A stretch of 64,000 nt of DNA. Source: Amoebophrya sp. A120. Taxonomy: Eukaryota; Protista; Dinoflagellata. Each line of letters starts with the position of its first letter. Within the stretch, counting starts at the first letter, position 1. Both the position numbers and the translations under genes were made by a program. This document shows positions 1-64,000 of this stretch, in pieces. The stretch spans positions 5,894,750 to 5,958,749 of the forward strand of contig CAJINV010000001.1 in the NCBI GenBank assembly GCA_905178155.1, given 5' to 3'. The notes below the pieces were generated by a model. That model made no database searches. It was not told the origin of the DNA and worked only from the letters and a program-made list of their open reading frames with translations.

Positions 1-2
1 TG

Positions 3-2506
3 ATGCTGAGTCCCGGACAAGAGCAGCGGGAGGTACTATCGAGTGCAGCGGGCTCGCCGGATCAGCCCCTGCAGCGAACGCCGGACCAGCATCGGCTGCA
101 TCCGGATGGTCATAATTTCGCCGGCTCTCCGCAGCCCAGCGCCAGTTTGTCCGCTACAAACGGCCCGCAGCAGCAACAGTCCTCTAGCGCGCACTCCCCG
201 GACCAGCTGAATCATGCGCTAGTTCTGGCCGAGGATCAGCCGTTTGCCTTGCAACAAGGATCTGGTCATCTGCCTTTCGTGCAATTGGCCGGCCGCCGTC
301 CACGGGTGATCGCGCCGAGGTGTGGCGACTTTATCTCTAGTAATAGACAAGTGAAGATGAACACAGCTGCAAATAACGGCCTGGCCGTCGACGTGCTGGG
401 AGGGGTGCCAAGTTCCGTCGCAAACGCGAGCAAGTTCTCCAACAACTCCAACGCGCCGAACAAGGCGTTTCTGAGTTTCCTCGACGGGCCGCGGATCCAC
501 ATCATCCGCAAGAACAAGCCGGTCACGTTATCCTGAGTAAAAACGTACCCACACCAGAATTGTAATGCAGATTTGCAAAGACAGGAAGACTTGTAACGCG
601 CATCCCCATGAGAGCCATTTCCAATCGTGTTTTGGAATTTGTGATGCTGTGAGCAGGATGAGCAGATGAGTCTGTGATGCGGCTGCACTTGCTAACCTGC
701 ACTACAGTGCAAAGCGCAACTTGTCATGCGTGACTCACAAAGCTCCTAGGGTTGTGCTGCAGAATCCCCATCCTGACTCGACGTGCTGGGAGGGGTGCCA
801 TTGCGCCATTTTTCCAGTAGCATGCCGCTCAAGTGCCAACAGGGCGAGAGCCCTGCAAGACCGGGCTGCGAATGTAAGAAATCGGGAAAAAAATGCCGTA
901 TACCTGCGCAATTCCTTATATGTGAATAACAAGGTGGGCGGGCGGGGTTCTTCACATTTTTGGAAACGCCCACCGCCCCGACACAAACAGTATTCTTGGA
1001 AGCGGAGGGGGGGCGCGGGACCCCCATCAAGTCGCCGCGGCGCGAAGCCGCAAATCCTTGGGCCACGTCTACCACCAGAAGTATTCCGCCCGGGGGCCGC
1101 TCCATGAGTCCATGAGTCCAAAAAAAAAATGGGGGCCGGGCAAAAAAAAAAAAAAATCCCCATCCTGACTCTGGTGTGGGTACGTTTTTACTCAGGATAC
1201 ACGTACTTGCTCGACATCCAGGATTTTTCCTGCGCGGATTGGCAACCCAACTGCCGAACAGGGACGCTGGCACTCAGCGCCGGCTCGCACGTGTTCCTCT
1301 TTCGGTTGAACCTCTTTCACGACAGTCTCGAGCAAATTGCGCAGTTTCGGCTGCCCAGCAACCGGCGGGTGCTGGACTTGAAGTGGTCGCCGGACGGGAG
1401 GAGACTGCTGGCCGTGGACTTCTTCGGCCACTACCATGTCTGGGAGCACGCATCGCGGTTGCAACGACCCATCACGCTGAAACCGCCACTGAAGGGCGTG
1501 CTGGCGGGACCTATATCCTGGTTGAGCAGCAAATTTTCGAAGAAAAATAAAAAAGGTGCAACATCATCTTCTGCAAAGAAGAACGACAGCGACAATAATG
1601 CAGCGGCGGAGAGAAATAAAAACTCTTCGGCCACTACTGGCGCTCCAGTATCGCAAATACTGTGGAACCCGGAAGGCAACATGTTCTGCGGGTTCTCGGA
1701 CAGTGGGCACCTGGAAATTTGGGACGCGGTCAGGTACGAGCGCGTGTTCGAAATGAGCGACTTGGATTTGAAGCCGCGGATCGCCGGAAACGTGCCCCAG
1801 CGAGGCAGCTTCGTGTTCGGGTTAGAAGGCGAAGAAGGCGGGAACATGTATGAGGTAAGAAACAGAGGCAGCACTTATGTCTCAATATGCTTTTTTTCTT
1901 CGTCAATGAATCAGCATGTGTGATTTAGTTCACATTTATCGTGACACCCAAACAATCAACCAAACCCATCACCAGGTTCCGTGGCGACTCCGTGACATGC
2001 GGGAGATTTTGGAGGTTCATCTAGGCTTCTCCCTTGAAAACGAACGTTTGATGGACGTGGTCATAGACGCGACGACGCACAGCCGCCTCGGTCTCGTCCT
2101 CGACAAAGGTGTCGCTGTCTGCGACCTCTGGACCTGCGCTAGAGAGGACCCAATGCGGGATCTGAAGCCGCTGGTATGTACTTTAGTTGCCTTTTAAATG
2201 ATAGAAGACCACTTTTCGGATGATATGCTGAAAGCAGCTTCACTTTTGAAAAAAGGAGAGATAGATGAATGATCACGCACGCAAATGTCCACCTCTACAC
2301 TGAAAAACGAACCAAACCAGGCATCCTGGCCAAGCAGATACGGCGAGACAGACCGATCGGGGAATTTGCTTCTTCGCGACACCAAAACCTACACAGCGGA
2401 CAATTTCCGTCCGCTGACGATGAACTTCTGCATGCACTCGAAGGACAGCGCCCTGGCGTCCGTTCTCTGGGAGAACGGAACTTTGGACACGTACGCCGTT
2501 TCTTGA
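3..2506 (+). CDS. WD40/beta-propeller-like protein, 5' truncated by the window; exons approx 3-528, 1205-1853, 1976-2173, about 2285-2506
   Basis: Removing 529-1204 joins KNKPVT|YLLDIQD. WD-like motifs VLDLKWSPDGRRLLAV and VSQILWNPEG...GHLEIWD. GT-AG intron 1854-1975. The last exon boundary is uncertain. Confidence 0.6.
529..1199. mobile_element. TIR introner, family A, containing a nested insertion (780-1154)
   Basis: TIR TATCCTGAGTAAAAACGTACCCACACCAGA / TCTGGTGTGGGTACGTTTTTACTCAGGATA; direct repeat CACGT at 524-528 and 1200-1204. Confidence 0.95.
780..1156 (+). mobile_element. Poly(A)-ended insertion flanked by a 17-bp duplication (possible retroposed or templated insert)
   Basis: AATCCCCATCCTGACTC at 763-779 and 1155-1171; A15 at 1142-1156; absent from family A copies at 4807 and 53905. 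Confidence 0.6.
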
Positions 2507-3236
2507 AACAGCCACGCAAGGTGGACTACATAAACAAAAACAAACGCATACAGACATTTTTTTCACCTCACTTTTTTCTGCGCGACATAAGTAAGATTTC
2601 AAAAACAACGAAGCAAAAAATGCATAGGAAGAGCAACACCAACACGTCGTGATGTTTTCACTATGTTCGGAGAACTTGTTCGTCAAAAACTCGCAAAAAA
2701 TCCAAATCGGTCCGCGGTTTTTCTGCAAGAGAACAGGAAAGACGAGTACGCCCGAGATCATCAAAACATCTTTTATTGCAAAAAACGAGCAAAACGCTTT
2801 TGAAGTGCTGAACTTCAATGCGATCTCGATCTGAAACCAGAAAGGCAAAGGTCCATCATGTAATGCGCAGGTTCCCTATTCTAGAAAGCAATCTCTTCCC
2901 TTCTTGTGTAATTATACGCAATGTGATTATGATTTCGAAATCGAAAGTGCCTAATACGCTTTTTGCTCTCATTACGTCGCACTGCAACCTTTTTTTGCGC
3001 AGCCTATTGTCCTCGTATGTTTGATATGATCTCTGAATTCCTGTTTAATTCCTTCTCATGTCGATGTGGCATTGATTTCGCCCCCTAGGCTAGATGTTAT
3101 TTCCATTGGTATTCAATGGACGGGTTCTTCATCACCACTCCACCCCACCCCCGCAACCAACATGACGAACATGAATTAGACTTTTATCATCTTGCTACCC
3201 CCGCAAAACCCACCTCCAGTGCGATAGCCCTTCAAC

Positions 3237-6200
3237 ATGGCGCTACCGCGGACGGTTCCGGTTGACGAGCTCGGCGTGCTCCACACCGAGCGCGAAGCGG
3301 TGGACCCGCTAGGAGCCCGGAACGCCACGACAGCGGCAGGCCCCTCCGCGATGGCGGACCACTCGCTAGTGCCAATCGTCCACCACACTTCTAGCGGAGT
3401 TGGCGTGAGTGCCACTGGTAGTGCTGTGGACCACCACCACCATGCGGCCGCGATCAACCGCAGAACCTACTCCCACGACCTGGTTCTGCGCGACCACTTG
3501 CTCGAGGCGTCGAATCACACGCCGTCGACGGTGCGGAACAACTACGACCGCTACAACAATTTGGATTTTTACCGCGGCGGCCAGCATCCCTACCGCGAGC
3601 CGTGGGTGGTCCTCAAGTCCCCGGAGGAGGGACTTTTAGTTACTTTCGACCCGGTGTCGCACAAGATCGAGCTGCTGCGCAACCACGACCACCACCAGGC
3701 CGGGCTCGACTACTGCCCGCTGTGCGGCCAGGTGCTGGGCGGCCACGGCCCGGCGGCGACGGAGCGGCACCGCTCGATGAGCGAGGCGGGCTCCTCGTCC
3801 GCGGGCGATGCGGCGGTGCGGATGGAGGACGTGATGGAGATCGACGAAACGCCAAATCTATCAAATGTAAAAATGTCTGGGTCTGGAAGATTGCCAGGTT
3901 TGTCATGCACATTTTGCGTGACTCCTGATGTCTGTGATGCATGCCCTAGCGTCACAGATTTTGTGAGGGCTTCCTGATGCTTATACCGCATCACAAATGC
4001 TCTTTCCTTGTAGCAAAACTTGGACTCTCTTTGCTGCTCATGCAATACAGATTTTTTTAGAATCCAAAATCAGCATGACAAGTTGGATTCTTCCAGACCC
4101 AGACATTTTTACATTTGATAAAATCTGGACGCCGCAGACTTCGACTCCTACCTCCTCGTGGAGGGCGCGGGAGGCAGCACCGTAGGAATGGACCACGACC
4201 ACACGCCCGCAGGCTCCGAAAACTCGCGCTCCCGAGGGGCCTCCGGGCGGCCACCGTTGTTCCCGACCAGCAGCGGCGGGGGGTCGACGAGCAGTCGTGG
4301 TGGCGGAAACAAGATGAACAGAAGAACTGCAACTGGGCCGGGAGGTGGTGCTACTGGTGGCTCATCCTCTTCCACGCGCGCGCGGTTCCACCCACCCAGG
4401 GCATCATCTTCGCAAGACCACAACATGATGAACACGACGACATCCACATCTTCTCGCAGCAATCACCGCACGAAATCCCCGGCGTTCAATCCGCAGAAAC
4501 GGAATCCACCTTCGCAGATGCATTCGCCGGACATCCGCGGCCTGCGGTCCCACTCCGAAACTTTTGTGGATCATCATCACCACAACTCCCACCACAACAC
4601 CCCGAATGCCGGCCCCTCGTCGTTTCGGCCCGCACGCGCGGCTCCATACCTGGCACACAACTACTTCACGCTTTTGAGTGCCGTACACGAAGAGGAACAG
4701 GAACTGCGCGAGCAGATGGACACAGCGGTCAATCAAGCCACATTGGACCACCACGGCGGAACCGGGGTATTTCCAGCCTTGGCGGACACCACGAGCGATT
4801 TCGATGTATCCTGAGTAAAAACGTACCCACACCAGAGTTGTAATGCAAATCTGCGTGCTGAAAATGTTTCTCATGCGGAGCCCCATGAGAAGCATTCTCC
4901 AGTCGTGTTTTGCAATTTGTCATGCTCCAATCAGCATGGTATGCTAGATCTGTGATGCTGCTGAGCTAGCTCAAACAGCACTACACTACGAATCCAAATT
5001 TGTCATGCAAAACAGCCAAAACTTGTGGATTTGTCTAGCCGATTCCCCAACTTGACTATGGTGTGGGTACGTTTTTACTCAGGATACGATGGCGGTGTAG
5101 TTCTGGATGACACGACGAGTTTTTATCCGTCCTTGCCCCCACCTCCAGTTCCCGCAGACAGCAGCAGAGAGAACGATGAGGATGACGAGATTCTTTCGCC
5201 GAAAAGCATACAAGACCGACCGGCACTAGAAGAAGGATCATTCCACCGCTCTAGATCCGCCTCCTCACGGAAGAGCCCGCTGCAAGAAGAGCCCGGTGTC
5301 GAGACACTGAACACCGCGAGCGCAAGGACTGGAAGTCTGCCCCGAGCCGAATCCATCCCTACTTTTGACACCAGTGCCCCGCCGGACACCAACCCGGGAA
5401 TCTTTCAGCTCACCACGGGTCCGGCCACGCGCGTGATAAAGCCGCTGGCATCTTCTGGCGGGTCGCAGTCCTCGTCGAAAACCGGACATGGTCCGGGGGT
5501 TGCAGCCGGACATGGTCCTCCGGTTGACTACAACGGTTTATTTGGACCACCTGCAAGAACCGCCACTACCACTTCTTCCGCAGGAGCTGCGACCAACACC
5601 GCAAGCACTAACGCGAAGCAGTACGGGCAGCTGCCGTGCGGCTTGATGAACGACGGCTACTACGAGCGGTTTTTCGTCGAGGTCGAATCTTTGGGACAGG
5701 GAAGTTTCGGGCACGTCTTTCACTGCCGGCACACCATCGACGGCGAGGCGCTGGGGGAGTTCGCGGTGAAAAAGGTCGCGGTGGGCGATGATCGCCAATG
5801 GCTGCGGAAAATCATTCGCGAAGTGAAGGCTTTCGAACGGCTCAACCACCCGAACATCGTGCAGTACAAGCACAGCTGGCTGGAATCCTGGCAGGTGAAC
5901 GCTTGGTGTCCCCGCGTGCCGTTTCTCTTCATTTTGATGCAGTACTGCAATCGGGGTAGTTTGCAGCAACTGATCGATCGCAACTACGAAAAGGTCTGTT
6001 TGGAACAACAGCAACAACAGGGGCGCGCAAAGACGGCCGCGAGTGGTCACCTGGTGCAACTGAACGCGCCCGCGGGCTGTAGCTCGCACAAACGCGGCTC
6101 GCAAGCCGTCGGCAGTAGTTCCTGTAGCAGTGCAGCGCACGCCAACATCCCGACTAGCACTGCGTCACAAAATAGCAGCGGATCGTGCGGCAAAAATGCG

Positions 6201-7235
6201 ACGGAGCCGCCGGCGGTCGGGCTGCCACTGCCACTGATTTGGCCACTGCTGGAAGACATCCTGGCGGGAATTCAGTACCTGCACACGCAGGGGGTTTTGC
6301 ACCGCGATCTGAAGTGTGAGAACGTCCTGCTGACCTCCGACGAGCGGTCCTACCCCTCAACCCGGGCGTTGTTGAGCGATTTTGGTACTGCGGAATGGAA
6401 GCGGGAGGAGCCGGTCCGGCTGCATCGAAGCAACTCCTCGATGGATAATCTGACCATGATGAAAGGCAGTCCACTGCCCGATAGTGTGAACGGCAACGCG
6501 GAAGAACAAGAAACCGAGCGCTACGCCGACCCAAGCACGATCGATGATGTCGACATGGTTCCGCTGAGTCAGCAAGACGCCCGGCCGGTGGAGTCTTCAG
6601 ATCTTCAGAGGGAACGTGGGAATGCGATGAATACGGCAAGCGGTGGCGCACTGAACAATGCGGGGACCACACCACAACAACCACCGCATCGCGTCACCAC
6701 GACGCGGGGCTCCCGGGCTACAGACAGCAGCAACCTCGGCACGACCGAGTACATGGCGCCGGAGGCGTTTGGCGATCTGTATGACGAAAAGAGCGACATG
6801 TGGAGCGTGGGCGTTTTGCTATTCAACATGCGCTATGGAAAACTTCCCTTTTTCGGGCAAAACGTGCTCGAAACCCGGGCACTGATTGAGCGGTTTTCGG
6901 AGAATTACAGTGCGAAGCGAAGCGAGAATCTCCTACCACCCGGTGACGGGGAGGCAGAAGCGCTGCTGCTGCAAGGCCTGATTCTCGCCCTGCTGCAGCC
7001 GGAGCCGTGGAAACGGCCGAGTGCGGGCGAGGTGCTGCGGAACCGCGCCTTCCGCAGCAAGGGCCGCGAGGCAGTAACACGACCACCGCGAGGGTATCAC
7101 ACCCGGGGATCCGACAACGTCAGCGAAATGCAAACGAAAAAGCGGTTCTTGCCGCTCATGGTCGCATCGGCTTCGCCACGACAGCTAGATGAAGAGATGA
7201 AACCCAAAGAAGAGCCCAGGTCGTCCCCTCCATGA
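3237..7235 (+). CDS. Ser/Thr protein kinase, IKS1-like; exons 3237-3858, 4126-4806, 5092-7235
   Basis: Kinase motifs LGQGSFG, FAVKKV, HRDLKCEN, DFG, YMAPE, DMWSVG. IKS1-like HPNIVQYKHSWLE...VPFLFILMQYCN and N-terminal CPLC. Joins ETPN|LDAAD and SDFD|GGVV are in frame after removing two elements. Confidence 0.88.
3859..4120. mobile_element. TIR introner, family B
   Basis: TIR TATCAAATGTAAAAATGTCTGGGTCTGGAAGA; direct repeat AAATC. Confidence 0.95.
4807..5086. mobile_element. TIR introner, family A
   Basis: TIR TATCCTGAGTAAAAACGTACCCACACCA; direct repeat CGATG. Confidence 0.95.
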
Positions 7236-7777
7236 AAAACTCGGAATGTTGCCCCTGGTTGACCTGGTACACAAAGTGTTGTTCCTCAGCAAAACACCAA
7301 CACGCACGATCACATGTTACATGTTTTGAAAAGCGACCTTAACAAGCCGCGATACCGACTCTCCTATTAGACGATGTTTTTTACGCGCAGCTTTGCTGCA
7401 GCAAAGTGAAGCTGAAGGGTCTGAAGTTTTTGGTGTTCCTTCCCATTTTGTTACGAGCTCGGGTCTTTGTGTTTGTCTTTGAAGCTGACTTAGTGTGTCG
7501 CAGCGGACCACTACTAGCTTGCTGTAAATCAAAGTAGCGCTACATCGTTCGATGTTTGAGAGTGACACAACCGAGCGTCTCTTCAAATCGCGTTTGGTTT
7601 TCGTTGCCGGTCGCTTTCGTTAGAGTGAGATGAGGGTGAGGGATTACGTCATCAAATGGGGCTACAAATAGTGTCGCGACATGACTGCGCTTTTTGATCC
7701 GCAGCGGGGGCCGCTTGCATGAGTACAATAACCCAAAGAGGAGGCCAGACCATCGATCAGGGAAACACTACGACAGT

Positions 7778-10241
7778 ATGCCGTCTTCGTCCGCACGGGA
7801 AAAGTCTTCCAGCCCGGAAAAGACACACACGCACGGCCAGGAAGAAGCAAGTGCAAGTCCCGACCCGAAAGCGCGATACTACTTGCAGAACCGTGGCTCT
7901 TGCCTGGTTCGGCCGCCCGTCGTCACCTTCGACGGCCACGCTACATGGAACGAGGTGATTGCGGAGGTGTCGCGCCGCGCGGGCACGGAGCGCGCGGTGG
8001 TCTCGGGCGACTTGCTCTGTCACAGCAGCCGGACGGAGAAATTTCTGCGGCCCAGCGAGATCTTTCAGTCCATCGAAGTGAAGGGTCACGTGTGGCTGTC
8101 GGAAGACGACCCGTTCTTCAACCCGGAGGAGGAAGAAGCGAGGCGGCTCGCGGAACAAGAGGCGGCCGAAAAGGGATTGAAGCCCTCGGCCTCCTCGTCG
8201 CAGAGCCCCAAGCGGCGCGATCCGTACTCCGCCCGGGATCGCCGAACCGATGTGGAGAAGGGTTGGCCCGCGGTCCCCCCGCTGGCCGGCGGCTTGAAGC
8301 GCGGCGTGGACTACATGAGACCGGATAAGGTGCCCTACGGATACAAACCGGACAAGACCTGGTGCCCCGCCGACAGCCCCGGCGGGTCCCCGAACTCTGC
8401 CCTTCCGAACCGGTCGGAGCCGTCGCCGGCGGACGCCGATCCGGACGAAAGCCCGAAGGCACGGCAGGTGCGGCGGAGGGCGTCGCAGCGCGGCTTAGAA
8501 AATTTCTACGAGGACCCGCCCTTCGCCAGCCGGTCGCCCGCGAGCCGCAGCTCGCCCGGCGGCGCGGGGTACGTGAAGATTCTGACGACGGCGCAAACAG
8601 GCTACTTCGGCGGCGGTGTGGCACCAGAGGACGAAGAGCAGGACGACTCGACATCGCCGGTGAAGAGGTACCAGCGCGCCGCTTCGTCCGCCAACGTCTC
8701 GGCGCGACCGATGGAAGTGGTCGGCAGCTGGAGCCAGTCGGACGGGCCCTTCGCCATCTACGACCCCGCGCTGCCGACGAAGGCGTTCGTGTGGGCGCCG
8801 CTGGACTTCTTTCCCGCGAAGTGGCACCCAATCCTGTGCCACCTGGACCCGCTGGTTACCTACGACAGCGCCAAGCATTCCACGAAGAGCTTCCGCCGCG
8901 CGCCGAGAATGTTCTCGAATCGAGACAGTCTTAACGTGGTGCTCCGTGAGGACTCTCACTACAATTTGGAAAAAGATCTCGGCGTGCTGCGGTCGCTCGT
9001 GACGTATTGATAACTTACAATTTTGTGTGTGAAGATGTCTAGTTTAAAAAGATGAGCGTCTGTTGCTTTTCACCAATTTTGTTGAGAATCCAAAAAGCAA
9101 GATATGAAAGAAAATCATGAAAAATTATCTTTCAGCTTTTTCCGTCACGTGACTCTCGTCTGCAAGAGCTTCGAGTTTATCCGCCCGCACCTGGATTTTT
9201 TTCCGAACGTCCCGGAATCGCTGACGATTCATCTCTGTGTGCCGTTCATCCCCGGGCTGGGCAGACGCGACGGGGAGATGTTCGACGCGAAGCAGCTGAA
9301 GCGCGTCACGGACATGGCTAAGCGCACCCGACTGCCAAACAGCCCGAGACCCGCGGACCGGCTGAGTTCAGAAGAAGGCACGCGGCTGGTACGGAAACAG
9401 GAGCTCGCGCTCGCCGCCGACTTGACGGCGGACTTGCGGAGGTACGACGAAGATAACGACTACGCGCCGGGGGTCAAAATCGAAAAGGAAATCGACAAAG
9501 AGTTCGTCGCCACGCACTACGAACTGGAAAAATTTGAGCACCGGCTGGAGTCCTTGGTCCGGATTCTGGCCCCCTGGGTGCAGGGCGGCCTACCCCTGCT
9601 GCGCATCGAGTGCCACTACGGCCCCTTGCCGCGCGTAGCCGAGGACATCGCACCCGATGACGACGTCCCGCGCGCGTCGGCCCTGGAGTACGAAATGTAC
9701 ACGGGAAAAATGCTACGACGGAACGTAGACAAGGTAATCAGAAGGTTTTCTTTTGAATAACGTCGTTCACCTCTCTTGATTTGGTGAGAAGGTTGAAGTT
9801 TATGTTCATCTCATCTCATCTTACTGCATCAAGTTGCAATCTATTGCCCCTCTACTACAGGTGCGCGAGAGTTTCGACGCGTTCGGCCGGCACTTTATCG
9901 CCTTGAACAAGCGCACCATCGTGTTCGAGTCAGTCTTTGTGCCAGTAAGCAGCCGCGCGCAGTTCAAAGAGATGGACTGGAAGTATGACGCCGGCGGGTT
10001 AGGCCGGCCCAAGTTCCGCGTGCTCAGCACGCCGGAGCGTCACGCCGACAGCAAACAGTCAGACTCTGCGGACGAGGAGACGCTGTACTTCGGCAGAAAG
10101 ACCGGCGCACGGAATTTCCGGGAAAAGATGAACCAGACGTCACGTGCTGACGCCGAGGGGAGCAGGACAAACTCTTTTGCGTTTACACACACCCGGGATT
10201 CCTCCCACCCCTCGCACGCAGGCTTGTCTCGCGTCATATGA
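7778..10241 (+). CDS. Hypothetical protein; exons approx 7778-9003, 9136-9733, 9861-10241
   Basis: Long GC-rich ORFs joined in frame by GT-AG introns 9004-9135 and 9734-9860; no recognisable domain. Confidence 0.6.
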
Positions 10242-10928
10242 TGAGAACAGCAGTCCTCCGTCGTAGCAGGTTGGGAAACTTTCGGATTTATGACGGGGCA
10301 AATACAAATGACCCATCATTTGTGTAATCGAAAGAAACAAACTGCGCATGATGCACGCGGTAGAAGCAAACCTGTAGTGCTTGTTTGCCCAGTGTCTGCT
10401 GGCGCTCCTTTGATTTCAATTTTGATACCCGTTCATGTTCTGCGTGACGATGATCCTGTGGCTGCGTCATTGATTTGATTCAAAACTAGCAATGTCTCGC
10501 AAAAAAAAAAAAATGGTTTATCTTTTCACAAAAGCGAGAGAGGACGAAACTAGGATTGCTGACGACGAGTGACGATTGCGACAAAACAGACTTGGCCCAG
10601 TGCTTTCATCGAAGACGTCTTACATCGAAAACCGCCCACCTGATTTTTTCGACTCCAGTGATAAAGTACTTTTTAATAGATTTCCGCAATAGCACAATGA
10701 AACGAACTCTCTCTCTTTTTATAGACATATTTGCGAACATCGGTGGCAAGAGTAGGAAATCGAAATCAGCTTGTGCGAGTGTGAATGTCTTTCCGCTCCT
10801 CTCCTGAGGAGAACGGCGCAAATACAATATGATGGAAATAAAGTTCATTTGCGGCTGCAAGGCATCTGTTTTTTCAGTTTTTTCAGCCAACAAGTAGACT
10901 CAGACAGACCCCAACTCTATTAAGCACC

Positions 10929-13900
10929 ATGCCGCCTCGAAAAGGCGGGCGCAAGCGGAAGTTAGCGGACGATGACTCCGAGGAACAGTCTCGTGCGCGA
11001 CAACCGAAGCAGGTCAAGGCCGAAATACAACCTGCCGAGGAGGCCGTACCTCCATTCGCGGAGGAACTACCCGCTGCCGGTGGAGAAGCAGAAAATGATC
11101 CTGCTGCCGTACAAGAAACACTTGCCGTGGAGCTCCAGCCAGACGAAGTCAATGAAGAACCAGACGCGTTTGCAGCAAACGAACAAGAAATTGCGGCGCC
11201 AGCTGCACAGCCGCAAGAGTCCGCCGAGTCGTCAAGCAGCTCGTCCTCCTCATCGTCAGCAGCTGCACAGGAGGAAGCACAACATGCGCCCGCCGCCGAC
11301 GAGGAAGCTGTGCCAGCAGACGCTGAAGTAGATGTCATGGAACAGCAGGTCGACCCCCCCGCAGAACCGCCTGTTTCGTCCAATGCAAAGCAGGTTGCCA
11401 GTGCTTCGAAGAAATCTTCCAATTCCTCCTCCTCTTCGTCCTCATCCAAAGCGGCGAACAAAAAAAAGGATCCGCCTTCCGCCTCAAGTAAAAAGAACCA
11501 GCCACTCTCTGCGGGCAAAGTTGTAAACAGTGCCAGCAAGGCGGTTTCGTTTAAGAAGCCGGCGAAGAAGGACACGATTGAAACGTTGCTGCCGCCGTTG
11601 GAAGAGGACGAGGAGAAGCCGGAGCCGAAATCCGCCATGAAGGGCAACAAGGCGAAAACGCCGATGAAGGTGCAGTTCTCGCAGGCCGAAGTCGAAGAGT
11701 TCTCCGCGTCCCAACTGAATGGCACGCCGCGACTGGACCCCGTGACCGGACTTCCGCTCAACAGCTCGGCTCCAACGTCAAGCCAGCAACTGCCCGTCCC
11801 AGGCGCGTCAGCAGCAGCATCCTCGTCTTCTCAACATCATACAGCTGCGTACTACAACAGTGGCAGTGCCTCTGCCCCGCCAGCCTCGTCTATGTTCATG
11901 AACAACAGCGCAGCCTCGGAGCAAGATCAAGAAGAATACCAGCAAGGACCTCCCCCGCCCAGTGGCACCGGTTCGAACGAGGGGTCCGTCCGGCCGTCCG
12001 CGGTTCCCGGGGCGGCGCCCAGCGCGCAGAACAACACGAGTTCCAATCCCTCGTCGGCAGCGTCGCCCGACCTGCCGGACAACAATGTGGTGCAGGTGGA
12101 GAAGGAGCCCGAGAAAAAGCAGCGCCTGATGATCGAGAAGATCGAGCTGGAGAACTTCAAATCCTACGGCGAGAAGCGCACCATCGGGCCCTTTCACCAG
12201 CTCTTTTCCGCGGTCATCGGGCCCAACGGGAGCGGGAAGTCCAACACCATTGACGCCCTGCAGTTTGCGTTCGGAAAGCGAGCCAAAGAGGTGCGACAAA
12301 ACAAGTTGTCCGAACTCATCCACAACTCCAAGGGGAAGGAAAATTTGAAAATGTGCCGGGTCTCCGTCTACATGATGGACATTTTGGACGAGCCCGACTT
12401 TGACGCAGACAAGCCGTACACCGTCGTGCCGAGTACTTCGTTTTTAAAAAAAATTTCAGTTTGTTATTTTTCTGTACCACTAGAATAGTCCTTGTGGTTT
12501 GCTGAAGCTTTTCCTTCGTGTCAGTACTTTGGCAGGTTATCAACAAAGTGAACTCGACAATAACCACACTCCCTTGCAGACACGGAGATCGTTCTAACGC
12601 GAGAGGCAACTTCGAAGAACGTGTCCACCTACTACCTAAACGGCAAGACGTCAAGTTTTACGGAGGTAACCGACAAACTGAAGGAACGCGGCGTGGATCT
12701 CGTGCACAACCGGTTTCTGATCCTGCAGGGCGAGGTAGAGGCCATCTCGCTGATGAAACCCAAGGCAGTGATATGAGGGTGCGCAACTGCTCTGTCTCTT
12801 TCTCATTTGTCATGCAAGAGTTCTGCCAAATTCTGTCTCTGACCCTTGCGGCCGTCTATGCTTGTATGGCAGGTTCTGGAAGTGTGGCCCAAACTGCACT
12901 ACAATCCGGGCGTTGATTTGTCGAGTAATTGCAAACGCGGCGCTTTACTTTCGAGGTGATTTCTGCTGCTACTAGCGCCGTCGCACTGCAAATATAGGAG
13001 CAGATGGAGTAGTTGCTTTTGCACTCTGATAGGCGAAGGAGGGCGGCGAAGACGGGTTTCTGGAATACCTGGAGGATATCATCGGCAGCAACAAGTACGT
13101 GCCGGCCATCCAGCAGGGAAACCGGGACCTGGAGCTGATCACAGGAACGCGGACGGACAAGTTGCGGATGTACCAGATGTCGGAGAAAGCGCGGGAGCAG
13201 ATCAAGCCGCAGTACAAAGAGGCACTGAAGTGGATCGAAACGAAAAAGCACCTGCTCATCAGCGAGGCCTACCGGAAGCAACTGGAGCGCAAGTCCTGCC
13301 GCGAGACCGTGACGGAGGTGCAAAAGTGCCACGACGACGCGGAAAAGCTGGTGCAGGAAAACCAGAAAAAGAAGGACGAAATCGTCGAGAAGCACAAGAT
13401 ATGCATTGCAAAAGTATCGTACTCGTCGTATAAATGCGAGTCTAGGATGACGGATCTGCCTTCTATCTTAGCTGAATCCGCACGACGAATTCATTTTTCT
13501 TCTAGGAAGATAAAATTTGTTACGCAAGTCGTACGAGTTGTACGATACTTTTGCATTTGATACAAGAAGTTGACGGATGAGCATCAAGATCTGCTGAAGG
13601 TTTACCGGGCGAAAATGGACGAGCTCAAGGGATGCCAGGAAAAAATGGCGCAATTCGAGATATCGCAAGAAAAAACTGTTTCACTGTGAACTTGTGATGC
13701 AGAAAATGGATCGCAGCCGTGTGTATCATGCCACACATGCAAGACAATGGATTTCTAGCTGTGTTTTCCCTTAGGAACCCCGCATGACAGATTTTCAGTA
13801 TCACGCGTAACAAACGAAACTTGTGATGCAGATTTTGCAAAATCACCACAGTGAAACAGTTTTTTCGTGCGATACGAGATGGACGACAAACAGTGCCAGC

Positions 13901-16900
13901 AGGAGAAGCTCGAAACCGAGCATATGCATTGCAAATACGTCTGGGTCTGGAACGCTGGAGCTTGTCATGCTAAATTCCAATCACGCAAAAATCTGTGTTG
14001 CCTGAGTACCAAAAGTGGCCCACTTTTGACCAAGCTGAGAGGGATTTTCTCATGCAGGGCAGGCATGATAGAGACCTCACAGAATCTGTCATGCTCGGTC
14101 CTGCATTCCAAACCTCATGGGCCATGGAAAACGTGCATGACAAGTCCTGCATTCTTCCAGGCCCAGACATATTTGCAGTTGATAGAGCAAAAGAAAAAGC
14201 AACTAGACGAAGAGATCCGGGAGGCGCAAAAGGAGCAGGCGGACCAAGCGAAGAATGCAGAGGAACAAGAAAAAAAAGTGATCCCGCAGGCCGAGCAGGA
14301 GCTGAAATCTACCGAGCGCTTTCTCGAGGTGCAGGAGGACAAACTGAAAAAATTCGAAAATTCCTTGTCAGGTTGGCTTTTTTTTTGCCTTTGTTGAACG
14401 CAAAAGACTAACAACGTTAAAAAACAAGCCTGCGCAGTGCTAGTGCTATACTAGAAATTTCTTATGGTTATGCGGGTGCAGCTGGTCGTGTATTTCTGGT
14501 GGGCTTTTTACTTGGTTGCCGGTGTTATTTTTCATTTTTCCATATATGTGAGGTGAATCGAGCCGGCTTCGCGAAGAGAAAATGCAGTGGGAGGCAAAGC
14601 AAGCGCCGCTCGCCAACAAGAAGCAGGAGCTATCCTGTGTAAAATATTGGAAGTGTTTGGCTATCGCTATCCTCCTTGTACTGCACACCGCTTCTGCACA
14701 GAGATTTCGCTCTCTTTGAATCATCATACATATAACTTCGTTTTGTCATTGGAAAGGAAGCGGCTGCACAATCAAGGATGAGGAAGGAGGTAGCCATCGC
14801 TATCCTTTCTTGACACACTTGATAAGGGTTGAGGGGTAAGCTGGAGATGCTGGAGTTCGAACGAAGTCAGCTCACAAAGCACGTGCAAGAAGCCCATGCG
14901 CGTTATCCTGTGAAAAATTATCGCATTGGTGAGTACAAGAAACATGATTTGCATTTGCAGGTCAGCAAAGAGAGGACTTACTACTAACTAAGGATTCTTG
15001 ATGTTCTCGAGCTCCTGTCTAAATGTTAGTCAGCATCGATCCCGGGAGATTACAATTCGATTTGCAGTTTTGCTGTGTCATCTTAAAAAAGACGACTTCG
15101 TCTTCACATCTCATGCGATAATTTTTTCGAACGCATAAACTGCTGGATAGGATGAATATGGAGCATGGTCAAGCCATTTATGAAACTGAAAAGTGCTGCA
15201 CCCGTGCCAAGGCAATTCTGCTATTTTGCGAGGAACATTCGAACACAGGAAATGTGATGAAGAAATTTGCGGCTTGCATGGCGCGGGTGGGCTTTGGCTT
15301 TTCCTTTTGATAGTGTCGGGCAGAGAAAGAAACTCCAGGAAGAAATAGATTTCTGTTCGGAGCAAGTATTGGTTGATTTGTCGTCTTTTTCTCCTCGCTT
15401 TCATATACAGTGTTTTGGTTTTCTTACCGCCCTATACGAACTTTGCTGGAGACCCCCCTAAGAGCAGATTTTAGGATTGCGTATTAAAACTGCTCGACAT
15501 TTCAGATACACGTGAAGACACCGCTGGTGCGAGAAGGGCAGAAACGGCTTGATGCTATCCGGCGTTAAACATCCGCATTGGCATCCCCACCTCAGCGTTT
15601 AGACACACACAAGCTTTTAATGCAAAATTTGCGTTTACAGAAACTGAAACAGATACAGATACAGTCCCGTCCGCTTCTTCCCGTCCGTGGCATCGAGGGC
15701 AACGCTGCGTGTGTGTATGTGTGTGTTTTGTAGGGTTTTTTTGCATGTTTGTCGTTGGATTTCCCAGAGCAACAGAATAGGAAAACGCTCCCGATGTTGT
15801 CGTGCAGGTTTATGTCCCGTCTGCTCAGAGGTGGTAGGTGATGGCCTTGTTGTGGCTGTCTTTGCACTACAGGATACAAAAGCTCGCGGAAATCATAAAG
15901 TCGAAGACGCTATGCATCAAGGAAATATGTCTGTGTTAGGATAGGAAGAATGCAACAGACTCGTGGTGCCAGGGCTAGCTCTGGCTAACACGAAGCTTTT
16001 CATTCTTGCATGAGCAGCAAAAGCAAAACCTATCTCCTTCATGCTATTAAGGATTTCTATACGCGGTATAAGACGAGAATAAGAAAGCATTTGTCAAACA
16101 CGTGCTGCTGTGGCTGCGCCTTGCATTGCAAATATCGCTGGGCACGAATAAGCTGCCGATTTTCCAGACCCAGACAGATTTGCAAGGCATAGACACCAAT
16201 TCTGAGCCACCTGAATCGCCAGTACGAAGAAGCGAAATACCAGGTGGAAGCTATCCTGAGTAAAAACGACCGCGCCCCAGAATTGTCGTGCAGATGCAGC
16301 AACATTTACATTCGTAATGCGCACCCCCATCATAGGTATGGGAGGCAAGGGCATTTGCGTTTTTCGCCGTGCTGGGCTGTAAACAGGACAACCGGGCAGA
16401 TGGCTTTGTGATGCGGCTGTCCTTACTAACCTGTAATGATGCGTGAGCGTGACTCCCAAATAGAAATAAAGTTCAGGGCGGAAACGTTTTTACACGGGAT
16501 AGAGGCCCACAGAAACACTACCACACGCATACAAATGTACTGATAATCTGTTTCACTGTGACGAATAATTTTTTCCACAGCTTGCATGCTCATAGTGTGA
16601 AGGCGAATGAAATCCCACTTGCCTCAGAAAAAAATCTGATATGCACCTACCGCAGTACCAATACCTCCTTTATCTTTACATGTTAACTTTGTTATGGTCT
16701 TTCGTTTTACCAAAGAGTTTCGTCGTGCACTCATCTCTTGCAATAGCGTCACAGGAAAACAGTTTTATCTTGGATACACACGAGCAAGCTGATGAAAGGC
16801 CTGTACGAAGTATCCGCTGGAAAAGCGCTAGCATCAAGTACAACAACGCAAAAATGATCAAACCGACATACAGTACGAGAATGCACTTTGAGCAAATGTA

Positions 16901-19900
16901 TAACGTGCCTGCCGCCTACGTGCTCGCCGATGAAAATGTGAAAATTTTCTTTCAGTGTTTTCTCATGTCTTGCAGCTCTATCGTGATTGCAGACGATGTG
17001 CTCATATGCTAGTGACATTCTGCGCGATAAAACGCGCGGCGCAAGGGCGACGTAGACTTCATTGACCGACTGGGCAACCTTGGTACAACAACCTCTAATC
17101 CGTTATACTTTGTTCATGAATATGTGTCTTGTCTTTCTCGTCGTCAGCTCAATAAAAAGGTGCACTGCATAAATTTGCTATGCGGGGCGTATGGTTCTTA
17201 AAATCCCACTATACCTGCACCTTCTTCACCAATTTGATGTATAAAAATCAGGTAAAATTGATGACAAGTACGACGTTGCGATAACCCAGGCGGGCGGCGG
17301 GAAGCATGCTTTTGACCAAATCGTGACCGAAACCGCCTCGCAGGGAACGGCGATAATCAAGTGGCTTAGCGAGAACAACGCGGGTCGCGCGCGAGTCATC
17401 GCCTTGGACCAGGTCAGCAAGGAGGGTTGGGACCGAAACCCGGGCAATTTACCCCGACCGCGGATCTTCGACATGGTTCGAGCCACAGAGGACCGACTCA
17501 GGCCCGCATTCTACTTGCTACTGAAAAACACGCTCGTGGTAGAAACTATGGACGAGGCAACTCAGGTACAACTACTTATTTTGATACGAATTCGATTGAT
17601 AAGTGTTGAAATACGAAAGTATAACGTTGCACGGTAGAATTTCGTAAAACTGAAAGAGCAAAAGAGATGAAAGCGTAATAGTTATTGTTGTAGCGACGCG
17701 GTCCCCTTCGTCATCGTCTGGCTACACCGCTAGCGTTGCAGCTGTGGCAGCGGACGTGCGCAACACTGTGCGAGAAAGATTCAGAGAACATGGATGTGAC
17801 AAGCTAAAATTTTTAGGTGAGCCGGCATAACGGTCGACACCGAGTGGTTACCCTCGATGGGGGGATCGTGGATCCAAGCGGCACGGTCACGGGAGGCGGA
17901 ATGCAGAAAGCGGAGGGAGGCGGGTTGTCGGGACCGGAGGCAAGTGGTACGACACGGACGAATCTAACTCGGAATCCCCTTTTCCTTGCATCTACTTGCC
18001 GAGCTGGTGTGCATTGTCAATTGCTTTTTCCTTTCATAGAGAACTAACTGAAACTGCTCTACTAGCTCTACTACTTAGAGAATGCGCTGTAGTAGTAGAA
18101 AATCACCAATTGTACCCATATGACCTTAGTATTGTGTTATCGTTTATTCATCCGTAGCAACTGCGTCTGCGTGTGGAGAAGACGGATCGCACTTCGCGAC
18201 ATGCTGTCCACCTTTCTTTATTCTGGCTTTTCATGGTGATGGTTGTGCGAGTTTGACAGTCAAGAAGAAAAAGCAACAAGTCGGAGGTGGGATTAAGTAC
18301 GTAGGGATTGGAGTACGTCTTCCACTGCACAACCCGACCGGCATATTCGGAGGCGGAGGTGGAGAAGATGAAAAAGGAACGGGACGAAGCCAGGGAATAT
18401 GTTGCAGGAGTGGAGAAGGAGCTGGTTGAGCTCACGCCCGTCGTGCAGGAGGTTTCTAATGAGCTCGAGCAGAAAACGCGGACGAAAAAACACTATGAGG
18501 CGCGGGTCCCCGACCTTGACAGAAATATCGAGCATTATGCCAACCGGATCGAGGAGGCAAAAACGATGCCCGTGCTCAACCCAGAGCAAGAAAAGGCGGT
18601 CTCGAAGCTGCAGACCGAGGTACTAGGTTCTTGTGTACAACGATTAATTGTCATCGTAGATCGATGTACATGATGTGCTACGTACAAAGCGTAATTTTGA
18701 TTAAGTTCACCGCCTGTTGTAACGGGAACCAGCTTTGATGGTACAGAAGTGAAGGCATGTAGTTCAACCAGCCGATAGCGCGGAGCGCTCGCATCCGCGA
18801 CTGATGCGGAAATAGACACGTTAAAAATTTGCATATCAGGTGTCCAAAGTGACGAGCGAAATCGGGAATGTGGACCTCGAATTAACGGAGGCCACCGACA
18901 AGGTGTCCGAGCTGACGAACGCGATTTTCAACGTGGGCGGGGAGGAGCTGAAGAACCTGCAGAACGAGGTGAACAACGTGAAGAAGAAGGTGGAGCAGCT
19001 CCGCAAGGGCCACATCAAGGCCAAAGGGCAGGTGGAGATCTTCCGCAAGAACGTGCAGGAAGCGGTAAAAAAGGAGGCGGAGTCGCGCAAGAAGCAAGAA
19101 AACGCGGAGCAGGCGCTGGTCGACCTGGAAAAGCTGGTGGAAAAAACCGAGAAGGAGGCCGGTGAGTGCCTGGAGCGCTTCCACTTGCTCATGACGGAAA
19201 CGTATCAAATGTAAAAATGTCTGGGTCTGGAAAAGTGTAGACTTGTCATGCAGATTTCCCATGACCCTTGAGGTCTGGAATGCGGGACTTAGCATGACAG
19301 ACTCTGCGAGGTCTCTGCCATGCCTATCCTGCATGAGAAACTCCCTTCCAACTTGGTCAAAAGTATAGAACAGCTTTTGGCACTCATGCAACACAGATTT
19401 TTGCATGCTTCAGATTTTTGCATGCTTCAGTTGGCCTCGCTGCCGATGCTGTCGGTAGCGGATGTCCGCGTTCCTTTAGAAGTATGGCGGGAAGCGAAGG
19501 TTCAGATTTACCATGACAAGTTGTAATCTTCCAGACCCAGACATTTTTGCAATTCATAGAACACAAGCCGACGAGCACCAGCGCAAGGATCTGGACGCTC
19601 AGCTTGCCAAAATATCACACAGAAAAAAGCTGGCAGGGCATATTGATATTTGTAATGCAAAAATAAACACACAGAAAAATCTGCATTGCATATCCGAAAC
19701 GGCATGCTATGAGGCCGCCCATGCCAGATTTTTCTGTGTATTTATTTTTGCATTACAAATATGCCCTGCCAGCTTTTTTCTGTGGGATACAAAATTGACG
19801 AAGACCAGAACGCGGTCGCAATGGTCTTGCTCGACGTCCAGGACTATCTCATTGAAGGCAAAAGTAGTACTAAATCGCATTCGTATGAACGTTGAAGAAT

Positions 19901-22900
19901 TCAAATTGCAAGAATCTTCTGACGAGACATTTAGACAAAATCTGCGAAGATGTCCTTGCTTCGATTTTTACCTGGACCTGCACGAGATAGTCGATGTTTT
20001 GAAAGCATTTGTGCCAGGAGTGCGAATTCCGTGATAAAAGTACAACTTTTGGGATGCATAGGGAGCAACTAAGCCGGACCAAGGAGAAACTCCAAGCCGC
20101 AACCGCTTCACTGGAGGACACGAATCGGAAATTGGAGCTGTTCCGCAAGGAGTACAAGGACCTTCCCGATGAGGATGAGGAGGAGGACGAGGAGGAAGAA
20201 GACCTAGACGTTATCAGGATGAATATAAGTGCCCCTAGAATGAAGTTGTTGTACCCCAGAAAGGCGACGTGTTTGTATATGCAAAAGTAGTTATTTTTAT
20301 TTTTTCCAGTGGAATCAATCATTTTCATTTTCATTTCCCATCTTGCATAGCACCACAAAGAACAATTCTCCCTGCGAATCTAAGCAAAAACTTGTTTGAT
20401 ATAAAAAGGCCTAGCCGCAGAAATGAAAATAATCGATCCCCAGCTCTGGCATTCGACGTGAGGCACTTGTTCTTTTTACTCTGATAGACGAGGACGGCAT
20501 TTACAGTGCAAAGTTCTACTCGCAGGGCTGGATTCGCAGCAACAAAGAGGAACAAGAGCGAATCGACCGGGAACGAGAGGCTGAGAAGGAAGCGAAGCGC
20601 AAGGCCAAGGAGGATGCGAAACGGAAGAAACAGTGGGAAATTAAGCACGGTCCGATTTTCGATGATTTTCAGGATGTCTGGCTTTCGGTGCACCCCGACG
20701 ACGACGAAGCCCTTCCGGAGGGTGCGGACGTGCCGGAGACGGGTCATCCGAGGCTCAGTTTGGAGGAGGTCATATTGCAATGAAAAATGCCACCACCCCA
20801 TAACCTGGCAGCATTTGCATTGCAAACCTCGCCAATGGAAAAAATTCCTCCTCTTGTATGTTTTAGCATGACAAATTTTTAATGCTGAATAGCTAAAATT
20901 TGTGTTGCGCAAGACCCCAGAACCAGAAGCAGCCGGGTCTGTCGTGCAAAAGACACGTTGCGCACATAGATTCTGCATCAGAAAGGCTCGTAGTCCTTTC
21001 ATCATGCAGGACAAAAAGCTTTCATTTGGCAACTTTGCATGAGAAACTTTTGCAAATGCTGGGGCGGGGGCATTTTTCATTGTAATAGGTCACGCGCTCC
21101 ATTCTCGGAATCCAGTCCAAGATGAAAACGTTGAACCAGCCCAATTTCCAGATTTTTATGCAAGACAAAAACTGTGTAAGTGTAACTCTGTAATGCAGAA
21201 CATGCATCAGAGTTACACCTGTCATGCCAGACAACCATGAAGTCCTCCTTTCACGTGTGTTTTCCCTTAAAAGCCGCGCATGACAGGCTTTCTCTGTCAT
21301 GTAGAGCAAATTTGTGATGCTGTCAACCAAAGAAAGTTACACTAACACAGTTTTTTTCTTGGATAATTTTTGCCGAGTATTCAATTCAAATCCGTTTTTC
21401 GTCCGCCCCCATGACAGACTCAAAAATATTCTGACGGGCACGGGATTTTTTTCTTCTTTTTAGTACGCATGGTTAGATGGCCTTAGTTGTCCTCAAACGC
21501 GATAGCCACAGGCGGTTACGACATTCTCAAATGAAACCACAAATTCAATCGATTTTCCAGATTTTCATACGTTTACTTTACACATGCGAAGGGATGGATC
21601 AACTTTTTCATCTCAAAACATCGACAGGTACAAGACACGGACAGAGGAGCTCCAGGCAAGAAAAGCGGAGTTTCGATTGGCGGACAAGGAACGGACAGAG
21701 ATACGGAGCAAGCTCGAGCAAGAAAAACTAAAGCGGAAACAAGACTTTCTGACGGGCTTCAATGTGATCAGCCTGAAACTGAAGGAGATGTACCAGCTAT
21801 GAAAAAAAGAAAACATGAGCACGTCCATAACTCTGCAGGTTTCATCGCAAGATGGTTTCAGTCCGCATGAGGATTTTTTCTTGCAGACTGAAGACATCGG
21901 GTCTTACACTTACTGCAGATGAAACACCAAGGAATGAAGCGCGTTTGCGCAGCTAGCTTAGCTTGACTCCGATGAACTTCTACGCATGAATATTGAGTTG
22001 CAAAAATGCACGAAAGTGATTGTGCTGATGTTTTTTTCCTGAATACCAGATGATCACTCTCGGGGGCGACGCGGAGCTGGAGCTAGTCGACACCTATGAC
22101 CCCTTCCAGGAGGGCGTCATGTTCTCCGTGCGACCAAAGTTGAAAAGCTGGAAACAAATCACGAATCTTAGCGGTAGTGAATTGCTATTTTTATCTACCT
22201 GTGCAACAGATGAAATTGAAAACGAATATCGTCCAAACGATGATCATGACCTGGGGATCGGTGATATAATTATGCGCAACATTCACATTGAGTTGACATT
22301 CAAATTTCTAAAAATAATTTAGGTGGCGAAAAGACCCTGGCGTCGCTCGCTTTAGTTTTCGCGTTGCACCACTACCGGCCCACTCCGATTTACTTCATGG
22401 ACGAGATCGATGCGGCGCTGGACTTCCGGAACGTGAGCATCATTGCCAACTACATCAAGCAAAACACGAAGAATGCGCAGTTCATCATTATTTCGCTGCG
22501 GAACCACATGTTCGAGCTCGCCGACCAGCTCGTGGGCGTGTGCAAGAAGAACGATCAGTCTATTATCAAATGTAAAAATGTCTGGGTCTGGAAGAATCCG
22601 AAATTTGTTATGCTGCTTTTGCATGACACAGAATGTCTGTCATGGAAGCCCTAGCATCACAGATTTTTAGAGGCCTTCCTGATGCCTATTCCGCATGAAA
22701 AACGCCCTCCACGCGTAGCACAAACCGGACTCCTCTTGCTAGTCATGCAATACAGAATTTTTTAGAGTCCAAAGTTAGCATCACAAGTTCCAACCTTCCA
22801 GACCCAGACATTTTTGCAATCCATATCTATGTCGGTGTCCGTAAACCCCGAGAAGTTCATTGCCGGGAAGAAAAAGAGAGGCGCGCTTGGCTACGAAGAA

Positions 22901-23605
22901 GACAAGAAGGTACAGCATCTGATCAAGCGGTTTCGGGACATCAAAAAAGACCTGAAAGGGCGAGGCAAGGAGCACATCTTGCCGGCAGTTTCCCGCCACG
23001 CCTCCCTATCAAGTGAAAAAATGTCTGGGTCTGGAAGGGTGTAAACTTGTCATGCAGATTTTCCATGACCCGCGAGGTCTGGAATGCGGGACTTAGCATG
23101 ACAGACTCTGCGAGGTCTCTGCCATCCTTATCCTGCATGAGAAACTCCCTTCCAGCTTGGTCGAAAGTGGACAGCTTTTGGCACTCATGCAACACAGATT
23201 TTTGTATGCTTCAGATTTACCATGACAAGTTACCACCTTCCAGACCCAGACATATTTGCAATTCATACTCCCCGCGGGGCAGCAAAAAGCCGACGAAAAC
23301 GAATCCCACAGCCGAGGACGTATCAAATGTAAAAATGTCTGGGTCTGGAAGATTCATGCTGTTCTTGCATGACACAGAAGGTCTGGCATGGAAGCTCTAG
23401 CATCACAGGTTTCGAGAAGCTTCCGCAATGCCGAACCCGCATGAGAAATCCCCCATTATGGCGACAGAATTGAGCAGCTTTTGCTACCGATGCATGAGAG
23501 ATTTTTCTGTGTTCGAAAAAGCGCATCACAAGTTCGGATCGTTCCAGACCCAGACATTTTTACATTTGATAGGACGCGGGAGAGAGCAACGCCAACGAGG
23601 AATAG
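10929..23605 (+). CDS. SMC4: Structural maintenance of chromosomes protein 4 (condensin subunit), about 31 exons
   Basis: ENFKSY, Walker A GPNGSGKSN, HNRFLILQGEVEAISLMKPK, EYLEDIIG, hinge RLGNLGKIDDKYDVAI and RVVTLDG..VDPSGTVTGGG, C-terminal head ITLGGDAELELVD, LSGGEKTLASLALVFALHHYRPTP, Walker B MDEIDAALDFRNVSI; stop at 23603-23605. Confidence 0.95.
12772..13031. mobile_element. Degenerate TIR introner in SMC4
   Basis: TATGAGGGTGCGCAACTGCTC at left, GAGTAGTTGCTTTTGCACTCTGATA at right; flanks AGTGA/GGCGA; frame restored (KPKAV|KEGGEDGFLEY). Confidence 0.7.
13400..13562. mobile_element. TIR introner, family C
   Basis: TATGCATTGCAAAAGTATCGTAC / GTACGATACTTTTGCATTTGATA; direct repeat CAAGA. Confidence 0.92.
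13661..13874. mobile_element. TIR introner, family D
   Basis: TATCGCAAGAAAAAACTGTTTCACTGTG / CACAGTGAAACAGTTTTTTCGTGCGATA; direct repeat CGAGA. Confidence 0.93.
13923..14184. mobile_element. TIR introner, family B (inverted relative to 19203 and 23007)
   Basis: Family B TIR; direct repeat GAGCA. Confidence 0.93.
14631..14824. mobile_element. Degenerate TIR introner in SMC4
   Basis: TATCCTGTGT...ACACACTTGATA; flanks GGAGC/AGGGT; removal plus 5 nt gives KKQE|LRGKLEMLEFE. Confidence 0.65.
14904..15137. mobile_element. Degenerate TIR introner in SMC4
   Basis: TATCCTGTGAAAAATTATCGCA / TGCGATAATTTTTTCGAACGCATA; direct repeat lost; frame restored (AHAR|LDRM). Confidence 0.7.
15157..15508. mobile_element. 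Highly degenerate TIR introner in SMC4
   Basis: TATGGAGCATGGTCAAGC versus GCTCGACATTTCAGATA; this left boundary restores the frame into KTPLVREGQKRLD, whereas the alternative TAT at 15179 gives a stop. Confidence 0.5.
15556..15876. mobile_element. Highly degenerate TIR introner in SMC4
   Basis: TATCC...GGATA termini; removal plus 5 nt gives KRLD[A/E]LAEIIKSKT. Confidence 0.55.
15911..16191. mobile_element. Degenerate TIR introner, family B-like
   Basis: Right end TTCCAGACCCAGACAGATTTGCAAGGCATA; flanks GACGC/GACAC. Confidence 0.8.
16252..16501. mobile_element. TIR introner, family A (diverged)
   Basis: TATCCTGAGTAAAAACG / CGTTTTTACACGGGATA; flanks GAAGC/GAGGC. Confidence 0.88.
16528..16776. 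mobile_element. Degenerate TIR introner, family D/G-like; left boundary uncertain
   Basis: CTGTTTCACTGTGACG near the left end pairs with CGTCACAGGAAAACAG near the right end; ends TTGGATA; left end reads CAT rather than TAT. Confidence 0.6.
16811..17029. mobile_element. Degenerate TIR introner in SMC4
   Basis: TATCCGCTGGAAAAGCGCTAGCAT / ATGCTAGTGACATTCTGCGCGATA; join GLYE|ARRKGDVDFIDRLGNLG restores the hinge motif. Confidence 0.75.
19203..19558. mobile_element. TIR introner, family B, with an internal insertion
   Basis: Family B TIR; flanks AAACG/GAACA; about 95 bp longer than the sister copy at 23007. Confidence 0.93.
19613..19789. mobile_element. TIR introner, family E (almost wholly palindromic)
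   Basis: TATCACACAGAAAAAAGCTGGCAGGGCATATT...; arms about 70 bp; direct repeat CAAAA. Confidence 0.95.
19845..20060. mobile_element. Degenerate TIR introner, family C-like
   Basis: TATCTC...CAAAAGTAGTACT / AGTACAACTTTTGGGATGCATA; flanks AGGAC/GGGAG; frame restored. Confidence 0.7.
20212..20486. mobile_element. Degenerate TIR introner in SMC4
   Basis: TATCAGGATGAATATAAGTGCC / GGCACTTGTTCTTTTTACTCTGATA; flanks GACGT/GACGA. Confidence 0.8.
20773..21087. mobile_element. TIR introner, family F
   Basis: TATTGCAATGAAAAATGCC / GGCATTTTTCATTGTAATA; direct repeat GGTCA. Confidence 0.93.
21157..21365. mobile_element. TIR introner, family G
   Basis: TATGCAAGACAAAAACTGTGTAAGTGTAACT; direct repeat ATTTT; collinear with the copy at 52768. 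Confidence 0.93.
21798..22045. mobile_element. Degenerate TIR introner in the SMC4 head domain
   Basis: TATGAAAAAAAGAAAACATGAGCAC / GTGCTGATGTTTTTTTCCTGAATA; flanks CCAGC/CCAGA; join KEMYQ|MITLGG. Confidence 0.8.
22564..22825. mobile_element. TIR introner, family B
   Basis: Family B TIR; direct repeat TCTAT. Confidence 0.95.
23007..23267. mobile_element. TIR introner, family B
   Basis: Family B TIR; direct repeat CTCCC. Confidence 0.95.
23321..23571. mobile_element. TIR introner, family B
   Basis: Family B TIR; direct repeat GGACG. Confidence 0.95.
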
Positions 23606-24280
23606 CGAGACGAACACGTTACACGTTCCGACAGAGACGCTGCAGCTCCCGATTAGTCTGGGTCTGATCCTAGAAGGAAAAGGACGCTATAGGGTTTTGT
23701 ATAGGAACACAGACAGGATAGATTGATATATCAACGGTCACTAGATTTCCATATTCTTTCAAACAAGGAGATGAAGACACAGTCAATGAGTAAAACTAAA
23801 ATGAGTATGGAAGCTTTTACGCGGATTTACTTTCAAAACAGGTTAAACTTAAAACAGCGAAAGAAATCAATGCTGGAAAACAAACAGCACTTCCGTTTGT
23901 CGTTTTTTTTTCGGTCTTCCGAAACAAAACAGGATTCGAGAGAGCTACAGGCTCCCGTTGATATCATTCCCGCTAATCAACGGAAAAAGTGGCGTTGCTG
24001 CTTGACTATTGTTGCAAGTTGTTGTGCCTATGACGTGCTTGACCTTTGCGAAAGCAAGCATGTTGACGTGCACTTGTTCGTTCTCTCTTTTTTGTTTTTC
24101 ATACGTATTTTTCTGGCGGTGAGAAAGAATTCAGATAAAAATCGCAATTTTCGTGTTTTTCCTGCTTCGTAGCAGTCTGCACTGCCATAGCCATTGCCAT
24201 ACCTAATCGAATATGACGAAACCGCAACTCGTTTTTTTGAGAGATCACGTCGTTGCGTTGCATGGTCTGGTTGCTACCGC

Positions 24281-27200
24281 ATGTCCTTCGTTCGGAGTGC
24301 AGTAATACAGTCGACCTCAACCGCCCCGACCGCGAGGCCCGGAGCGGATGTAGCGTCACACACTCTCTCGCCGACGCCTGCAGCCAGTAGTGCCACAGCC
24401 TCGCCAGAACGTCAGGGCCCCTGCTTTCCAAGCACAACGTCGACCCTTATTCCGCGCGCTTTGGGAAGATGGAGCGACAAATCAAGAACAACCTGCACTG
24501 GTCGAGAACGCACTTGGTTCGCTGCGGCACTATCCTGCGCCCCGCTGGTGGAGACGGTCCGCACAGCGGTTGGAAATTTTTGCGTCGCCGAGATGCAGCA
24601 GCGTGCGAAGGGCGTTTTTTCCTCGACGCGTCTTCATTCCTTCGCACTGCCGCTGGAAATTCCTCCGCTACCCTCCGCGGGCCGGGTGGCGGTGCCACCT
24701 TTGTCGCTTCCGATCGCATGGCGCGGACGCCGTGTGCGCCCCTGGGCCGGACCGCTCAGCGATCATCCCTCCGGATTCAAATTCCGCCTTCGCCGCCGGA
24801 CAAAAAGGTGTGGCTCGCTTGTCGCCGCCTCCGTGTTTGCCTGGACAATTGTGGAGATTCGAAATCGATACAGAGATCGCTGCCTTCTCGAGAAAACCCT
24901 GGCGCACCGCCGGGAGCAGCAGAGGCGCGTGTTGGAAGAAGGCAAGAACCGGCAACTCCAGCGCAAGAACCTACTTGCAGCAACTACTATTTCGGACGCA
25001 GATTCAGATAAAATGAGGAACATCGATCATTCAGAAATAAGTCCTGTCGTCGGCGAAAGGAACAGTCATGTACTGAAAATAGCGCGGCCCATCGTCTTCG
25101 TGCCTGGATACAAAGGGTCCACGCTGCGCTCGACAAAGAGCGCACTCTCCGTGGGCTGGGGCACGGTGCCCTCGGTTTTCAAAGGGTTACTGCACCCAAA
25201 GCGCAACCTGCAGCTCGCTTGTGAGGCCGACTCCTGGGACCCAGAAACGCACACGCTCGCGACCGACGAGTTCAAACCCTCGGGGCTGGTGAAGGCCTAC
25301 CGACTTTTCGGGTTCCTCACGCTGCACCCGGGCCACACCCTCATGCAGCAGTTTTTGCGCAGGGTGGCCGAGGAGGAGAACCGAGTGTACTACGAGTTTG
25401 TGTACGACTGGCGACGTCCCGCACTGGAGATCGCGGAGCAGCTCCGACGATTCGTGGACCAGGTAACGCGTGAGCACGAGGGCAACAGGCCGGAAGTGGT
25501 CGCGCACAGCTTCGGCGCATTGCTAGTGTTGCGCTTGCTGCATGACGCCCGTTGTGAGATCATCGAAGATCATTGTTGCGCGGAGGACACCAAAACTGTT
25601 GCTCATAGCGACGAAGACAAGCCACCGAATGGCGCAGCAGGATCTTCATCTCCGAATATTAGAGTGACGCCCATTACTCCACCTAACACACCGTACGCCA
25701 GTGTGAAGTGGTCTGGCTCGCTGGGGGCAAAACACGACAACAATCCCACGCTCGTCGCAATGGATTGCTTCGTGCAAAATTATGGTCGAGAGGAGGCTCC
25801 TGCTGCAGTGAGTAGCAGTACATCAACCAAAGAGCTGTCCATCACCGGGGAATCATCGACTCCGAAGCGGGCCGGTGCTGCGGTGGAACAACCAGTGTCG
25901 GCGGTACTAAGCGTGCACTCTGCCGTACTCGTGGGACCGCCGGTACGCCTCACACCGTACTTTTTGATGGACATGCTCTACGGCGACCCCGACTTTCTTC
26001 TCGACGGCGCGACCCACTTCACCTTTCCCAGCGTGTACACCTTTTTCCCCGACAACTATTACAATGCCGAGGGGCGTTGGGTTAGTCGTCTCGGAGTGGA
26101 CAGAACGAATTTTAATAGTGTGTCTGAGGCGGGCGCGGGGAAGGTCGAGGAAAACGTAAACGTAAACGAGAGCGGCTTCTTATCAAGTCTTGAGAGAACA
26201 AGTAGACATGCTGCGGACACTGCTTCACGAGGTGCATGCGGCGAGGAAGCGAAAAGTGATTATCAGCATCCTGTTTCGTGTCGTGCCAGTGAATTTCAGC
26301 ACAAGGTGGAAGAAAAGATACTTTCGCCGATGAAGCGCGCAAATGGTAAAAATGTTGAATCCGACGGGAAAAAAACAACAGCTCCCGAGGACGACAGTGA
26401 CATCGCCCACGACACCGTGCACCAACAGCGGACCCAAACCCTTTATGATCGCTTAATCCGGGTGGGCGAAGCGTCTGGTTGCCCTGGCCTTTCGCGCTTT
26501 CTGCACGAGACACGGTCGGCTGCCTGGCTTGGCTGCTTGTCCTCGGGTATCACTGCGTTTTACGACTTCGGAAAAATATGGCGGAAGGCTGACTATAGAA
26601 AGCCTGGCGATATTTATCAGCGAGACCAAGAGCGACAAAAACAGGTTGCTGCCGTCGAAGATAATGTTCGCCCCCAGTCGTTAACAGGGAGTGCCACTGG
26701 CAGCACGTATTGCGGAACATCCCGAAGTAAAGCCCGCCAAGTCACGAATGCTAGTACCGGGAACAGTTACCACGCAAATCTGCAGTCTGGCATGCCGGGC
26801 GTTGTAGCGGAAGAGGATGACCGCATCTGCCTTGACTTCCACGAGAAGGACCTCTGGCTCAACATATCAAAGAAAACGCATAGTGCCCCACGACCAGAAG
26901 AGCGGTCTCTACTATACGCAAACTTTCTACACGAAAACTTTTTGTATCGCATGAAGGGAAACATCATGCGAGCTTCCTTTGGGAAAAACTTCTGCAATAC
27001 GGAGGAAACACTTCTTCCACGCGCTCGGGGGTGGGCACTTTTCCATATGATGCAACACGCTTGCTGTTCCGAGGCGGCTGTCCGACCCGGCCGCGGAGGA
27101 GCACTTGCGGCATTGTCTAGCGCTCGCGCGGGCCTTTTGGCAAGGGTTTTGCATCGCAGGCGAAGATATCAATTGCAAATATGTCTGGGTCTGGAAAAAT

Positions 27201-27974
27201 GCAAGTTTGTCATGCTTGTCTGGCATGACTCATAAATCTGTAATGCATGAACAGGAAAAGGGCCTCTTGCCTGTCATGCAAACACGCAGTTTGCCATGCG
27301 GATAAGGAAACACAGGAGCAGCTGAAAAATTTGTCATGCTTAGCTGCGTATTGCAGTCCGCCCACTAGTCAGATTTTAGCATCACAAGTTTCCAGACCCA
27401 GACATATTTGCATTTGATAGAAGATTCAGAAACCTCGACAAACACTTCGACTCCATTGGCCTCTGATGTCCCTGTGGCCTTTATCGTGGGGACAGGCCAC
27501 GCCACCGGGGAGACCCTGGTGTTGCTCCAAAGCGATAGAAATTCTAGTTGTACAGCTTTTAGCAAAGCTGTTGACCACGACAGCTCAGGAACTACATCTT
27601 GGTCTTCTGACTTTGAAGACATTATCGACACAAGTGCCACAACATGCTGGAGTACTGTTGCTTTAGATGTTGAAAAGTCGTCGTATAATAACACGAGCGG
27701 GACCTGCTCCGACGATCGTGGCCACAACTTTTGGTTGTACGGCAGCCCTGCTCTGGTCCCAGGCGACGGTCGGTTACCAGCAAACAGGATCCTACCTCAG
27801 TTCCGGCCTGAAGAATCCAATACAGATAGAAGCTTTATTACTGCTAGTTGTGCTCGGAGAAATTTATTACGTACGCTTGAAAGCTCACCTGTGTACGAAA
27901 CGCGAAACACTCACAGCACTATGCTGAATGACCTTGAAGTTCTGAATGAAGCGATGATGCACGTAGGCATGTGA
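24281..27974 (+). CDS. LCAT/phospholipase-like alpha/beta hydrolase; exons approx 24281-26864, 27058-27166, 27425-27974
   Basis: IVFVPGYKGS, FVYDWR, nucleophile motif VVAHSFG, C-terminal PGDGRLP and H..MLND; frame restored by removing two elements. Confidence 0.75.
26865..27052. mobile_element. Degenerate TIR introner hidden inside an open reading frame
   Basis: Direct repeat CAACA at 26860-26864 and 27053-27057; TATCAAAG...AGTGCCCCAC / GTGGGCACTTTTCCATATGATG; join WLN|TLAVPRRLSDPAAEEHLRHCLALARAFW. Confidence 0.7.
27167..27419. mobile_element. TIR introner, family B
   Basis: Family B TIR; direct repeat GAAGA. Confidence 0.95.
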
Positions 27975-29074
27975 CCTGCCGAGATGACAACTTTCACGAC
28001 TCCCGATTGTATAGCCTTACCTGAGTCCCCCGTAATTGTAGGTTTCTGTTTTTTCGACATCAAATTGAATGAATCAATCTCCCATGTGACATAAACCCAG
28101 GCCGTGGACTACCATTCATAGTGTAGCCGTGCTGCTTTGACTTTGGTTCCTTACTTTCGTGTATTAGAACAACCGATGTAGTTACGAGTTTCTAATAGTA
28201 GATCCGTATCTCTTGACGTTTACTTGAAACAGAACAACGCAGATATTCGACGTATTTTGATTTAGCGATTCAGCTACTGTCTAGAACGAGGGACTAGCAG
28301 AACTAGGTCATGAAATGAATCTCGCCCGTGTAGCATTCTCGATTTGATTCTTGATTCTAGTTGCTAGCTTTGCCTTCGTTTTGGCAAAAGCATGATGTGT
28401 TTATGGGTTCGTGTTCGAATTTTCTTTGATACGAAAGTTTTTTTCACAAATAAGATACAATTCTAAATCAAATGTTGTTTTTTCTTTGAAGGTCGTCGCT
28501 TGCTACTCTTCAATTGAAGAGACCGCGCATGATACTCAAAAAAAAGATAACAGGGACTACTTTTCTACACATATCTTTTCGTGTAATATAGGCCGACGGG
28601 TGCAGTAGATGCAGCCTGGCGACGATCGCCATTTCAGTCTAATGCGTGGCGAGTAGTTCTTTAATATCCGGACATTAGTACACCTACACCGGTGACGAGG
28701 CGGGACCTTTGAGGCGCTCTCACCACTTCGGAGGCCAGTAAATCCAACCCAGCTCGTTCTGGTATCGACGGCCCAAGAACCACGGAAATCCACCCGGGCG
28801 TGCTATCCTCCCGAAGAACACTTTGATTTTTTCTGCCGCAAGTTGTACGCATTACTACTGTCCTTCTAAGTACTAACTTGGAATAAAGAAGTTCTTCTTT
28901 GCGGAGCCTTGCGGCGGGGTTAATGTCCGAGTTGTAAATCGCGATTCACCTGAGAGCTGGTCAACATAACGGAAGTACTCCTGTCCACCGCCTTGCCAAA
29001 AAAGCAGGACAAGTGCTGTGAGTCGCGCGCCATTCTCCACCTCACGGCCCACCTGAGACGACGGGTACGGCAAT

Positions 29075-32000
29075 ATGACCACGGACGTGCAGAATCAGGT
29101 TTCCGAGCTGCTGCAGTTTTTCCAGCAGCCGCGGAATAGCACGGTGCGCGTTGTTTTTGATAAAGTTAAAGCTTGTCGTTCGACTAATGGGATGAAATCG
29201 CATGAAGGCACAGCACCTCGATTGGTTCTTGCTTTCGTTCAAAATTGTCTTTCCGCTTGTCTTGTCTCTCTACAAACTGCATGATTGGTTGAATGCAGGT
29301 TGGTAATTTCTACTGCGTAGTACTAGTCTGATGTCGATGAAGATTCAAGGCAATGGTCGCGGAATGAAAGAAGTAGAAGCGTATCAACGAAGGGAATTCG
29401 ATCGTGATGAGGAACAACGTTCGGATCTAAAAAATAACTCCACGCGTGTTAAAAATTTTTGCAGGTGAAAAATGTGTTATGCCACCTGCTAGGTGGGGCG
29501 TCGCGTAGTAACGAGACAGACGGCGCCTCCTCGGCAGATGCAGAAACCGGCACGGAAATAACTGCAGTGGATCATGGAACAGATTCAGCTGCGAACAATG
29601 CATCTTCTTCGTCAGTTGCGCAGTTGGTCGAGCTTTTGCGTCAAGCCAGCAGCGAGGTCGCGACCTCTCCGCCGCGGGGAGGACATCTTCAAGGTGAACA
29701 GCAAGCCCGCTCGCTGGACATCCCAAGCCACATGACCACTGCGGCCGCAGGAACAAAAAACGGATTTATTTCACCGCCACAGACCGGCAGGAGCGGTTCT
29801 TCTCCGGGCTCTTGTGCTGGGACGAATGTTGCGGAGAGGAAAGAAAAGTCGTCTTCTCCGCCCTCGCGAAGTAAAGCTGGTGCTTCTACTCCTGGGCACC
29901 AGGCTCATAGTCAACAAGCTTTGCCGCCGATGCTTTACTATCCCGATGGATCCCCGAGCACGGACCGCAGCCAGAGCCCGCCGCGCGAGGACGGCGCGGC
30001 CGTCGCCAGCAATGGCTCCACGCCGAACGCCCCCAATCTGTTTTTCAAAAACCTCGACGGAACTGGAGATTTTTATGGCAGAAACAGGAATGCATATCAT
30101 GATCATGGAGCAGGAGCAAACAAGCAGCTCGGAGGTGGTCCCATCATGCTGCAGGGGCCGCGCCCGCCGCGGGGAGGACCCGTGGCGAATGCCGGTGGCA
30201 ATAGCGCGCAGTACTGCCCGCCGAACCAGCGGGGCGGCTCCTACTCCCATCCACAGGGTACTATTCCTATCGACCGGGCGGGGAACCACAACATACAGTC
30301 AAGCGTTCGGGACCACAACATGCGTCCGCATCCGCTTTCCGTCAATGAAGATGAAGGCTGGAATCGTCGTGACTTTGACCACCGAGAGTCGCATCATGAT
30401 CCTCGTCGTCGCACCAGTGAGGATTATGGCGGCAGCCGAAGTTACAGCGGTAACCACTACAGTAACGGCGCTTCTTCAAGAACCCCTGGCAGCTTTGCAC
30501 CAACAGGCAGAACAAGCGGCGTGCCGCCCAGGGATCATCCGGAATGCAGAGTATCGGAGTGAATACAGAAGTTGTTGTGTACATTCGCAGGCAAAGGCAT
30601 ACTCACAAAAAAAAAAAAGTAGTTGTCATGTTGCGGCAAATAAAGCCCGAAATTTGCAACATTTATGTGCTGACTGCTTCGATGACACATTGACTTACTT
30701 TTCCAGCCAATATCAGTATCACGACCACCGAGCAGACTCTGGCTTCTATTCTGCGCATTCGACCCCGGCGTCGGCCAACTCTTCCTCCTACGGGCACAGC
30801 ACCAGTAACAACCCCACCTCGCGAGGATCCGGATCGAGCACAAATAACCATGCATCGGATCGGTCGCGCGCTCGGCTCTTCGGCCCTTTCTCGCATCAAC
30901 ATGACCGGAACCACGAGCAGGGCGGCGTGTGGCCCTCTTCTGAGACCCTGCAGCAGGCCGAGCAACGGTGGATGCAGCAGCGCGCGGCGCACGGTGCGGT
31001 ACTTCTGCAGGAAACAAGCAGGACCGGTGCCCGGCGACGCAGTCTGGAGGATCGTTTTTTTCAGCCAGTGGCCATTACAGCACGCGATCACCCCGCCGAT
31101 CATGGCGGTAGCAGAACAGGTTCGTCCGCAGCCGCACCGCAGAACTACCACCGAGCTCAGGGATTGCGGAAAAATAGTGTGGAGCTGCTGTACAGCGAAT
31201 ACTTGATTGTTTCTTTCGGTGGGGCATATGCATATGGATGGATGCATTCACTTCTGCATTGCGGATGCTCTTTCTTTGCTGCGACAGGCAGCATCCGATT
31301 CTTGTCTCGTCATAAATAGTGAATGATCTACATCTTCTACTTTATCAGTGAAATACAGAAATGGAGTTCTTCTAAAACTATAGCAACCCGCAAGCCATGG
31401 CGAAGCAAGCACGGCGGCAGATCGAGAATGCGGTCATGACCTGCTACGATCAAGTGCCCAGCACATCGCGGAAATGGAGTATGTTCCTGCAACTACTCAC
31501 CACGCTGAGCTCGGCTGAGCTCGACGAGCTGGCCTACCAGCTCCGGATGGATCGCCGCGCGCCGCTTCCGGACGGCGTCTCGCGCACTTCGAACAACTCG
31601 CTCGACTGCGAGTACTGATTTTTACATTCTCAGAAAATATGTGTATTTCTTGTTTGGGTACTACATGATTTTTTCAATTTGCCGCCTAGCTCTGCGTGGC
31701 GTTGAAAGTAAAAAGAATAGCGCTGCAGTCGGTACCTCCAGCGTGAATGCATCAGGGAACATGTTGTTGCATCCCCATCACCTTTACATACAGCGACAAT
31801 CCACTGCCCCGTCTCAAGGATTTTCCGGAGGACTCCAATTATCCGGGCACAAGTGTGATGGTGCGGAACATTATCCATGCAAAATTCATTTGACACGATT
31901 CGTCCACATCCCATCAGTCATGAATGTATGAAGACTGTCGCTGTCCTCGGTAGAAAAAACTGTCTGACGGCATGTTGACGAGTCTGTGAAAGTCGCAAGT

Positions 32001-34692
32001 TTACATATTCACACGACGTTGTTTTTTATGTTTTTGCAGTATGTTGGATTTCTTACTTGTCGGAACATCGTGGCTCTGTGGCTTCGAACGCGTTGAATGA
32101 GAATTTTGCTGTGATCCCCCTCCCAAACCGATTGTCGCCGAACATGCTTCTGAATCTGTTGTTTTCGAACAACATCGTGCGTGGCGAGCCGGCTTTTGCT
32201 TCGCTGTTTTCGGGACCCTCACTGGTGGGCTGCTTCGAGCTGGGGGATGGGTACTTATTTTATCAGTTCTAGCCATTTTATCTATCGCTTTCTTCTACTG
32301 GAGTGGTTGCAGCGCCGCGCGATGAAAGTTGTCTTCAAGCTTGAAACTATTTTCAGACTTGTGTACCACGGACGGATGGTAGAACCACACAGTGATACGT
32401 ACAAAAAGAAAAGAGTACGATATTTCTAAAACCAGGCCGAGTCTGTTGGAGGACGAGGGCGGAGAAGTGGCCGCTCAAATTGCGGGCATGCGTAACGCGA
32501 ACGACGACGCAGATGATGTACTTTTTGTTCTATTTTGCCATACTAGTTAACAGTGATGTCATTGTCAGTCCAAATCCCGCTTGAATCGAACACCATCAAC
32601 ATGAGCATCCGTGATTTATGTCTGGTATCATGAAGAGTTCCTTTGACCTCCGTTGATAATAAGAGCGCCTCCTTCTGCACTGATGAACTACAAATTTTCT
32701 GTTGCTATTTCACACATTATTTACACAGTAACCATACGTGCCTCTTTACCTAGGTAAACAATTTTCTGGAGACGAAGAATCCGAAAACGCGAGCGGATTA
32801 CGAGGACCTCCGGATGCGTCACGAGGTGGAACGGAAGCGATTCGACTGGAGCGAGCGCATCGAGCGGTCCCGCGTCGACCCAGCCTTTCAGACGGAGCCG
32901 GCCGAAAAGATTTTGATGGGCCCGTGGAGCAAAGAGAACACCGTCGTCCATGCCGTCTCTCAGCAGCTAGATCCCGTGGTGGCGCAATTTGTCGACTTCT
33001 TTGACCTGCCACAGAACCTGCGCGGTAAGACTTGTTTGCCTGTATTTTTATCCTTCTTTCTTCGAATGACACTAGCTACCGAGGAGTTCTCACCTGCTGC
33101 GTTCCGAAAACGGACGCTGCGCTAGTGCGACGAAGGGAGATTTTCGCCGCCATCCTTGTCTAAGTTAAGTAGCACGATTCGTCTGACATCTTTATCATTT
33201 ATTTCTGCCACTGCAGGAAAGTTAAAGTATCAACGAATCCCCCTTGGAGCATCTGTAGCAAAAACCAAAAAAAAAAATGAATCTACAAATCCAGGCGTGA
33301 ATCTCGGCTACGCGTTTTTGCACTTTCGGAGCCGCAAGATTGCAGCGCGGTTCACGGAGCTCTTGAATGGGATGCGGTGTCCGGGGAAGAGCGTGAAGCG
33401 CCTCGAGATGATATTGCAAGGAAAAATCCCCCCTCCCCATATTGAAAACGCATCCGTTTGAAAATTTGTGATGCAGATTTGCAACCACAAATCGCACCTG
33501 TCTTGCAGGAAGCCAAGCGCAGGCTGTCCGCCACGTTGTGCAGGCGATTTGTAATGCTGTAAGGACTACCGGGCAGCCGTCTACCATGCTATGCGCCTAC
33601 ACCAAAAGGCCCCTACTTAGGCTTGCGACCTGCGTGCAGTCCTAGCATTGCAAGACAAGTCTGATTTGTGTATGCAAATCCAGCATCACAGATTTCCTGT
33701 TCGATATGGGGAGGGGAGATCTTCCCTTTTGATAGATGATGGTGACGACGGCGCGTCGTATCCCCTTTATGGATGGCATGCGGCTGCAAGAGGTGAATAT
33801 CCAGGAAAAAAACTGTGTAAGTGTAACTTTGTAGGAAGAGCAGCATCACAAATTCGTTTTGCATTACAGAAAGAACCTGTCATGCGCGGATAGTACGTGA
33901 AAACACGTATGAAACACGTCTATGACGCACTTCCAGCATGACAAGCGTAACTGTTTTGCATTTTTTGCATCACAGATTTACATCACTTACACAGTTTTTT
34001 TCTTGCATAGTGAAGCCGACGCGTACAATGTTTTGGTTCGACGAGGAACGGTATCAAATGCAGAAACGTCTGGGTCTGGAAGAATGCATGTTTGTCATGC
34101 TTGTCTGGCATGACTCGAGAATTTGTGTTGCCTAGGCACGAAAAGGCCCTCTTGCCTGTCATGCAAAAACGCAGTTTGCCATGCGGAATACGTAAGACAT
34201 GGCAGCCAGAAAATTTGTCATGCATAGGTGCGTATTGCAGTGCGTCTATCATTCACTTTTAGCATTACAAGTTTCCAGACCCAGACACATTTGCAATCCA
34301 TAAACGATTTCCGGACATTCTGGCCGAGTCCATGTTCTGTTTGAAGCGACAATCGAACGTCATATCAAATGCAAAAATGTCTGGGTCTGGAAGAGTCGGG
34401 GCTTGCCATGCACATTTTGCATGACCCGTGAGGTCCGTGATGCTGGTGCTAGCATCACAGATTTTTTGAGAGCTTCTTGATGCTAATTACGCATGAGAAA
34501 TGCCCTCACCGCGTGCCAACAACTGACTCCTCTAGCTGCTCATGCAACACAGATATTTTTAGAATCCGCAGACAGCATTACAAGTCCCAACCTTCCAGAC
34601 CCAGACATATTTGCAATCCATACGTCAGCTCACACAACAACTCGCTCAACCGTCGCGCCCAGTATCCCGGGCCCACCGGCCGGGGCTGGTAA
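29075..34692 (+). CDS. Multi-exon RNA-binding protein with a C-terminal RRM resembling Mei2 RRM3 and a long low-complexity N-terminus
   Basis: After splicing 33025-33294: FVDFFDLPQNLRGVNLGYAFLHFRS (RNP1-like, similar to Mei2 YDFLYLP...NxGYAFINF). Four introners in the 3' part. Middle exon boundaries are approximate. Confidence 0.6.
33412..33734. mobile_element. TIR introner, family F
   Basis: TATTGCAAGGAAAAATCCCCCTCCCCATAT / ATATGGGGAGGGGAGATCTTCCCTTTTGATA; direct repeat GATGA. Confidence 0.92.
33798..34009. mobile_element. TIR introner, family G (inverted relative to 21157 and 52768)
   Basis: TATCCAGGAAAAAACTGTGTAAGTG; direct repeat GTGAA. Confidence 0.93.
34052..34302. mobile_element. TIR introner, family B
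   Basis: Family B TIR; flanks AACGG/AACGA. Confidence 0.93.
34363..34622. mobile_element. TIR introner, family B
   Basis: Family B TIR; direct repeat CGTCA. Confidence 0.95.
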
Positions 34693-37518
34693 ACAGGGCG
34701 ACGCGGACCTAGAATTCAATGGTATGATCGACGAACTTGAAGATGATCTGCTCTTCCTCTTGTTTGTGGCAAAGAAAAATGATTCGTACCGCAGTACTGT
34801 ACATTTTCGTCGGTACGCGAAAGATGCCGAAGCTGCGTATAGGTTCGGCCTGGTCAGCTTTGAGTTGTCCTCGGAGCTGATTATATTAGATATCAACATT
34901 CAATATAAAAAAGTTAGGATACTGTACTATTTGAATCTGCAAGAAGCGAGCCTTGCATTTTTTTTTTGTGTGTCACAAGAACCGGGCCTGGAAGTAATTA
35001 TAGCCTAGATGTGCTGCCAAGTAGATTCTCTTCACTAGAAGGACTCAGCACTTTCTCCAACTTCAATTTCACGTATCTGCGCATGATAGATTTAGGTACT
35101 GGTTGCAAAAGAAAGACCGACTGCTACGCCGACTGATACGTTCGATCAAACTTCGGTTGCATCTTATTTCTTCGCAGATCCAACTGCTACACTTCTATCT
35201 TGCAGAGCCTTCTTCACTAAACACAGCACCTGAGTGCGCAGTACAGATGCTGTAGTCACAGAGGAAGGATTGATTGGTGATGCAAGTGCAGCACAAAATA
35301 CGATATGCGCACGATGAATATCTAACGTTTCGAAATAGATACGAAAGCAAGCGTACTTTTTTAGAAAAGGCTCTACCTTCCTCGGTTTTTTTTTCGTTTC
35401 GATTTGTAGCTCTCGTTACACCAGCTACGAAAAACAGCCTCACACGGGGATTCATTGGAATAGCCAGCTGCTACACGATGGTTGCAGTTTTTTTTCGAAT
35501 AGCAATCATGTGCACCATTTTAGCGTAGGATTACGCACAACGAGGACGACCACTGAGAATTTATTTTCCGCAATAAAGTTAGTAGTTAGTAATAGGAATA
35601 CCTATACCACTTAAATCAGTACGAGTACTTTTTTTTTCGATTTTAGCCTTGGTCTTGGAGGACGACGAGGAGGAAAGCAACAAATCGCACCGACGAATCT
35701 ACCGCATAGGGTGGCGAGCTAGGGTGTCTGGCTGCCGCGCACGGCGTGGGAGTTCGCAGGGTAGGCTGGCTGCTGTGCTGAGCCCGGCAAACCTGACCGC
35801 GTCACGTGGGGCGACAGCTCTTTGCTATATCTCTAGGCTATATGTCCACGGTTATTTTTTGCCTTCTTCTGCTACACACTTATAGCGAGGATCTGGATCG
35901 ATTGATCGAAGCACTCCGCGCACAATTTTGCCGGCCCCGCTATCTGCTGATAGATGCACTCAGACGCAGGAGGCGTCTACTTGCCTACTATCTGAGTTAG
36001 TTATCCTGTAGCTGAGATCGTGCAGAGCTTTGCTACGAGTACTAAGATCTATCAGATTTCTCTACTGGTTGGTTTCTATCCCCTTAGTCAAGTTTTTAGC
36101 TATTTTTTCAACCCCGAATGGAAGGCAAAGGTAAAGCGAGCGACCTCTGTGTAGCTGGAATATGCAGGCTGTGGCAAATGATAAATATTTTTTTCTAGTA
36201 ATATCAAACCTACTAAAACGTCGACGAGTTGAAGTCTCAACCTCAATCGATATTTCTTCAAATTTCTTCCATACTTGAGAACAACAACCGTCTGCCTATG
36301 TATGGTTTTATCTTTCAAACAGTCACAAAAAATCCTTGTTGTCACAACAGTTTTGGAAGCAATAAAAATAAATCCGAAAGACATATAACGTTTCACCTCT
36401 GTCTGCGAGAAACTCACTTATCTAACTTCTCAAGAGCCAACCGTTAAAAATTATGCTGCGAATATCATCGGTTGAGTCGAGAGAGGCAAAGTAGATGTTT
36501 TCAGAAAGCAACAATGCAAATAAACAGCAAATTTGAATATGTGTAGGTTGGTATTTTCCCATAAAAAGTCATTGAGACTTTTGGTCTACTCAATGCCCAA
36601 AAACAGCGAAATCGTCATTTTGACATCGTGTGCCGCGTGCGGACGCGTTCCTCAGAGCATCTCAAACTACTAACTTAGATCTCTTGCACGACACGCGGCG
36701 CAAGTACGTGAGATCGATGCCTTTTTTCGACGAGTCTTATTATTTTGTACCCCGGTTTACTTCTAGTTTTACATCTTAGCTTCACACACTAGTGGGAGTG
36801 CCACTGATAATCGCTACTTTTTGGGAAACTGAGATAGACCAACATGAATCTAAATTTTGGGCCTTGGGAGTCCAGTTTCCGTATTGTTTCGGAATGCATG
36901 TCTTAATGACAGAGACAATGTCTTCGCAGGCACGCGCTTTTGCTCTGAAAAACTGCCGCGCATTTTGTTCACGCTAAGAAAAAGGCGGGGGGGAGAAACA
37001 AAAGGAGTGGATGCAAAGTAAAAGCATCAAAAAAAGACGAGATGAAATATACTGCACAACCGAACTACCAAGGAAAAGGAAGAACGATCCTCCGACATGT
37101 TTGAAGGGAAAAGAGGGAAGGGTTGATAGACATAGATCAATATGTGCTGGGACAGACATTTCATCACTCGTCGGTACATCGGTGTCGTTTTCGGAAGAAC
37201 AAATAAAGGGATCTGAGGGCCGTAAGGCGGCTGCTTTCGGGAGTACTTATTCTCCCTAGTGCAGCCTTGGTTCTTTGTTTTCGGGACGTGGGAAGTGTCG
37301 TGGGTGTCTTCGTCCTCGTTTCTGCAGCCGAATGAAAGATTAAGATATGATAATTTCTATATCGGTCTCGCATACTCCTTGTCGCGCGACCGTCGCATGG
37401 TTAGCACTGGTTTAGCTTTTCGTTCGCTTGATTGCGGAAAACGAGCCACATGATTTTTTACTGACACAGCAGCTATTAGGAAAAATAAATACATATTAGC
37501 AACGAAAAAGCAATAAAG

Positions 37519-39679
37519 ATGTCAGCCACTCAGTGTCCGGTGGGCACCATGGTGTGGAGCGAATGGACGCCCGGAAACCGCAAAGTCGCTGTGGTTTACG
37601 CGTATTACCCCGATACCAACTTCTACCACTTAGATTGGATCCACCAACGGGCGTTCTGCCACGATCTTCGCTCTGGTCACGAGAATGAGGACCGGTTCAA
37701 GGTGTATTGTCAACGACGACCGTGGCAGGTGCACATATTAGATGATGAAGATGAATGCTTGTTATCATTTTTACGACCACGACGATAATTAACGACTTCG
37801 AGGATGCAATTCCATTGATACTTACACAGCCCACCACGACCTCCAATTTTACTATTTGGTTAGCGCATCGCACGATTCCTCCAGTTTATTACACCACATC
37901 AATCGAAATTCCTTTTCCCGATATGAAGATTTTCAATCGAAAAATCTAGATGTGGCACCACTCGAACCAGAACGCGTGCGGGGCGTTCGAGGGGGGCAGC
38001 TCCACCCCGGGCCTGCAACAGGGTGGGGACGACGTGACAGTGGACGACGGGAAGGGGGTATGAATTGCAAATGTGTCTCGGTCTGGAAGGTTGCAACTTG
38101 TGATGCTGCATTTGGATACTACAAAAATCTGTATTGCATGAACAGCAAAAGCGGTCTCGTTTCTGCCACGCCGAGAGGGCATTTCTCGTGCGGTATAGGC
38201 ATCAGGAAGCTCTCGTCACAAAATCTGTGATGCTAGGGCATGCATCACAGACGTCAGAGGTCATGCAAACTGTGCATGACACCTTCCACACCCAGACATG
38301 TTTGCATTTAATAGGGGGTGTTCATCGGGCTGGGCGTTGCCATCGCGATTGTCTCCGCGTTGTACCTGTGCTACAAGTGGTATGGATGTGTCAGAATCGA
38401 AATTGACAAATATCGAAAACTTTGTGATGCATAAAATCGATACCAGTTGGGGCCTCAGTTTCCAAGTGGCGCATGACAAATTTCGGGAGCACCCAAATCC
38501 AGTCTGTCGTGCTGTTTGGACAAAGAAGACTGTTCCTGCCATGCTACTCTGGCAGCGCATTGCATACCCCTAAACAGGCTTACAATCGGTCTCAGTTGCC
38601 TGCTCCCCAACACAGGCCTTCAGTGCCCTGCATTTTATGCATCACAAGTTTTTCGATTTTGTCGATTTCGATCCTGACACATCCATAAGTGGGCCCAGGG
38701 GGTCGTGCGGGAGAAGCACATGAAGGAGCATGGGGAGTACCCGAAGAAGCGGACATCGTCGTTCCAGTCGCCGGGCAAGTCCGGCGGGTGGACGGCGTGG
38801 ATGAAGGACGCGAGCTTCACCTGGAACAAAACCATGTCACCCTGGAAGTCGTTTTCGCCGCAAAAGGACCTGGACAACCACGACGGTATTGCGCCCGGTG
38901 GTCACGCTCACGGGGGAAGCGCGAATAAACGGGATTCATACAATCGCGGGCCGTCGCTGTGGGAGCTGGCGCAGCAGGAGTACGGCGGCCAACAGGTTGC
39001 TGGAGCAGAATTTCTACCGCAGCACCCTGGGCAGCTTCAACTCCAACACCCACAACTTCTGAACACTAGCGAGCACGAACTTCCCAACAAGAAGATGAAC
39101 GGGCGCATAAGCAAAGGCACTGGAGGTGCAGCAGTTTCTGCGGCGGGACCGCCCCGCGACAGTCGTCGGCCTAGTCAGAACAAGCTTTACGGTGGGGGAA
39201 GTACTCACTCGATCGGGTCAACGGCCGCCAGTGCGACCGCATCTTCCGCGGCCCCAAGTGCGCGCGGCGTGTACAACAACAATCCGCCGTTGCCGAGTCC
39301 GAACTCGATGGAAGTCGTGTCTGTCGATTCTGCGGTCACCCCCCGACACCCGGGCTTGGCGATCCTGAATCCCCTGAAACTGTTCCCAACCGACGAGGAA
39401 ACCAAGCGGGGGTACAAGTTTCCAACCGGAACATCTTCAAGGCCAACTGGTGCAACTACTACTTCCCAACCAGCGTCTCGCCGCCCAAGCGTGGACTCGC
39501 AAATGAGCCGACAATCCGCGCAGATAAATCAGCGGCCGAGTAATCGGGTGGCGCCGGTGCCGCCGGGCGCTGCATCAACCGGAACAAGCACCTCCGCCTC
39601 TCGCCGCCCGTCACAAAACACCCAGCTACGCAATGGTGCGTTATCGTACCACGTGGCAAACAAATACGCGGTGCGCTAA
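37519..39679 (+). CDS. Hypothetical single-pass membrane protein; exons approx 37519-37728, 37950-38058, 38319-38380, 38693-39679
   Basis: Splicing yields the hydrophobic helix GVFIGLGVAIAIVSALYLCYKW followed by a low-complexity tail; GT-AG intron 37729-37949. Confidence 0.7.
38059..38313. mobile_element. TIR introner, family B (inverted relative to 3859)
   Basis: Family B TIR; direct repeat GGGGG; interior matches the reverse complement of the 3859 copy. Confidence 0.93.
38381..38687. mobile_element. TIR introner, family H (about 55-bp TIR)
   Basis: TATGGATGTGTCAGAATCGAAATTGACAAA / TTTGTCGATTTCGATCCTGACACATCCATA; direct repeat AGTGG. Confidence 0.95.
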
Positions 39680-40498
39680 GAAGCTCGATTGGCGCAATTT
39701 ATGATTTCTTCCGAATGTTTCAGCTCTACTTTTTTGTGTACGATAGGTATACTACAGCAGATTTCCACAGGTTTTATTTTCGTAAAGAGCAAGGCTTTTT
39801 AACCACGTTTGTTTGATGAAAGCATGATAAATCGTAGAAATTTATTTGGAAATTAACGCACCACAACACTAGGATGGGCAGCGATACTCGTGATTCTACA
39901 TGCACCTTCTTGAAGCCGCATTTCAGTACTACCACCGGCTACAACGCAAGGTACTGAGAAAGCCTATTCGCGGAGACGCTGCCAAAAAGGTACACTAGAA
40001 GGAGCCATCGTCGTATACATTGAAACTGCATGTCGACATAAAAATGAATTCAAATAAAAATAATAAGCGAGCACCGGAACACGCTCTCCTCTGCCTACAA
40101 GAAGTAGCGGGCTTTGGAACAGCCCTGTCGTATTTTCCTTATCTTACTATGGCAGAAAGAGAAACACAAGAACGCCTTTTGGTTTTCCTTTCGGACCCGT
40201 ACAGTAGAGAGCGTCGTCGCAAATCGGCAAACAAATTTCAAAGTTGCATAAGGAGGATGGAAACAAATATGTGAGTTTGCGAAAGCACGTGGTAGGTCGG
40301 AAAAGAAGGTGGTGCACAAAATGACAGTTTCTTGAGAGAACAAGCACTTGGCAAAAAAGCTTTCTGATGCCCCCTGACATCGCTCATTTGGGAAGGAAAA
40401 AAAAAACACGCGAATACTTATCAACTCAGCAACTGATTTTGCATCCTCCCACGCGTATCTATTCGGATTAAGCCTTTATTCCCATCGTGAAAGCGGCC

Positions 40499-43400
40499 AT
40501 GAGAGCGACCCTCATGCCGGATCCGAATCTGACCCTGTCAATCGATATTTTGCTCGCCGGAGTAGCAGCTGCCGTGCTCTACCTGACCGCATCCGATGTT
40601 ACCGGCGAGCACCAGTGTGTGATTCTCGGGCGCCTGCTACCGCTGTTTCTGTTGTTCTTTTCTCTGCGCGTTGCCGTGAGTTGGAGTAAGAGTGGGTCGT
40701 CGACGGCACCAGCGGGATGCGAAGGTGGAACGTGTGAGCAGCGTGAGCAGAGCCGGTATAATCTTGGCCGAGGAGAATCACTGCTCGAAGCGGAAATCGA
40801 AGACGTTGAGCAACTTCAGTCATTAACCGCATCGAAGGTGGCCGGAATAAAGACACCTGGCAAACAGCAGCTAGTGGCGAGCAGAACAAGTTCCTTCTTG
40901 GGTAGCTCCTTTTATGAACCAGAGTCGATCGAGGTCGAGCACGAGGTCGAGGGGAACTACGCAATAAGCAACGCAGCTCCCGTGGAAGCGCTCGGGGCGC
41001 CAGTCCAGGATGTCGTGTTCCTTCCTCCGCAAAAGTACCTAGCGGATGATATTGCTGCTGCCCACGAAGAACACGACGATGGATTTTATGGAAAAGAACG
41101 CGAAATGAAAAACGATGGGTCGTCGTCCTCGTGCCAAGAAGCGCAAGATACCCCGCCGCTCCTGCTCCATGACTTGTTTTCCAAGAAAACAAATTCGCAC
41201 AAGAAGGCGGACGAGAAGGAGACTCCTGGAGGTCTGGGCCATACTGTGTTCGGTCGGAGGATGTCAGAGCCACGGACGTCGGAGGATGTCGGAAGTAGAT
41301 CTGCGCCCCTGCCGTCTTGGAACGACCAGCCTACTTGCCGGAAAATCTTCCCGAGCGGCGAGTCCCCTGCGCTTGTCGCTTTGCGGTCCATTTCCGGAGA
41401 AGCGAGTCGAAAAAACAGCGGACAGCTCGGAGCTGATTTTTTTAATACTAGTTGCAACAGTCGCCGGTCGTCAAAAGCATCATTACCGTCTTCGCCAGGC
41501 CCGCCAACCCCCGTGTGCGCGGCGACCAGAAGTAATACCAAACACGTCGTGGTAAAGATTGATCCGGTTCCGTTTCTCATTTCGCCGGTCAAGGAGGGCG
41601 GAGAGGAGAAGACAGGGCGACAGTCAGGGTCGTTCTACGATGTTGAGCGAAGAAGGCCGTCGTTTCCGAGAGTCGGTGATGTGTCGTCGCTTGCAGGAAT
41701 GGCAAACAGCGACGCTCCTGGAGTAGCGTCCTGCGAAAAACCGCTTTTGAAAAGATCTTCCGACTTTGTGACGACCGCGATGGTGGTTTTGTCGCGCTTC
41801 CTACCGTTCGTTCCTGGCCGGAACTCGAGCATTTTTTCCACTGGGGATGATAGGGCGAGCGTTGACCTTGCCCATAAAAATCCTCGACGAACTACAAGCC
41901 TCAGAAGATCACGCAGAGAAACAACAACGGTTCAACATCTTGCAGAACATTCAAAAATCTCAAGCACCACGCAAAGCAGAAGCAGCAGCTGGAGGGCGGT
42001 TGTACTGCGTCAGCAAGCGCGTCTTGCGCAGTACGAGATTAGCGGGATGCACAGCGCGATCGCCGGGTATTTTGTCGCCATGCTGGCGTTGCCGCCCATG
42101 TGGTTCGTCCTGGTGGTTGCGGCGCTGCCCGGGCTGCGGAGTAGCCAGCTGCTGTACTGCTGCGGCGTGTATGTGGTTTTCCGTTTCATTGTTCCACTCA
42201 TCACCTCCAGCGTTTCCCATTGGCCCATCGACCCTTCCACGGCCCTATTCTTGCAGAAGATTTTTCTGCACTACGGCCCGTTCTGGGACGTCGTGTGCGA
42301 CTTCTGCCGGCCCGTGAACGCTTCTGTTAAAGTTCCGTGGTTCGCACTCTTTCAAACCTTGCTGGACATCATCGCAGCTGTTGCTCTACTCGTTTGGTTC
42401 CTGATCTTGCACGAACGGGGGATGGAAACCGTGCAGGCAGAAACGCTCGCGTCACAAGCTCGCATGTACCGCCGCCGCAAAGTGTTGCACCAGATGCTGC
42501 CGCCGTTCGTCGTGGAGTCGTTTCTGCTGCGGCAGACCGTTTTTTCCGAAGCCATTGGCGACGTCACAGTTGTGTTTGCGGACATCGAGAATTTCACCGA
42601 CCTATTGCAGTACTGCGATTCAGATCGGAAGAGCGTGCGGAGACTCCTGCGGCGGCTCGACCGGCTGTTTTCGCAGTACGACGCGGTCTGTCAGGACTTT
42701 TTCGTGAGCAAGATTGAGAACGTGGGGGAGACCTACCTTGCGTGCGGCGGGCTGCGCCGTCACGTGCAGGCCCGGAACGAGGCGCTGTGCGGAAAATCGG
42801 TGGTGTTGGAAAGGTACAAGCGCTGGTCGTCGACCGTCGGGGCGGAAGCGCTGCGCGCGGACCAGAAATCCGCAATGGACGCGTATTTCACCACCCTGTT
42901 TGCCTGCGAGTTGATCCGCTACGGCGAAGAAGGTGTTGTACGTGGGGCGGTCGGCACGGGAGAAGGCGAGCGTCGAGACGTGGTCGGTGATGACTCGTCG
43001 TCCATCTGTAGTTCTTCTGCGCATACAAGAATCATGATGTCGCCACCATCCACAACGAAAAATGAAGAGCACGGTCTTGTTTCGCCTGACAAACCACCAT
43101 CACGTGTTGATGAAGTCGTCGATGATCATGGTACGGGTATGGTGCCGTTACAAGAAGACCAAGCGCCAGCGTGCTCATCTCGTGAAAATCATGAGGAGAA
43201 CAAGCAGCAAGAGCAACAAGCACCCACAGCAGCGTCGCGTGCCATTTCTTACGTGCGATCAACGACGATCGGCGCAATCCGAAACTTTGGTTCTAGTTCG
43301 ACAGACGAAAAAAAGTCTACGTACAGCAGCGCTGCAAGAAACGATAGTGACGACGTCGTTTCACTCTTTGAGAACATGTTGCAGAGCACCTCTGCTATTC

Positions 43401-45870
43401 CAGTTGTTCCGGCAAGTAGGAGCGTAAACAAGGGGGAAATCTACTTCGCAGAGTCTGAATCTTGTTCCCAACAAGAGAACGCTCCTTCTGGCTGTGGAGA
43501 TGATCTTCTTCTGCTGAAACTAGGTGACCTTCCGACGCCGTGTCGCACCCAGGCGAATGTTCCGCTGGACACAAGAAGTAGAAAACCCGTCGACCAAAGA
43601 ATAGCAAGGCGGCAAGCAATACAGCAAATGCCCTTCAATATCCGAGTTGGAGTGCACACTGGTCCTGCGTGCGCGGGAATTGTAGGCTCGCGGAAGCCGC
43701 AGTACGCAATTTTCGGCGACACAGTAAACACAGCTGCGCGCATGAAGTCCACCTCTTCCAGCAACACGGCCGTGCACGTTTCCAGCGCTACACACGCACT
43801 CTTGTTACGGTGTCGCGGCGCGACGCAGCCCCAATTCAAGACACCGTGTTCGAACGCAGCGGATGATTTTGGACTCAGGATTTCGGGGCCGGTAGACGTG
43901 TTTGCCAAGGGGAAGGGGACGGTCGAAACCTGGTACGTCGAACCGACGCAGAAAAGCAAGACGGAGCTGCAGAGAGAGGGGTTAAATCAAGGAAAGAACA
44001 AGACGGACTCAGCTGAAGACGAGCAATCCTCCTTCGGGAGGCAGGAGAGCTTTCACGAGACAGAAAGTAGTCGTGTAATCGCCGCGGCGGAAGAAAGATC
44101 AGAAACGGCACTGAGCAACCAGTTGAAGAGCTTAACCTCGGACAATACTAGCGGAGCCAACATTTTACTGGGGCGATCGTGCGCGCAGGCCCGTGATCTT
44201 CCGAAACTAGACAGAGAGGAGGACTTTCAAGTTCGCACGAGCGAGCATGGTGTAGTTTACCAAGAGAAGTTTCCAAGCGGCGAAGTAGAGAGCAGCAGGT
44301 TCTTCTGCGGAGATACAACTGACCAGAAACCGACATCTGGGCGGACCAGCATCTTACCAGTGGCGATCATGTCTGACTTTCTGAAAACAGCAGTGATGAC
44401 GTACATTTTTTTGGACACCGGATCGGCCTTTTTTTCGCAGAGCTCACGTCCGCTGTCCACAGTCGCGGCACTGCTTTTGATCGGTCGGATTTTCCTTGCT
44501 GCAGCGTATTGCTTCGCGACACAGGAGTGGCAGTTGGTCGCAGGTGTAGCGCTTTTTGCTTTGTCAGTTGGCGCGAACTTGGCAGTCAGCGCAGAAGCTG
44601 CAACACTCAGCCCTCGAATGGTTTTGTTTTGGATTGCCGTAGCAGCCTTTTATTGCGACGCAGCTTCCTCGACGCAGAAAGGCATAACCGCGTGTGTGGT
44701 TGTGGTCATTCTTTCCGGATCGGCGTATCTTTTACTTTTAGTCACTTTGAGAAGGGACGAGAGCGACAGCGAGTACAGTAACTCCACAACAATCGCGGAC
44801 CTGGTTCTTATCACGCTCCTGAATGTTATTGCAGTGGTAGTCTTCCTTATGAAAAACACTTCTTCTGCTGCGATGAGGAACTCTGCTGCGGATCTCTTGA
44901 CAGCCGAGCGGAACCGCGAAAGTCGTGCGGAACAAATGCTGGCGGACCTCTTGCCGGCGGAGATTTTGCAGAAACTAGCAGGAACGACGAAACTCTCCGG
45001 GGACAGATTTAGTGTGGTGACAAGCCCAAAGAAAAGCAAGTCACTCGTCCACCACTGCTTTTCTGACAGTGCGCTACTTTTCGCAGATATCACGGGCTTC
45101 ACCGCGTTTGCTTCAAAACGGACTGCAGCGGAAGTAGTTGCGGTGGTTACGGGGCTCTTTGCCGCTATTGATGACGCATCTCGACAGTGGCATGCTGTGT
45201 ACAAGGTACAAAATGACTGGATAGGATTTTCTATCCTCTTCTTGTGCGTTGGTGCTGATTTTGTTTTTTGTTGTTGTGCGAACTGTCAGCACCCCATTCA
45301 TTGGAGGAGCCAGTCGAATTCGAAAAAACTGGGTAATTTGCGTTAGGTAATGCTTGCACGAAAAATCAGGTTTGTACGATAGGCGACTGTTACGTTGCAG
45401 CGGCCTTCGGTAATCCTACACCGCGCGAAAACATCGTGCAGATGCTCGCATTCGCATTACGCATGCTCGAGCTCGTGCATGCTAATCAGCAGAACGAAGC
45501 CGAGCCGATCAACGTCCGCGTCGGCATACACTGTGGCTCTTTCGTGGGAGGAGTTTTAGGACAGCGCCAGCTGCGATTCGACATTTGGGGAGAGGATGTC
45601 CGAATTGCAAATTTAGTGGAGCAGGAGGGTCAGCCGGGTGCGATTTGCGTTAGTAAAGCAGTACAGAAGGTCGCTACAGCAGCGGAAGAGCTGATCAACG
45701 GAGAGGATGCGCAACTACTGCTTCTGGATGAATCAAAGTGGTCCTTTCAGTTTCATAGAAGCGTAGCAACGCGCACGGAAGGCAGAAAGAGCAGAGTTGC
45801 TAGTGAGGCACATATACCACCCCCGGAGGTTCTTGAAATTTACAAATTAATAAAATACGCGAGCACTTAA
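40499..45870 (+). CDS. Membrane class III nucleotide cyclase with two catalytic domains, alveolate guanylyl cyclase-like; exons 40499-45205, 45370-45870
   Basis: C1: VFADIENFT, KIENVGETYLA, RVGVHTG...KPQYAIFGDTVNTAARM. C2: LFADITGFT, YK|VCTIGDCYVA, RVGIHCG...LRFDIWGEDV. Two sets of hydrophobic helices. Confidence 0.88.
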
Positions 45871-46456
45871 ACTCATGCAAAGGCAAACTACGAATGAACG
45901 CTAGCGTCACATCCATTTTAAAAAATTATGACTGGAGTGCATTTTGAAAAACATGTCACATAGTTTCGTTTTCTGATTTTATAATTACGTTTCAGCACGA
46001 CGCATTTCCATTTCTTTTGCAGGTTTTTGTGCTGCGCTGCAGTCACAAGCATGAGTCTCAAAACAAATTGAACCACAAAAAACATGGTGAGCAAAGCTTG
46101 TGCATGGGTATGGAAGCATCCTTAATAGTTCTCCTTTTCGCTGTACTTAAACGGAAGGAAGTCGCAGTTCTGTCATTTTCCTGTTCGGCTTTTTGTTTTT
46201 CGTTTTGTTTGTCGCTGTTCCTGTTCTTTTGATCTCCTCGTTCTTTAGGTTGTTCTTGCTGTCGTGTCGTTTCCTTCTTTCACGCCGGTTTTCAAATCCG
46301 TTGTCAGACAGGAACAGGATCAAGATCAAGTTTTTTAACCCGAAGCCTCGTTCGCAGCTTCGGGTTCGTCAAGAGATCAAAGAAACATGAAAACTGAAAT
46401 ACAAATACCATTAGTGAGCGAAGGTTACAAGCAGTAGGTTGTGTAGCTCTCGGAGG

Positions 46457-49400
46457 ATGCGTTTCGGCTTGCCGTTGCTCGCCGTCGGGGCATCGGCCCT
46501 GGCGGTCGAGAATTTTGACAATGAGGAGTATTTTGCGGACCCGAGCGAGGCCCTGAACGCCTTCCACTCCCAGTATCGAAGTATGAAGGAAGAAGCCGAG
46601 CATCGGACAAAGCACATGAAGCCGGATGAAGCTCTGGAAATTTTGAAGGCAAAGCTGCCCGAGCACGACCACAGTCACTTGTCCATGCTCGCGCTGAAGG
46701 CACGAGACAACGGCACTTTGAACGTCCAAGAGATGGCAAAAGGTAGTCAGATCTGGCGTCTGTATTTTTTCGTAGTTCGAAGATCGGATTCCGATGCGTG
46801 TAGAAAACTCCCCATCACGAAGTTCCGTGAGTTTAGAAGCCACTTCGCACGTGACAAAGCACCATGTGCGAAAAGACGTTTTTTTTCTAACAAGAGACTT
46901 TTTAAATCCCAAAACCAGGTGTTGTTGCCATCAACAACATGTACAAGGAGACCGATCAGGAGCGCATTACCACCCTGACCACGTGCTCGCAAAAGCTGTA
47001 CGCCATCTACCGCACGAACTTTATGATTGCAAAGGAAATCAAGGGCTTGAACGCAAAGAGCGAGGACAAAAACCAGGTGTACGACGACGCGCAGGGGCAG
47101 AAAAAGGAGTTTCTGGATGACAAGAAGACCCTGGAACAGGAGCGTGAGCAGCTGAAGGTCGACCACGCCAACGACATGAAGGAGCCGCTGGCGATATCGA
47201 AGTGAAAAAAGCCCCCACCCCATATCGGAAACGGAAGATGCGCGAATTTGTGATGCTGTATTTGAGTACACAAATCGACTTGTATTGCTAGAAGGCCAAG
47301 AGACGAAGCTGCGGCCTAAATTGCAGGCAATCTGTCATGCTGTTTCCCAATTCCAGTTGCCGCCTGTCATCCTGGAGCTGCAAGGCTTTCCCACACTGGA
47401 CAGCACTACAGTCCGCATCTTTTGCCTTCTAGCATCACAGAGCTGATTTGTGACCACAAATCTGCATCACAGATTTCCGTTTTGATATGGGGAGGGGGCG
47501 TTTTTCATTGTAATAGGCGAAGGAAGCGGAGAAGGTCACGCAGGAGCGTATTTTCACGGTCATTTTGAAGGGCATCAACGAGAAGTGCGGCAGCGGCGAC
47601 CTGAAGCCGAAGACCAAGAACGCCATGCGGTTCCGCCGCAACCCGCAGGTCGCGCCGGAGTCCAACGCGACCAACGCCACCGCCGGGTCGGCGCCGTCCC
47701 TGGTGCAGAACAGTGAGGAGTTCACCGTCGACGAGGCCCGCGAAATGGACACCGCGGACGCCGAGTCGCGCATGTGCGTCGGCATGCAGCAGGAGTCCAG
47801 CATGAACCGGTTGTTCCTCTCGGTGTTCTCCAGCCCGGAGGTGCAGGAGGCCACGAAGACGGGTCTGGACATGGACTCGCAGAAGGCCATGGACATGACG
47901 CTCGCGAACCTGCGCGCCGCCGAAGACGAGGAAGTCGCGCCCAAGTACCAGAGCCAGGCCTTGTTGCAGAAGTCCCCGTCTCTGCAGGGGCCCTGGTCCG
48001 TCTCGGACGGTACCGACACCAAGTCGCCGATGTGCGGCTCCGTGGAGCAGATCGACTGCGACGTGCTCATGACCATGATGGGTGAGCAGCTGGAGTGCGC
48101 CCGCGAGGAGCTACGGAAGGCTAAGGGTATTAAGCTTTGAACAATTTAAATCTAAATTTGGTGCCGTTTCTCTTCTCCTCAAATCTTGTTGTATGTGCGG
48201 ATCTAACTCTGGCCATCTGTTTTTATCATGAAAAATTCTTGTACGATATCTTCCAAAAATTCACTCCAGGTGAGCGTGCCGCGCTCGAGGACAAGCAGCG
48301 TGAGGAGATGCGTCTGAAGGACGGTTCTATCGTTGCCGCGCAGAAGGCCGCGGACACCCAGCAGAAGTTGATGAACGATGCGCGATCGACCGTGGACGGT
48401 TACAAGAGCCAGATCAGCGACTTGAAGGAGGAGCGCATCCGCTACGCGAAGTCCATGCACCTGGAGAAGACTAAGTGCCACCTGCAGCTGTTCGAACTCG
48501 AGGCCAACGGCTTGTGTGCATGCAAGGCGCTCCGCAACTTCTGGCTCAAGGAGACCCTCTCCAAGGCCGGCGTCGAGGACGACGCTGTCACGGACTGCGA
48601 GGTAATTACTTATTTTGTGATATGATAGCTTCGGTTGCTCGATTTGGGTTTATTTTTTGTGTGTCATTGTTCTTGGAAGTCGTGCGATGGTGATCGGCTA
48701 AATTTAGATATCAACACACTGCCGCCACACAATAACCTCATCTCACCGGTAAAAACCACTCCAGGCTGCCGACACCATGATGCCGACCGGCGAGTGCCGC
48801 ATGGGCCCGAAGGCCACGGGTGAGATTCGCAAGTGCGTTGCCGGGAATAAGATGCCGGAGGACGACGAGCGCTTGCCCAACCGCAAGTGGACCCGGCAGA
48901 TGGAGGGCGAACCGGGCCAGTCCAAGGACCTCGAGTCCCTGGGCGAGAAGCTGTACCTCGAGTGCCCCCCGGAGACCATGATCCTTCCCTGCAACCGCTT
49001 TTTGTGCCCCGTCGACTGCGAGGTCGGCGAGTGGGGCGACTGGCGTGATTGCTCCGCGGAGTGCGACGGCGGCACCGAGCTGCGTGAGCGGTCCGTGGTT
49101 AAGGAGCAGGCCTTCTTCGGTCAACAGTGCCCGGACCTGATCCAAACGCAGAAGTGTAACACCCAGAAGTGTACCGAAAACTGCAAGCTCCACGCCGACT
49201 ACGATGACGAGGGCGAGGGCTGCTTGATGGTGCTTATTACTTAGCCGCTTTTTTTTTGATGATGCAAGTTGTTTTATGGCAAATTTCTTTTATATGCTCT
49301 TCAATGAGAGTCGCATAGCACAAAGTAGATCTGAATTCGTTGTTCTTTTGTCACGCAGGCTTGCGTCCAGCCGCTGTCCAACACGGAGTCTTCGGGCGCC

Positions 49401-51223
49401 GTTGCGTACGAGACCAACTACGAGATGGTGACCAAGCGCGTGCGCGAGCCGGCCCGCGGTGGCGGTGACTGCCCGCACCACCACAGCAAGGCCCGGTACG
49501 CCAAGTCCTCCGTCCTCGCCGCGGAAGACACCATCGACAAGAACATCTGCCCGCAGAACAAGTGCGTCGGGGACGAGGTCTGCGCCGACATGATGGACCT
49601 GATCATCGTGCACGAGTGCTCCCAGGCCACCGGCCGCCTCGGGTGCTGGTTCATGGCGCAATTTGTCGTCACTCTGTTGCAGAAGATCCCGACCGCCTTG
49701 TACGGGTTCCCCACCACCAACGTCGGTCTGGTTATGTTCGGAAACGGAAAGGCCGTCAAGAAGGGCGACAAGTGGGTGGTCAACCCGGCCGTCGAGCAGT
49801 CGCCATTGACTGACCAGGTGAGATGCTGATATCATTTTTGGGGTTTTCGAAAGAGTTTCAATCAGCGTTTTAGGATTTAGGAATTGTAATTGAGGTAAAT
49901 TTCTACTAGTGTTTTTGTCATCCGTGTAGCTCTTGTGTTGGATTTTTTTGATGACCAATCTCCATTTTTCCTTAGAAGGCGATCTCCGATCTGTGACATT
50001 TTGGAAATTGCAACCACTAGCAATCCCAAAAAACGCTAAAAACCACGACAGGCCACGGACCTGTTTTCCGCGTTGTACAACCACGCGAAGAACCTGATGA
50101 CCAAGGAGTCCACCTACAACTACCACCTCGGTTTCTCCAACATGGCCCAGGGCCTGATTGTCGCCGAGAAGTTGCTCGGGGATGCGCGCACCACCGACGG
50201 TGGTTCCGCCATCACCGCCGAGAAGAAGATCGTGGTGGTCACCCGCGGCCGCCGCGTGGAGTGCGGGTCCGCCAAGCAGCGCGCCAAGATGCTGCACAAC
50301 AAGGGCATCGTCGTCGACGTGATTATGTTCGGCCCCAACTACAGCAAGGAGAACTTCGAGTACCTGAACGCCGTCGCCACCTTCCCCACGGAGGGCCACT
50401 TGTTCTACAAGGGTGGGCTGGAACTCCTCTCCCAGGTCGACACCATGCGCGAGATCGCCACCTCCCTGATCCCGAAGGTGTGCCCGGACGCCATCTCCCC
50501 GTCCGCACACCTGAAGACCATGTGCGACGGCGCCTACTCCGACGAGGGTGGCGCGCGAAAGGTATACTTCCTAAATTTCTAGAAGGTGATGGTTTGCTCT
50601 GACGAATGAAATTTAATGGGAGATGCTGGTTAAGTTCAACTTTGTTGGAACAAACCACATGTTGGAGTTAGGGGTCGCACTAACCTATTTCTAAAAAACA
50701 AAATCAGGGCCCGCCGCTCATCGTCGTCCATCGTGGTCGTAACTGCCCGAACTGGAAGAAGAACATTATGGGCGAGAGCACCGAGCCGGTCGACCTCGTT
50801 ACTTGCGCGACCGAGGCCCAGAAGCAGGAGTTCAAGTCTTTCACGTTCAAGCGTGTGCCGGACGGCAGCACCGAGGCAAACTGCTTTACCCACGAGGAAC
50901 AGGGCAAGGAATCCCAGGTCCTCGGCTATGGCGACGAGAAGGAGGCCTACAAGCCGGAAGAAAAGACCTGCAACGGCGATGACTTGGTGAAGCCGGGTAG
51001 CAAGAACCCGGGTGCGTCGCAGGGGTGGGGCCCGCAGCCGCTGGCTCCCGAAACCACGCACTACGAGATCCTGGACGACGCCAAGGACTGCCCCAAGCCG
51101 TATTACAAGTACCACCGGATGCTGACACTGCCAATAGACTTCACGGACGAGTACTTCGACGGGCTGGTCGAGGGTGCCAAGGTCTCCGGTATGATGGGTA
51201 CCGAGGGTGAGGAGAGCTTCTAG
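46457..51223 (+). CDS. Secreted coiled-coil + thrombospondin type 1 + von Willebrand A-like protein (about 8 exons)
   Basis: Signal peptide MRFGLPLLAVGASALA; TSP1 CPVDCEVGEWGDWRDCSAECDGGTELRERSV; vWA-like MDLIIVHECS..., NVGLVMFGN, KIVVVTRG. Confidence 0.75.
47195..47515. mobile_element. TIR introner, family F (inverted relative to 33412)
   Basis: TATCGAAGTGAAAAAAGCCCCCACCCCATATC / GATATGGGGAGGGGGCGTTTTTCATTGTAATA; direct repeat GGCGA. Confidence 0.93.
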
Positions 51224-51998
51224 GCGGAGACTCTCCGATGACATGAGGATTTGGCAGCGAGGTTTTGTGAAGTAGGCGCACGCATCTCGTTGCGAAATGA
51301 TTTTATTTAGCGGTGTAGATTTTCTTTTCCCGCTTCGATCGCAGCCTTTCTGCCGTCGAAGTATGTTACAACTTTTCACATTTTCAGACTTTATTCACAA
51401 TTGGGAACAGTATTTCAAAATCCAAAATCAAGTACTTAACTTAGAACAGTCTTTTGCTGTTGGGTGCTGCGGTTCGTAAGTACCTCATCCATTTTTATCA
51501 CGGTACGTTTCGTTTTCTTTTCCAGCGCTTTTGGTTTATAAGGGACTAAATGCGCGCTTTCTCCTCTTGACGGCCGGGAAGCTTTGCAGATGCATTCCTG
51601 CGACTCAGGCTGAAGTTTCGTTATCAGCACAGACATTTGTATATATGTATTATTGGCAAAGTAAATTTTTTTTATGTACATTAGTTTCTGATGTGGTTTT
51701 ATCTATTGGCATGTTGATATCTTTGTGAAAACTATTGCAGAGTTTTGATGAATACATAGAGTCTGTCCCACAACAAAAAGATCGCGGATCAGAAGCTTTT
51801 GCTCGCAGCTGCTATGGTGCTTTTCCGGCTCTTTTTTCCCACGTACCAGGATAAATTGGTTAAACACCCAACTCACGAAACGGGCGAGTATGTTCGACGG
51901 CCGAATGTTCTTCAAAAATGCGGGTGTGTTACAGCACACAATCATAAACGACCGGGGAAGTAGGCGGTGCGTCAGTGATCTGGGGGAAGCGACATACG

Positions 51999-52052
51999 GA
52001 CGCCGCCGTGTAGGTGTGCCTGTATGACGCCGCCGTGTAGGTGTGCCTATAT
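51999..52052. repeat. Tandem duplication, 2 x 27 bp
   Basis: GACGCCGCCGTGTAGGTGTGCCT[G/A]TAT twice, about 100 bp upstream of the next start codon. Confidence 0.85.
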
Positions 52053-52155
52053 GCGTCGTCATCTCTGTGACATTCGCCTCCGGCAGCGCGCTCATCACTG
52101 AATTTTTTGTAATGTGTCATACGCACTAGAAGTAGTCTCAGCAGAGTTCCAAAGG

Positions 52156-55100
52156 ATGCGGCAGCAGATAGCGGCGCTTTTAGCGACCGCCGGGGTTTCG
52201 GGTCGAGAGACCCAGAACCCCGTGGTGACCGGCGCCATGGAGTCCACGTCGCCGGATCTTGGCGAGGTGGCCAGTATGCTCGAGGACATGCAGAAGGGTA
52301 TTCAGCAGCTGCACGATGAGGATGCCTCGCTGTACGAAAAGGAAGCCTGTCACTGCGAAGAAGAGACTTCAAATCTGGCCGAACCGGGGAAGGGCGTGAT
52401 TCCGTTGGTAGAAGCTCGTTACGGGCCGTTTGTGTTTTCTTTTATGTTGTCATTTTCTTTATCTGCGCAGTGTGTGACGCCTGGGTAGGTAAACAGAGCC
52501 AGGGTAGTGGGTATTTGCAAGAACGGGTTGAGTAACATCCCACATGTATGATAACTCAAACCAACTAAAATACAATTTCCAGGCCGTCCTCGCCATCAAT
52601 GAGGCCAGTCAGACGATTAAAGAGAAGACTGCCTTGAAAAAGGACGAGGAAGAGGATCTTGCGACCAACACCGAGGAGCTTGCTGCCGTCCGCAAATTAG
52701 AGAAGGAGCAATCTACGGCCTGGGCCAAGCGAAAAGCTGAGCTGGAGGCTAATATTGCAGAGTCCACTATCCAAGAAAAAAACTGTGTGAGTGTAACTTT
52801 GTGTTGCAGAACATACAACAGAGTTACACCTGTCATGCCAGACAGCCACGAAGTCCTATTTTCATGTGTGTTTTCCCGTACAAGCGACGCATGACAGGTT
52901 TTCTCTGTCATGTAGAGCAAATTTGTGATGCTGTTCCCCAAAGAAACTTACACCTACACACTTTTTTTCCTGGATATCCACACAGGCAGCCAACGCGTTA
53001 GCCGGCGCCACACAGAAATTGCAGTCGGAAAAGCACGCTTCGATCCTCAAGCTGGTTGAAGACATGATGACGGAAACCAAAGGTACATGCTAGCGCTCAT
53101 TTTTAGGTTTTCTAGCTCTTTCCACAAGCATCTCATTTGTACTGGAAGCTGTTTTCAGTTTCATCAATTTCCATTTTAACACCGACCGCAGACACTCTGA
53201 AGACCTACAACACGGAGAAGTCCACGGAGCAGACTGCTCGCGACGACCAGAACGTGGCCAACATTAAGACTGAGGCCGACGAGAAGGAGCAGATCCGCCT
53301 TGGCGAGGAGTCCATCGCGGACTGCAAGGAAAAGATTGGCAAGGCCAAGACCAAGTTGCTCGACAACGAGGGCGAGTTGAAGGACGCGCACCAACAGCTC
53401 GCGGACCTGACCGCGTTTTGCGAGGCCCAGGCGGGAGATTGGGACAAGATGTCCGCCGAGCGCAAGAAGGACTTCGGCGTTTTGGTATCAACTGTAAAAA
53501 TGCCTGGGTCTGGAAGAATTCATGTTTGTCATGCTTGTCTGGCATGACTATTAAATCTGTCACGCACGTTACCCAAGAGCTCCGCTTTTCTGTGATGCAG
53601 AGGCGCAGCTTGTCATGCAGAATAGGCAACACCTAGGAGCTCAGAAACTTGCCATGCTGAGCCAGCATTTGTAGCCTCATCATGAGACGCTACCCAGCAT
53701 CACAAGTTCCCAGACCCAGACATTTTTCCTTTTGATATTTGGAGGTCGCGATCAACGTTTTGACGTGCGGTAAGGAGAAGTGCGGCGTGGCGCCGGACGA
53801 GACGAATTTTGCCCAAGTCTCCTTCCTGCAGACGTCGAAAAAGGCCGCATTCTTGGCGAAGTTTTCCCAGAAGAACCGTTCTCACATGAAGAAGCTGCAG
53901 CAGTTATCCTGAGTAAAAACGTCCCCACCCCAGAGTCAAGATGGGGATTTTGCAACACAAGCCATGAAGTTTTGGGAGCCACGCATGACAAATTGCAGGC
54001 TGTATTGTAGTGCAGTTTAGCAAGGGAAGTCGCATTACAAATCCATCTGCTTATCCTGTTTACAGCATTACAAGTTCCAAAACACGATCGGGAATGCCTA
54101 TCATGGAGATGCGCATTACAAATGCACTTGCGCTTGCAGATCTGCATGACAGCTATGGGGTGGGGACGTTTTCAAATACGATAGCAGTCCGACTCCGCCA
54201 AGAGAAACGCTGTGCGCTCTTTGGTTCGCTTCGGCGAGCAGAACGGAATGAGCGAGTTGCTGCAGTTCAAGAGCGTGTTGAAAAACCAAAAAGACCCGCT
54301 TCTGGGGGCGAAGAATCTGTTGCGCAAGCTGATCGAGAAGTTGACGACGGAGATGGCGCTAGACCAGGGCGAGATGAACAAGTGCTCTACGGCGTTGGCG
54401 GAGTGCACGACCAAGCGAGACTTCGCGCTGGAGGAAGTCAGCAAGGTGAATACTATATCAAGATGTGCATATTTTCTTCAAATCCGAGCGCCTTTTTCTT
54501 TTTCACTCGCTGAAGTCACCTTCTGGGTGACTTTGACCTTTGTTACTTCGGGGTTACGTTTAGGGCCATGAGTTAGAATTCAAAGTCGCGTTCGAAAAAA
54601 AAACACGAAACCCAACAGTTGAAAGTGGAGGCCGAGGAGCTCGGATTGTCGGTCGAAGAGGACAAGAAGGAGTTTGGCGAGCAAGCTATCCCACAGAAAA
54701 AGACAGGCAGGTCAGATTTGTAATGCAAAAATCAATACACAAAAAAATCTGCCATCGGCGAGCCCATAGCATGCTGTTCAGGACACGCAGTGCCGATTTT
54801 TTTGTCTATTTAATTTTGCATTACAAATCTGAGCTGCCTGCTTTTTTCTGTGTGATACAAGCCGTCGAATACAAGGAGAACCAGGACAATGCCAACGAGA
54901 AGACGGAGGTTGTCATCCCCGAAATGGAAGAGGCGTACGCGACCGAGAAGCAGGAGCTGACCAAGCAGAAGACCTGGCTGCACCAGGCCGTCGTGATTCT
55001 GCGGAAGCACTTTGGCATCGAGGAGAACGATTTGCGGTCGGGCAGCAAGGACTCCGCCTCCGGCCTCACTGAGGGCGTCACGGAGAAGTCTACGTCGGCC

Positions 55101-55529
55101 GGAAGGAAGGTAAATAACCAGGGCCAGACCCAATCGATGGGCCAAACGGTCGTTCACATGCTGAACGATTTCTTGGAGCAGCGCACGGCGGAACTGAAAG
55201 GGCTCCGCGAGGCGCACATCAAGGCGCTCGCCGGGGAGCGCAAGCTGAAGCAGGATCTGTCCGCAACCGCAGGTGCTGCGAAATCCAGAACCGAATACTT
55301 GCTGGCCACGATCGAAAAGGAAACCGCTGAATTTAACGAAAAGATTGAAGAGCTGCAAGCTCGGCTGGACGCCGCCGCGGTCAACGGGCGCTGTGTCCAG
55401 AAGCTGGAGCCGTGTGGCGTGCAGACCGACATGCGGGCGAAGCGCGAGGCAGAAATGAAGGCGCTCAAGGAGGCTTGGGACAAGCTTGCGGAGGGGACCG
55501 AAGCGGTGCGACCGGCCACCTGGGAGTAA
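52156..55529 (+). CDS. Secreted long coiled-coil protein (about 8 exons)
   Basis: Signal-like MRQQIAALLATAGVSG; E/K-rich heptads; VSFLQ motif; frame restored across four introners and GT-AG introns. Confidence 0.72.
52768..52976. mobile_element. TIR introner, family G
   Basis: TATCCAAGAAAAAAACTGTGT; direct repeat TCCAC. Confidence 0.95.
53486..53737. mobile_element. TIR introner, family B
   Basis: Family B TIR; direct repeat TTTGG. Confidence 0.93.
53905..54183. mobile_element. TIR introner, family A (inverted relative to 529 and 4807)
   Basis: TATCCTGAGTAAAAACGTCCCCACCCCA; direct repeat GCAGT. Confidence 0.93.
54687..54857. mobile_element. TIR introner, family E (inverted relative to 19613)
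   Basis: TATCCCACAGAAAAAG...CTTTTTTCTGTGTGATA; direct repeat CAAGC. Confidence 0.95.
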
Positions 55530-56993
55530 ATAGCGGCAGGGAAAGCAGGTTTTTGCTGGTGCATAAAATTTTTCGCGCCTTGTAGTATAGATGATAGTGT
55601 GTGCGCAGTGTTGTGACACTGAACATCAAGAATCCGCTTGCAATTTTCTTGAAATTGCCTATTTGCAGAGAAAATTTTGATTTAGATTTTGTACGATTCA
55701 TTTAGCGGATTTTGGTGCGTTCCGGCTCAGCCACGAGTTGTTTCACTCACTTTGATACTTTTTTCATCATTTAATACTTGCAACTAAAGACAGACTTTTT
55801 ACATTGATACTGAATACTTGCTAATCGAAATCGAATACTTGTAACTAGTGGTCTACCTGATTTTGAATACTTGCTGAATACGTTTAGATCTAGTTCACGA
55901 GCGCGTTGAGACAGCGTTGACTGGCTGCTCGGAAGGCAAATAGATTTTGCTTTGGCTAAATGAATGATTGATACCCAGGCGGTGGAAAGAAAAATGCAAG
56001 CGTGTTATGATGGCAAGTAATGATACCCAGCAGCGTGACACGAGGCAAATTCTGACTGCATAGGCGACATTTGTCGTGTAAGGGTCGGCGCAGCGTCTGT
56101 TCGGTCGTACCTAGCAGGTGCGAGGACGCGTGCCGCGGGCGCTGGGGCAAGCACGTGAGAAATTTTTGTCTCAGCGCCAGATACTAGTTTTGTGCTGTAG
56201 AAAGGCTCGGCTTTTGATTGTCGGTCAAGACTCGGCTCATCGCAAAAAAAAACACAGCTTCCATCGTGCTTGCGCAGGTTTGCCAAAAAGATCCAGCACG
56301 TTCGTACTTGCAACAAACAACTCGTCGTTCTGTTGTTTTCTGTCCACCGTGTAACCTTTCGTACCCGCTTTAGATCGTACAAAATCGAAGAAGCTTGGAA
56401 GTGACCCGATCACACGATAAGGACTCCGACGTTCTCTCAGAGAAAAATTCAAAACCATTGGATGCAAAACCGCATTCTCACGTGCAACTGATGCTGGACG
56501 TGACTAACAGATTGATGACTGACTAAACAAGCTACAACCCAACTTAAATTCGTCAGCCAAAATTCCATTCCGTTTCAATTCATTCACAACAGATAGAGGC
56601 ACGCCAAGCGATCTTGATGACGGCGGTATGTTTTATGTAGCAGATACAGATAGAGCCCAAGTATAGAATTGCGCATTGTGAATTAGAAAAATAAGTAGCT
56701 GCACATGCTTCCGAGAAGCGCGACTAAGTAAAAGATTTTCATGCTTCGCCAGCATGGTTGTTTCAGTCTCTCAGTGTGCCCAGCCCGCGCCGCGGCGAGT
56801 ACCACTGTGGCCTGAGGCGGTTTTTGGGAAGCGCCAGCAGTATCAATCTGCTGGTAAAAACAGTGCAGCCAGTAGAAGAGCATTCCGTCTGTGAGACCTG
56901 CGTCGTGCTTGTCAACTCACAAGTCGCTGTGGCATACCTAGTCAACAAGTGCAGCATCGGTCAGGAGGGGACTTCTACCGTTCCGGTGCAAAA

Positions 56994-58308
56994 ATGACGG
57001 CGCAGAGTTTGGAGATGCAGAAAAATCCGGAGGAGGATGAAGAGCTGAACTCTGTGGAGGCGCATTTGCAGCGCTTTCGGGAAATTCTCGACCCAAATGC
57101 CTTCGAATACCTCGGAACCGTGGATCCGGCAGTAGTTGGAAAAAGCGCAAATGTCAGCGGCCTGAACATAATGGAATTTGAGGGTATAGTCTTACTTTCG
57201 CATACAAATTGAAACTCTCGTGTCCTGGCTACGTGCTGGTCTTATATTCGTTGCAGCTTCTTGCGACAAGAAGAAGAAGAACTATGTTCATATGATTAAG
57301 AAAATGATTTGTACTACTTAATAAGTGTTACAGTGCACTTTCAAATAGAATGAATGTGGAAAATGAACAGATGTCCTCCTGGACGAGGACAACCTCTTTT
57401 ACCTCCCGAAAGTGGAACCGCACCGGGGCAGATCGGAGCGGCTAGGTAGATTTTACCATTTTCTGGACAAGACCACGCTCTATGTAAAGTCAAGGTGGGG
57501 CGTTTTCGTTTTTCTACTCTTTCTCCTGACCAGCAGGATATACGCGCTCCAGGGTTTCTTTCTCGTGGCCTACGCATGTAGCATTTACCTGCTGAATTTG
57601 GTGCTCGGGTTTCTAACGCCAGCCGTCGACCCAGAACTCGATAATCGAAGAGCTGGCGACACCGACACAGAAGACTTTAGGCCTTTCGGTATACAGATTT
57701 TTTTCTTGCCGAAAGCTCGTTACTCCAATTATTTTGTTGACCTGAAGACGGATCGTGGTAAGTATTAAGTATTTTTATTTCAGTTGTGGGATTCGAGCTT
57801 AAGTTTGACTCGAAGATGGATTTTGACGATGTAAAAAACATAAACAGTACGGCAAGTCCCGGAGTTTAAATTTTGGTTCGATGCAACGCGGTGTGTGGTG
57901 ATCAGCTTGACGCTGACAATGTTTCCGTGCTTCGATCTACCGGTATTTTGGCCGGTTTTGCTGGTGTATTTTCTCTTGCTCACCTTCTTCACGCTCAAGG
58001 AAAGGATAAAGCACATGATCAGGTAAAATGATTTCTTTGTTTTTTGCAATGTTTTTGCTTGTTTTCACACAGGCAGCATCATCCGGGAGACACGAGCCAT
58101 TTTGCGTATCGCAGGGAACAAAAGGCAGTTCACTTATTGCAGTTGTGTAGTTGGTGTGCATCCAGTGAGAATTTTCCTACCTCGACTCCAAATCAGGCAC
58201 CGCTACCTGCCATTTACGTACGGAAAAAAGACCTACAATAAGCTGCCGGAGCAAGACCCGGGGGAAAATCCACCCGGAACAGGAGGGGGTAAGGAGAATA
58301 TTGTCTGA
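56994..58308 (+). CDS. RER1: RER1, Golgi-to-ER retrieval receptor (about 4 exons, canonical introns)
   Basis: GFFLVAYACSIYLLNLVLGFLTPAVDP, DFRPF, PEFKFW, FDLPVFWPVLLVYF, IKHMIRHRYLPFTYGKK. Confidence 0.9.
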
Positions 58309-59090
58309 TGCTCCAACCACCGGGCCACGCTGCCGAGTACAATAGCGAAAGCGGTGGAGCAGAGGAAACGAAATTCGATGTAGTAGTAGAGTAGCGACTG
58401 CGACACCGACAGCGACAGCATGGGGAAAGAACACGCCAAAGCAAGCGGGTCTTCCTCTAATGAGGGCACACCAATTCACAACGAGTCAGCGGCAACCAAA
58501 CATGCGCGATACACTAAGCGTATCACACGAAAGAATAATAGCGTATCAAGAGCACTGCAGTGTTTTTTTGGAAAGCGACACCTTATCAGCTCCACATCGA
58601 GCTCTGCCACTGGAAACCTTCAGTTTTCGAAGAATAAACGCGATTCTGGAGTGACAGTTTCCAGCTTGTACGTCAAAAAAGAAATAAAACAAGAAGAACA
58701 GCGACAGAATATAATGTGGACGCGGAGACTTGAATCCGGGACCGCAGAAAGCAACAGTCAGGCCGGTTTCCGTTATGCGCCTATTTTTCTGTTCGGATCC
58801 GAAGTAAAAATACGAAAGGAGAACCGTAATTCAAGCTAGAAACCGCTCTATTTTTTGAGAGAGTGCTACAAGTGGATGCGTCGAAAAGAATCGTCTGCAG
58901 TGCGTAATCCTGATGAAAGAGAAGCTCGAGAGTGTTGGGACGCGAGGGAATGCTCCGATTAAGTATTTTGCGGGAGCGGGGGTTCTTTTGGCTTGCAGTC
59001 AAGAATGATAATGAGCAATGACTGTGTGCGGCAAAAGTTGTTTGGGAGACGATCCGTTGCTCTGGTGGGTCGATTATTTGGACAGGAAAA

Positions 59091-60605
59091 ATGTTGTACG
59101 CCAGCGGACAATCCTTCGTGGCCGTTTCGACGCAGCGACTCATTCCGGTTCGTACCAGAGCAGCAGTTTGTCTTCCGGTTGTTTCTACTAGGGTCAGCGA
59201 TCATGGGCGGTGGGAATTTATTCGAATCGCCGCGAGCCGACGTAGTTTATGCACTCGTACAGCCACAACTTCTCGTGTGGCACTTACCTACTTTCAGCGT
59301 ACTGTCCATCCGCACGACAACATCGCGGGCAGAACTGAAAATACATTGAACCATTTTTCTGCGTCCAGCAGCTCTTCTCGCTATGCAGCTTCTTCCCCCT
59401 CGAAGTCCTCGAAGCGATGTTTTGCATCGAGGAGCGCACATCAAAAATCGGCGAAAAGTAGTACTACGCATCAACCCGAAGTCACCATCGAGTTCACGAA
59501 CGAGAACGACCAGCTCATTCCCACATTTGACGAAGCGCTGCTCCTGCACACGCGCGCGCGCGCTTGGGCGTTCAGCGGACTGTTTTTCGGCGGCCTGGGT
59601 CTGGCGGCAAGCCTGCCGCCGATACTGTTTTCTGCATCCGGGGCACTGCTGCTTGCATTTCACATCTCCGTCGACCGGCTCATGTTGCACTTGATTGCCA
59701 TCCATCTGCGTGCACACATCACATCCGCAAAATTCCGAGCGGTCGAGTTTGAGGACCTGCAAGAACCGGGCAGCTTTGGTGGACAGCAGCACCTCATTCC
59801 CCCCGTGAAAAAGTGGAATGTTTTGTTGTCGAGTCCTGGGTGCGAGCGGGCCTTCGATTGCACAACCGAGGCTCCTCCTGCTGTCGAAACGAGTGAAAAT
59901 AAAGAGCAAAGCAACTCTTCTGCAACTGCGGATCAAGATGAGACGACGACGCGCGAATTTAAAACATCGAGCGGGTCAGGCATCCGCTTCGAGTTCCGTT
60001 TCGGAGACCAGGCTAATGTGGAAAACCCCATGTTCGGCAGAAGCACGGCAACAGGCGGAGGTGATCCGGTTTCGCTTGGCGACATTGCAAAGTACTTGCA
60101 GCTGCTGTACCTCCCGACAGAAGCAGAGCTGGTCCTGAACAAGGACGGGAAGGACCGCGATAAGGCGGCGGTCTGGGAAGTCCGGATCCAAAACCATGCG
60201 AAAATAACGGACAACAGGTCAAGTTCCAAGGAAGATTTGCTGGCGCGCAAGAACTTGGAGCAAGATCTGCTGGATTCGGTGACTAACGCTTACGTGGTAA
60301 AGGAGACGGAAGTGCTCACGCTCCAGCCCCTGCGTTCGTCGGAGCAGCTGCCGCCGGCCTACAGTGTCAAGTTCGGCTCCGTGCAGCCCGGGCAGATCGC
60401 CTACATGAAGACGGTCTTCGATCGGCTTCGGGACAACGCGCGCCAACAGGGACTGGAGCCCGACGCGCACCCTCTGCAGCGGTACCTCACGGCGCCCCCC
60501 ATCGACGCGCTGCTAATCGTGCCGGCGCTGTACCACACGGGCGGAACGTTGTTTCTGCTCCTGGGGTCGACGATTTTTTTGCTGCGGCGGGAGCCCCAGG
60601 CATGA
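59091..60605 (+). CDS. Hypothetical membrane protein, single exon
   Basis: 504-aa ORF with an R/S-rich N-terminus (possible transit peptide) and hydrophobic segments. Confidence 0.6.
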   Translation: MLYASGQSFVAVSTQRLIPVRTRAAVCLPVVSTRVSDHGRWEFIRIAASRRSLCTRTATTSRVALTYFQRTVHPHDNIAGRTENTLNHFSASSSSSRYAASSPSKSSKRCFASRSAHQKSAKSSTTHQPEVTIEFTNENDQLIPTFDEALLLHTRARAWAFSGLFFGGLGLAASLPPILFSASGALLLAFHISVDRLMLHLIAIHLRAHITSAKFRAVEFEDLQEPGSFGGQQHLIPPVKKWNVLLSSPGCERAFDCTTEAPPAVETSENKEQSNSSATADQDETTTREFKTSSGSGIRFEFRFGDQANVENPMFGRSTATGGGDPVSLGDIAKYLQLLYLPTEAELVLNKDGKDRDKAAVWEVRIQNHAKITDNRSSSKEDLLARKNLEQDLLDSVTNAYVVKETEVLTLQPLRSSEQLPPAYSVKFGSVQPGQIAYMKTVFDRLRDNARQQGLEPDAHPLQRYLTAPPIDALLIVPALYHTGGTLFLLLGSTIFLLRREPQA

Positions 60606-61828
60606 GGAGGAAGCTGCAGTGCTGGGGATATTGTCGGAAAAAAATACGAAAAATTCGTCGGGATGGTCATGATTCTTGTGTTTCTTGTGTAGATAGTTGT
60701 CATAAAAATGTCTTCGCGTATGCTCCTCCCGGCTCCTGGGACAACTCGAAGTGAAGAGAAGAAAGAAAAAGAAGATCAAGATTTTGGTTCAATGAAAAAG
60801 CTACGAAAGATTTGAACGTACGAAGATCAAGCCAGCAAAGAACCATTTTCAGCACCGTGATGCACTTCGCTGTGGTAGTAGATGAAATTGAAAGAAGCAG
60901 AACACCAAGACAAGCCGCTCAAATGCACAAGAAAAAGTTTTGATCGCTGCGAAGTCGAGTCATTGAGCGCGGCACAGGAGTTGTGCGGTTTTTTGTTTTT
61001 CTTATCAAAAAAAAATCAAAAAAGGATCGCGATCAGTATGATATCGAATTTGGAAGAACTATGCACCTAGAGCCATGCGATCCCGAGACGATCACGACTG
61101 CGATTTGCCACATCCATGTGTGTGTCTCGTCTTTTGCAAAGGTAATATACTACGGTAGTTTGTCTTTTGCTGATACCGAAGCTCACCTGAATCAGAACGA
61201 TCAAGCCAAGAGATCAAGATCGAGATCTTTCGTTATCAAGCCACAATATCCCGTGCTGGATCTGGTGGTAGTTATCAGGGTTGAATAAATAGAGGTGATG
61301 GCTTTGCTGCAATGACAATGTGCTACAAAACAAGTTTCTGCAGAAGTGATCTGAATGCAATTTACTGCATATCAAGGCGGAAGGTGGGATCATACAGTTA
61401 GTGAAAATTATCGATCCCCAGCTGCGATGAAAGGATCACAAGATCAGTGCCTTACGGCGCAAAGGTTCCATTTATGATGAACATTCCTGCTGATTCTGCT
61501 GTCGAAAATTGAAATTCGAATTCATCAACACTGAAGCAAAACCTGCAGACTTGGCCAGTAATTTGGTCCAGAAGGTACTGGTAGGAAGTCACTTTTAGTT
61601 CGTCCTCGCGCTAAAAGTTCTTGCACTGAGATAGTTGTTTAACGAAAGATTAAAGACATAAATTTCAAATCGTTGTGGTTTCGAGCATCTCTCTATTTGC
61701 ATTCATCGTTGAAATTGGAAATCGAGTTTTTCTCTGCTGTTTTTTCACTCCATCGTTTCGAAAAGTAAGTTCTGATTCACACTTCGTGTTGAGTTCAAAT
61801 GACCGGCTACGTGTCCACAGACAAGAAG

Positions 61829-64000
61829 ATGACGGCAAAAAGCGCAGCAGCAGAGAGCAAGAAGAAGATGAAGGAGGTCGAGGCCCAGGAGAGCGCGTCT
61901 ACCAGCGACGACGAGTCCTCCAGTAGTTCGGCGGAAGCGGCCCCGGCCGCGAAGGTGGTCGTGCAAAAGCCGAAGGCCAAGGTCGCTGCCCCGGCGGCGA
62001 AGAAGGACGAGTCCAGCAGCGAGGAAGAATCGACTTCGGACGAGAAGAAGCCCGCCGCCGCGGCTCCGAAGGCCAAGGCAGCCGCTGCTGCGGCGAAGAA
62101 GGAGGAGTCCAGCAGTGAAGAAAGCTCCAGCGAAGAGGAGGAGAAGCCGGCGGCCACTGCGAAGGCCAAGGCCGCGCCGGCGCCTGCTGCCGTCGCAGCG
62201 AAGAAGGACGAGTCCAGCAGCGAAGAAGAGTCTTCGGAAGAGGACGAGAAACCCGCTGCTCCGAAAGCCAAAGCGGCACCAGCTACAACTTCCGTGAAAA
62301 AAGAAGAATCCAGCAGCGAAGAGGAGTCTTCGGACGAAAAGCCTGCCCCGAAGGCGAAAGCAGCGCCCGCGCCTGCAGTTGCTGTTCCGGCTAAGAAGGA
62401 AGAAGAATCCAGCAGCGAGGAAGAGTCTTCCGAAGAGAAGCCGGTTGCGAAAGCAAAAGCCGCTCCTGCAGTCGTTCCGGCTAAGAAGGAAGAAGAATCT
62501 AGCAGCGATGAAGAGTCTTCCGAAGAAAAGCCGGCTGCCAAAGCAAAAGCCGCTCCTGCAGTCGTTCCGGCTAAGAAGGAAGAAGAATCCAGCAGCGAGG
62601 AAGAGTCTTCCGAAGAGAAGCCGGTTGCGAAGGCAAAAGCCGCTCCTGCTGCAGCACCGGTAAAGAAAGAGGAGTCGAGCAGTGAAGAAGAATCCTCCGA
62701 GGACGAAAAGCCGGCTGCTCCGAAGGCAAAAGCGGCCCCGGCTGCTCCGGCTAAGAAGGACGAGTCTAGCAGTGAAGAGGAATCTTCTGACGATGAGAAG
62801 CCGGCACCAAAGGCTAAGGCCGCGCCAGCTCCGGCTAAAAAGGAAGAATCTAGCAGTGAAGGAGAATCTTCTGACGATGAGAAGCCGGCTGCTCCGAAGA
62901 CAAAAGCGGCCCCGGCTGCTCCGGCAAAGAAAGAAGAATCTAGCAGTGAAGAAGAATCTTCAGAGGAGAAGCCGGCACCAAAGGCGAAGGCCGCGCCAGC
63001 GCCAGTAAAGAAGGAAGAATCTAGTAGCGAGGAAGAATCTTCTGAGGATGAGAAGCCGGCTGCTCCGAAGGCAAAAGCGGCCCCGGCTGCTCCGGCAAAG
63101 AAAGAAGAGTCTAGTAGCGAGGAGGAATCTTCTGATGGTGAGAAGCCGGCTGCTCCAAAGGCAAAAGCGGCCCCGGCTGCTCCGGCTAAGAAGGAAGAAT
63201 CTAGTAGTGAAGAGGAATCTTCAGAGGAGAAGCCGGCACCGAAAGCGAAGGCTGCACCAGCGCCAGTAAAGAAGGAAGAGTCTAGTAGCGAAGAGGAATC
63301 TTCGGATGATGAGAAGCCGGCTGCTCCGAAGGCAAAAGCGGCCCCGGCTGCTCCGGCAAAGAAGGAAGAATCTAGTAGCGAGGAGGAATCTTCTGATGAA
63401 AAGCCGGCACCGAAAGCGAAGGCCGCACCAGCTGCGGCGAAGAAAGAAGAATCTAGTAGCGAGGAGGAATCTTCTGACGATGAGAAGCCGGCTGCTCCGA
63501 AGGCAAAAGCGGCCCCGGCTGCTCCGGCAAAGAAAGAAGAGTCTAGTAGCGAGGAGGAATCTTCTGATGATGAGAAGCCGGCTGCTCCGAAGGCAAAAGC
63601 GGCCCCGGCTGCTCCGACTAAGAAGGAAGAATCTAGTAGTGAAGAAGAATCTTCTGACGATGAGAAGCCGGCTGCTCCGAAGGCAAAAGTGGCTCCGGCT
63701 GCTCCGGCAAAGAAAGAAGAATCTAGCAGTGAAGAAGAATCTTCCGATGAGAAGCCGGCACCAAAGGCAAAGGCAGCACCTGCTCCAGTAAAGAAGGAAG
63801 AATCTAGTAGCGAGGAAGAGTCTTCTGATGAAAAGCCGGCACCGAAAGCCAAGGCCGCACCAGCTCCGGCGAAGAAAGAAGAATCTAGTAGCGAGGAAGA
63901 GTCATCGGAGGACGAAAAGCCGGCCCCGAAGGCAAAAGCGGCACCGGCCCCGGCGAAGAAAGAAGAGAGCAGTGAAGAGGAATCGTCTGAAGACACGGAG
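61829..64000 (+). CDS. Nucleolin/NOLC1(Nopp140)/Srp40-like protein with alternating acidic-serine and K/A/P repeats; runs off the window
   Basis: MTAKSAAAESKKK... then more than 30 units like KKEESSSEEESSDDEKPAAPKAKAAPAAPA with no stop to the window end; missing from the ORF track because it is unterminated. Confidence 0.75.
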   Translation, partial: MTAKSAAAESKKKMKEVEAQESASTSDDESSSSSAEAAPAAKVVVQKPKAKVAAPAAKKDESSSEEESTSDEKKPAAAAPKAKAAAAAAKKEESSSEESSSEEEEKPAATAKAKAAPAPAAVAAKKDESSSEEESSEEDEKPAAPKAKAAPATTSVKKEESSSEEESSDEKPAPKAKAAPAPAVAVPAKKEEESSSEEESSEEKPVAKAKAAPAVVPAKKEEESSSDEESSEEKPAAKAKAAPAVVPAKKEEESSSEEESSEEKPVAKAKAAPAAAPVKKEESSSEEESSEDEKPAAPKAKAAPAAPAKKDESSSEEESSDDEKPAPKAKAAPAPAKKEESSSEGESSDDEKPAAPKTKAAPAAPAKKEESSSEEESSEEKPAPKAKAAPAPVKKEESSSEEESSEDEKPAAPKAKAAPAAPAKKEESSSEEESSDGEKPAAPKAKAAPAAPAKKEESSSEEESSEEKPAPKAKAAPAPVKKEESSSEEESSDDEKPAAPKAKAAPAAPAKKEESSSEEESSDEKPAPKAKAAPAAAKKEESSSEEESSDDEKPAAPKAKAAPAAPAKKEESSSEEESSDDEKPAAPKAKAAPAAPTKKEESSSEEESSDDEKPAAPKAKVAPAAPAKKEESSSEEESSDEKPAPKAKAAPAPVKKEESSSEEESSDEKPAPKAKAAPAPAKKEESSSEEESSEDEKPAPKAKAAPAPAKKEESSEEESSEDTE
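61960..64000 (+). repeat. Coding minisatellite (about 78-90 bp units)
   Basis: Repeated AAGAAGGAAGAATCTAGTAGCGAGGAGGAATCTTCTGA...GAGAAGCCGGCTGCTCCGAAGGCAAAAGCGGCCCCG with variation mostly at wobble positions. Confidence 0.9.

Follow-up and report, generated by a model that had tools for sequence, protein, structure and literature searches.

Introner elements in coding exons of Amoebophrya sp. A120 and the register of their removal from SMC4 transcripts

Results

Genes and inserted elements of the window

The window, i.e. the whole stretch of 64,000 nucleotides analysed here, belongs to Amoebophrya sp. A120, as its SMC4 exon is 100% identical to the protein deposited for this organism, which maps through the window. 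A total of 39 elements was found within 8 of its 14 genes (all features are given on the + strand). An initial annotation had counted 38 elements in 8 of 13 genes and a 5-bp direct repeat (DR) that was perfect at 24 sites; its elements, perfect DRs (24/39) and number of host genes were all recovered, but not its gene total, and the 39th element is probably that at 17948..18331 (TAC...ACA). Element lengths range from 134 to 671 bp, with a median of 256 (n = 38).

SMC4 itself (10929..23605; 1769 aa model) carries 23 elements and 8 GT-AG introns and, after removal of the elements, is intact and collinear with its homologs. The deposited A120 protein corresponds to its first 1377 aa, and a search for a deposited protein for the C-terminal part found none. 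Young elements with a perfect DR lie in this gene at 13400..13562, 13661..13874, 13923..14184 (largest family in reverse orientation, stop-free in frame if retained), 19613..19789, 20773..21087 (GT-AG possible in another register), 22564..22825, 23007..23267 (interior 93% identical to that of the 19203 element) and 23321..23571. Decayed elements include those at 14631..14824 (DR 2/5), 15179..15312 (DR 1/5), 15911..16191 (DR 4/5) and 20212..20486 (DR 4/5); the others are described below with their junctions.

The gene at 357..2506 (401 aa), which we take to be WD40-like, holds one young element with a perfect DR and a 375-bp internal insertion (529..1199), and the gene at 3237..7235 (1148 aa), presumably protein-kinase-like, two young elements with perfect DRs, at 3859..4120 (largest family) and 4807..5086. 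Both elements of the gene at 24281..27974 (1080 aa) have perfect DRs, a decayed TAT...ATG copy at 26865..27052 that is needed for the frame of the gene and a young one at 27167..27419 that is in frame only after the former is also deleted. Four young elements interrupt the gene at 32144..34692 (about 263 aa, C-terminal frame uncertain), three with perfect DRs (33412..33734, 33798..34009 and 34363..34622) and one with a DR of 4/5 (34052..34302). The remaining host genes contain only young elements with perfect DRs: 38059..38313 and 38381..38687 (the latter a family of its own) in the gene at 37519..39679 (455 aa), 47195..47515 in that at 46457..51223 (1149 aa), and 52768..52976, 53486..53737, 53905..54183 and 54687..54857 in that at 52156..55529 (661 aa). 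A Pfam search returned no family for the pieces of the 24281 gene or for the first exon at 7778, and an Rfam search of the window gave no match.

Detection of the elements

When the window was scanned for TAT...ATA ends with terminal inverted repeats (TIRs), blind to the DR, 32 pairs were obtained, cross-pairs included, versus 0-4 in 10 shuffles; a profile scan gave 27 pairs versus 0-2 in 8 shuffles, where no pair had a perfect DR. After cross-pair removal, 26 young elements were identified from DNA alone, the 5-bp DR being perfect in 23, and A was present at repeat positions 11-15 in 18-26 of the 26 young ends per position. Twelve decayed elements were placed with relaxed scans or where the deposited SMC4 protein showed a gap against the DNA, their ends being chosen partly by the TAT/ATA letters, and one further element was added because the 24281 gene is in frame only after its removal. 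Intergenic candidates at 23729-23963 and 61273-61633 are excluded from the count of 39. With TAT...ATA ends in 36 of the 39 elements and scans far above shuffles, the earlier description of nearly all of them as TAT...ATA elements with TIRs and a site-specific 5-bp DR was borne out.

The length of the DR was also assayed in 139 elements found without use of the DR in 131 metagenome loci, where shuffles yielded 0 elements. An exact 5-bp DR was present in 121/139, compared to a 4-bp DR in one and a 6-bp DR in none, and duplications of 4 and 6 bp were rejected. Removal of each element plus 5 nt, which had been claimed to give in-frame joins, produced a full frame in all 8 host genes, whereas removing 0, 3, 4, 6 or 7 extra nt truncated the frame at 30 of the 37 sites tested, the other seven being too close to the C-terminus to discriminate the deletion length. 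As also annotated, most elements lack GT-AG in any register, this being available in 2/39 only.

Removal of the elements from RNA

Transcript-like contigs, whose source run is guessed to be RNA, provided evidence for 10900-23700, among the matches listed of 683 joint rows. They skip the decayed element at 12772..13031, that at 16252..16501 (DR 4/5, followed by a 12-nt microexon), the decayed TAC-starting element at 16519..16776, the most decayed copy of all at 17948..18331 (GT donor, no AG) and the young element at 21157..21365, which is followed by a 7-nt microexon and then a GT-AG intron. The same contigs also lack GT-AG introns and are therefore spliced transcripts. The junctions from 14631 to 15911 and those at 16811, 19845, 20212 and 21798 lie outside this check, as do the 16 elements beyond SMC4. 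The matches of two raw RNA runs, 132 and 3 reads respectively, fell without exception on repeated elements and were thus uninformative on splicing.

DNA contigs, on the other hand, keep the elements, one contig of 5069 nt spanning 14156-19224 unbroken at a depth of about 44; the elements themselves are repeated, with depths of thousands or more in the DNA run. As the elements are absent from transcript-like contigs and present in DNA contigs, removal happens in RNA, as seen for five SMC4 elements among the matches listed. Ciliate IESs are absent from the expressed DNA copy, a property that the A120 elements do not share, as DNA contigs hold them.

Position of the cut

When 16 SMC4 elements were removed with a cut after DR base 4, the product showed 0 mismatches to the deposited SMC4, whereas cuts after base 0, 1, 2, 3 or 5 resulted in 15, 9, 8, 4 and 2 mismatches, respectively, and were rejected for A120 SMC4. 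Regarding individual sites, at the decayed element 15556..15876 (DR 1/5) the deposited protein fits only a cut after base 4; the cut falls after base 3 or later at 12772, after base 4 or 5 at the decayed elements 14904..15137 (DR 1/5) and 16811..17029 (DR 2/5) and at 17948, and after base 1-4 at the decayed element 19845..20060. One transcript-like contig brackets the cut, which is after at least base 4 at 17948 and at most base 4 at 19203..19558 (DR 3/5), where a piece of the contig stops at DR base 1 and the cut therefore precedes base 5. At the decayed element 21798..22045, a conserved Met requires the downstream DR base 5, and this Met is present at the junction in 49/49 motif-matching homologs (53 examined).

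In SMC4, the intron is N-TAT...ATA-NNNN, with cuts at a fixed offset of 1 nt upstream of TAT and 4 nt downstream of ATA. This register comes from one gene, whose deposited model was built from transcript alignments, and from the run guessed to be RNA. The initial annotation had proposed a mechanism reading the TIR ends rather than GT-AG; the independence from GT-AG holds, but the cut is displaced from the TIR ends. In a locus of a related lineage (L052), the only one where base 3 and base 4 are separable among 18 imperfect-DR elements of the outside loci, the residue predicted for one site agrees with the A120 ortholog (cut after 3 or 4), whereas that for the other does not and points to a cut after base 3 at most, unless a Lys was replaced by Arg.

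Bases at the cut sites

In the mapped register, T at +2, A at +3 and A at -7 were each found in 39/39 elements, position +1 is unconstrained and the 3' end carries no AG. The GT(GC)-AG ends of U2 spliceosomal introns were present in 0/39. Canonical donors have A at +3 in 25/30, and canonical introns have A at -7 in 18/30 only, in A-rich sequence. As TAT and ATA are transposon termini too, the constancy of the three positions may be a coincidence.

At DR base 4, G was present in 46/96 coding-oriented sites versus a 30.5% background (p 0.0003), and C at DR base 2 does not mirror it (24/96, p 0.0015). This G resembles that preceding canonical donors in 25/30. In the outside loci alone, where 70/121 sites were orientable, the asymmetry is borderline (p 0.056).

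Predicted hairpin, internal motif and probable origin

The median predicted end pairing was 17.5 for young elements, 14.1 for decayed ones and 1.0 for canonical introns, compared to 1.5 when random decay was simulated until DR identity was similar, and to 2.8 for swapped ends. Under milder random decay (0.3), 6/24 copies still pair, and pairing is weak (4.6 and 7.1) in two of the decayed elements that are spliced. The internal motif TGT[ACG]ATGC had 81 matches inside elements and one elsewhere, being present in 25/26 young and 1/13 decayed copies. In old copies the DR and the internal motif are lost, whereas the predicted end-to-end hairpin is kept.

Both orientations occur within families (24/20, 11/7, 5/4 and 5/3). 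Because of the constant 5-bp DR, the two orientations and the shared internal motif, the elements are likely short non-autonomous TIR DNA transposons, in support of the initial annotation. In the outside loci, seven unpaired TIRs were accompanied by a longest frame of 157 aa within 730 nt, and no transposase was found among these loci.

Discussion

The elements described here are those that Farhat et al. (2021; PMC7789003) reported from A120 as introner elements. The initial annotation had named this work correctly, and it is closer than was then thought because the window is the A120 genome itself. The phenomenon has therefore been in print since 2021 and our observation confirms it. In that paper, the organism, the ends (TAT, 7 variable bases and at least 3 A), a 5-bp DR example within a 3-5 nt range, a length of about 240 nt, RNA-supported removal, a predicted hairpin and a comparison with MITEs all agree with our data; A25 repeats begin with TTA instead of TAT, T is at +2 in 9/9 predominant A120 and 9/9 A25 site pairs (Table S4), and spliceosomal proteins were mostly present, with U1 snRNA not found. 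In contrast to our single register, the border is given there as unknown or variable, without a clear end signature, and splice sites are called variable relative to the hairpin. New with respect to that work are the mapped register, T+2/A+3, the shared internal motif and the predicted hairpin that old copies keep. A search of the literature, as far as its texts were accessible and including PMC12130899, found no statement of a register and no report of lariats for Amoebophrya.

Introners of Micromonas, Aureococcus, Symbiodinium and Polarella (PMC9860276; PMC11282704; bioRxiv 2020.10.14.339549) likewise have TIRs and target duplications, turn into introns that leave the mRNA unchanged and in some cases occur in both orientations, but their G(T/C/A) and AG are either part of the element or recruited, whereas A120 elements can do without both G+1 and AG. 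The nonconventional introns of euglenids (PMC11170887; PMC11282704) share paired ends (predicted in A120), the lack of GT-AG, TSD-like repeats and a presumed MITE origin, with a different consensus and offset and with circular products reported for euglenids. The introns of Fritillaria borealis, as summarised in reviews, are MITE-derived, non-canonical and removed by an adapted U2 spliceosome, a precedent for a relaxed spliceosome, although they end in AG-AN, unlike the A120 elements. Regarding transposons, the TA..TA termini of IS3EU/GingerRoot and TNT..AYA termini of IS481EU (PMC10045372) fit TAT...ATA (36/39 elements), but the former duplicate 6 bp, seen in 0/139 against the 5 bp here, and the latter about 4, 15 or 25 bp, of which 4 bp was seen in 1/139 versus 5 bp in 121/139, 15 and 25 bp falling outside the scan.

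We favour, with modest confidence, a relaxed spliceosome guided by the predicted end-to-end RNA hairpin and working in a fixed register. A DDE transposase supplied in trans would bind the TIRs and the repeated internal motif, and insertion in either orientation would duplicate 5 bp. The SMC4 transcript retains bases 1-4 of the upstream DR and base 5 of the downstream one, which restores the coding sequence exactly. Pairing of the element ends is predicted to bring the cut sites together, replacing recognition of G+1 and AG, and the spliceosome may read U+2/A+3 as in the GUA donors of this genome, the A present at -7 in every element being a possible branch point. Fixed copies would then lose the transposition signals, with selection keeping the ends and the hairpin. 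As a counterpoint, such a hairpin would bury the donor bases.

A non-spliceosomal endonuclease that cuts the hairpin base (1-nt 5' and 4-nt 3' overhang), followed by exon joining by a ligase as proposed for euglenid nonconventional introns, is the less probable but still serious explanation. It would account for the predicted hairpin of decayed copies, the function of both orientations, the unconstrained +1 and last two bases and the U1 snRNA not found, and euglenid introns, which pair their ends, presumably leave as circles. However, the G at DR base 4 is strand-specific and matches the way canonical exons end, T is kept at +2 in A120 and A25 despite their different repeat starts (TAT and TTA), the 17948 element, with a GT donor and weak pairing, is still skipped, and no candidate enzyme was identified.

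That the spliceosome reads linear end signals only, or that the cut varies per element, the hairpin being a TIR leftover, seems improbable. Farhat et al. describe variable sites, the sites of the A120 families of Gozashti (2025) are mixed and their repeats measure 2-5 among the rows listed (22 of 58), and one L052 site agrees with a cut no further than base 3; against this, a single register fits 16/16 SMC4 sites, pairing exceeds that of the decay simulation and borders called by aligners are ambiguous at perfect DRs, a possible source of the published scatter. We give very little weight to excision from DNA as in ciliate IESs, the alternative retained by the initial annotation, or to the loci being dead pseudogenes. 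In favour of these readings, the RNA nature of the transcript-like run is a guess, and some element-free DNA is conceivable because contigs omit variants that are rare and the evidence comes from the matches listed of 683 rows; but the transcript-like contigs, far from retaining the elements as mature mRNAs might have done, skip five of them (among the matches listed) together with GT-AG introns, DNA contigs retain them, unbroken through 14156-19224, and SMC4 is intact and collinear once they are removed, unlike a pseudogene.

About 65% of Amoebophrya introns are removed without GT-AG, and how this occurs has been a question since 2021, partly because perfect DRs hide the cut. The fixed register N-TAT...ATA-NNNN specifies which bases form the donor, which A is a candidate branch point and what geometry the hairpin has, and one annotation rule could replace dozens of apparent dinucleotide classes. 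It would likewise show how a transposon turns harmless in any exon. More tentatively, tens of thousands of A120 introns might be removed by a spliceosome that dispenses with both G+1 and the 3' AG. The transposon hairpin would then serve as its ruler and U+2/A+3 as the donor, with the terminal ATA providing the branch-point A. If this were true, an insertion at any coding site, in either orientation, would be spliced without trace.

Number, distribution and identity of the elements

DNA-only scans of the window recovered 26 young elements, a count far exceeding that in shuffled sequence, whereas 12 decayed copies were located through gaps against the deposited SMC4 protein or by relaxed scans, and one more was revealed by a frame break in the gene at 24281..27974. 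The total of 39 elements is spread over 8 of 14 genes, and 24 are flanked by a perfect 5-bp direct repeat (DR); the initial annotation agreed on the 24 repeats and the eight host genes but counted 38 elements and 13 genes. Its proposal that TAT...ATA elements interrupt exons was borne out: deletion of each element plus 5 nt restored full reading frames in the host genes, whereas other deletion lengths truncated the frame at 30 of 37 sites, the remaining seven being close to C-termini. All 26 young elements lay in coding sequence, which accounts for ~64% of the window once elements are removed (p about 1e-5, using an estimated length for two genes). Among 131 outside metagenome loci, an exact 5-bp DR flanked 121 of 139 elements detected without a DR criterion.

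The elements cluster strongly: the SMC4 gene (10929..23605) holds 23 of the 39 (12772-23571; 6 expected, p 1e-7), with none in its first exon of 1.5 kb. No elements were found in the nucleotide cyclase gene (40499-45870), of equal coding length, or in an open frame with tandem lysine/alanine/proline and serine/glutamate repeats that extends past the window end (61829-64000). Weak non-coding TAT...ATA candidates at 61273-61633 and 23729-23963 are perhaps UTR introns. A 671-bp element contains a 375-bp insertion (763-1171) between two 17-bp repeat copies (763 and 1155); it starts with a 22-bp copy of the host gene's own first exon (389) and looks like a capture during gap repair.

One SMC4 exon was 100% identical to a protein deposited under the name Amoebophrya sp. 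A120, compared to 68% for the A25 ortholog. In the text of Farhat et al. (2021; PMC7789003), 65% of A120 introns are non-canonical, with inverted repeats of TAT, 7 variable bases and at least 3 A, and DRs of 3-5 nt; U1 snRNA was not found and the intron borders were left as unknown. The window elements agree with these introners on every testable feature and belong to the same system, in line with the initial annotation; the phenomenon is real and already known. They behave like MITEs, and their termini agree with those described for IS3EU/GingerRoot or IS481EU transposons, although their 5-bp duplication does not. Gozashti 2025 assigns many A120 families to TIR DNA elements without a known superfamily, their sites being mixed; one family has integrase-like ORFs.

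Removal from transcripts and cut register

Run X3 is guessed to be RNA; its contigs skip elements 12772, 16252, 16519, 17948 and 21157 (10900-23700 examined) and also lack GT-AG introns, and are therefore spliced transcripts. IES-like DNA excision, an alternative in the initial annotation, was checked against DNA run X1, in which, among the contigs listed, one unbroken contig of 5069 nt over 14156-19224 keeps its elements. Such excision is therefore unlikely, though DNA lacking the elements may occur at low frequency. X3 additionally contains low-depth pieces with elements retained. In an X3 contig at 16781-17063, element 16811 is present at depth 23, compared to about 100-130 for neighbouring spliced contigs; this may be an old copy that is spliced slowly, or the contig may be DNA. 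Microexons of 12 nt (16506-16517) and 7 nt (21370-21376) between adjacent introns were both present in X3 contigs. The deposited SMC4 model ends at 1377 aa (20170), whereas the frame stays open as far as 1769 aa and encodes a C-terminal head that shares 60-65% identity with homologs; the annotation is therefore truncated.

A perfect DR conceals the cut, whereas a decayed one reveals it. Upstream DR bases 1 to k were joined to downstream bases k+1 to 5 and compared with the deposited SMC4 protein, whose model derives from transcript alignments. Only k=4 matched at 16/16 spanned elements (0 mismatches); cuts at k=0, 1, 2, 3 and 5 gave 15, 9, 8, 4 and 2 mismatches and are ruled out for A120 SMC4. 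One X3 contig restarts at downstream DR base 5 of 17948, which requires k of 4 or more, and ends at upstream DR base 1 of 19203, which limits k to 4 or less; the lengths agree, and contig alignment puts joins leftmost, as is evident at GT-AG introns. At the 21798 junction, a Met conserved in 49/49 motif-matching homologs (53 examined) requires k of at most 4. Therefore, the intron is N-TAT...ATA-NNNN, a register established for SMC4. Donor dinucleotides in this register were AT (12), CT (11), GT (9) and TT (7), with GT-AG in 0/39; Table S4 of Farhat et al. is consistent, the predominant pairs being NT-NN in A120 (9/9) and TT-NN in A25 (9/9) (PMC7789003). A point against this register comes from outside locus L052, where two junction residues were predicted before the search; one fits (k 3 or 4) and the other needs k of at most 3 unless Lys changed to Arg. 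As its best match, an A120 protein, is only 84-93% identical, L052 is likely from a related lineage. Neither the cut register nor Amoebophrya lariats were found in the literature passages searched.

End signals, internal motif and predicted hairpin

With the cut placed there, T at +2, A at +3 and A at -7 were each invariant (39/39), and canonical donors were mostly GTA (25/30). The shared letters are no more than suggestive, because they are also the element termini. In the 30 GT-AG introns of the window, the 3' ends are rich in A and C and lack a pyrimidine tract. DR base 4 was G in 46/96 oriented sites (30.5% expected), whereas the mirror C at base 2 appeared in only 24/96: a transcript-strand bias resembling the G before canonical donors, not a palindromic target preference. 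For outside loci alone, p was 0.0025 against background and 0.056 when compared with the mirror. Orientation was assigned at 70 of 121 such sites, by a classifier right on 20/20 callable window sites but trained on those exons. Families are inserted in both orientations, so the signals reside in the symmetric ends.

The motif TGT[ACG]ATGC had 81 hits inside elements and one elsewhere, spanning unrelated families; present in 25/26 young but 1/13 decayed copies, it may be a transposase site. Decayed copies have also lost 22/52 DR matches, and yet their predicted end pairing (median 14.1) was near that of young elements (17.5) and above that of canonical introns (1.0). Random decay simulated to similar DR identity left a pairing of 1.5 (at least 11.5 in 0/24), milder decay 6.6 (at least 11.5 in 6/24), and swapped ends gave 2.8. 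Judged against these models, the predicted hairpin looks maintained for splicing, though the decayed elements may instead derive from families whose repeats differ.

Elements in other lineages

Interiors of elements at outside loci L084, L026, L110, L069 and L125 were 94-97% identical to window elements 3859, 4807, 53486, 47195 and 23007, in an organism whose single tested protein shared only 84-93% identity with its A120 match. RNA run X9 matched elements at 90-95%, with no SMC4 exon match. Recent exchange of elements between lineages is possible, the ortholog call being based on one gene.

Mechanism and significance

Anatomy and 5-bp duplication are demonstrated for the elements, and for SMC4 also transcript removal and its register. 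A transposase acting in trans would insert the elements, whose ends are predicted to pair in an RNA hairpin. For their removal, a relaxed U2-type spliceosome is somewhat favoured, because of the strand-specific G, the T at +2 in both A120 and A25, the retained spliceosomal proteins and the precedent set by Fritillaria. The main rival, an endonuclease plus ligase of the type proposed for euglenids, is a less probable but serious candidate.

The register, the internal motif and retention of the predicted hairpin extend the known system, drawing on a single gene and a single outside assembly, and with them the removal mechanism becomes testable.

Follow-up and report, generated by a model that had tools for sequence, protein, structure and literature searches.

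Introners of Amoebophrya sp. A120 with TAT…ATA ends, a 5-bp target duplication and a shared internal motif

The inverted-repeat elements described here belong to the already published introner system of Amoebophrya sp. A120, a marine parasite. They were studied in a window of 64,000 nucleotides, i.e., the whole stretch of DNA that was analysed. The best explanation for the whole (probability roughly 0.85) is that they are A120 introners, i.e., short, non-coding and non-autonomous elements that a single integrase-type DDE transposase with its gene elsewhere probably inserted, and that splicing likely removes each of them together with one target-duplication copy. An exon of the SMC4 gene in the window is 100% identical over 210 aa to a protein (P0001) named Amoebophrya sp. 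A120, and the annotated A120 proteins P0001 and P0121 map onto the window exon by exon.

The original prediction took the system to be unrecognised. Nonetheless, the same inverted ends, made of TAT, seven variable nucleotides and at least three A, had been described for A120 introners (Farhat 2021, PMC7789003). That study reported exon/intron boundaries marked by 3-5 nt direct repeats (the legend of Fig. S19 gives 5 bp), non-canonical introns and splice sites that vary relative to the hairpin. A search for Repbase domains found no transposase in A120, and transposase-mediated mobilisation was deemed ruled out (PMC7789003). Later, A120 introners were assigned to a variety of classes, a Mutator family with 8-9 bp duplications among them, and the family fam38 was annotated "5-bp TSD, TA/TA Termini" with Copia/Gypsy homology (Gozashti 2025, PMC12130899). 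Most A120 families are unclassified there, with the superfamily given as "Unknown" in 48 of the 50 dataset rows examined. The present elements share with the published ones the organism, the TAT + 7 nt + AAA ends, the boundary direct repeat, splicing that is often non-canonical, many repeated families and the lack of a transposase. They differ in having a fixed 5-bp duplication and one splice register where print gives 3-5 nt repeats and variable splice sites, and in an internal motif, TGTNATGC, that links most families. Mobilisation by a transposase is rejected by Farhat. The strict 5-bp duplication, the motif in most end-clusters and the single register were not found in print. The outcome is a known system with testable refinements.

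The window catalogue comprises 30 TAT…ATA inverted-repeat pairs (Table 1). With eight additional decayed copies, the elements number 38 and cover 9,797 bp (15%) of the window. In 23 of the 30 catalogued elements, TAT/ATA is immediately flanked by an exact 5-bp duplication; the others have imperfect duplications, with 4/5 matching positions in five and 3/5 in two. Eight Markov shuffles gave 0-2 terminal inverted repeat (TIR) pairs and no exact duplication. The predicted ends and duplication are thus real; the family A and B termini lie where they had been placed, and the 12 B-type copies are confirmed. Of the 64 terminal triplets scanned, TAT alone yielded TIRs with a 5-bp duplication in the window. 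This agrees with the earlier statement that the ends differ from those of Transib (CAC..GTG) and of Ginger2/TDD (TGT..ACA), although the 4-5 bp duplication of the latter matches.

Table 1 Elements and host gene in the window
Feature	Position	Strand	Details
Family A element, 671 bp	529..1199		duplication CACGT; intron of WD40-like gene (Pfam); 524-1199 skipped in X1 contig
Family B element, 262 bp	3859..4120		duplication AAATC; intron of protein kinase gene; skipped in X1 contig; hairpin z -12.5
Family A element, 280 bp	4807..5086		duplication CGATG; intron of kinase gene; skipped in X1 contig
Host SMC4 gene	10929..23868	+	holds 20/38 elements; end coordinate from X1 contig
Decayed element	12772..13031		TAT..ATA retained; flanks AGTGA/GGCGA; register 3-5
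163-bp element, GTATCGTAC-type TIR	13400..13562		duplication CAAGA
214-bp element, CTGTTTCAC-type TIR	13661..13874		duplication CGAGA
Family B element	13923..14184		duplication GAGCA; interior reversed relative to 19203 and 23007
Decayed element	14631..14824		flanks GGAGC/AGGGT
Decayed element	14904..15137		flanks CGCGT/AACTG; register at least 4
Decayed element	15179..15312		flanks CCATT/GTGTC; register 3-5
Decayed element	15556..15876		flanks GATGC/CAAAA; annotated protein reproduced by register 4 only; fold not significant (z +0.58)
Family B element, worn left end	15911..16191		flanks GACGC/GACAC
Family A element	16252..16501		flanks GAAGC/GAGGC; contig retains left copy through position 3 or further
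Worn element (TAC..ATA)	16519..16776		flanks AACAC/CACAC; preceded by micro-exon
Decayed element	16811..17029		flanks CGAAG/AAACG; register 4-5
Family B element, 356 bp	19203..19558		flanks AAACG/GAACA; register 1-4
GCTGGCAGG-type TIR	19613..19789		duplication CAAAA
Worn element	19845..20060		flanks AGGAC/GGGAG; register 1-4
CCCCC-type TIR	20773..21087		duplication GGTCA
CTGTGTAAG-type TIR	21157..21365		duplication ATTTT
Worn element	21798..22045		flanks CCAGC/CCAGA; register at most 4
Family B element	22564..22825		duplication TCTAT
Family B element	23007..23267		duplication CTCCC
Family B element	23321..23571		duplication GGACG
Family B element	27167..27419		duplication GAAGA; a long ORF on either side; no splicing seen
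TAT..ATA intron, likely old copy	30552..30712		flanks CAGAG/TCAGT; GT-AG at register 4
Decayed element (TAT..ATC)	31872..32116		flanks AACAT/CCCCT; register at least 4
CCCCC-type TIR	33412..33734		duplication GATGA
CTGTGTAAG-type TIR	33798..34009		duplication GTGAA
Family B element	34052..34302		flanks AACGG/AACGA
Family B element	34363..34622		duplication CGTCA
Family B element	38059..38313		duplication GGGGG; splicing not seen
GTGTCAG-type TIR	38381..38687		duplication AGTGG; splicing not seen
CCCCC-type TIR	47195..47515		duplication GGCGA
CTGTGTAAG-type TIR	52768..52976		duplication TCCAC
Family B element	53486..53737		duplication TTTGG
Family A element, right end CCCCC-like	53905..54183		duplication GCAGT
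GCTGGCAGG-type TIR	54687..54857		duplication CAAGC

Wider counts were made in related loci, which derive from A120 or a close relative; a search from one of them (L017) returned no A120 protein. Near-full-length matches there number 5-165 for 22 of the 30 window elements, and one more has a single match. The 334 elements collected are 109-671 bp long with inverted ends, and 89-96% of the ends carry A at positions 11-13, in line with the A-run expected near positions 9-15. Among 269 TAT-anchored pairs in the related loci, scored for duplications of up to 10 bp, 187 have an exact 5-bp duplication, one has 4 bp and none has 6-10 bp. In the window elements, no duplication other than 5 bp was found up to 12 bp. 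Thus, the duplication length does not vary freely in these sequences. The target composition is flat across the 334 elements, and the same element interior is found in both orientations within + strand genes, both of which fit DNA transposition, here presumably with a 5-nt staggered cut. Two TIR patterns searched in viral contigs gave no match, nor did an Rfam search of the window.

All testable elements proved to be introns, a status that the earlier analysis had overlooked. Fourteen elements are missing from probable cDNA contigs, and each skip equals the element length plus 5; the runs behind these contigs, two samples of one study, are labelled RNA by guess only. The raw runs X8 and X9 contributed 11 and 22 reads over the window, nearly all partial. 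Of the 20 non-canonical junctions in the two annotated A120 proteins, 19 combine TAT-like and ATA-like ends with an intron of element length plus 5, the exception being 17947-18335, which lacks TAT/ATA under the filter applied. Loss of an element with one duplication copy looks identical to an empty site, and with the runs only guessed to be RNA, the elements might be read as ordinary gene-disrupting MITEs (miniature inverted-repeat elements) and the contigs as empty sites of another strain or allele. This is scarcely credible. GT-AG introns (9004-9135, the 22173-22322 region and 30551-30716) are missing from these contigs too, and a micro-exon is correctly placed between its neighbours. Where the two duplication copies have diverged, the contig sequence mixes left and right copy, and X5 contigs extend from unique flanks into element ends. 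Moreover, an SMC4 gene with 20 unspliced insertions could presumably not stay functional. Splicing as introns, in turn, provides a second reason for shared ends.

Register 4, in which the intron starts 1 nt ahead of TAT and ends 4 nt past ATA, is the sole register that fits all 13 informative junctions, which lie in two genes and of which eight come from gene models; register 3 is allowed at nine and register 5 at eight. Splicing at this position would remove the element with one duplication copy and likely leave the protein unchanged. The canonical donors in the examined genes mostly start GTA, and N-TAT may replace the canonical GTA(C/T) donor. At the other end, the T-run could serve as pyrimidine tract, with AG apparently not required. 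It counts against the register that AG has no clear excess at positions 3-4 of oriented duplications, where it occurs in 23 of 231 cases against 14-17 at other offsets. At positions 1-4 of these duplications, 31 mismatches have A/T on the left and G/C on the right against 17 of the reverse kind, with orientation inferred (one wrong in 26 window checks). A dependence of splicing on the hairpin was also considered and is weakened by a decayed copy that has no significant fold, yet is not represented in the annotated protein.

According to a review (PMC11282704), the non-canonical, MITE-derived introns of Fritillaria borealis and the non-conventional ones of euglenids likewise carry TIRs and duplications and have non-GT-AG ends. 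A further likeness is that base pairing in euglenid introns keeps a constant distance to the splice sites. Termini and offsets of both are unlike those reported here, and the Fritillaria introns favour AG-AC/AG-AT, whereas at register 4 the first base and last four of the A120 introns are host target sequence.

The number of families was found to be smaller than predicted. Several TIR types exist, but the 23 exact-duplication elements form six clusters by single linkage instead of at least eight dissimilar families, since family A merges with the CCCCCTCCCC type and two CTGT types merge. Nor are the families wholly dissimilar, as the internal motif TGTNATGC is common to 16 of 19 end-clusters. 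It has 81 matches in 7,026 bp within elements versus three in 56,974 bp outside; the exact motif is absent from eight of the ten listed worn or decayed copies. The shared motif, along with the common terminus and uniform duplication length, suggests that one mobilising protein probably serves these families, as had been predicted, and TGTNATGC is a putative binding site of this shared enzyme.

The common TAT and A-run may also be the product of a splicing filter, in which unrelated transposons entered and only splice-competent ends survived in a gene-dense genome. Decayed copies keep TAT…ATA, while TIR and fold are gone and the internal motif mostly so, which argues that the termini are under host selection. 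The GTA start of canonical donors and the diverse classes published for A120, including the Mutator family (PMC12130899), point the same way. However, such a filter needs no fixed duplication length, as a duplication of any length would be removed cleanly with one copy, yet 5 bp is seen throughout. It also leaves the motif common to most clusters unexplained. The filter is considered quite unlikely as the source of the shared ends, but it is compatible with a single enzyme.

In line with the earlier analysis, no transposase ORF was found in the window: the 24 window ORFs scanned (three inside the 671-bp element) have no Pfam transposase, integrase or reverse transcriptase (RT) match. The same holds for 198 related-locus ORFs, the longest non-overlapping ones of 275 ORFs of at least 200 aa. 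The longest supported TIR-bound elements, of 813-1104 bp, gave no Pfam match, with one overlapping ORF scanned for the 813-bp element. An 8.7-kb pairing in a related locus (L041) was rejected as chance, its ends being unlike and its flank matching at 4/5. Read from termini and duplication length alone, the enzyme may tentatively be assigned to the integrase-like group (IS3EU/GingerRoot, IS481EU, Ginger, Copia integrase); a class outside both this group and hAT is somewhat doubtful.

A hAT-type (hAT5-like) transposase that binds the internal motif as subterminal repeats is an unlikely mobiliser. hAT elements carry subterminal repeats, which the several motif copies per element resemble, and hAT termini are YA..TR, which the TA ends would fit. 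Families of hAT5 make 5-bp duplications, but they are placed inside a lineage of animal hATs (PMC12730594). Furthermore, no hAT domain was found in the scanned window and related-locus ORFs, and the Repbase-domain search of A120 gave no transposase (PMC7789003).

The earlier analysis recognised no superfamily with such ends, but likenesses exist among the integrase-like elements. IS3EU/GingerRoot elements have TA..TA (TAY) termini, TIRs of more than 30 bp and an integrase-like DDE enzyme, but a 6-bp duplication (PMC10045372, PMC12730594), a length found in none of the 269 pairs. IS481EU shares TNT..AYA termini, short TIRs and a protist host, but occurs in parabasalids with duplications of about 4, 15 or 25 bp (PMC10045372), against the single 4-bp and 187 5-bp cases here.

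The elements might also be moved in trans by a Copia integrase, supplied by an LTR retrotransposon resident in the genome and acting on excised DNA or on cDNA of spliced introns. A120 has autonomous LTR elements and no detected DNA transposase, LTR integrases make 3-6 bp duplications, TA…TA ends are known from plant Copia elements, and fam38 shows homology to Copia (PMC12130899). Nevertheless, this is very unlikely. A Copia element with TATA ends has long direct terminal repeats and gag-pol, whereas the A120 elements have long inverted ends and no LTRs, and the ORFs scanned have no rve or RT domain. The cDNA of a spliced intron would bear 1 + 4 nt of the old target, but the actual boundary is exactly TAT/ATA.

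The single-transposase reading bears on two questions, namely the identity of the mobiliser and the removal of non-GT-AG introns by a spliceosome apparently without U1 snRNA. With a fixed duplication length and a shared motif, the enzyme can be sought among fewer candidates and a bait sequence is available. A fixed register would turn "variable splice sites" into a rule testable on existing RNA-seq. In its broadest form, which we consider evenly balanced, most non-canonical introns of A120 stem from a single, as yet undescribed lineage of integrase-like transposases (TAT ends, 5-bp cut, putative TGTNATGC site), and the U1-less spliceosome of A120 cuts by a fixed ruler without GT, AG or hairpin. 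If true, the published splice-site variability would mostly be alignment ambiguity inside the duplication, and an element inserted either way round would create a new intron silently.

Wherever this could be checked, the TAT…ATA elements of the window are introns, and the feature resembles a MITE doubling as an intron. Contigs from sequencing run X1 join positions 523 to 1200, 3853 to 4121 and 4801 to 5087, each skip being the element plus 5 bases. The same contigs also skip a GT-AG intron (9004-9135). In one X1 contig, 16251 is joined to 16778 via an 8-letter micro-exon, two elements being skipped. Nine more elements (19203-23571) are skipped by their length plus 5 in X1-X4, alongside canonical introns. 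In total, 14 elements are skipped in contigs of runs whose RNA label is a guess, X1-X4 representing two samples of one study. The contigs are read as cDNA because canonical introns are skipped too. In X5 contigs, unique flank runs on into element ends, and the summed depth is about 45 on unique sequence versus 10^4-10^5 on elements.

Annotated proteins also point to introns. An SMC-like ORF contains a 210-aa stretch 100% identical to P0001, a protein named Amoebophrya sp. A120, which carries SMC_N and SMC_hinge domains (Pfam) and maps to 22 exact segments within 10929-20170. In P0001 (SMC4) and a second protein, P0121, 33 junctions were placed; GT-AG boundaries are possible at 13 of them and impossible at the other 20. 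Ends resembling TAT and ATA (5/6 letters or better), at an intron length of element plus 5, were found at 19 of these 20, the sole exception being 17947-18335 (see table). Further window genes encode kinase, cyclase, WD40, TSP1 and Rer1 proteins. All identified window genes lie on the + strand; unidirectional clusters are reported for Amoebophrya.

The termini of families A and B lie where the original prediction placed them, and its 12 B-type copies were recovered among the catalogued elements; families C-H, left undefined there, are named here by TIR core. Up to 2.6 kb, the window holds 61 TAT…ATA candidate pairs with matching ends, of which 23 are directly flanked by an exact 5-bp duplication. 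At 700 bp or less there are 30 pairs, with 23 exact duplications, versus 0-2 pairs and no exact duplication in each of eight Markov shuffles. The catalogue of 30 elements likewise contains 23 exact duplications, besides five matching at 4/5 and two at 3/5. Among all 64 terminal triplets, TAT alone gave TIR plus 5-bp duplication in the window. Gene structure revealed eight further decayed copies, giving 38 elements, or 15% of the window.

Scanning metagenome contigs for a B-type pattern yielded 159 stretches and from them 150 loci (749 kb, one assembly series), which do not overlap unique sequence of the window and may not come from A120. An unbiased inverted-repeat search of loci and window returned 523 pairs, 269 anchored on TAT/ATA. 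Exact duplications among the anchored pairs were of 5 bp in 187, 4 bp in one and 3 bp in three, and none was of 6-10 bp. The 35 anchored pairs without a duplication match are probably neighbour-to-neighbour cross-pairs; of the 254 pairs not so anchored, the first 60 viewed were for the most part internal or cross-pairs. With looser criteria, 334 exact elements (median 260 bp) were obtained, a sample skewed to family B (165/334), with flat target-site base composition.

The predicted feature exists, and has been described before as the A120 introner system. According to the available text of PMC7789003, A120 introners (29,850 copies, 1,954 families) have ends made up of TAT, then seven bases of lower conservation and three or more A, with direct repeats of 3-5 nt (5 bp in one example). 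The same text describes variable splice sites, absence of U1 snRNA and no A120 transposase. Most A120 families are classed as TIR DNA of unknown superfamily in the accessible part of PMC12130899 (50/58 A120 dataset rows). Its dataset lists fam38 as Ginger with '5-bp TSD, TA/TA Termini', while the paper's text describes that element as having neither homology to Ginger nor its termini or duplication. From the portions consulted of PMC10045372 and PMC12730594, IS3EU/GingerRoot has TA..TA ends but a 6-bp duplication, and IS481EU has TNT..AYA ends but duplications of about 4, 15 or 25 bp, in contrast to 5 bp here. Ginger2 and Transib differ in their termini. hAT5 shares the 5-bp duplication (same sources), and assignment to it hinges on a transposase, none being found in the ORFs scanned. 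Copia elements with TATA ends are also documented (PMC9804982, in part).

The splice register appears in the number k of left-copy duplication bases retained in the exon, read where the two copies have diverged. The five contig junctions give k>=3 at 16252, k>=1 at 16519 and k<=4 at 19203, 19845 and 21798; the eight protein junctions include k>=4 at 14904, 16811 and 31872 and exactly 4 at 15556. In this sample of two genes, with 8/13 junctions derived from gene models, k=4 fits 13/13 informative junctions, k=3 nine and k=5 eight. The intron would then read N-TAT…ATA-NNNN. The N-T starts of all nine predominant non-canonical A120 pairs in Table S4 of PMC7789003 are consistent with k=4. Outside the 13-junction count, GT-AG introns 15366 and 18620 have near-TAT/ATA ends in the same register, and canonical donors here mostly start GTA. 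Compared with shuffles, folding is much stronger in a young B copy (z -12.5) but not in the decayed copy at 15556 (z +0.58). Since the latter has no significant fold and is nevertheless missing from the protein, terminal letters rather than the hairpin appear to be kept. Among 287 oriented of 411 elements, duplications had no AG enrichment and no decisive bias in mismatch direction. In the literature text consulted, with 50/58 of the A120 dataset rows, no statement was found of a fixed splice register or of an internal motif.

Such a motif links most families. Single linkage on TIR positions 11-30 gave 19 clusters, six present in the window. Searching de novo for shared words turned up TGT(C/G/A)ATGC, which reads inward at 432/668 ends and in 16/19 clusters, against 113/668 ends outward. 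The window has 81 matches in 7,026 bp of element sequence; the remaining 56,974 bp contain three, one of which falls within a decayed copy. The families had been called dissimilar; their shared TAT ends and 5-bp duplication hold, and wholly dissimilar they are not, given the motif. Related interiors occur in either orientation within + strand genes. A single type of end, a uniform duplication length, insertion in either orientation without target preference, and the common motif find their best explanation in a single DNA transposase acting in trans. The one enzyme originally proposed is plausible, and the motif strengthens the case for it. In line with the original prediction, no transposase family was matched in the window (0/24 ORFs, Pfam). 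Nor was a transposase-family match obtained among scanned ORFs of the three locus elements above 700 bp (813, 834 and 1104 bp) or 198 long locus ORFs (Pfam), which says little about the genome since the loci total <1 Mb and were picked by a short-element pattern.

Features observed in the window and in related metagenome loci (L0xx)
Position	Feature	Observation
790-1150	Extra interior of 671-bp family A copy	About 390 bp, partly common to L058, L059, L089; X5 depth above single-copy; no Pfam match in three frames scanned
16507-16518, 21366-21376	Micro-exons, roughly a dozen bases each	Between element and next intron; contigs join both correctly
17947-18335	Non-canonical SMC4 intron	Starts GTAC, ends CC; TAC and ACA where introners carry TAT and ATA; may be a very old introner copy
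19400-19420	Short internal duplication in 356-bp B copy	About 95 bp longer than 93%-identical 23007 relative
20170-23868	SMC4 exons beyond P0001 end	P0001 stops at 20170; X1-X4 contigs carry on through six more exons; C-terminal ATPase motifs near 22322-22558; public model looks truncated
40472-45870	Large adenylate/guanylate cyclase gene	Two catalytic regions; introner-free; 1,624-codon uninterrupted ORF
48753-50582	Gene with thrombospondin type 1 and weak von Willebrand A domains	Pairing seen in apicomplexan adhesins
61700-64000	Purine-rich tandem coding repeat, + strand	Left out of repeat scans
L016:1537-2349	TAT-ended element, 813 bp	Interior unrelated to next two; similar in length to published fam38 (about 810 bp)
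L029:632-1465	TAT-ended element, 834 bp	Interior unrelated to the other two
L021:505-1608	TAT-ended element, 1104 bp	Interior unrelated to the other two
L018:2635-6090	C-5 cytosine DNA methyltransferase gene	

The methyltransferase encoded in L018 may have a bearing on element silencing.

What the first reader, a model, noticed from the sequence alone, without database searches (positions are those of the whole stretch)
3859..54857. Elements are tolerated in either orientation within same-strand genes
Seen: sister copies are reverse complements of each other although all host genes are on the + strand: A 529/4807 vs 53905; B 3859 vs 38059 and 19203/23007 vs 13923; E 19613 vs 54687; F 33412 vs 47195; G 21157/52768 vs 33798. 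Established: normal spliceosomal introns are polar (branch point and pyrimidine tract at the 3' end). Inference: the removal signal lies in the symmetric TIR or in the hairpin it forms, which would bring the splice sites together. This also argues for DNA transposition over reverse splicing.
Basis: partly seen in the sequence, partly recalled or inferred. Interest (0 to 1): 0.7.

Follow-up and report, generated by a model that had tools for sequence, protein, structure and literature searches.

The report
Introns spliced out facing either way
In the marine parasite Amoebophrya A120, small transposon copies sit in genes facing forwards and backwards about equally often and both kinds are missing from transcript contigs, likely because their mirror-image ends fold together and mark the cut sites in place of the usual GT-AG signals.

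Summary
The window is Amoebophrya sp. A120. The elements are its published TAT...ATA introners with 5-bp target duplications (PMC7789003). Opposite orientation in + strand genes holds for families A, B, G and, more weakly, E; the F pair faces the same way. Transcript-like contigs (one study, two samples) remove a reversed B copy (13923) and a forward one (19203) exactly, while DNA contigs keep the elements. Among 152 strand-called copies from a second assembly, B splits 35:35, C 12:16, A 5:9, G 7:1, with 28 unassigned, so neither orientation is depleted. Only 6 of 179 such introns read GT-AG, and decayed copies keep an end-to-end stem. Best reading: the terminal stem likely sets both splice sites for a U1-less spliceosome. 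The elements are known, as are either-orientation introners in Polarella; the orientation ratio and cut register for A120 were not in the papers I searched. The scan had no earlier notes on this genome.

The parts
529..1199 (+). Family A element, majority orientation over 529-779, rearranged 3' part; TSD CACGT
   Evidence: no RNA laid here
3859..4120 (+). Family B element, reference orientation
   Evidence: a transcript-like contig piece starts at 4121, joint itself not shown
4807..5086 (+). Family A element, majority orientation; element+5 nt absent from contig X4 (pieces 4121-4801 and 5087-7367 contiguous)
12772..13031 (.). Decayed element, mismatched TSD; joint allows cut after TSD position 3-5
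13400..13562 (.). Short TIR element in SMC4 gene, removed with 5 nt
13661..13874 (+). Family G element, same orientation as 21157, removed with 5 nt
13923..14184 (-). Family B element, reversed; joint 13917 to 14185 in X4, X5, X7
14631..14824 (.). Decayed element in SMC4 gene
14904..15137 (.). Decayed element; the two TSD copies differ at all five positions
15179..15312 (.). Decayed element in SMC4 gene
15556..15876 (.). Decayed element; annotated residues D-E fit only a cut after TSD position 4
   Evidence: annotation, not RNA
15911..16191 (-). Diverged B-like element, weakly reversed (z about 7); joint allows cut after position 4-5
16252..16501 (+). Family A element, majority orientation, removed from transcript-like contigs
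16519..16776 (.). Decayed element TAC..ATA; terminal triplets not predicted to pair, internal stem kept
16811..17029 (.). Decayed element, reads GT..AC in the inferred register; both spliced and retained contigs seen
17948..18331 (.). Intron GT..CC fitting N-TAC..ACA-NNNN with a weak stem
19203..19558 (+). Family B element with ~95-nt insert; joint 19198 to 19560 allows cut after position 1-4
19613..19789 (+). Family E element, removed with 5 nt
19845..20060 (.). Decayed element; joint allows cut after position 1-4
20773..21087 (.). F-like termini, orientation not assignable
21157..21365 (+). Family G element, majority orientation, removed in X4 and X7
22564..22825 (+). Family B element, reference orientation
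23007..23267 (+). Family B element, reference orientation
23321..23571 (+). Family B element, reference orientation
27167..27419 (.). Family C (B-type termini); the three C copies in the window face the same way
33412..33734 (+). Family F element, same orientation as 47195
33798..34009 (-). Family G element, reversed; removal restores a peptide colinear with paralog P0011
   Evidence: no RNA laid
34052..34302 (.). Family C element
34363..34622 (+). Family B element, reference orientation
38059..38313 (-). Family B element, reversed; removal gives 88+99 stop-free codons on +
   Evidence: no RNA laid
38381..38687 (.). TIR element, single copy of its family in the window
47195..47515 (+). Family F element, same orientation as 33412
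52768..52976 (+). Family G element, majority orientation; absent from annotated protein P0001
53486..53737 (.). Family C element; absent from P0001
53905..54183 (-). Family A element, reversed; absent from P0001
   Evidence: no RNA laid
54687..54857 (-). Family E element, reversed relative to 19613; absent from P0001, A25 ortholog colinear
   Evidence: no RNA laid
10929..20170 (+). Host SMC-family gene as annotated (P0009); carries 16 non-GT-AG introns, all fitting N-TAY..AYA-NNNN
29075..34689 (+). Host gene P0010
52156..55529 (+). Host gene P0001, with A25 ortholog P0002

Best explanation
These are Amoebophrya A120 introners: TIR elements with 5-bp target duplications that lie in exons in both orientations and are removed from transcript contigs together with five host bases, likely because the paired terminal repeats hold the intron ends together and set the cuts for a U1-less spliceosome. 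Shown: both orientations occur about equally (B 35:35); one reversed and several forward copies are removed exactly; DNA keeps them; one register is compatible with all 11 RNA junctions examined, one base before TAT and four bases after ATA. Inferred: insertion by a cut-and-paste DNA transposase that takes no account of the gene's strand; a single register for all copies; the terminal stem doing the bridging job of U1/U2AF; catalysis by the U2/U5/U6 spliceosome, which would read the U-A at intron positions +2/+3 that introners share with the window's GT-AG introns. A symmetric element offers the same two ends in either orientation, so orientation would not matter.
For: Joint 13917 to 14185 (reversed B) and 19198 to 19560 (forward B) in X4, X5, X7. 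2058 nt between 12432 and 18838 in one contig equals the 19-intron model exactly. DNA contigs X1 and X3 run through elements. Orientation tally stable at three strand thresholds (B 35:35, 30:24, 19:18). Register 4 is the only one common to 11 junctions. No preference for G at +1 (51 of 179, 52.8 expected) and 6 of 179 GT-AG. Expected end-to-end pairs 25.6 in 11 decayed introners against 7.6 in 15 GT-AG introns; TAT:ATA paired in register in 7 of 11. For the spliceosome: T at +2 and A at +3 in 11 of 11 decayed introners and in 15 and 13 of 15 GT-AG introns; mixed forms GT..AC, GT..CC and a GT..AG intron with the same stem (30551) exist; AG at -2/-1 in 22 of 179 against 13 expected (p=0.02, uncorrected); nearly all spliceosomal proteins but no U1 were found in A120 (PMC7789003 section 10).
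Against: No lariat, branch point or trans factor was observed. Three spliced introns lack the predicted terminal TAT:ATA pairing (16519, 17948, 19845), a fourth has it only partly (14904), and 17948 has a weak stem overall (10 expected pairs). A kept stem may be inherited from the TIR rather than selected. No single RNA junction fixes register 4; it comes from intersecting junctions and assumes one rule (PMC7789003 calls the sites variable), and one annotated intron near 31871-32120 has a 3-nt spacer. Only one clearly reversed copy has a direct RNA joint. The RNA runs are contigs, guessed to be RNA, from one study. The 149 extra loci come from one other assembly whose strain is not known here and have no RNA check. 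G is skewed (10:2 pooled, p=0.04 uncorrected).
Confidence: 0.5

Rival explanations
1. Same stem-defined cuts, but made by a separate non-spliceosomal machine, as proposed for Euglena nonconventional introns, which leave as circles.
For: Neither GT nor AG is needed; fixed spacers from a terminal stem resemble the Euglena code N3CDG/CH'GN5-6|R (PMC12501133 abstract, sections 7 and 12); U1 not found in A120.
Against: The +2/+3 TA is shared with GT-AG introns and mixed-boundary introns occur in one gene, whereas the Euglena paper uses the rarity of hybrids to argue for two machines; slight AG excess at the 3' end.
Confidence: 0.22
2. A relaxed spliceosome reads short linear cues that the TIR supplies on both strands (TA at +2/+3; A-Y-A at -7 to -5 with an upstream U-tract, possibly branch site plus fixed distance); pairing is incidental.
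For: T+2, A+3, A-7 and A-5 are kept in 11 of 11 decayed introners, including those without predicted terminal pairing; 17948 is spliced with a weak stem.
Against: 10 of 11 decayed copies still have at least 21 expected end-to-end pairs although no family match is left for most; so short a motif is common by chance; in young copies these cues lie inside a stem of about -28 to -55 kcal/mol.
Confidence: 0.2
3. The joins are reverse-transcriptase template switches across a hairpin between short direct repeats, not splicing.
For: Hairpin plus short direct repeat is the signature of such artefacts (PMC8240250, seen as a search listing only); all RNA evidence is cDNA-derived contigs.
Against: Three joins have only 1 nt of repeat; 114 of 124 elements carry stops in all three host frames; removal restores proteins colinear with the A25 ortholog and a paralog, so removal in the cell is required.
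Confidence: 0.03
4. The elements are cut out of DNA in the expressing stage, like ciliate internal eliminated sequences.
For: TIR/TSD anatomy and precise restoration of the empty site; DNA and RNA runs come from different samples.
Against: DNA contigs X1 and X3 run through the elements; a transcript-like contig retains intron 16811 beside the spliced form; the removed piece takes 1+4 bases from the two TSD copies. The joint table of X1 was cut short (763 rows not shown), so a minor joined DNA form is not excluded.
Confidence: 0.03

Closest known systems
Amoebophrya A120 introner elements (Farhat et al. 2021, PMC7789003; read: abstract, sections 10, 11, 12, 16, keyword passages, supplement legends)
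   Same: Same organism and elements: IR starting TAT + 7 nt + at least 3 A, 3-5 nt direct repeats, non-canonical sites, hairpin proposed to join exon boundaries, no U1.
   Different: The paper leaves the intron border unknown and does not discuss element orientation in the text or supplement legends searched (figures not seen). It doubts transposase mobilisation in A120. Here: 35:35 ratio and a common 1+4 register.
Either-orientation introners of Polarella glacialis (classes 2, 3, 6, 7, 8, 10) and Aureococcus anophagefferens (10.1101/2020.10.14.339549, passages)
   Same: DNA-type elements with TSDs that create introns in either orientation.
   Different: They take GT/GC/GA and AG sites from the element or TSD; classes 6, 8 and 10 are biased to one orientation. 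A120 copies show no dinucleotide requirement and family B no bias.
Euglena nonconventional introns (PMC12501133, abstract and sections 7, 12; PMC11282704 section 6)
   Same: TIR-derived terminal stem, TSD-like repeats, fixed spacers between stem motif and cuts, no GT-AG.
   Different: Motif CDG/CH'G with spacers 3 and 5-6 and a purine starting the next exon, against TAT/ATA with spacers 1 and 4 and no purine rule (103 of 179 A or G, coding background 54%).
Fritillaria borealis non-canonical introns (PMC11282704 section 6; 10.1101/2025.08.15.670264 abstract)
   Same: MITE-derived introns with TIR and TSD handled by an altered spliceosome.
   Different: Fixed AG-AC/AG-AT ends, duplicated U2AF, U1 present; A120 ends are free host bases.

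Membership tests
Amoebophrya A120 introner | Lies in the A120 genome | tested here: met
   Three proteins named A120 match window exons at 100%
Amoebophrya A120 introner | Terminal IR starting TAT, seven loose bases, then A-run | tested here: met
   A at positions 11-13 in 165-174 of 179 ends; motif as
Amoebophrya A120 introner | 3-5 nt direct repeat at the borders | tested here: met
   5-bp repeat, perfect in 23 of 27 young window elements
Amoebophrya A120 introner | Repeated, non-GT-AG, removed from RNA | tested here: met
   Families; 13 of 179 have any canonical register; joints
MITE (non-autonomous TIR DNA transposon) | TIRs, fixed-length TSD, short, non-coding, either orientation | tested here: met
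MITE (non-autonomous TIR DNA transposon) | Autonomous partner with the same termini and a transposase | not tested
   No genome held; PMC7789003 found none in A120; PMC12130899 assigns A120 introners to diverse TIR transposons
MITE (non-autonomous TIR DNA transposon) | Empty-site allele at DNA level | not tested
   Only the A25 protein was compared
Canonical U2 intron | GT/GC-AG ends | tested here: not met
   6 of 179 GT-AG in the inferred register
Canonical U2 intron | Polar ends | tested here: not met
   5' and 3' ends alike over 30 nt, partly by the detection rule
Canonical U2 intron | Branch point and lariat | not testable with these tools
   Only contigs cover the locus
Polarella/Aureococcus either-orientation introners | Splice dinucleotides recruited from element or TSD | tested here: not met
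Euglena nonconventional intron | N3CDG / CH'G N5-6 | R code | tested here: not met
   TAT/ATA, spacers 1 and 4, no purine rule
Euglena nonconventional intron | Terminal stem joining both ends | tested here: met
   Predicted folds, z -7.9 and -6.8 for a reversed and a forward B copy
Euglena nonconventional intron | Excised as a circle | not testable with these tools
   No raw reads of this strain cover the locus
DNA-eliminated sequence (ciliate IES-like; recalled) | Absent from DNA of the expressing nucleus | tested here: inconclusive
   DNA contigs keep the elements, but stage not matched and X1 joint table cut short

The most novel reading that the evidence does not exclude
A120 splices by an RNA ruler: any exon insertion whose ends form the TAT/ATA stem is cut one base before and four bases after the stem, with no donor or acceptor dinucleotide and no strand polarity. 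The stem replaces the lost U1 and the AG-reading step, making TIR transposons harmless in either orientation and turning them into permanent introns.
Probability: 0.45. Interest if true: 0.75.

Novelty: already known. Interest (0 to 1): 0.48.

Why it matters
The elements are described, but how A120 removes tens of thousands of non-GT-AG introns without U1 is open. A 50:50 orientation ratio places the whole signal in the symmetric ends, and the 1+4 register names the actual splice sites, which the genome paper left unknown. Together they give a concrete splicing code that can be tested on public RNA-seq and in reporters, explain why a transposon family could flood exons at little cost, and offer a second, apparently independent case beside Euglena of stem-defined splicing.

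Tried and rejected
No whole genome is held, so no genome-wide ratio for the window's own assembly. No RNA holder listed on record; X4, X5, X7 are guessed RNA and were accepted as transcript-like because they lack GT-AG introns. In one search the DNA run swamped the joint table, 6 of 21 joints were not shown. F as an opposite pair: rejected. Treating C as a reversed subfamily of B: left open, only 27167 gives a signal. A preference for G at intron +1: none. A conserved branch-point consensus in the 3' TIR: only A-Y-A is constant, no match claimed. Within-copy covariation of B ends: none over 12 nt (p=0.2), slight over 30 nt (p=0.002), which subfamily structure could explain. Rows dropped before the tally: 230 candidates, 202 with TAT/ATA ends and TSD match of at least 4/5, 199 unique, 152 with a strand call, 124 with family and orientation. 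Pfam found nothing for P0001. Literature: searches and passages gave no statement on orientation or cut register of A120 introners; figures, bioRxiv supplements and subscription papers (Huff 2016, Roy 2023 final, Henriet 2019: not read) were not seen and may bear on this.
Full report
Identity. Exon translations from three genes match proteins named Amoebophrya sp. A120 at 100%. The interrupting elements start TAT, end ATA, have terminal inverted repeats of about 30-60 nt and are flanked by 5-bp direct repeats; 23 such pairs with a perfect repeat occur in the window and none in 20 shuffles. This is the motif that PMC7789003 gives for A120 introners: TAT, seven loose bases, at least three A.

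Observation. To avoid the trivial symmetry of the TIRs I compared cores only. Families A, B and G have copies in clearly opposite orientation (reverse-complement scores 46-171 against forward 14-24, shuffle maxima at most 31). E is supported on a short core (61 against 25). F is not: its core aligns forward (51 against 38; 29 against 14-17 with the long arms removed). All host genes read on +: annotated proteins map on + with each element plus 5 nt removed, the A25 ortholog P0002 and the paralog P0011 are colinear across the junctions (the A25 alignment is gappy just upstream of 53905), and a held-out codon model calls + around 27 of 27 elements.

Are both orientations removed from RNA? Contigs of runs X4, X5 and X7 (one study, two samples; RNA is the tool's guess, but they lack GT-AG introns) join 13917 to 14185 across the reversed B copy and 19198 to 19560 across a forward B copy. 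Forward copies 4807, 13661, 16252, 19613 and 21157 are also removed, as is the weakly reversed 15911. One contig has 2058 nt between 12432 and 18838, exactly the length left after removing all 19 modelled introns. DNA contigs X1 and X3, which may be the source of the assembly, run through the elements. Reversed copies 33798, 38059, 53905 and 54687 were not covered by the two lays; they rest on annotation, homologs or read-through. Contigs cannot measure efficiency.

Is one orientation depleted? They held 199 unique elements; 152 got a host-strand call and 124 a family and orientation: B 35:35, C 12:16, A 5:9, G 7:1, three small families 4 copies, 28 unassigned. Among 106 with clear exon read-through B was 23:25. 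Stricter strand thresholds gave B 30:24 and 19:18. Only G is skewed when pooled with the window (10:2, p=0.04 uncorrected). These loci have no RNA check and the strain is unknown.

Where is the cut? With perfect duplications the joint can slide. Seven of 11 junctions have mismatched copies: they allow a cut after TSD position 3-5, 4-5, 4-5, 4-5, 1-4, 1-4 and 1-5; position 4 is the only one common to all 11. The annotated residues at 15556 fit only position 4. The intron is then N-TAT...ATA-NNNN. All 16 non-GT-AG introns of the SMC gene fit N-TAY...AYA-NNNN; one annotated intron in another gene (about 31871-32120) has a 3-nt spacer. PMC7789003 marks the border as unknown and variable. In this register the first and last dinucleotides are host bases: G at +1 in 51 of 179 (52.8 expected), GT-AG in 6, any canonical register in 13; AG at the end in 22 against 13 expected (p=0.02). 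The repeat itself is not needed, since joins with 1 nt of repeat exist, which also speaks against reverse-transcriptase switching; stops in all three frames of 114 of 124 elements make removal necessary in the cell.

Mechanism. A forward and a reversed B copy both fold into an end-to-end stem (z -6.8 and -7.9). Eleven decayed introners keep on average 25.6 expected pairs between their first and last 50 nt, against 7.6 for 15 GT-AG introns; TAT pairs with ATA in register in 7 of 11. Exceptions are 16519, 17948 and 19845, and partly 14904. T+2 and A+3 are shared with the window's GT-AG introns, and intermediate forms exist (GT..AC at 16811, GT..CC at 17948, GT..AG with the same stem at 30551). 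With U1 reported missing but most spliceosomal proteins present, I infer that the stem bridges the intron and sets the register for the U2/U5/U6 core (0.5). Rivals are a separate Euglena-like machine (0.22), linear cues only (0.2), an RT artefact (0.03) and DNA excision (0.03). That removal is at the RNA level and blind to orientation is well supported; which machine does it is inference.

Mobility. Reverse splicing would place copies in the sense direction (established reasoning). A 50:50 ratio, TIRs with a fixed 5-bp duplication, and an excised intron that includes site-specific host bases all favour DNA transposition. No transposase was looked for.

Known and new. The elements, their hairpin and the proposal of an alternative splicing route are published. 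Either-orientation introners are published for Polarella and Aureococcus, where they recruit GT/GC/GA and AG sites, and one survey's methods allow for opposite-orientation copies (PMC9860276). Stem-defined spacers are shown for Euglena. The orientation ratio and the 1+4 register of A120 introners were not found in the searches and passages listed under Tried and rejected. Verdict: known system, correct observation for four of five families, with a new and testable detail.

Noticed in passing
window 529-1199: Rearranged family A element: body 529-779, then a 23-nt copy of upstream exon (388-410), other sequence, and a right TIR identical to the left over 30 nt. Looks like capture of flanking DNA.
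   Followed up: partly
window 30551-30716: A GT..AG intron reads G-TAT...ATA-TCAG with a strong end-to-end stem: apparently an old introner that has become canonical in the same register.
   Followed up: partly
window 31871-32120: Annotated non-canonical intron TAT...ATC with a spacer one base shorter than the rule; annotation only.
   Followed up: no
window 16781-17063: Contigs retaining intron 16811 in X4 and X5 (depth 23 and 17) beside the spliced form (84 and 58).
   Followed up: no
window 20170-22900: Annotated protein P0009 ends near 20170, but the C-terminal SMC_N half is encoded at 22292-22651 and a transcript-like contig runs 1767 nt past 19198: the annotation seems truncated.
   Followed up: no
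run X9, on window 3859, 19382-19537, 23183-23321: Raw RNA reads carry family B termini 90-95% alike with other flanks and cover no exon: probably another strain with the same family.
   Followed up: no
window and L001-L149, family G: G copies are skewed to one orientation (10:2 pooled, p=0.04 uncorrected).
   Followed up: partly
window 40472-45346: A 1624-codon stop-free frame with a guanylate/adenylate cyclase domain and no element.
   Followed up: no
window 61950-64000: Coding repeat of 81-99 nt units rich in K, A, P, S and E; resembles nucleolar phosphoproteins (recalled).
   Followed up: no

What the first reader, a model, noticed from the sequence alone, without database searches (positions are those of the whole stretch)
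14626..22050. Decayed target duplications suggest the splice register N-TAT...ATA-NNNN, aligned with GT-AG
Seen: where the two 5-bp copies differ, the protein favours bases 1-4 from the left copy and base 5 from the right. At 21798 (CCAGC/CCAGA) this gives the typical SMC4 YQMITLGG. At 16811 using the whole right copy gives TAA. At 20212 it gives LDED in an acidic tract. In this register the intron has T at +2 and A at +3, as in GTA. AG ends the intron in 5 of 24 perfect duplications and G in 11 of 24. At several old sites (14904, 15556, 16811) the repeat is gone but the 5-nt spacing persists. Inference: splice sites are measured from the TIR ends by a relaxed spliceosome, and the direct repeat is not needed. 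Only a few sites are informative.
Basis: inference. Interest (0 to 1): 0.78.

Follow-up and report, generated by a model that had tools for sequence, protein, structure and literature searches.

The report
Fixed splice register at transposon ends
In the condensin gene SMC4 of a parasitic dinoflagellate, transposon-derived introns are cut at one fixed place (one base before the element's TAT end, four bases after its ATA end) whatever the terminal bases are, which likely means the spliceosome reads the transposon's ends instead of the usual GT-AG rule.

Summary
The window encodes SMC4 of Amoebophrya sp. A120. Its introns are the known TAT…ATA introners with 5-bp target duplications (Farhat 2021). 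That paper left the splice borders 'variable/unknown'.

Spliced transcript contigs settle them for this gene. At 12 of 12 testable mismatched duplications, the mRNA fits bases 1-4 from the left copy and base 5 from the right (next best registers 8/12 and 5/12). At 14904 and 15556 the junction is unique. A DNA run confirms the flanks at 9 of the 12. Three in-frame GT-AG alternatives within 3 nt go unused. TAT/ATA changed at 1 of 78 bases in old elements, while duplications differ at 29 of 65.

Not supported: AG enrichment at the intron end (12/147 in 141 further loci, p=0.44), and site 15157 (the real site is 15179).

Likely mechanism: a relaxed spliceosome reads TAT as +2..+4 of this gene's usual GTAY donor and measures the 3' cut from ATA, possibly a branch adenosine. 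This part is untested. The evidence is one gene, one study, majority isoforms only.

The parts
10929..23606 (+). SMC4 (condensin) gene with 31 introns: 22 TIR introners, 8 GT-AG, 1 GT..CC; the end coordinate is approximate
   Evidence: P0001 maps exon by exon to 10929-20170; Pfam SMC_N and SMC_hinge; spliced contigs run to ~23985; in-frame stop after the last exon
12771..13035 (+). old introner, A-TAT…ATA-GGCG; a same-length GT-AG junction (k=1) is excluded
   Evidence: joint 12769->13035, k3-5; alternative shown; related copies have perfect 5-bp duplications
14630..14828 (+). old introner, C-TAT…ATA-AGGG
   Evidence: joint 14628->14828, k3-4
14903..15141 (+). old introner, T-TAT…ATA-AACT; flanks differ at 4 of 5 bases
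   Evidence: unique joint 14902->15142, k=4
   Evidence: joint 15176->15316, k3-4
15555..15880 (+). old introner, C-TAT…ATA-CAAA; little predicted terminal stem
   Evidence: unique joint 15554->15881, k=4; the annotated protein allows only this junction; folding
15910..16195 (+). introner, C-TAT…ATA-GACA; copies differ at base 4
   Evidence: joint 15909->16196, k4-5
16251..16505 (+). introner, C-TAT…ATA-GAGG; a GC-AG reading (k=3) also fits
   Evidence: letters between the joint, k3-5
16518..16780 (+). old introner with TAC instead of TAT, C-TAC…ATA-CACA; no predicted terminal stem
16810..17033 (+). old introner, G-TAT…ATA-AAAC
   Evidence: joint 16809->17034, k4-5
17947..18335 (+). GT..CC intron, readable as G-TAC…ACA-ACCC; no TIR or predicted terminal stem, no AG
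   Evidence: joint 17946->18336; folding; no hit among introner loci
19202..19562 (+). introner, G-TAT…ATA-GAAC; an in-frame GT-AG alternative of 358 nt is unused
   Evidence: joint 19198->19560, 361 nt, k1-4
19844..20064 (+). old introner, C-TAT…ATA-GGGA; TIR match only 5 of 20
   Evidence: joint 19840->20062, k1-4
20211..20490 (+). introner, T-TAT…ATA-GACG; length shown, register not
   Evidence: 280 nt from record coordinates
21797..22049 (+). introner, C-TAT…ATA-CCAG, at YQ|MITLGG
   Evidence: joint 21790->22044, k<=4
13399..23575 (+). nine perfect-duplication introners (TAT at 13400, 13661, 13923, 19613, 20773, 21157, 22564, 23007, 23321); length = element + 5, register ambiguous; at 23321 a 253-nt GT-AG alternative is unused

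Best explanation
The TAT…ATA introners of this SMC4 gene are removed in one fixed register, N-TAT…ATA-NNNN, which restores one copy of the target site, and this is likely done by the major spliceosome reading the two terminal triplets as sequence signals instead of G at +1 and AG at the end. SHOWN: the register, independence from the direct repeat, the skipping of nearby GT-AG sites, and conservation of the triplets. INFERRED: TAT is read as +2..+4 of the donor, like the GTAC/GTAT starts of this gene's canonical introns. ATA anchors the 3' cut four bases further on, most simply because one of its adenosines (-7 or -5) is the branch point, as in species with a fixed branch-to-acceptor distance. 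The TIR hairpin would help young elements by bringing the ends together but would not be essential. Because the ends are inverted repeats, an insertion in either orientation would carry both signals and be spliced out cleanly.
For: k=4 fits 12/12 informative sites, two of them uniquely. DNA run X5 shows no differing letters over 12590-13424 and 14155-17240, so those flank mismatches are genomic. Triplets changed at 1/78 bases in 13 old elements, against 29/65 duplication mismatches and 57/117 unpaired TIR positions 4-12 (Fisher p=0.004 and 2e-8). There is no compensatory change; the only variant is TAC, the same as canonical GTAC. Splicing is in register with <=1.3 predicted in-register end pairs at 15556, 15911, 16519 and 19845, and with 4-nt bulges in the stem at 12772, 15179 and 20212. 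The GT..CC intron at 17947 has A-Y-A at -7..-5 with no stem. 6/8 canonical introns start GTAY. All nine predominant A120 splice-site classes in Farhat Table S4 have T at +2, and A25 classes start TT with IRs starting TTA. U2, U4, U5, U6, Prp8 and most snRNP proteins were reported in A120. Fixed short branch-to-AG distances exist in Yarrowia, Trichomonas and Giardia (PMC2483917).
Against: No lariat, branch point or spliceosome dependence was tested. ATA is simply the complement of TAT, so its conservation could reflect a 3-bp closing helix. No U2-type branch consensus: T two bases before A(-7) in only 10 of 22 introns (counted by eye). Canonical introns lack a shared ATA at -7..-5 (1 of 8), so two 3' modes must coexist. 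[quoted passage not shown] The evidence is one gene, RNA contigs of one study, majority isoforms only. Folding predictions are weak evidence.
Confidence: 0.5

Rival explanations
1. Hairpin ruler: the spliceosome, or an added RNA-binding subunit replacing U1, recognises the closing helix formed by the two ends and cuts 1 nt 5' and 4 nt 3' of it; branching, if any, occurs elsewhere.
For: 16 of 22 TIR introns keep >=10 predicted in-register end pairs, while the 8 canonical introns have <=0.9. The geometry is fixed relative to the helix end. Farhat proposed that hairpins join the exon boundaries.
Against: Four spliced elements have <=1.3 in-register pairs, and TAT:ATA pairing probability is <=0.01 at 14631, 14904, 15911, 16519 and 19845. 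No compensatory triplet changes were seen; the 17947 intron has no stem.
Confidence: 0.27
2. A spliceosome-independent endonuclease/ligase removes these introns, as suspected for euglenid nonconventional introns, recognising the TAT/ATA ends at fixed offsets.
For: Both terminal dinucleotides are free; canonical GT-AG sites next to the cut are ignored; U1 was not found. Euglenid TIR introns with fixed-offset pairing leave as circles without a lariat (review).
Against: T+2/A+3/Y+4 match the canonical donor of the same gene, which an unrelated enzyme would not need. The stemless GT..CC intron looks intermediate between the two classes. The tunicate Fritillaria shows a spliceosome can adapt to non-GT/AG introns.
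Confidence: 0.16
3. The register is not fixed: cuts vary between sites or molecules, or RNA editing or assembly consensus produced the apparent agreement.
For: Contigs show majority forms only (note). Farhat call the borders variable and report possible editing near 2-4% of them. Gozashti Dataset S2 lists mixed duplication lengths and mechanisms for A120 families.
Against: 12/12 agreement with two unique junctions, identical in runs X1, X2 and X4. Perfect duplications (269 of 364 elements) make aligner borders ambiguous, which would explain the published variability.
Confidence: 0.07

Closest known systems
Amoebophrya A120 introner elements (Farhat et al. 2021, PMC7789003)
   Same: Same organism label; IRs starting TAT, 3-5-nt direct repeats, non-canonical ends, repeated families.
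   Different: [quoted passage not shown] Here one register fits all informative sites and the duplication flush with the TIR is 5 bp (269/364).
TIR introners of Aureococcus, Florenciella, Symbiodinium, Polarella (Gozashti 2022, PMC9860276; review PMC11282704)
   Same: Non-autonomous TIR elements with target duplications; splice sites lie within the duplication and mRNA length is restored.
   Different: Those co-opt or carry canonical GY/AG dinucleotides. Here neither end needs them, and available GT-AG sites are skipped.
Euglenid nonconventional introns (review PMC11282704)
   Same: TIR pairing at fixed offsets from both ends, non-canonical junctions, duplication-like repeats, unknown mechanism.
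   Different: Their pairing is +4..6 with -8..-6 (CAG/CTG) with Y|R junctions; here it is +2..4 with -7..-5 (TAT/ATA), and the 5' triplet matches the canonical donor. Circular versus lariat product is untested here.
Fritillaria borealis non-canonical introns (bioRxiv 2025.08.15.670264; review PMC11282704)
   Same: MITE-derived introns outside the GT-AG rule, removed by an adapted spliceosome.
   Different: Preferred ends AG-AC/AG-AT, duplicated U2AF and altered snRNA m6A. Here both terminal dinucleotides are free; splicing factors were not examined.
Introns with anchored branch points (Yarrowia, Trichomonas, Giardia; PMC2483917)
   Same: The 3' cut lies at a fixed short distance from an upstream motif.
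   Different: They keep a full ACTAAC motif and AG. Here only ATA is constant, and that it is a branch point is inferred.

Membership tests
A120 introner elements | terminal inverted repeats starting TAT | tested here: met
   21 of 22 start TAT (one TAC); 22 of 22 end ATA
A120 introner elements | direct repeat at the borders | tested here: met
   perfect 5-bp repeat in 269/364 elements; decayed in 13/22 in SMC4; relatives of the old 12772 and 21798 elements have perfect repeats (7 of 8 hits had a called element, all perfect)
A120 introner elements | repeated copies elsewhere | tested here: met
   141 loci with the TIR motif; copies up to 97% identical. Only 3 of 12 old introns queried had a hit
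A120 introner elements | removed from mRNA | tested here: met
   joints in contigs of X1, X2, X4; none of these joints in X5
canonical U2 (GT/GC-AG) introns | GT/GC start and AG end | tested here: not met
   0 of 22 TIR introns are GT-AG in the k=4 register; unique junctions are TT..CT and CT..AA
spliceosomal introns (any) | lariat with a 2'-5' branch; snRNP dependence | not testable with these tools
   only assembled contigs cover the gene; raw-read runs X8 and X9 gave 11 and 0 reads
euglenid-type nonconventional introns | pairing +4..6 with -8..-6 and Y|R junctions | tested here: not met
   pairing is +2..4 with -7..-5; terminal bases are free
euglenid-type nonconventional introns | excised as full-length circles | not testable with these tools
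   no small-RNA or raw reads available
anchored-branch-point introns | U2-complementary branch motif at a fixed distance | tested here: inconclusive
   A at -7 and -5 in 22/22, but T two bases before A(-7) in only 10/22 (by eye)

The most novel reading that the evidence does not exclude
The A120 spliceosome has a second mode that ignores both terminal dinucleotides and uses a transposon's inverted end twice: as the donor (+2..+4) and, read on the other end, as a branch point only 5-7 nt from the 3' cut. Any insertion of these elements, in either orientation and at any target, becomes a perfect intron, and strain A25 (introns starting TT-A) uses the same rule.
Probability: 0.35. Interest if true: 0.88.

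Novelty: new variant of a known kind. Interest (0 to 1): 0.7.

Why it matters
About two thirds of A120 introns are non-canonical, U1 snRNA was not found, and how they are spliced was left open. A single register turns 'no splicing signature' into a precise rule: +1 free, T-A-Y at +2..+4, A-T-A at -7..-5, last four bases free. The rule corrects the annotation of tens of thousands of introns if it holds genome-wide. It explains why any target site is tolerated. It also names the exact bases to test for branching, U6/U5/Prp8 compensation or a new enzyme. A spliceosome indifferent to both G+1 and AG would bear on how terminal-nucleotide recognition works in general.

Tried and rejected
No whole genome is held, so there was no genome-wide test and no snRNA or Prp8 inspection. 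No Rfam match in the window. No run is on record as RNA holder. X1, X2 and X4 are treated as RNA because they skip canonical GT-AG introns exactly. Raw-read runs X8 and X9 gave 11 and 0 reads. One search showed 15 joints and hid 19; one search showed 15 and hid 42.

Searches for annotated proteins across further junctions found nothing (SMC4 second half, L030). One search returned only two homologues (46% and 38%) of the L061 gene. One keeps R in 'DPRGQG', which fits k<=4 at one site; this is a weak hint only.

AG/G enrichment at the intron end was rejected on 147 oriented perfect duplications. These were kept from 243 outside the window by a strand-score filter; the unfiltered 243 give AG 17. 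The strand caller called 26 of 28 window elements as +. The direction of mutation in imperfect duplications (31 sites) showed no usable pattern by eye and was dropped. Several 5-mismatch calls in the loci are inner TAT/ATA pairs, not element ends, and were not used. The scan's earlier notes held nothing.
Full report
IDENTITY. An exon at 18840-19196 retrieves one protein, P0001, named Amoebophrya sp. A120 by its sources. Its 1377 residues map exon by exon to 10929-20170, and it carries SMC_N and SMC_hinge domains. Spliced contigs continue to the C-terminal ATPase exon and the 3' end. The gene has 31 introns: 8 GT-AG, 22 bounded by TAT…ATA (one TAC…ATA), and one GT..CC. Farhat et al. 2021 described these elements: A120 inverted repeats start with TAT, with direct repeats of 3-5 nt. 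Their Fig. [quoted passage not shown]

TEST OF THE REGISTER. Runs X1, X2 and X4 are not on record as RNA, but their contigs skip the canonical introns exactly. Run X5 shows none of these joints and matches the window without differences over 12590-13424 and 14155-17240, which covers 9 of the 12 informative sites. With k the number of duplication bases taken from the left copy, the joints allow: 12772 3-5; 14631 3-4; 14904 4; 15179 3-4; 15556 4; 15911 4-5; 16252 3-5; 16519 1-5; 16811 4-5; 19203 1-4; 19845 1-4; 21798 up to 4. Only k=4 fits all 12; k=3 fits 8 and k=5 fits 5. Independent uniform cuts would give this with probability 1.6e-4 after correcting for six registers. At the two unique junctions TAT sits at +2..+4 and ATA at -7..-5; the chance for both from intron composition is about 1e-8. 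The thirteenth mismatched site, 20212, has the right length (280 nt = element + 5) but its register was not shown. The annotated protein agrees at every junction it covers and allows only k=4 at 15556; it may rest on the same RNA, so it is not independent.

CANONICAL ALTERNATIVES ARE IGNORED. At 12772 a GT-AG junction of the same length exists (k=1) and the mRNA excludes it. At 19203 and 23321 the intron starts GT and an in-frame AG lies three bases before the cut, yet the contigs skip 361 and 256 nt rather than 358 and 253. At 16252 (GC-AG) and 20773 (GT-AG) a canonical reading cannot be excluded.

WHAT IS CONSERVED. In the 13 old elements the six terminal bases changed once in 78, while duplication copies differ at 29 of 65 positions and TIR positions 4-12 are unpaired at 57 of 117. 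These introns were defined by RNA joints, not by the triplets. Relatives of two old elements keep perfect 5-bp repeats, so the mismatches look like decay; 9 of 12 old introns queried had no relative in the fetched loci. Folding predicts long end-to-end stems for most elements, but nearly no in-register pairing for 15556, 15911, 16519 and 19845, and 4-nt bulges below the triplet at 12772, 15179 and 20212. The GT..CC intron at 17947 reads G-TAC…ACA-ACCC with no stem.

WHAT FAILED. G at base 4 is 54 of 147 (p=0.056) and a full GT-AG arises in 2 of 147. Those loci come from another assembly and their strand is inferred. At 14631 and 16252 the exon copy has AG and the intron copy GG (direction of change unknown). 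Site 15157 is exon. So the parallel with GT-AG holds for +2/+3 only.

MECHANISM. Shown: fixed offsets, free terminal bases, no need for the repeat. Inferred: 6 of 8 canonical introns here begin GTAY, so N-TAT is the same donor without its G. All nine predominant A120 classes in Farhat's Table S4 have T at +2, and A25's begin TT with IRs starting TTA. For the 3' end, the simplest spliceosomal ruler is a branch adenosine at -7 or -5. Irimia and Roy report branch-AG gaps of 2-4 nt, which place the branch A at -6 to -8 (which A is the branch is recalled). Against this, ATA is also just the complement of TAT, no U2-type consensus surrounds it (10 of 22), and only 1 of 8 canonical introns has it. 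I give 0.5 to triplet-reading by the spliceosome, 0.27 to a hairpin ruler, 0.16 to a separate nuclease/ligase and 0.07 to no fixed register. Confidence in the register itself is about 0.93 for this gene and about 0.85 genome-wide.

LITERATURE SEEN. PMC7789003: abstract, sections 10, 11, 16 and 32, passages, supplement part 3 and figure legends; figures 3 and S19-S25 are images I could not see and may show part of this pattern. PMC12130899: passages, and Dataset S2 rows for 22 of 58 A120 and 28 of 60 A25 families, which list mixed duplication lengths and mechanisms and no fixed register; two supplement files were not searched. PMC11282704: passages and section 6. PMC9860276, PMC12005148, PMC11453091, PMC2483917 and bioRxiv 2025.08.15.670264: passages only. 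Roy 2023 and Henriet 2019 were seen only through reviews. Five searches found no statement of this register; subscription papers and theses are not covered.

VERDICT. The elements are known. The fixed register and the skipping of adjacent GT-AG sites appear not to be stated in what I could read, and they make an open splicing puzzle directly testable. Limits: one gene, one RNA study, majority isoforms only, mechanism untested. Novelty: new variant of a known kind; interest 0.7.

Noticed in passing
window 17947-18335: RNA-supported GT..CC intron with no TIR and no AG; A-C-A at -7..-5. It may be a very old introner or a canonical intron that lost its AG.
   Followed up: partly
window 16507-16517 and 21370-21376: Micro-exons of about 12 and 7 nt between adjacent introns, seen as letters between joints.
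   Followed up: partly
window 15525-16225 and 16781-17063: Unspliced contigs across the old introns 15556, 15911 and 16811 in X1 (16811 also in X2; depth 5-23 vs about 58-84 for spliced forms). Old elements may splice less efficiently, or this is pre-mRNA or DNA.
   Followed up: no
window 20170: The public gene model P0001 ends at an acidic GAG-rich tract although contig X1 record 4 runs on to the C-terminal ATPase exon; the annotation seems to split SMC4.
   Followed up: partly
nine perfect-duplication elements in SMC4: TIR positions 4-5 pair in only 4 of 9 young elements while positions 1-3 always pair, so the terminal triplet is set off from the main stem by a small internal loop.
   Followed up: no
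window 529-1199: A 671-nt element of the same family as the 280-nt element at 4807, with extra internal sequence, possibly a nested insertion.
   Followed up: no
L001-L141: Oriented perfect duplications have A at base 5 in 36% and T at base 4 in 9% of 147; a mild target or selection bias, untested.
   Followed up: no
window 10929-23606 versus the rest: SMC4 holds 22 introners, 13 with decayed duplications, while other genes in the window mostly show perfect ones or none; old elements elsewhere may be missed without RNA.
   Followed up: no
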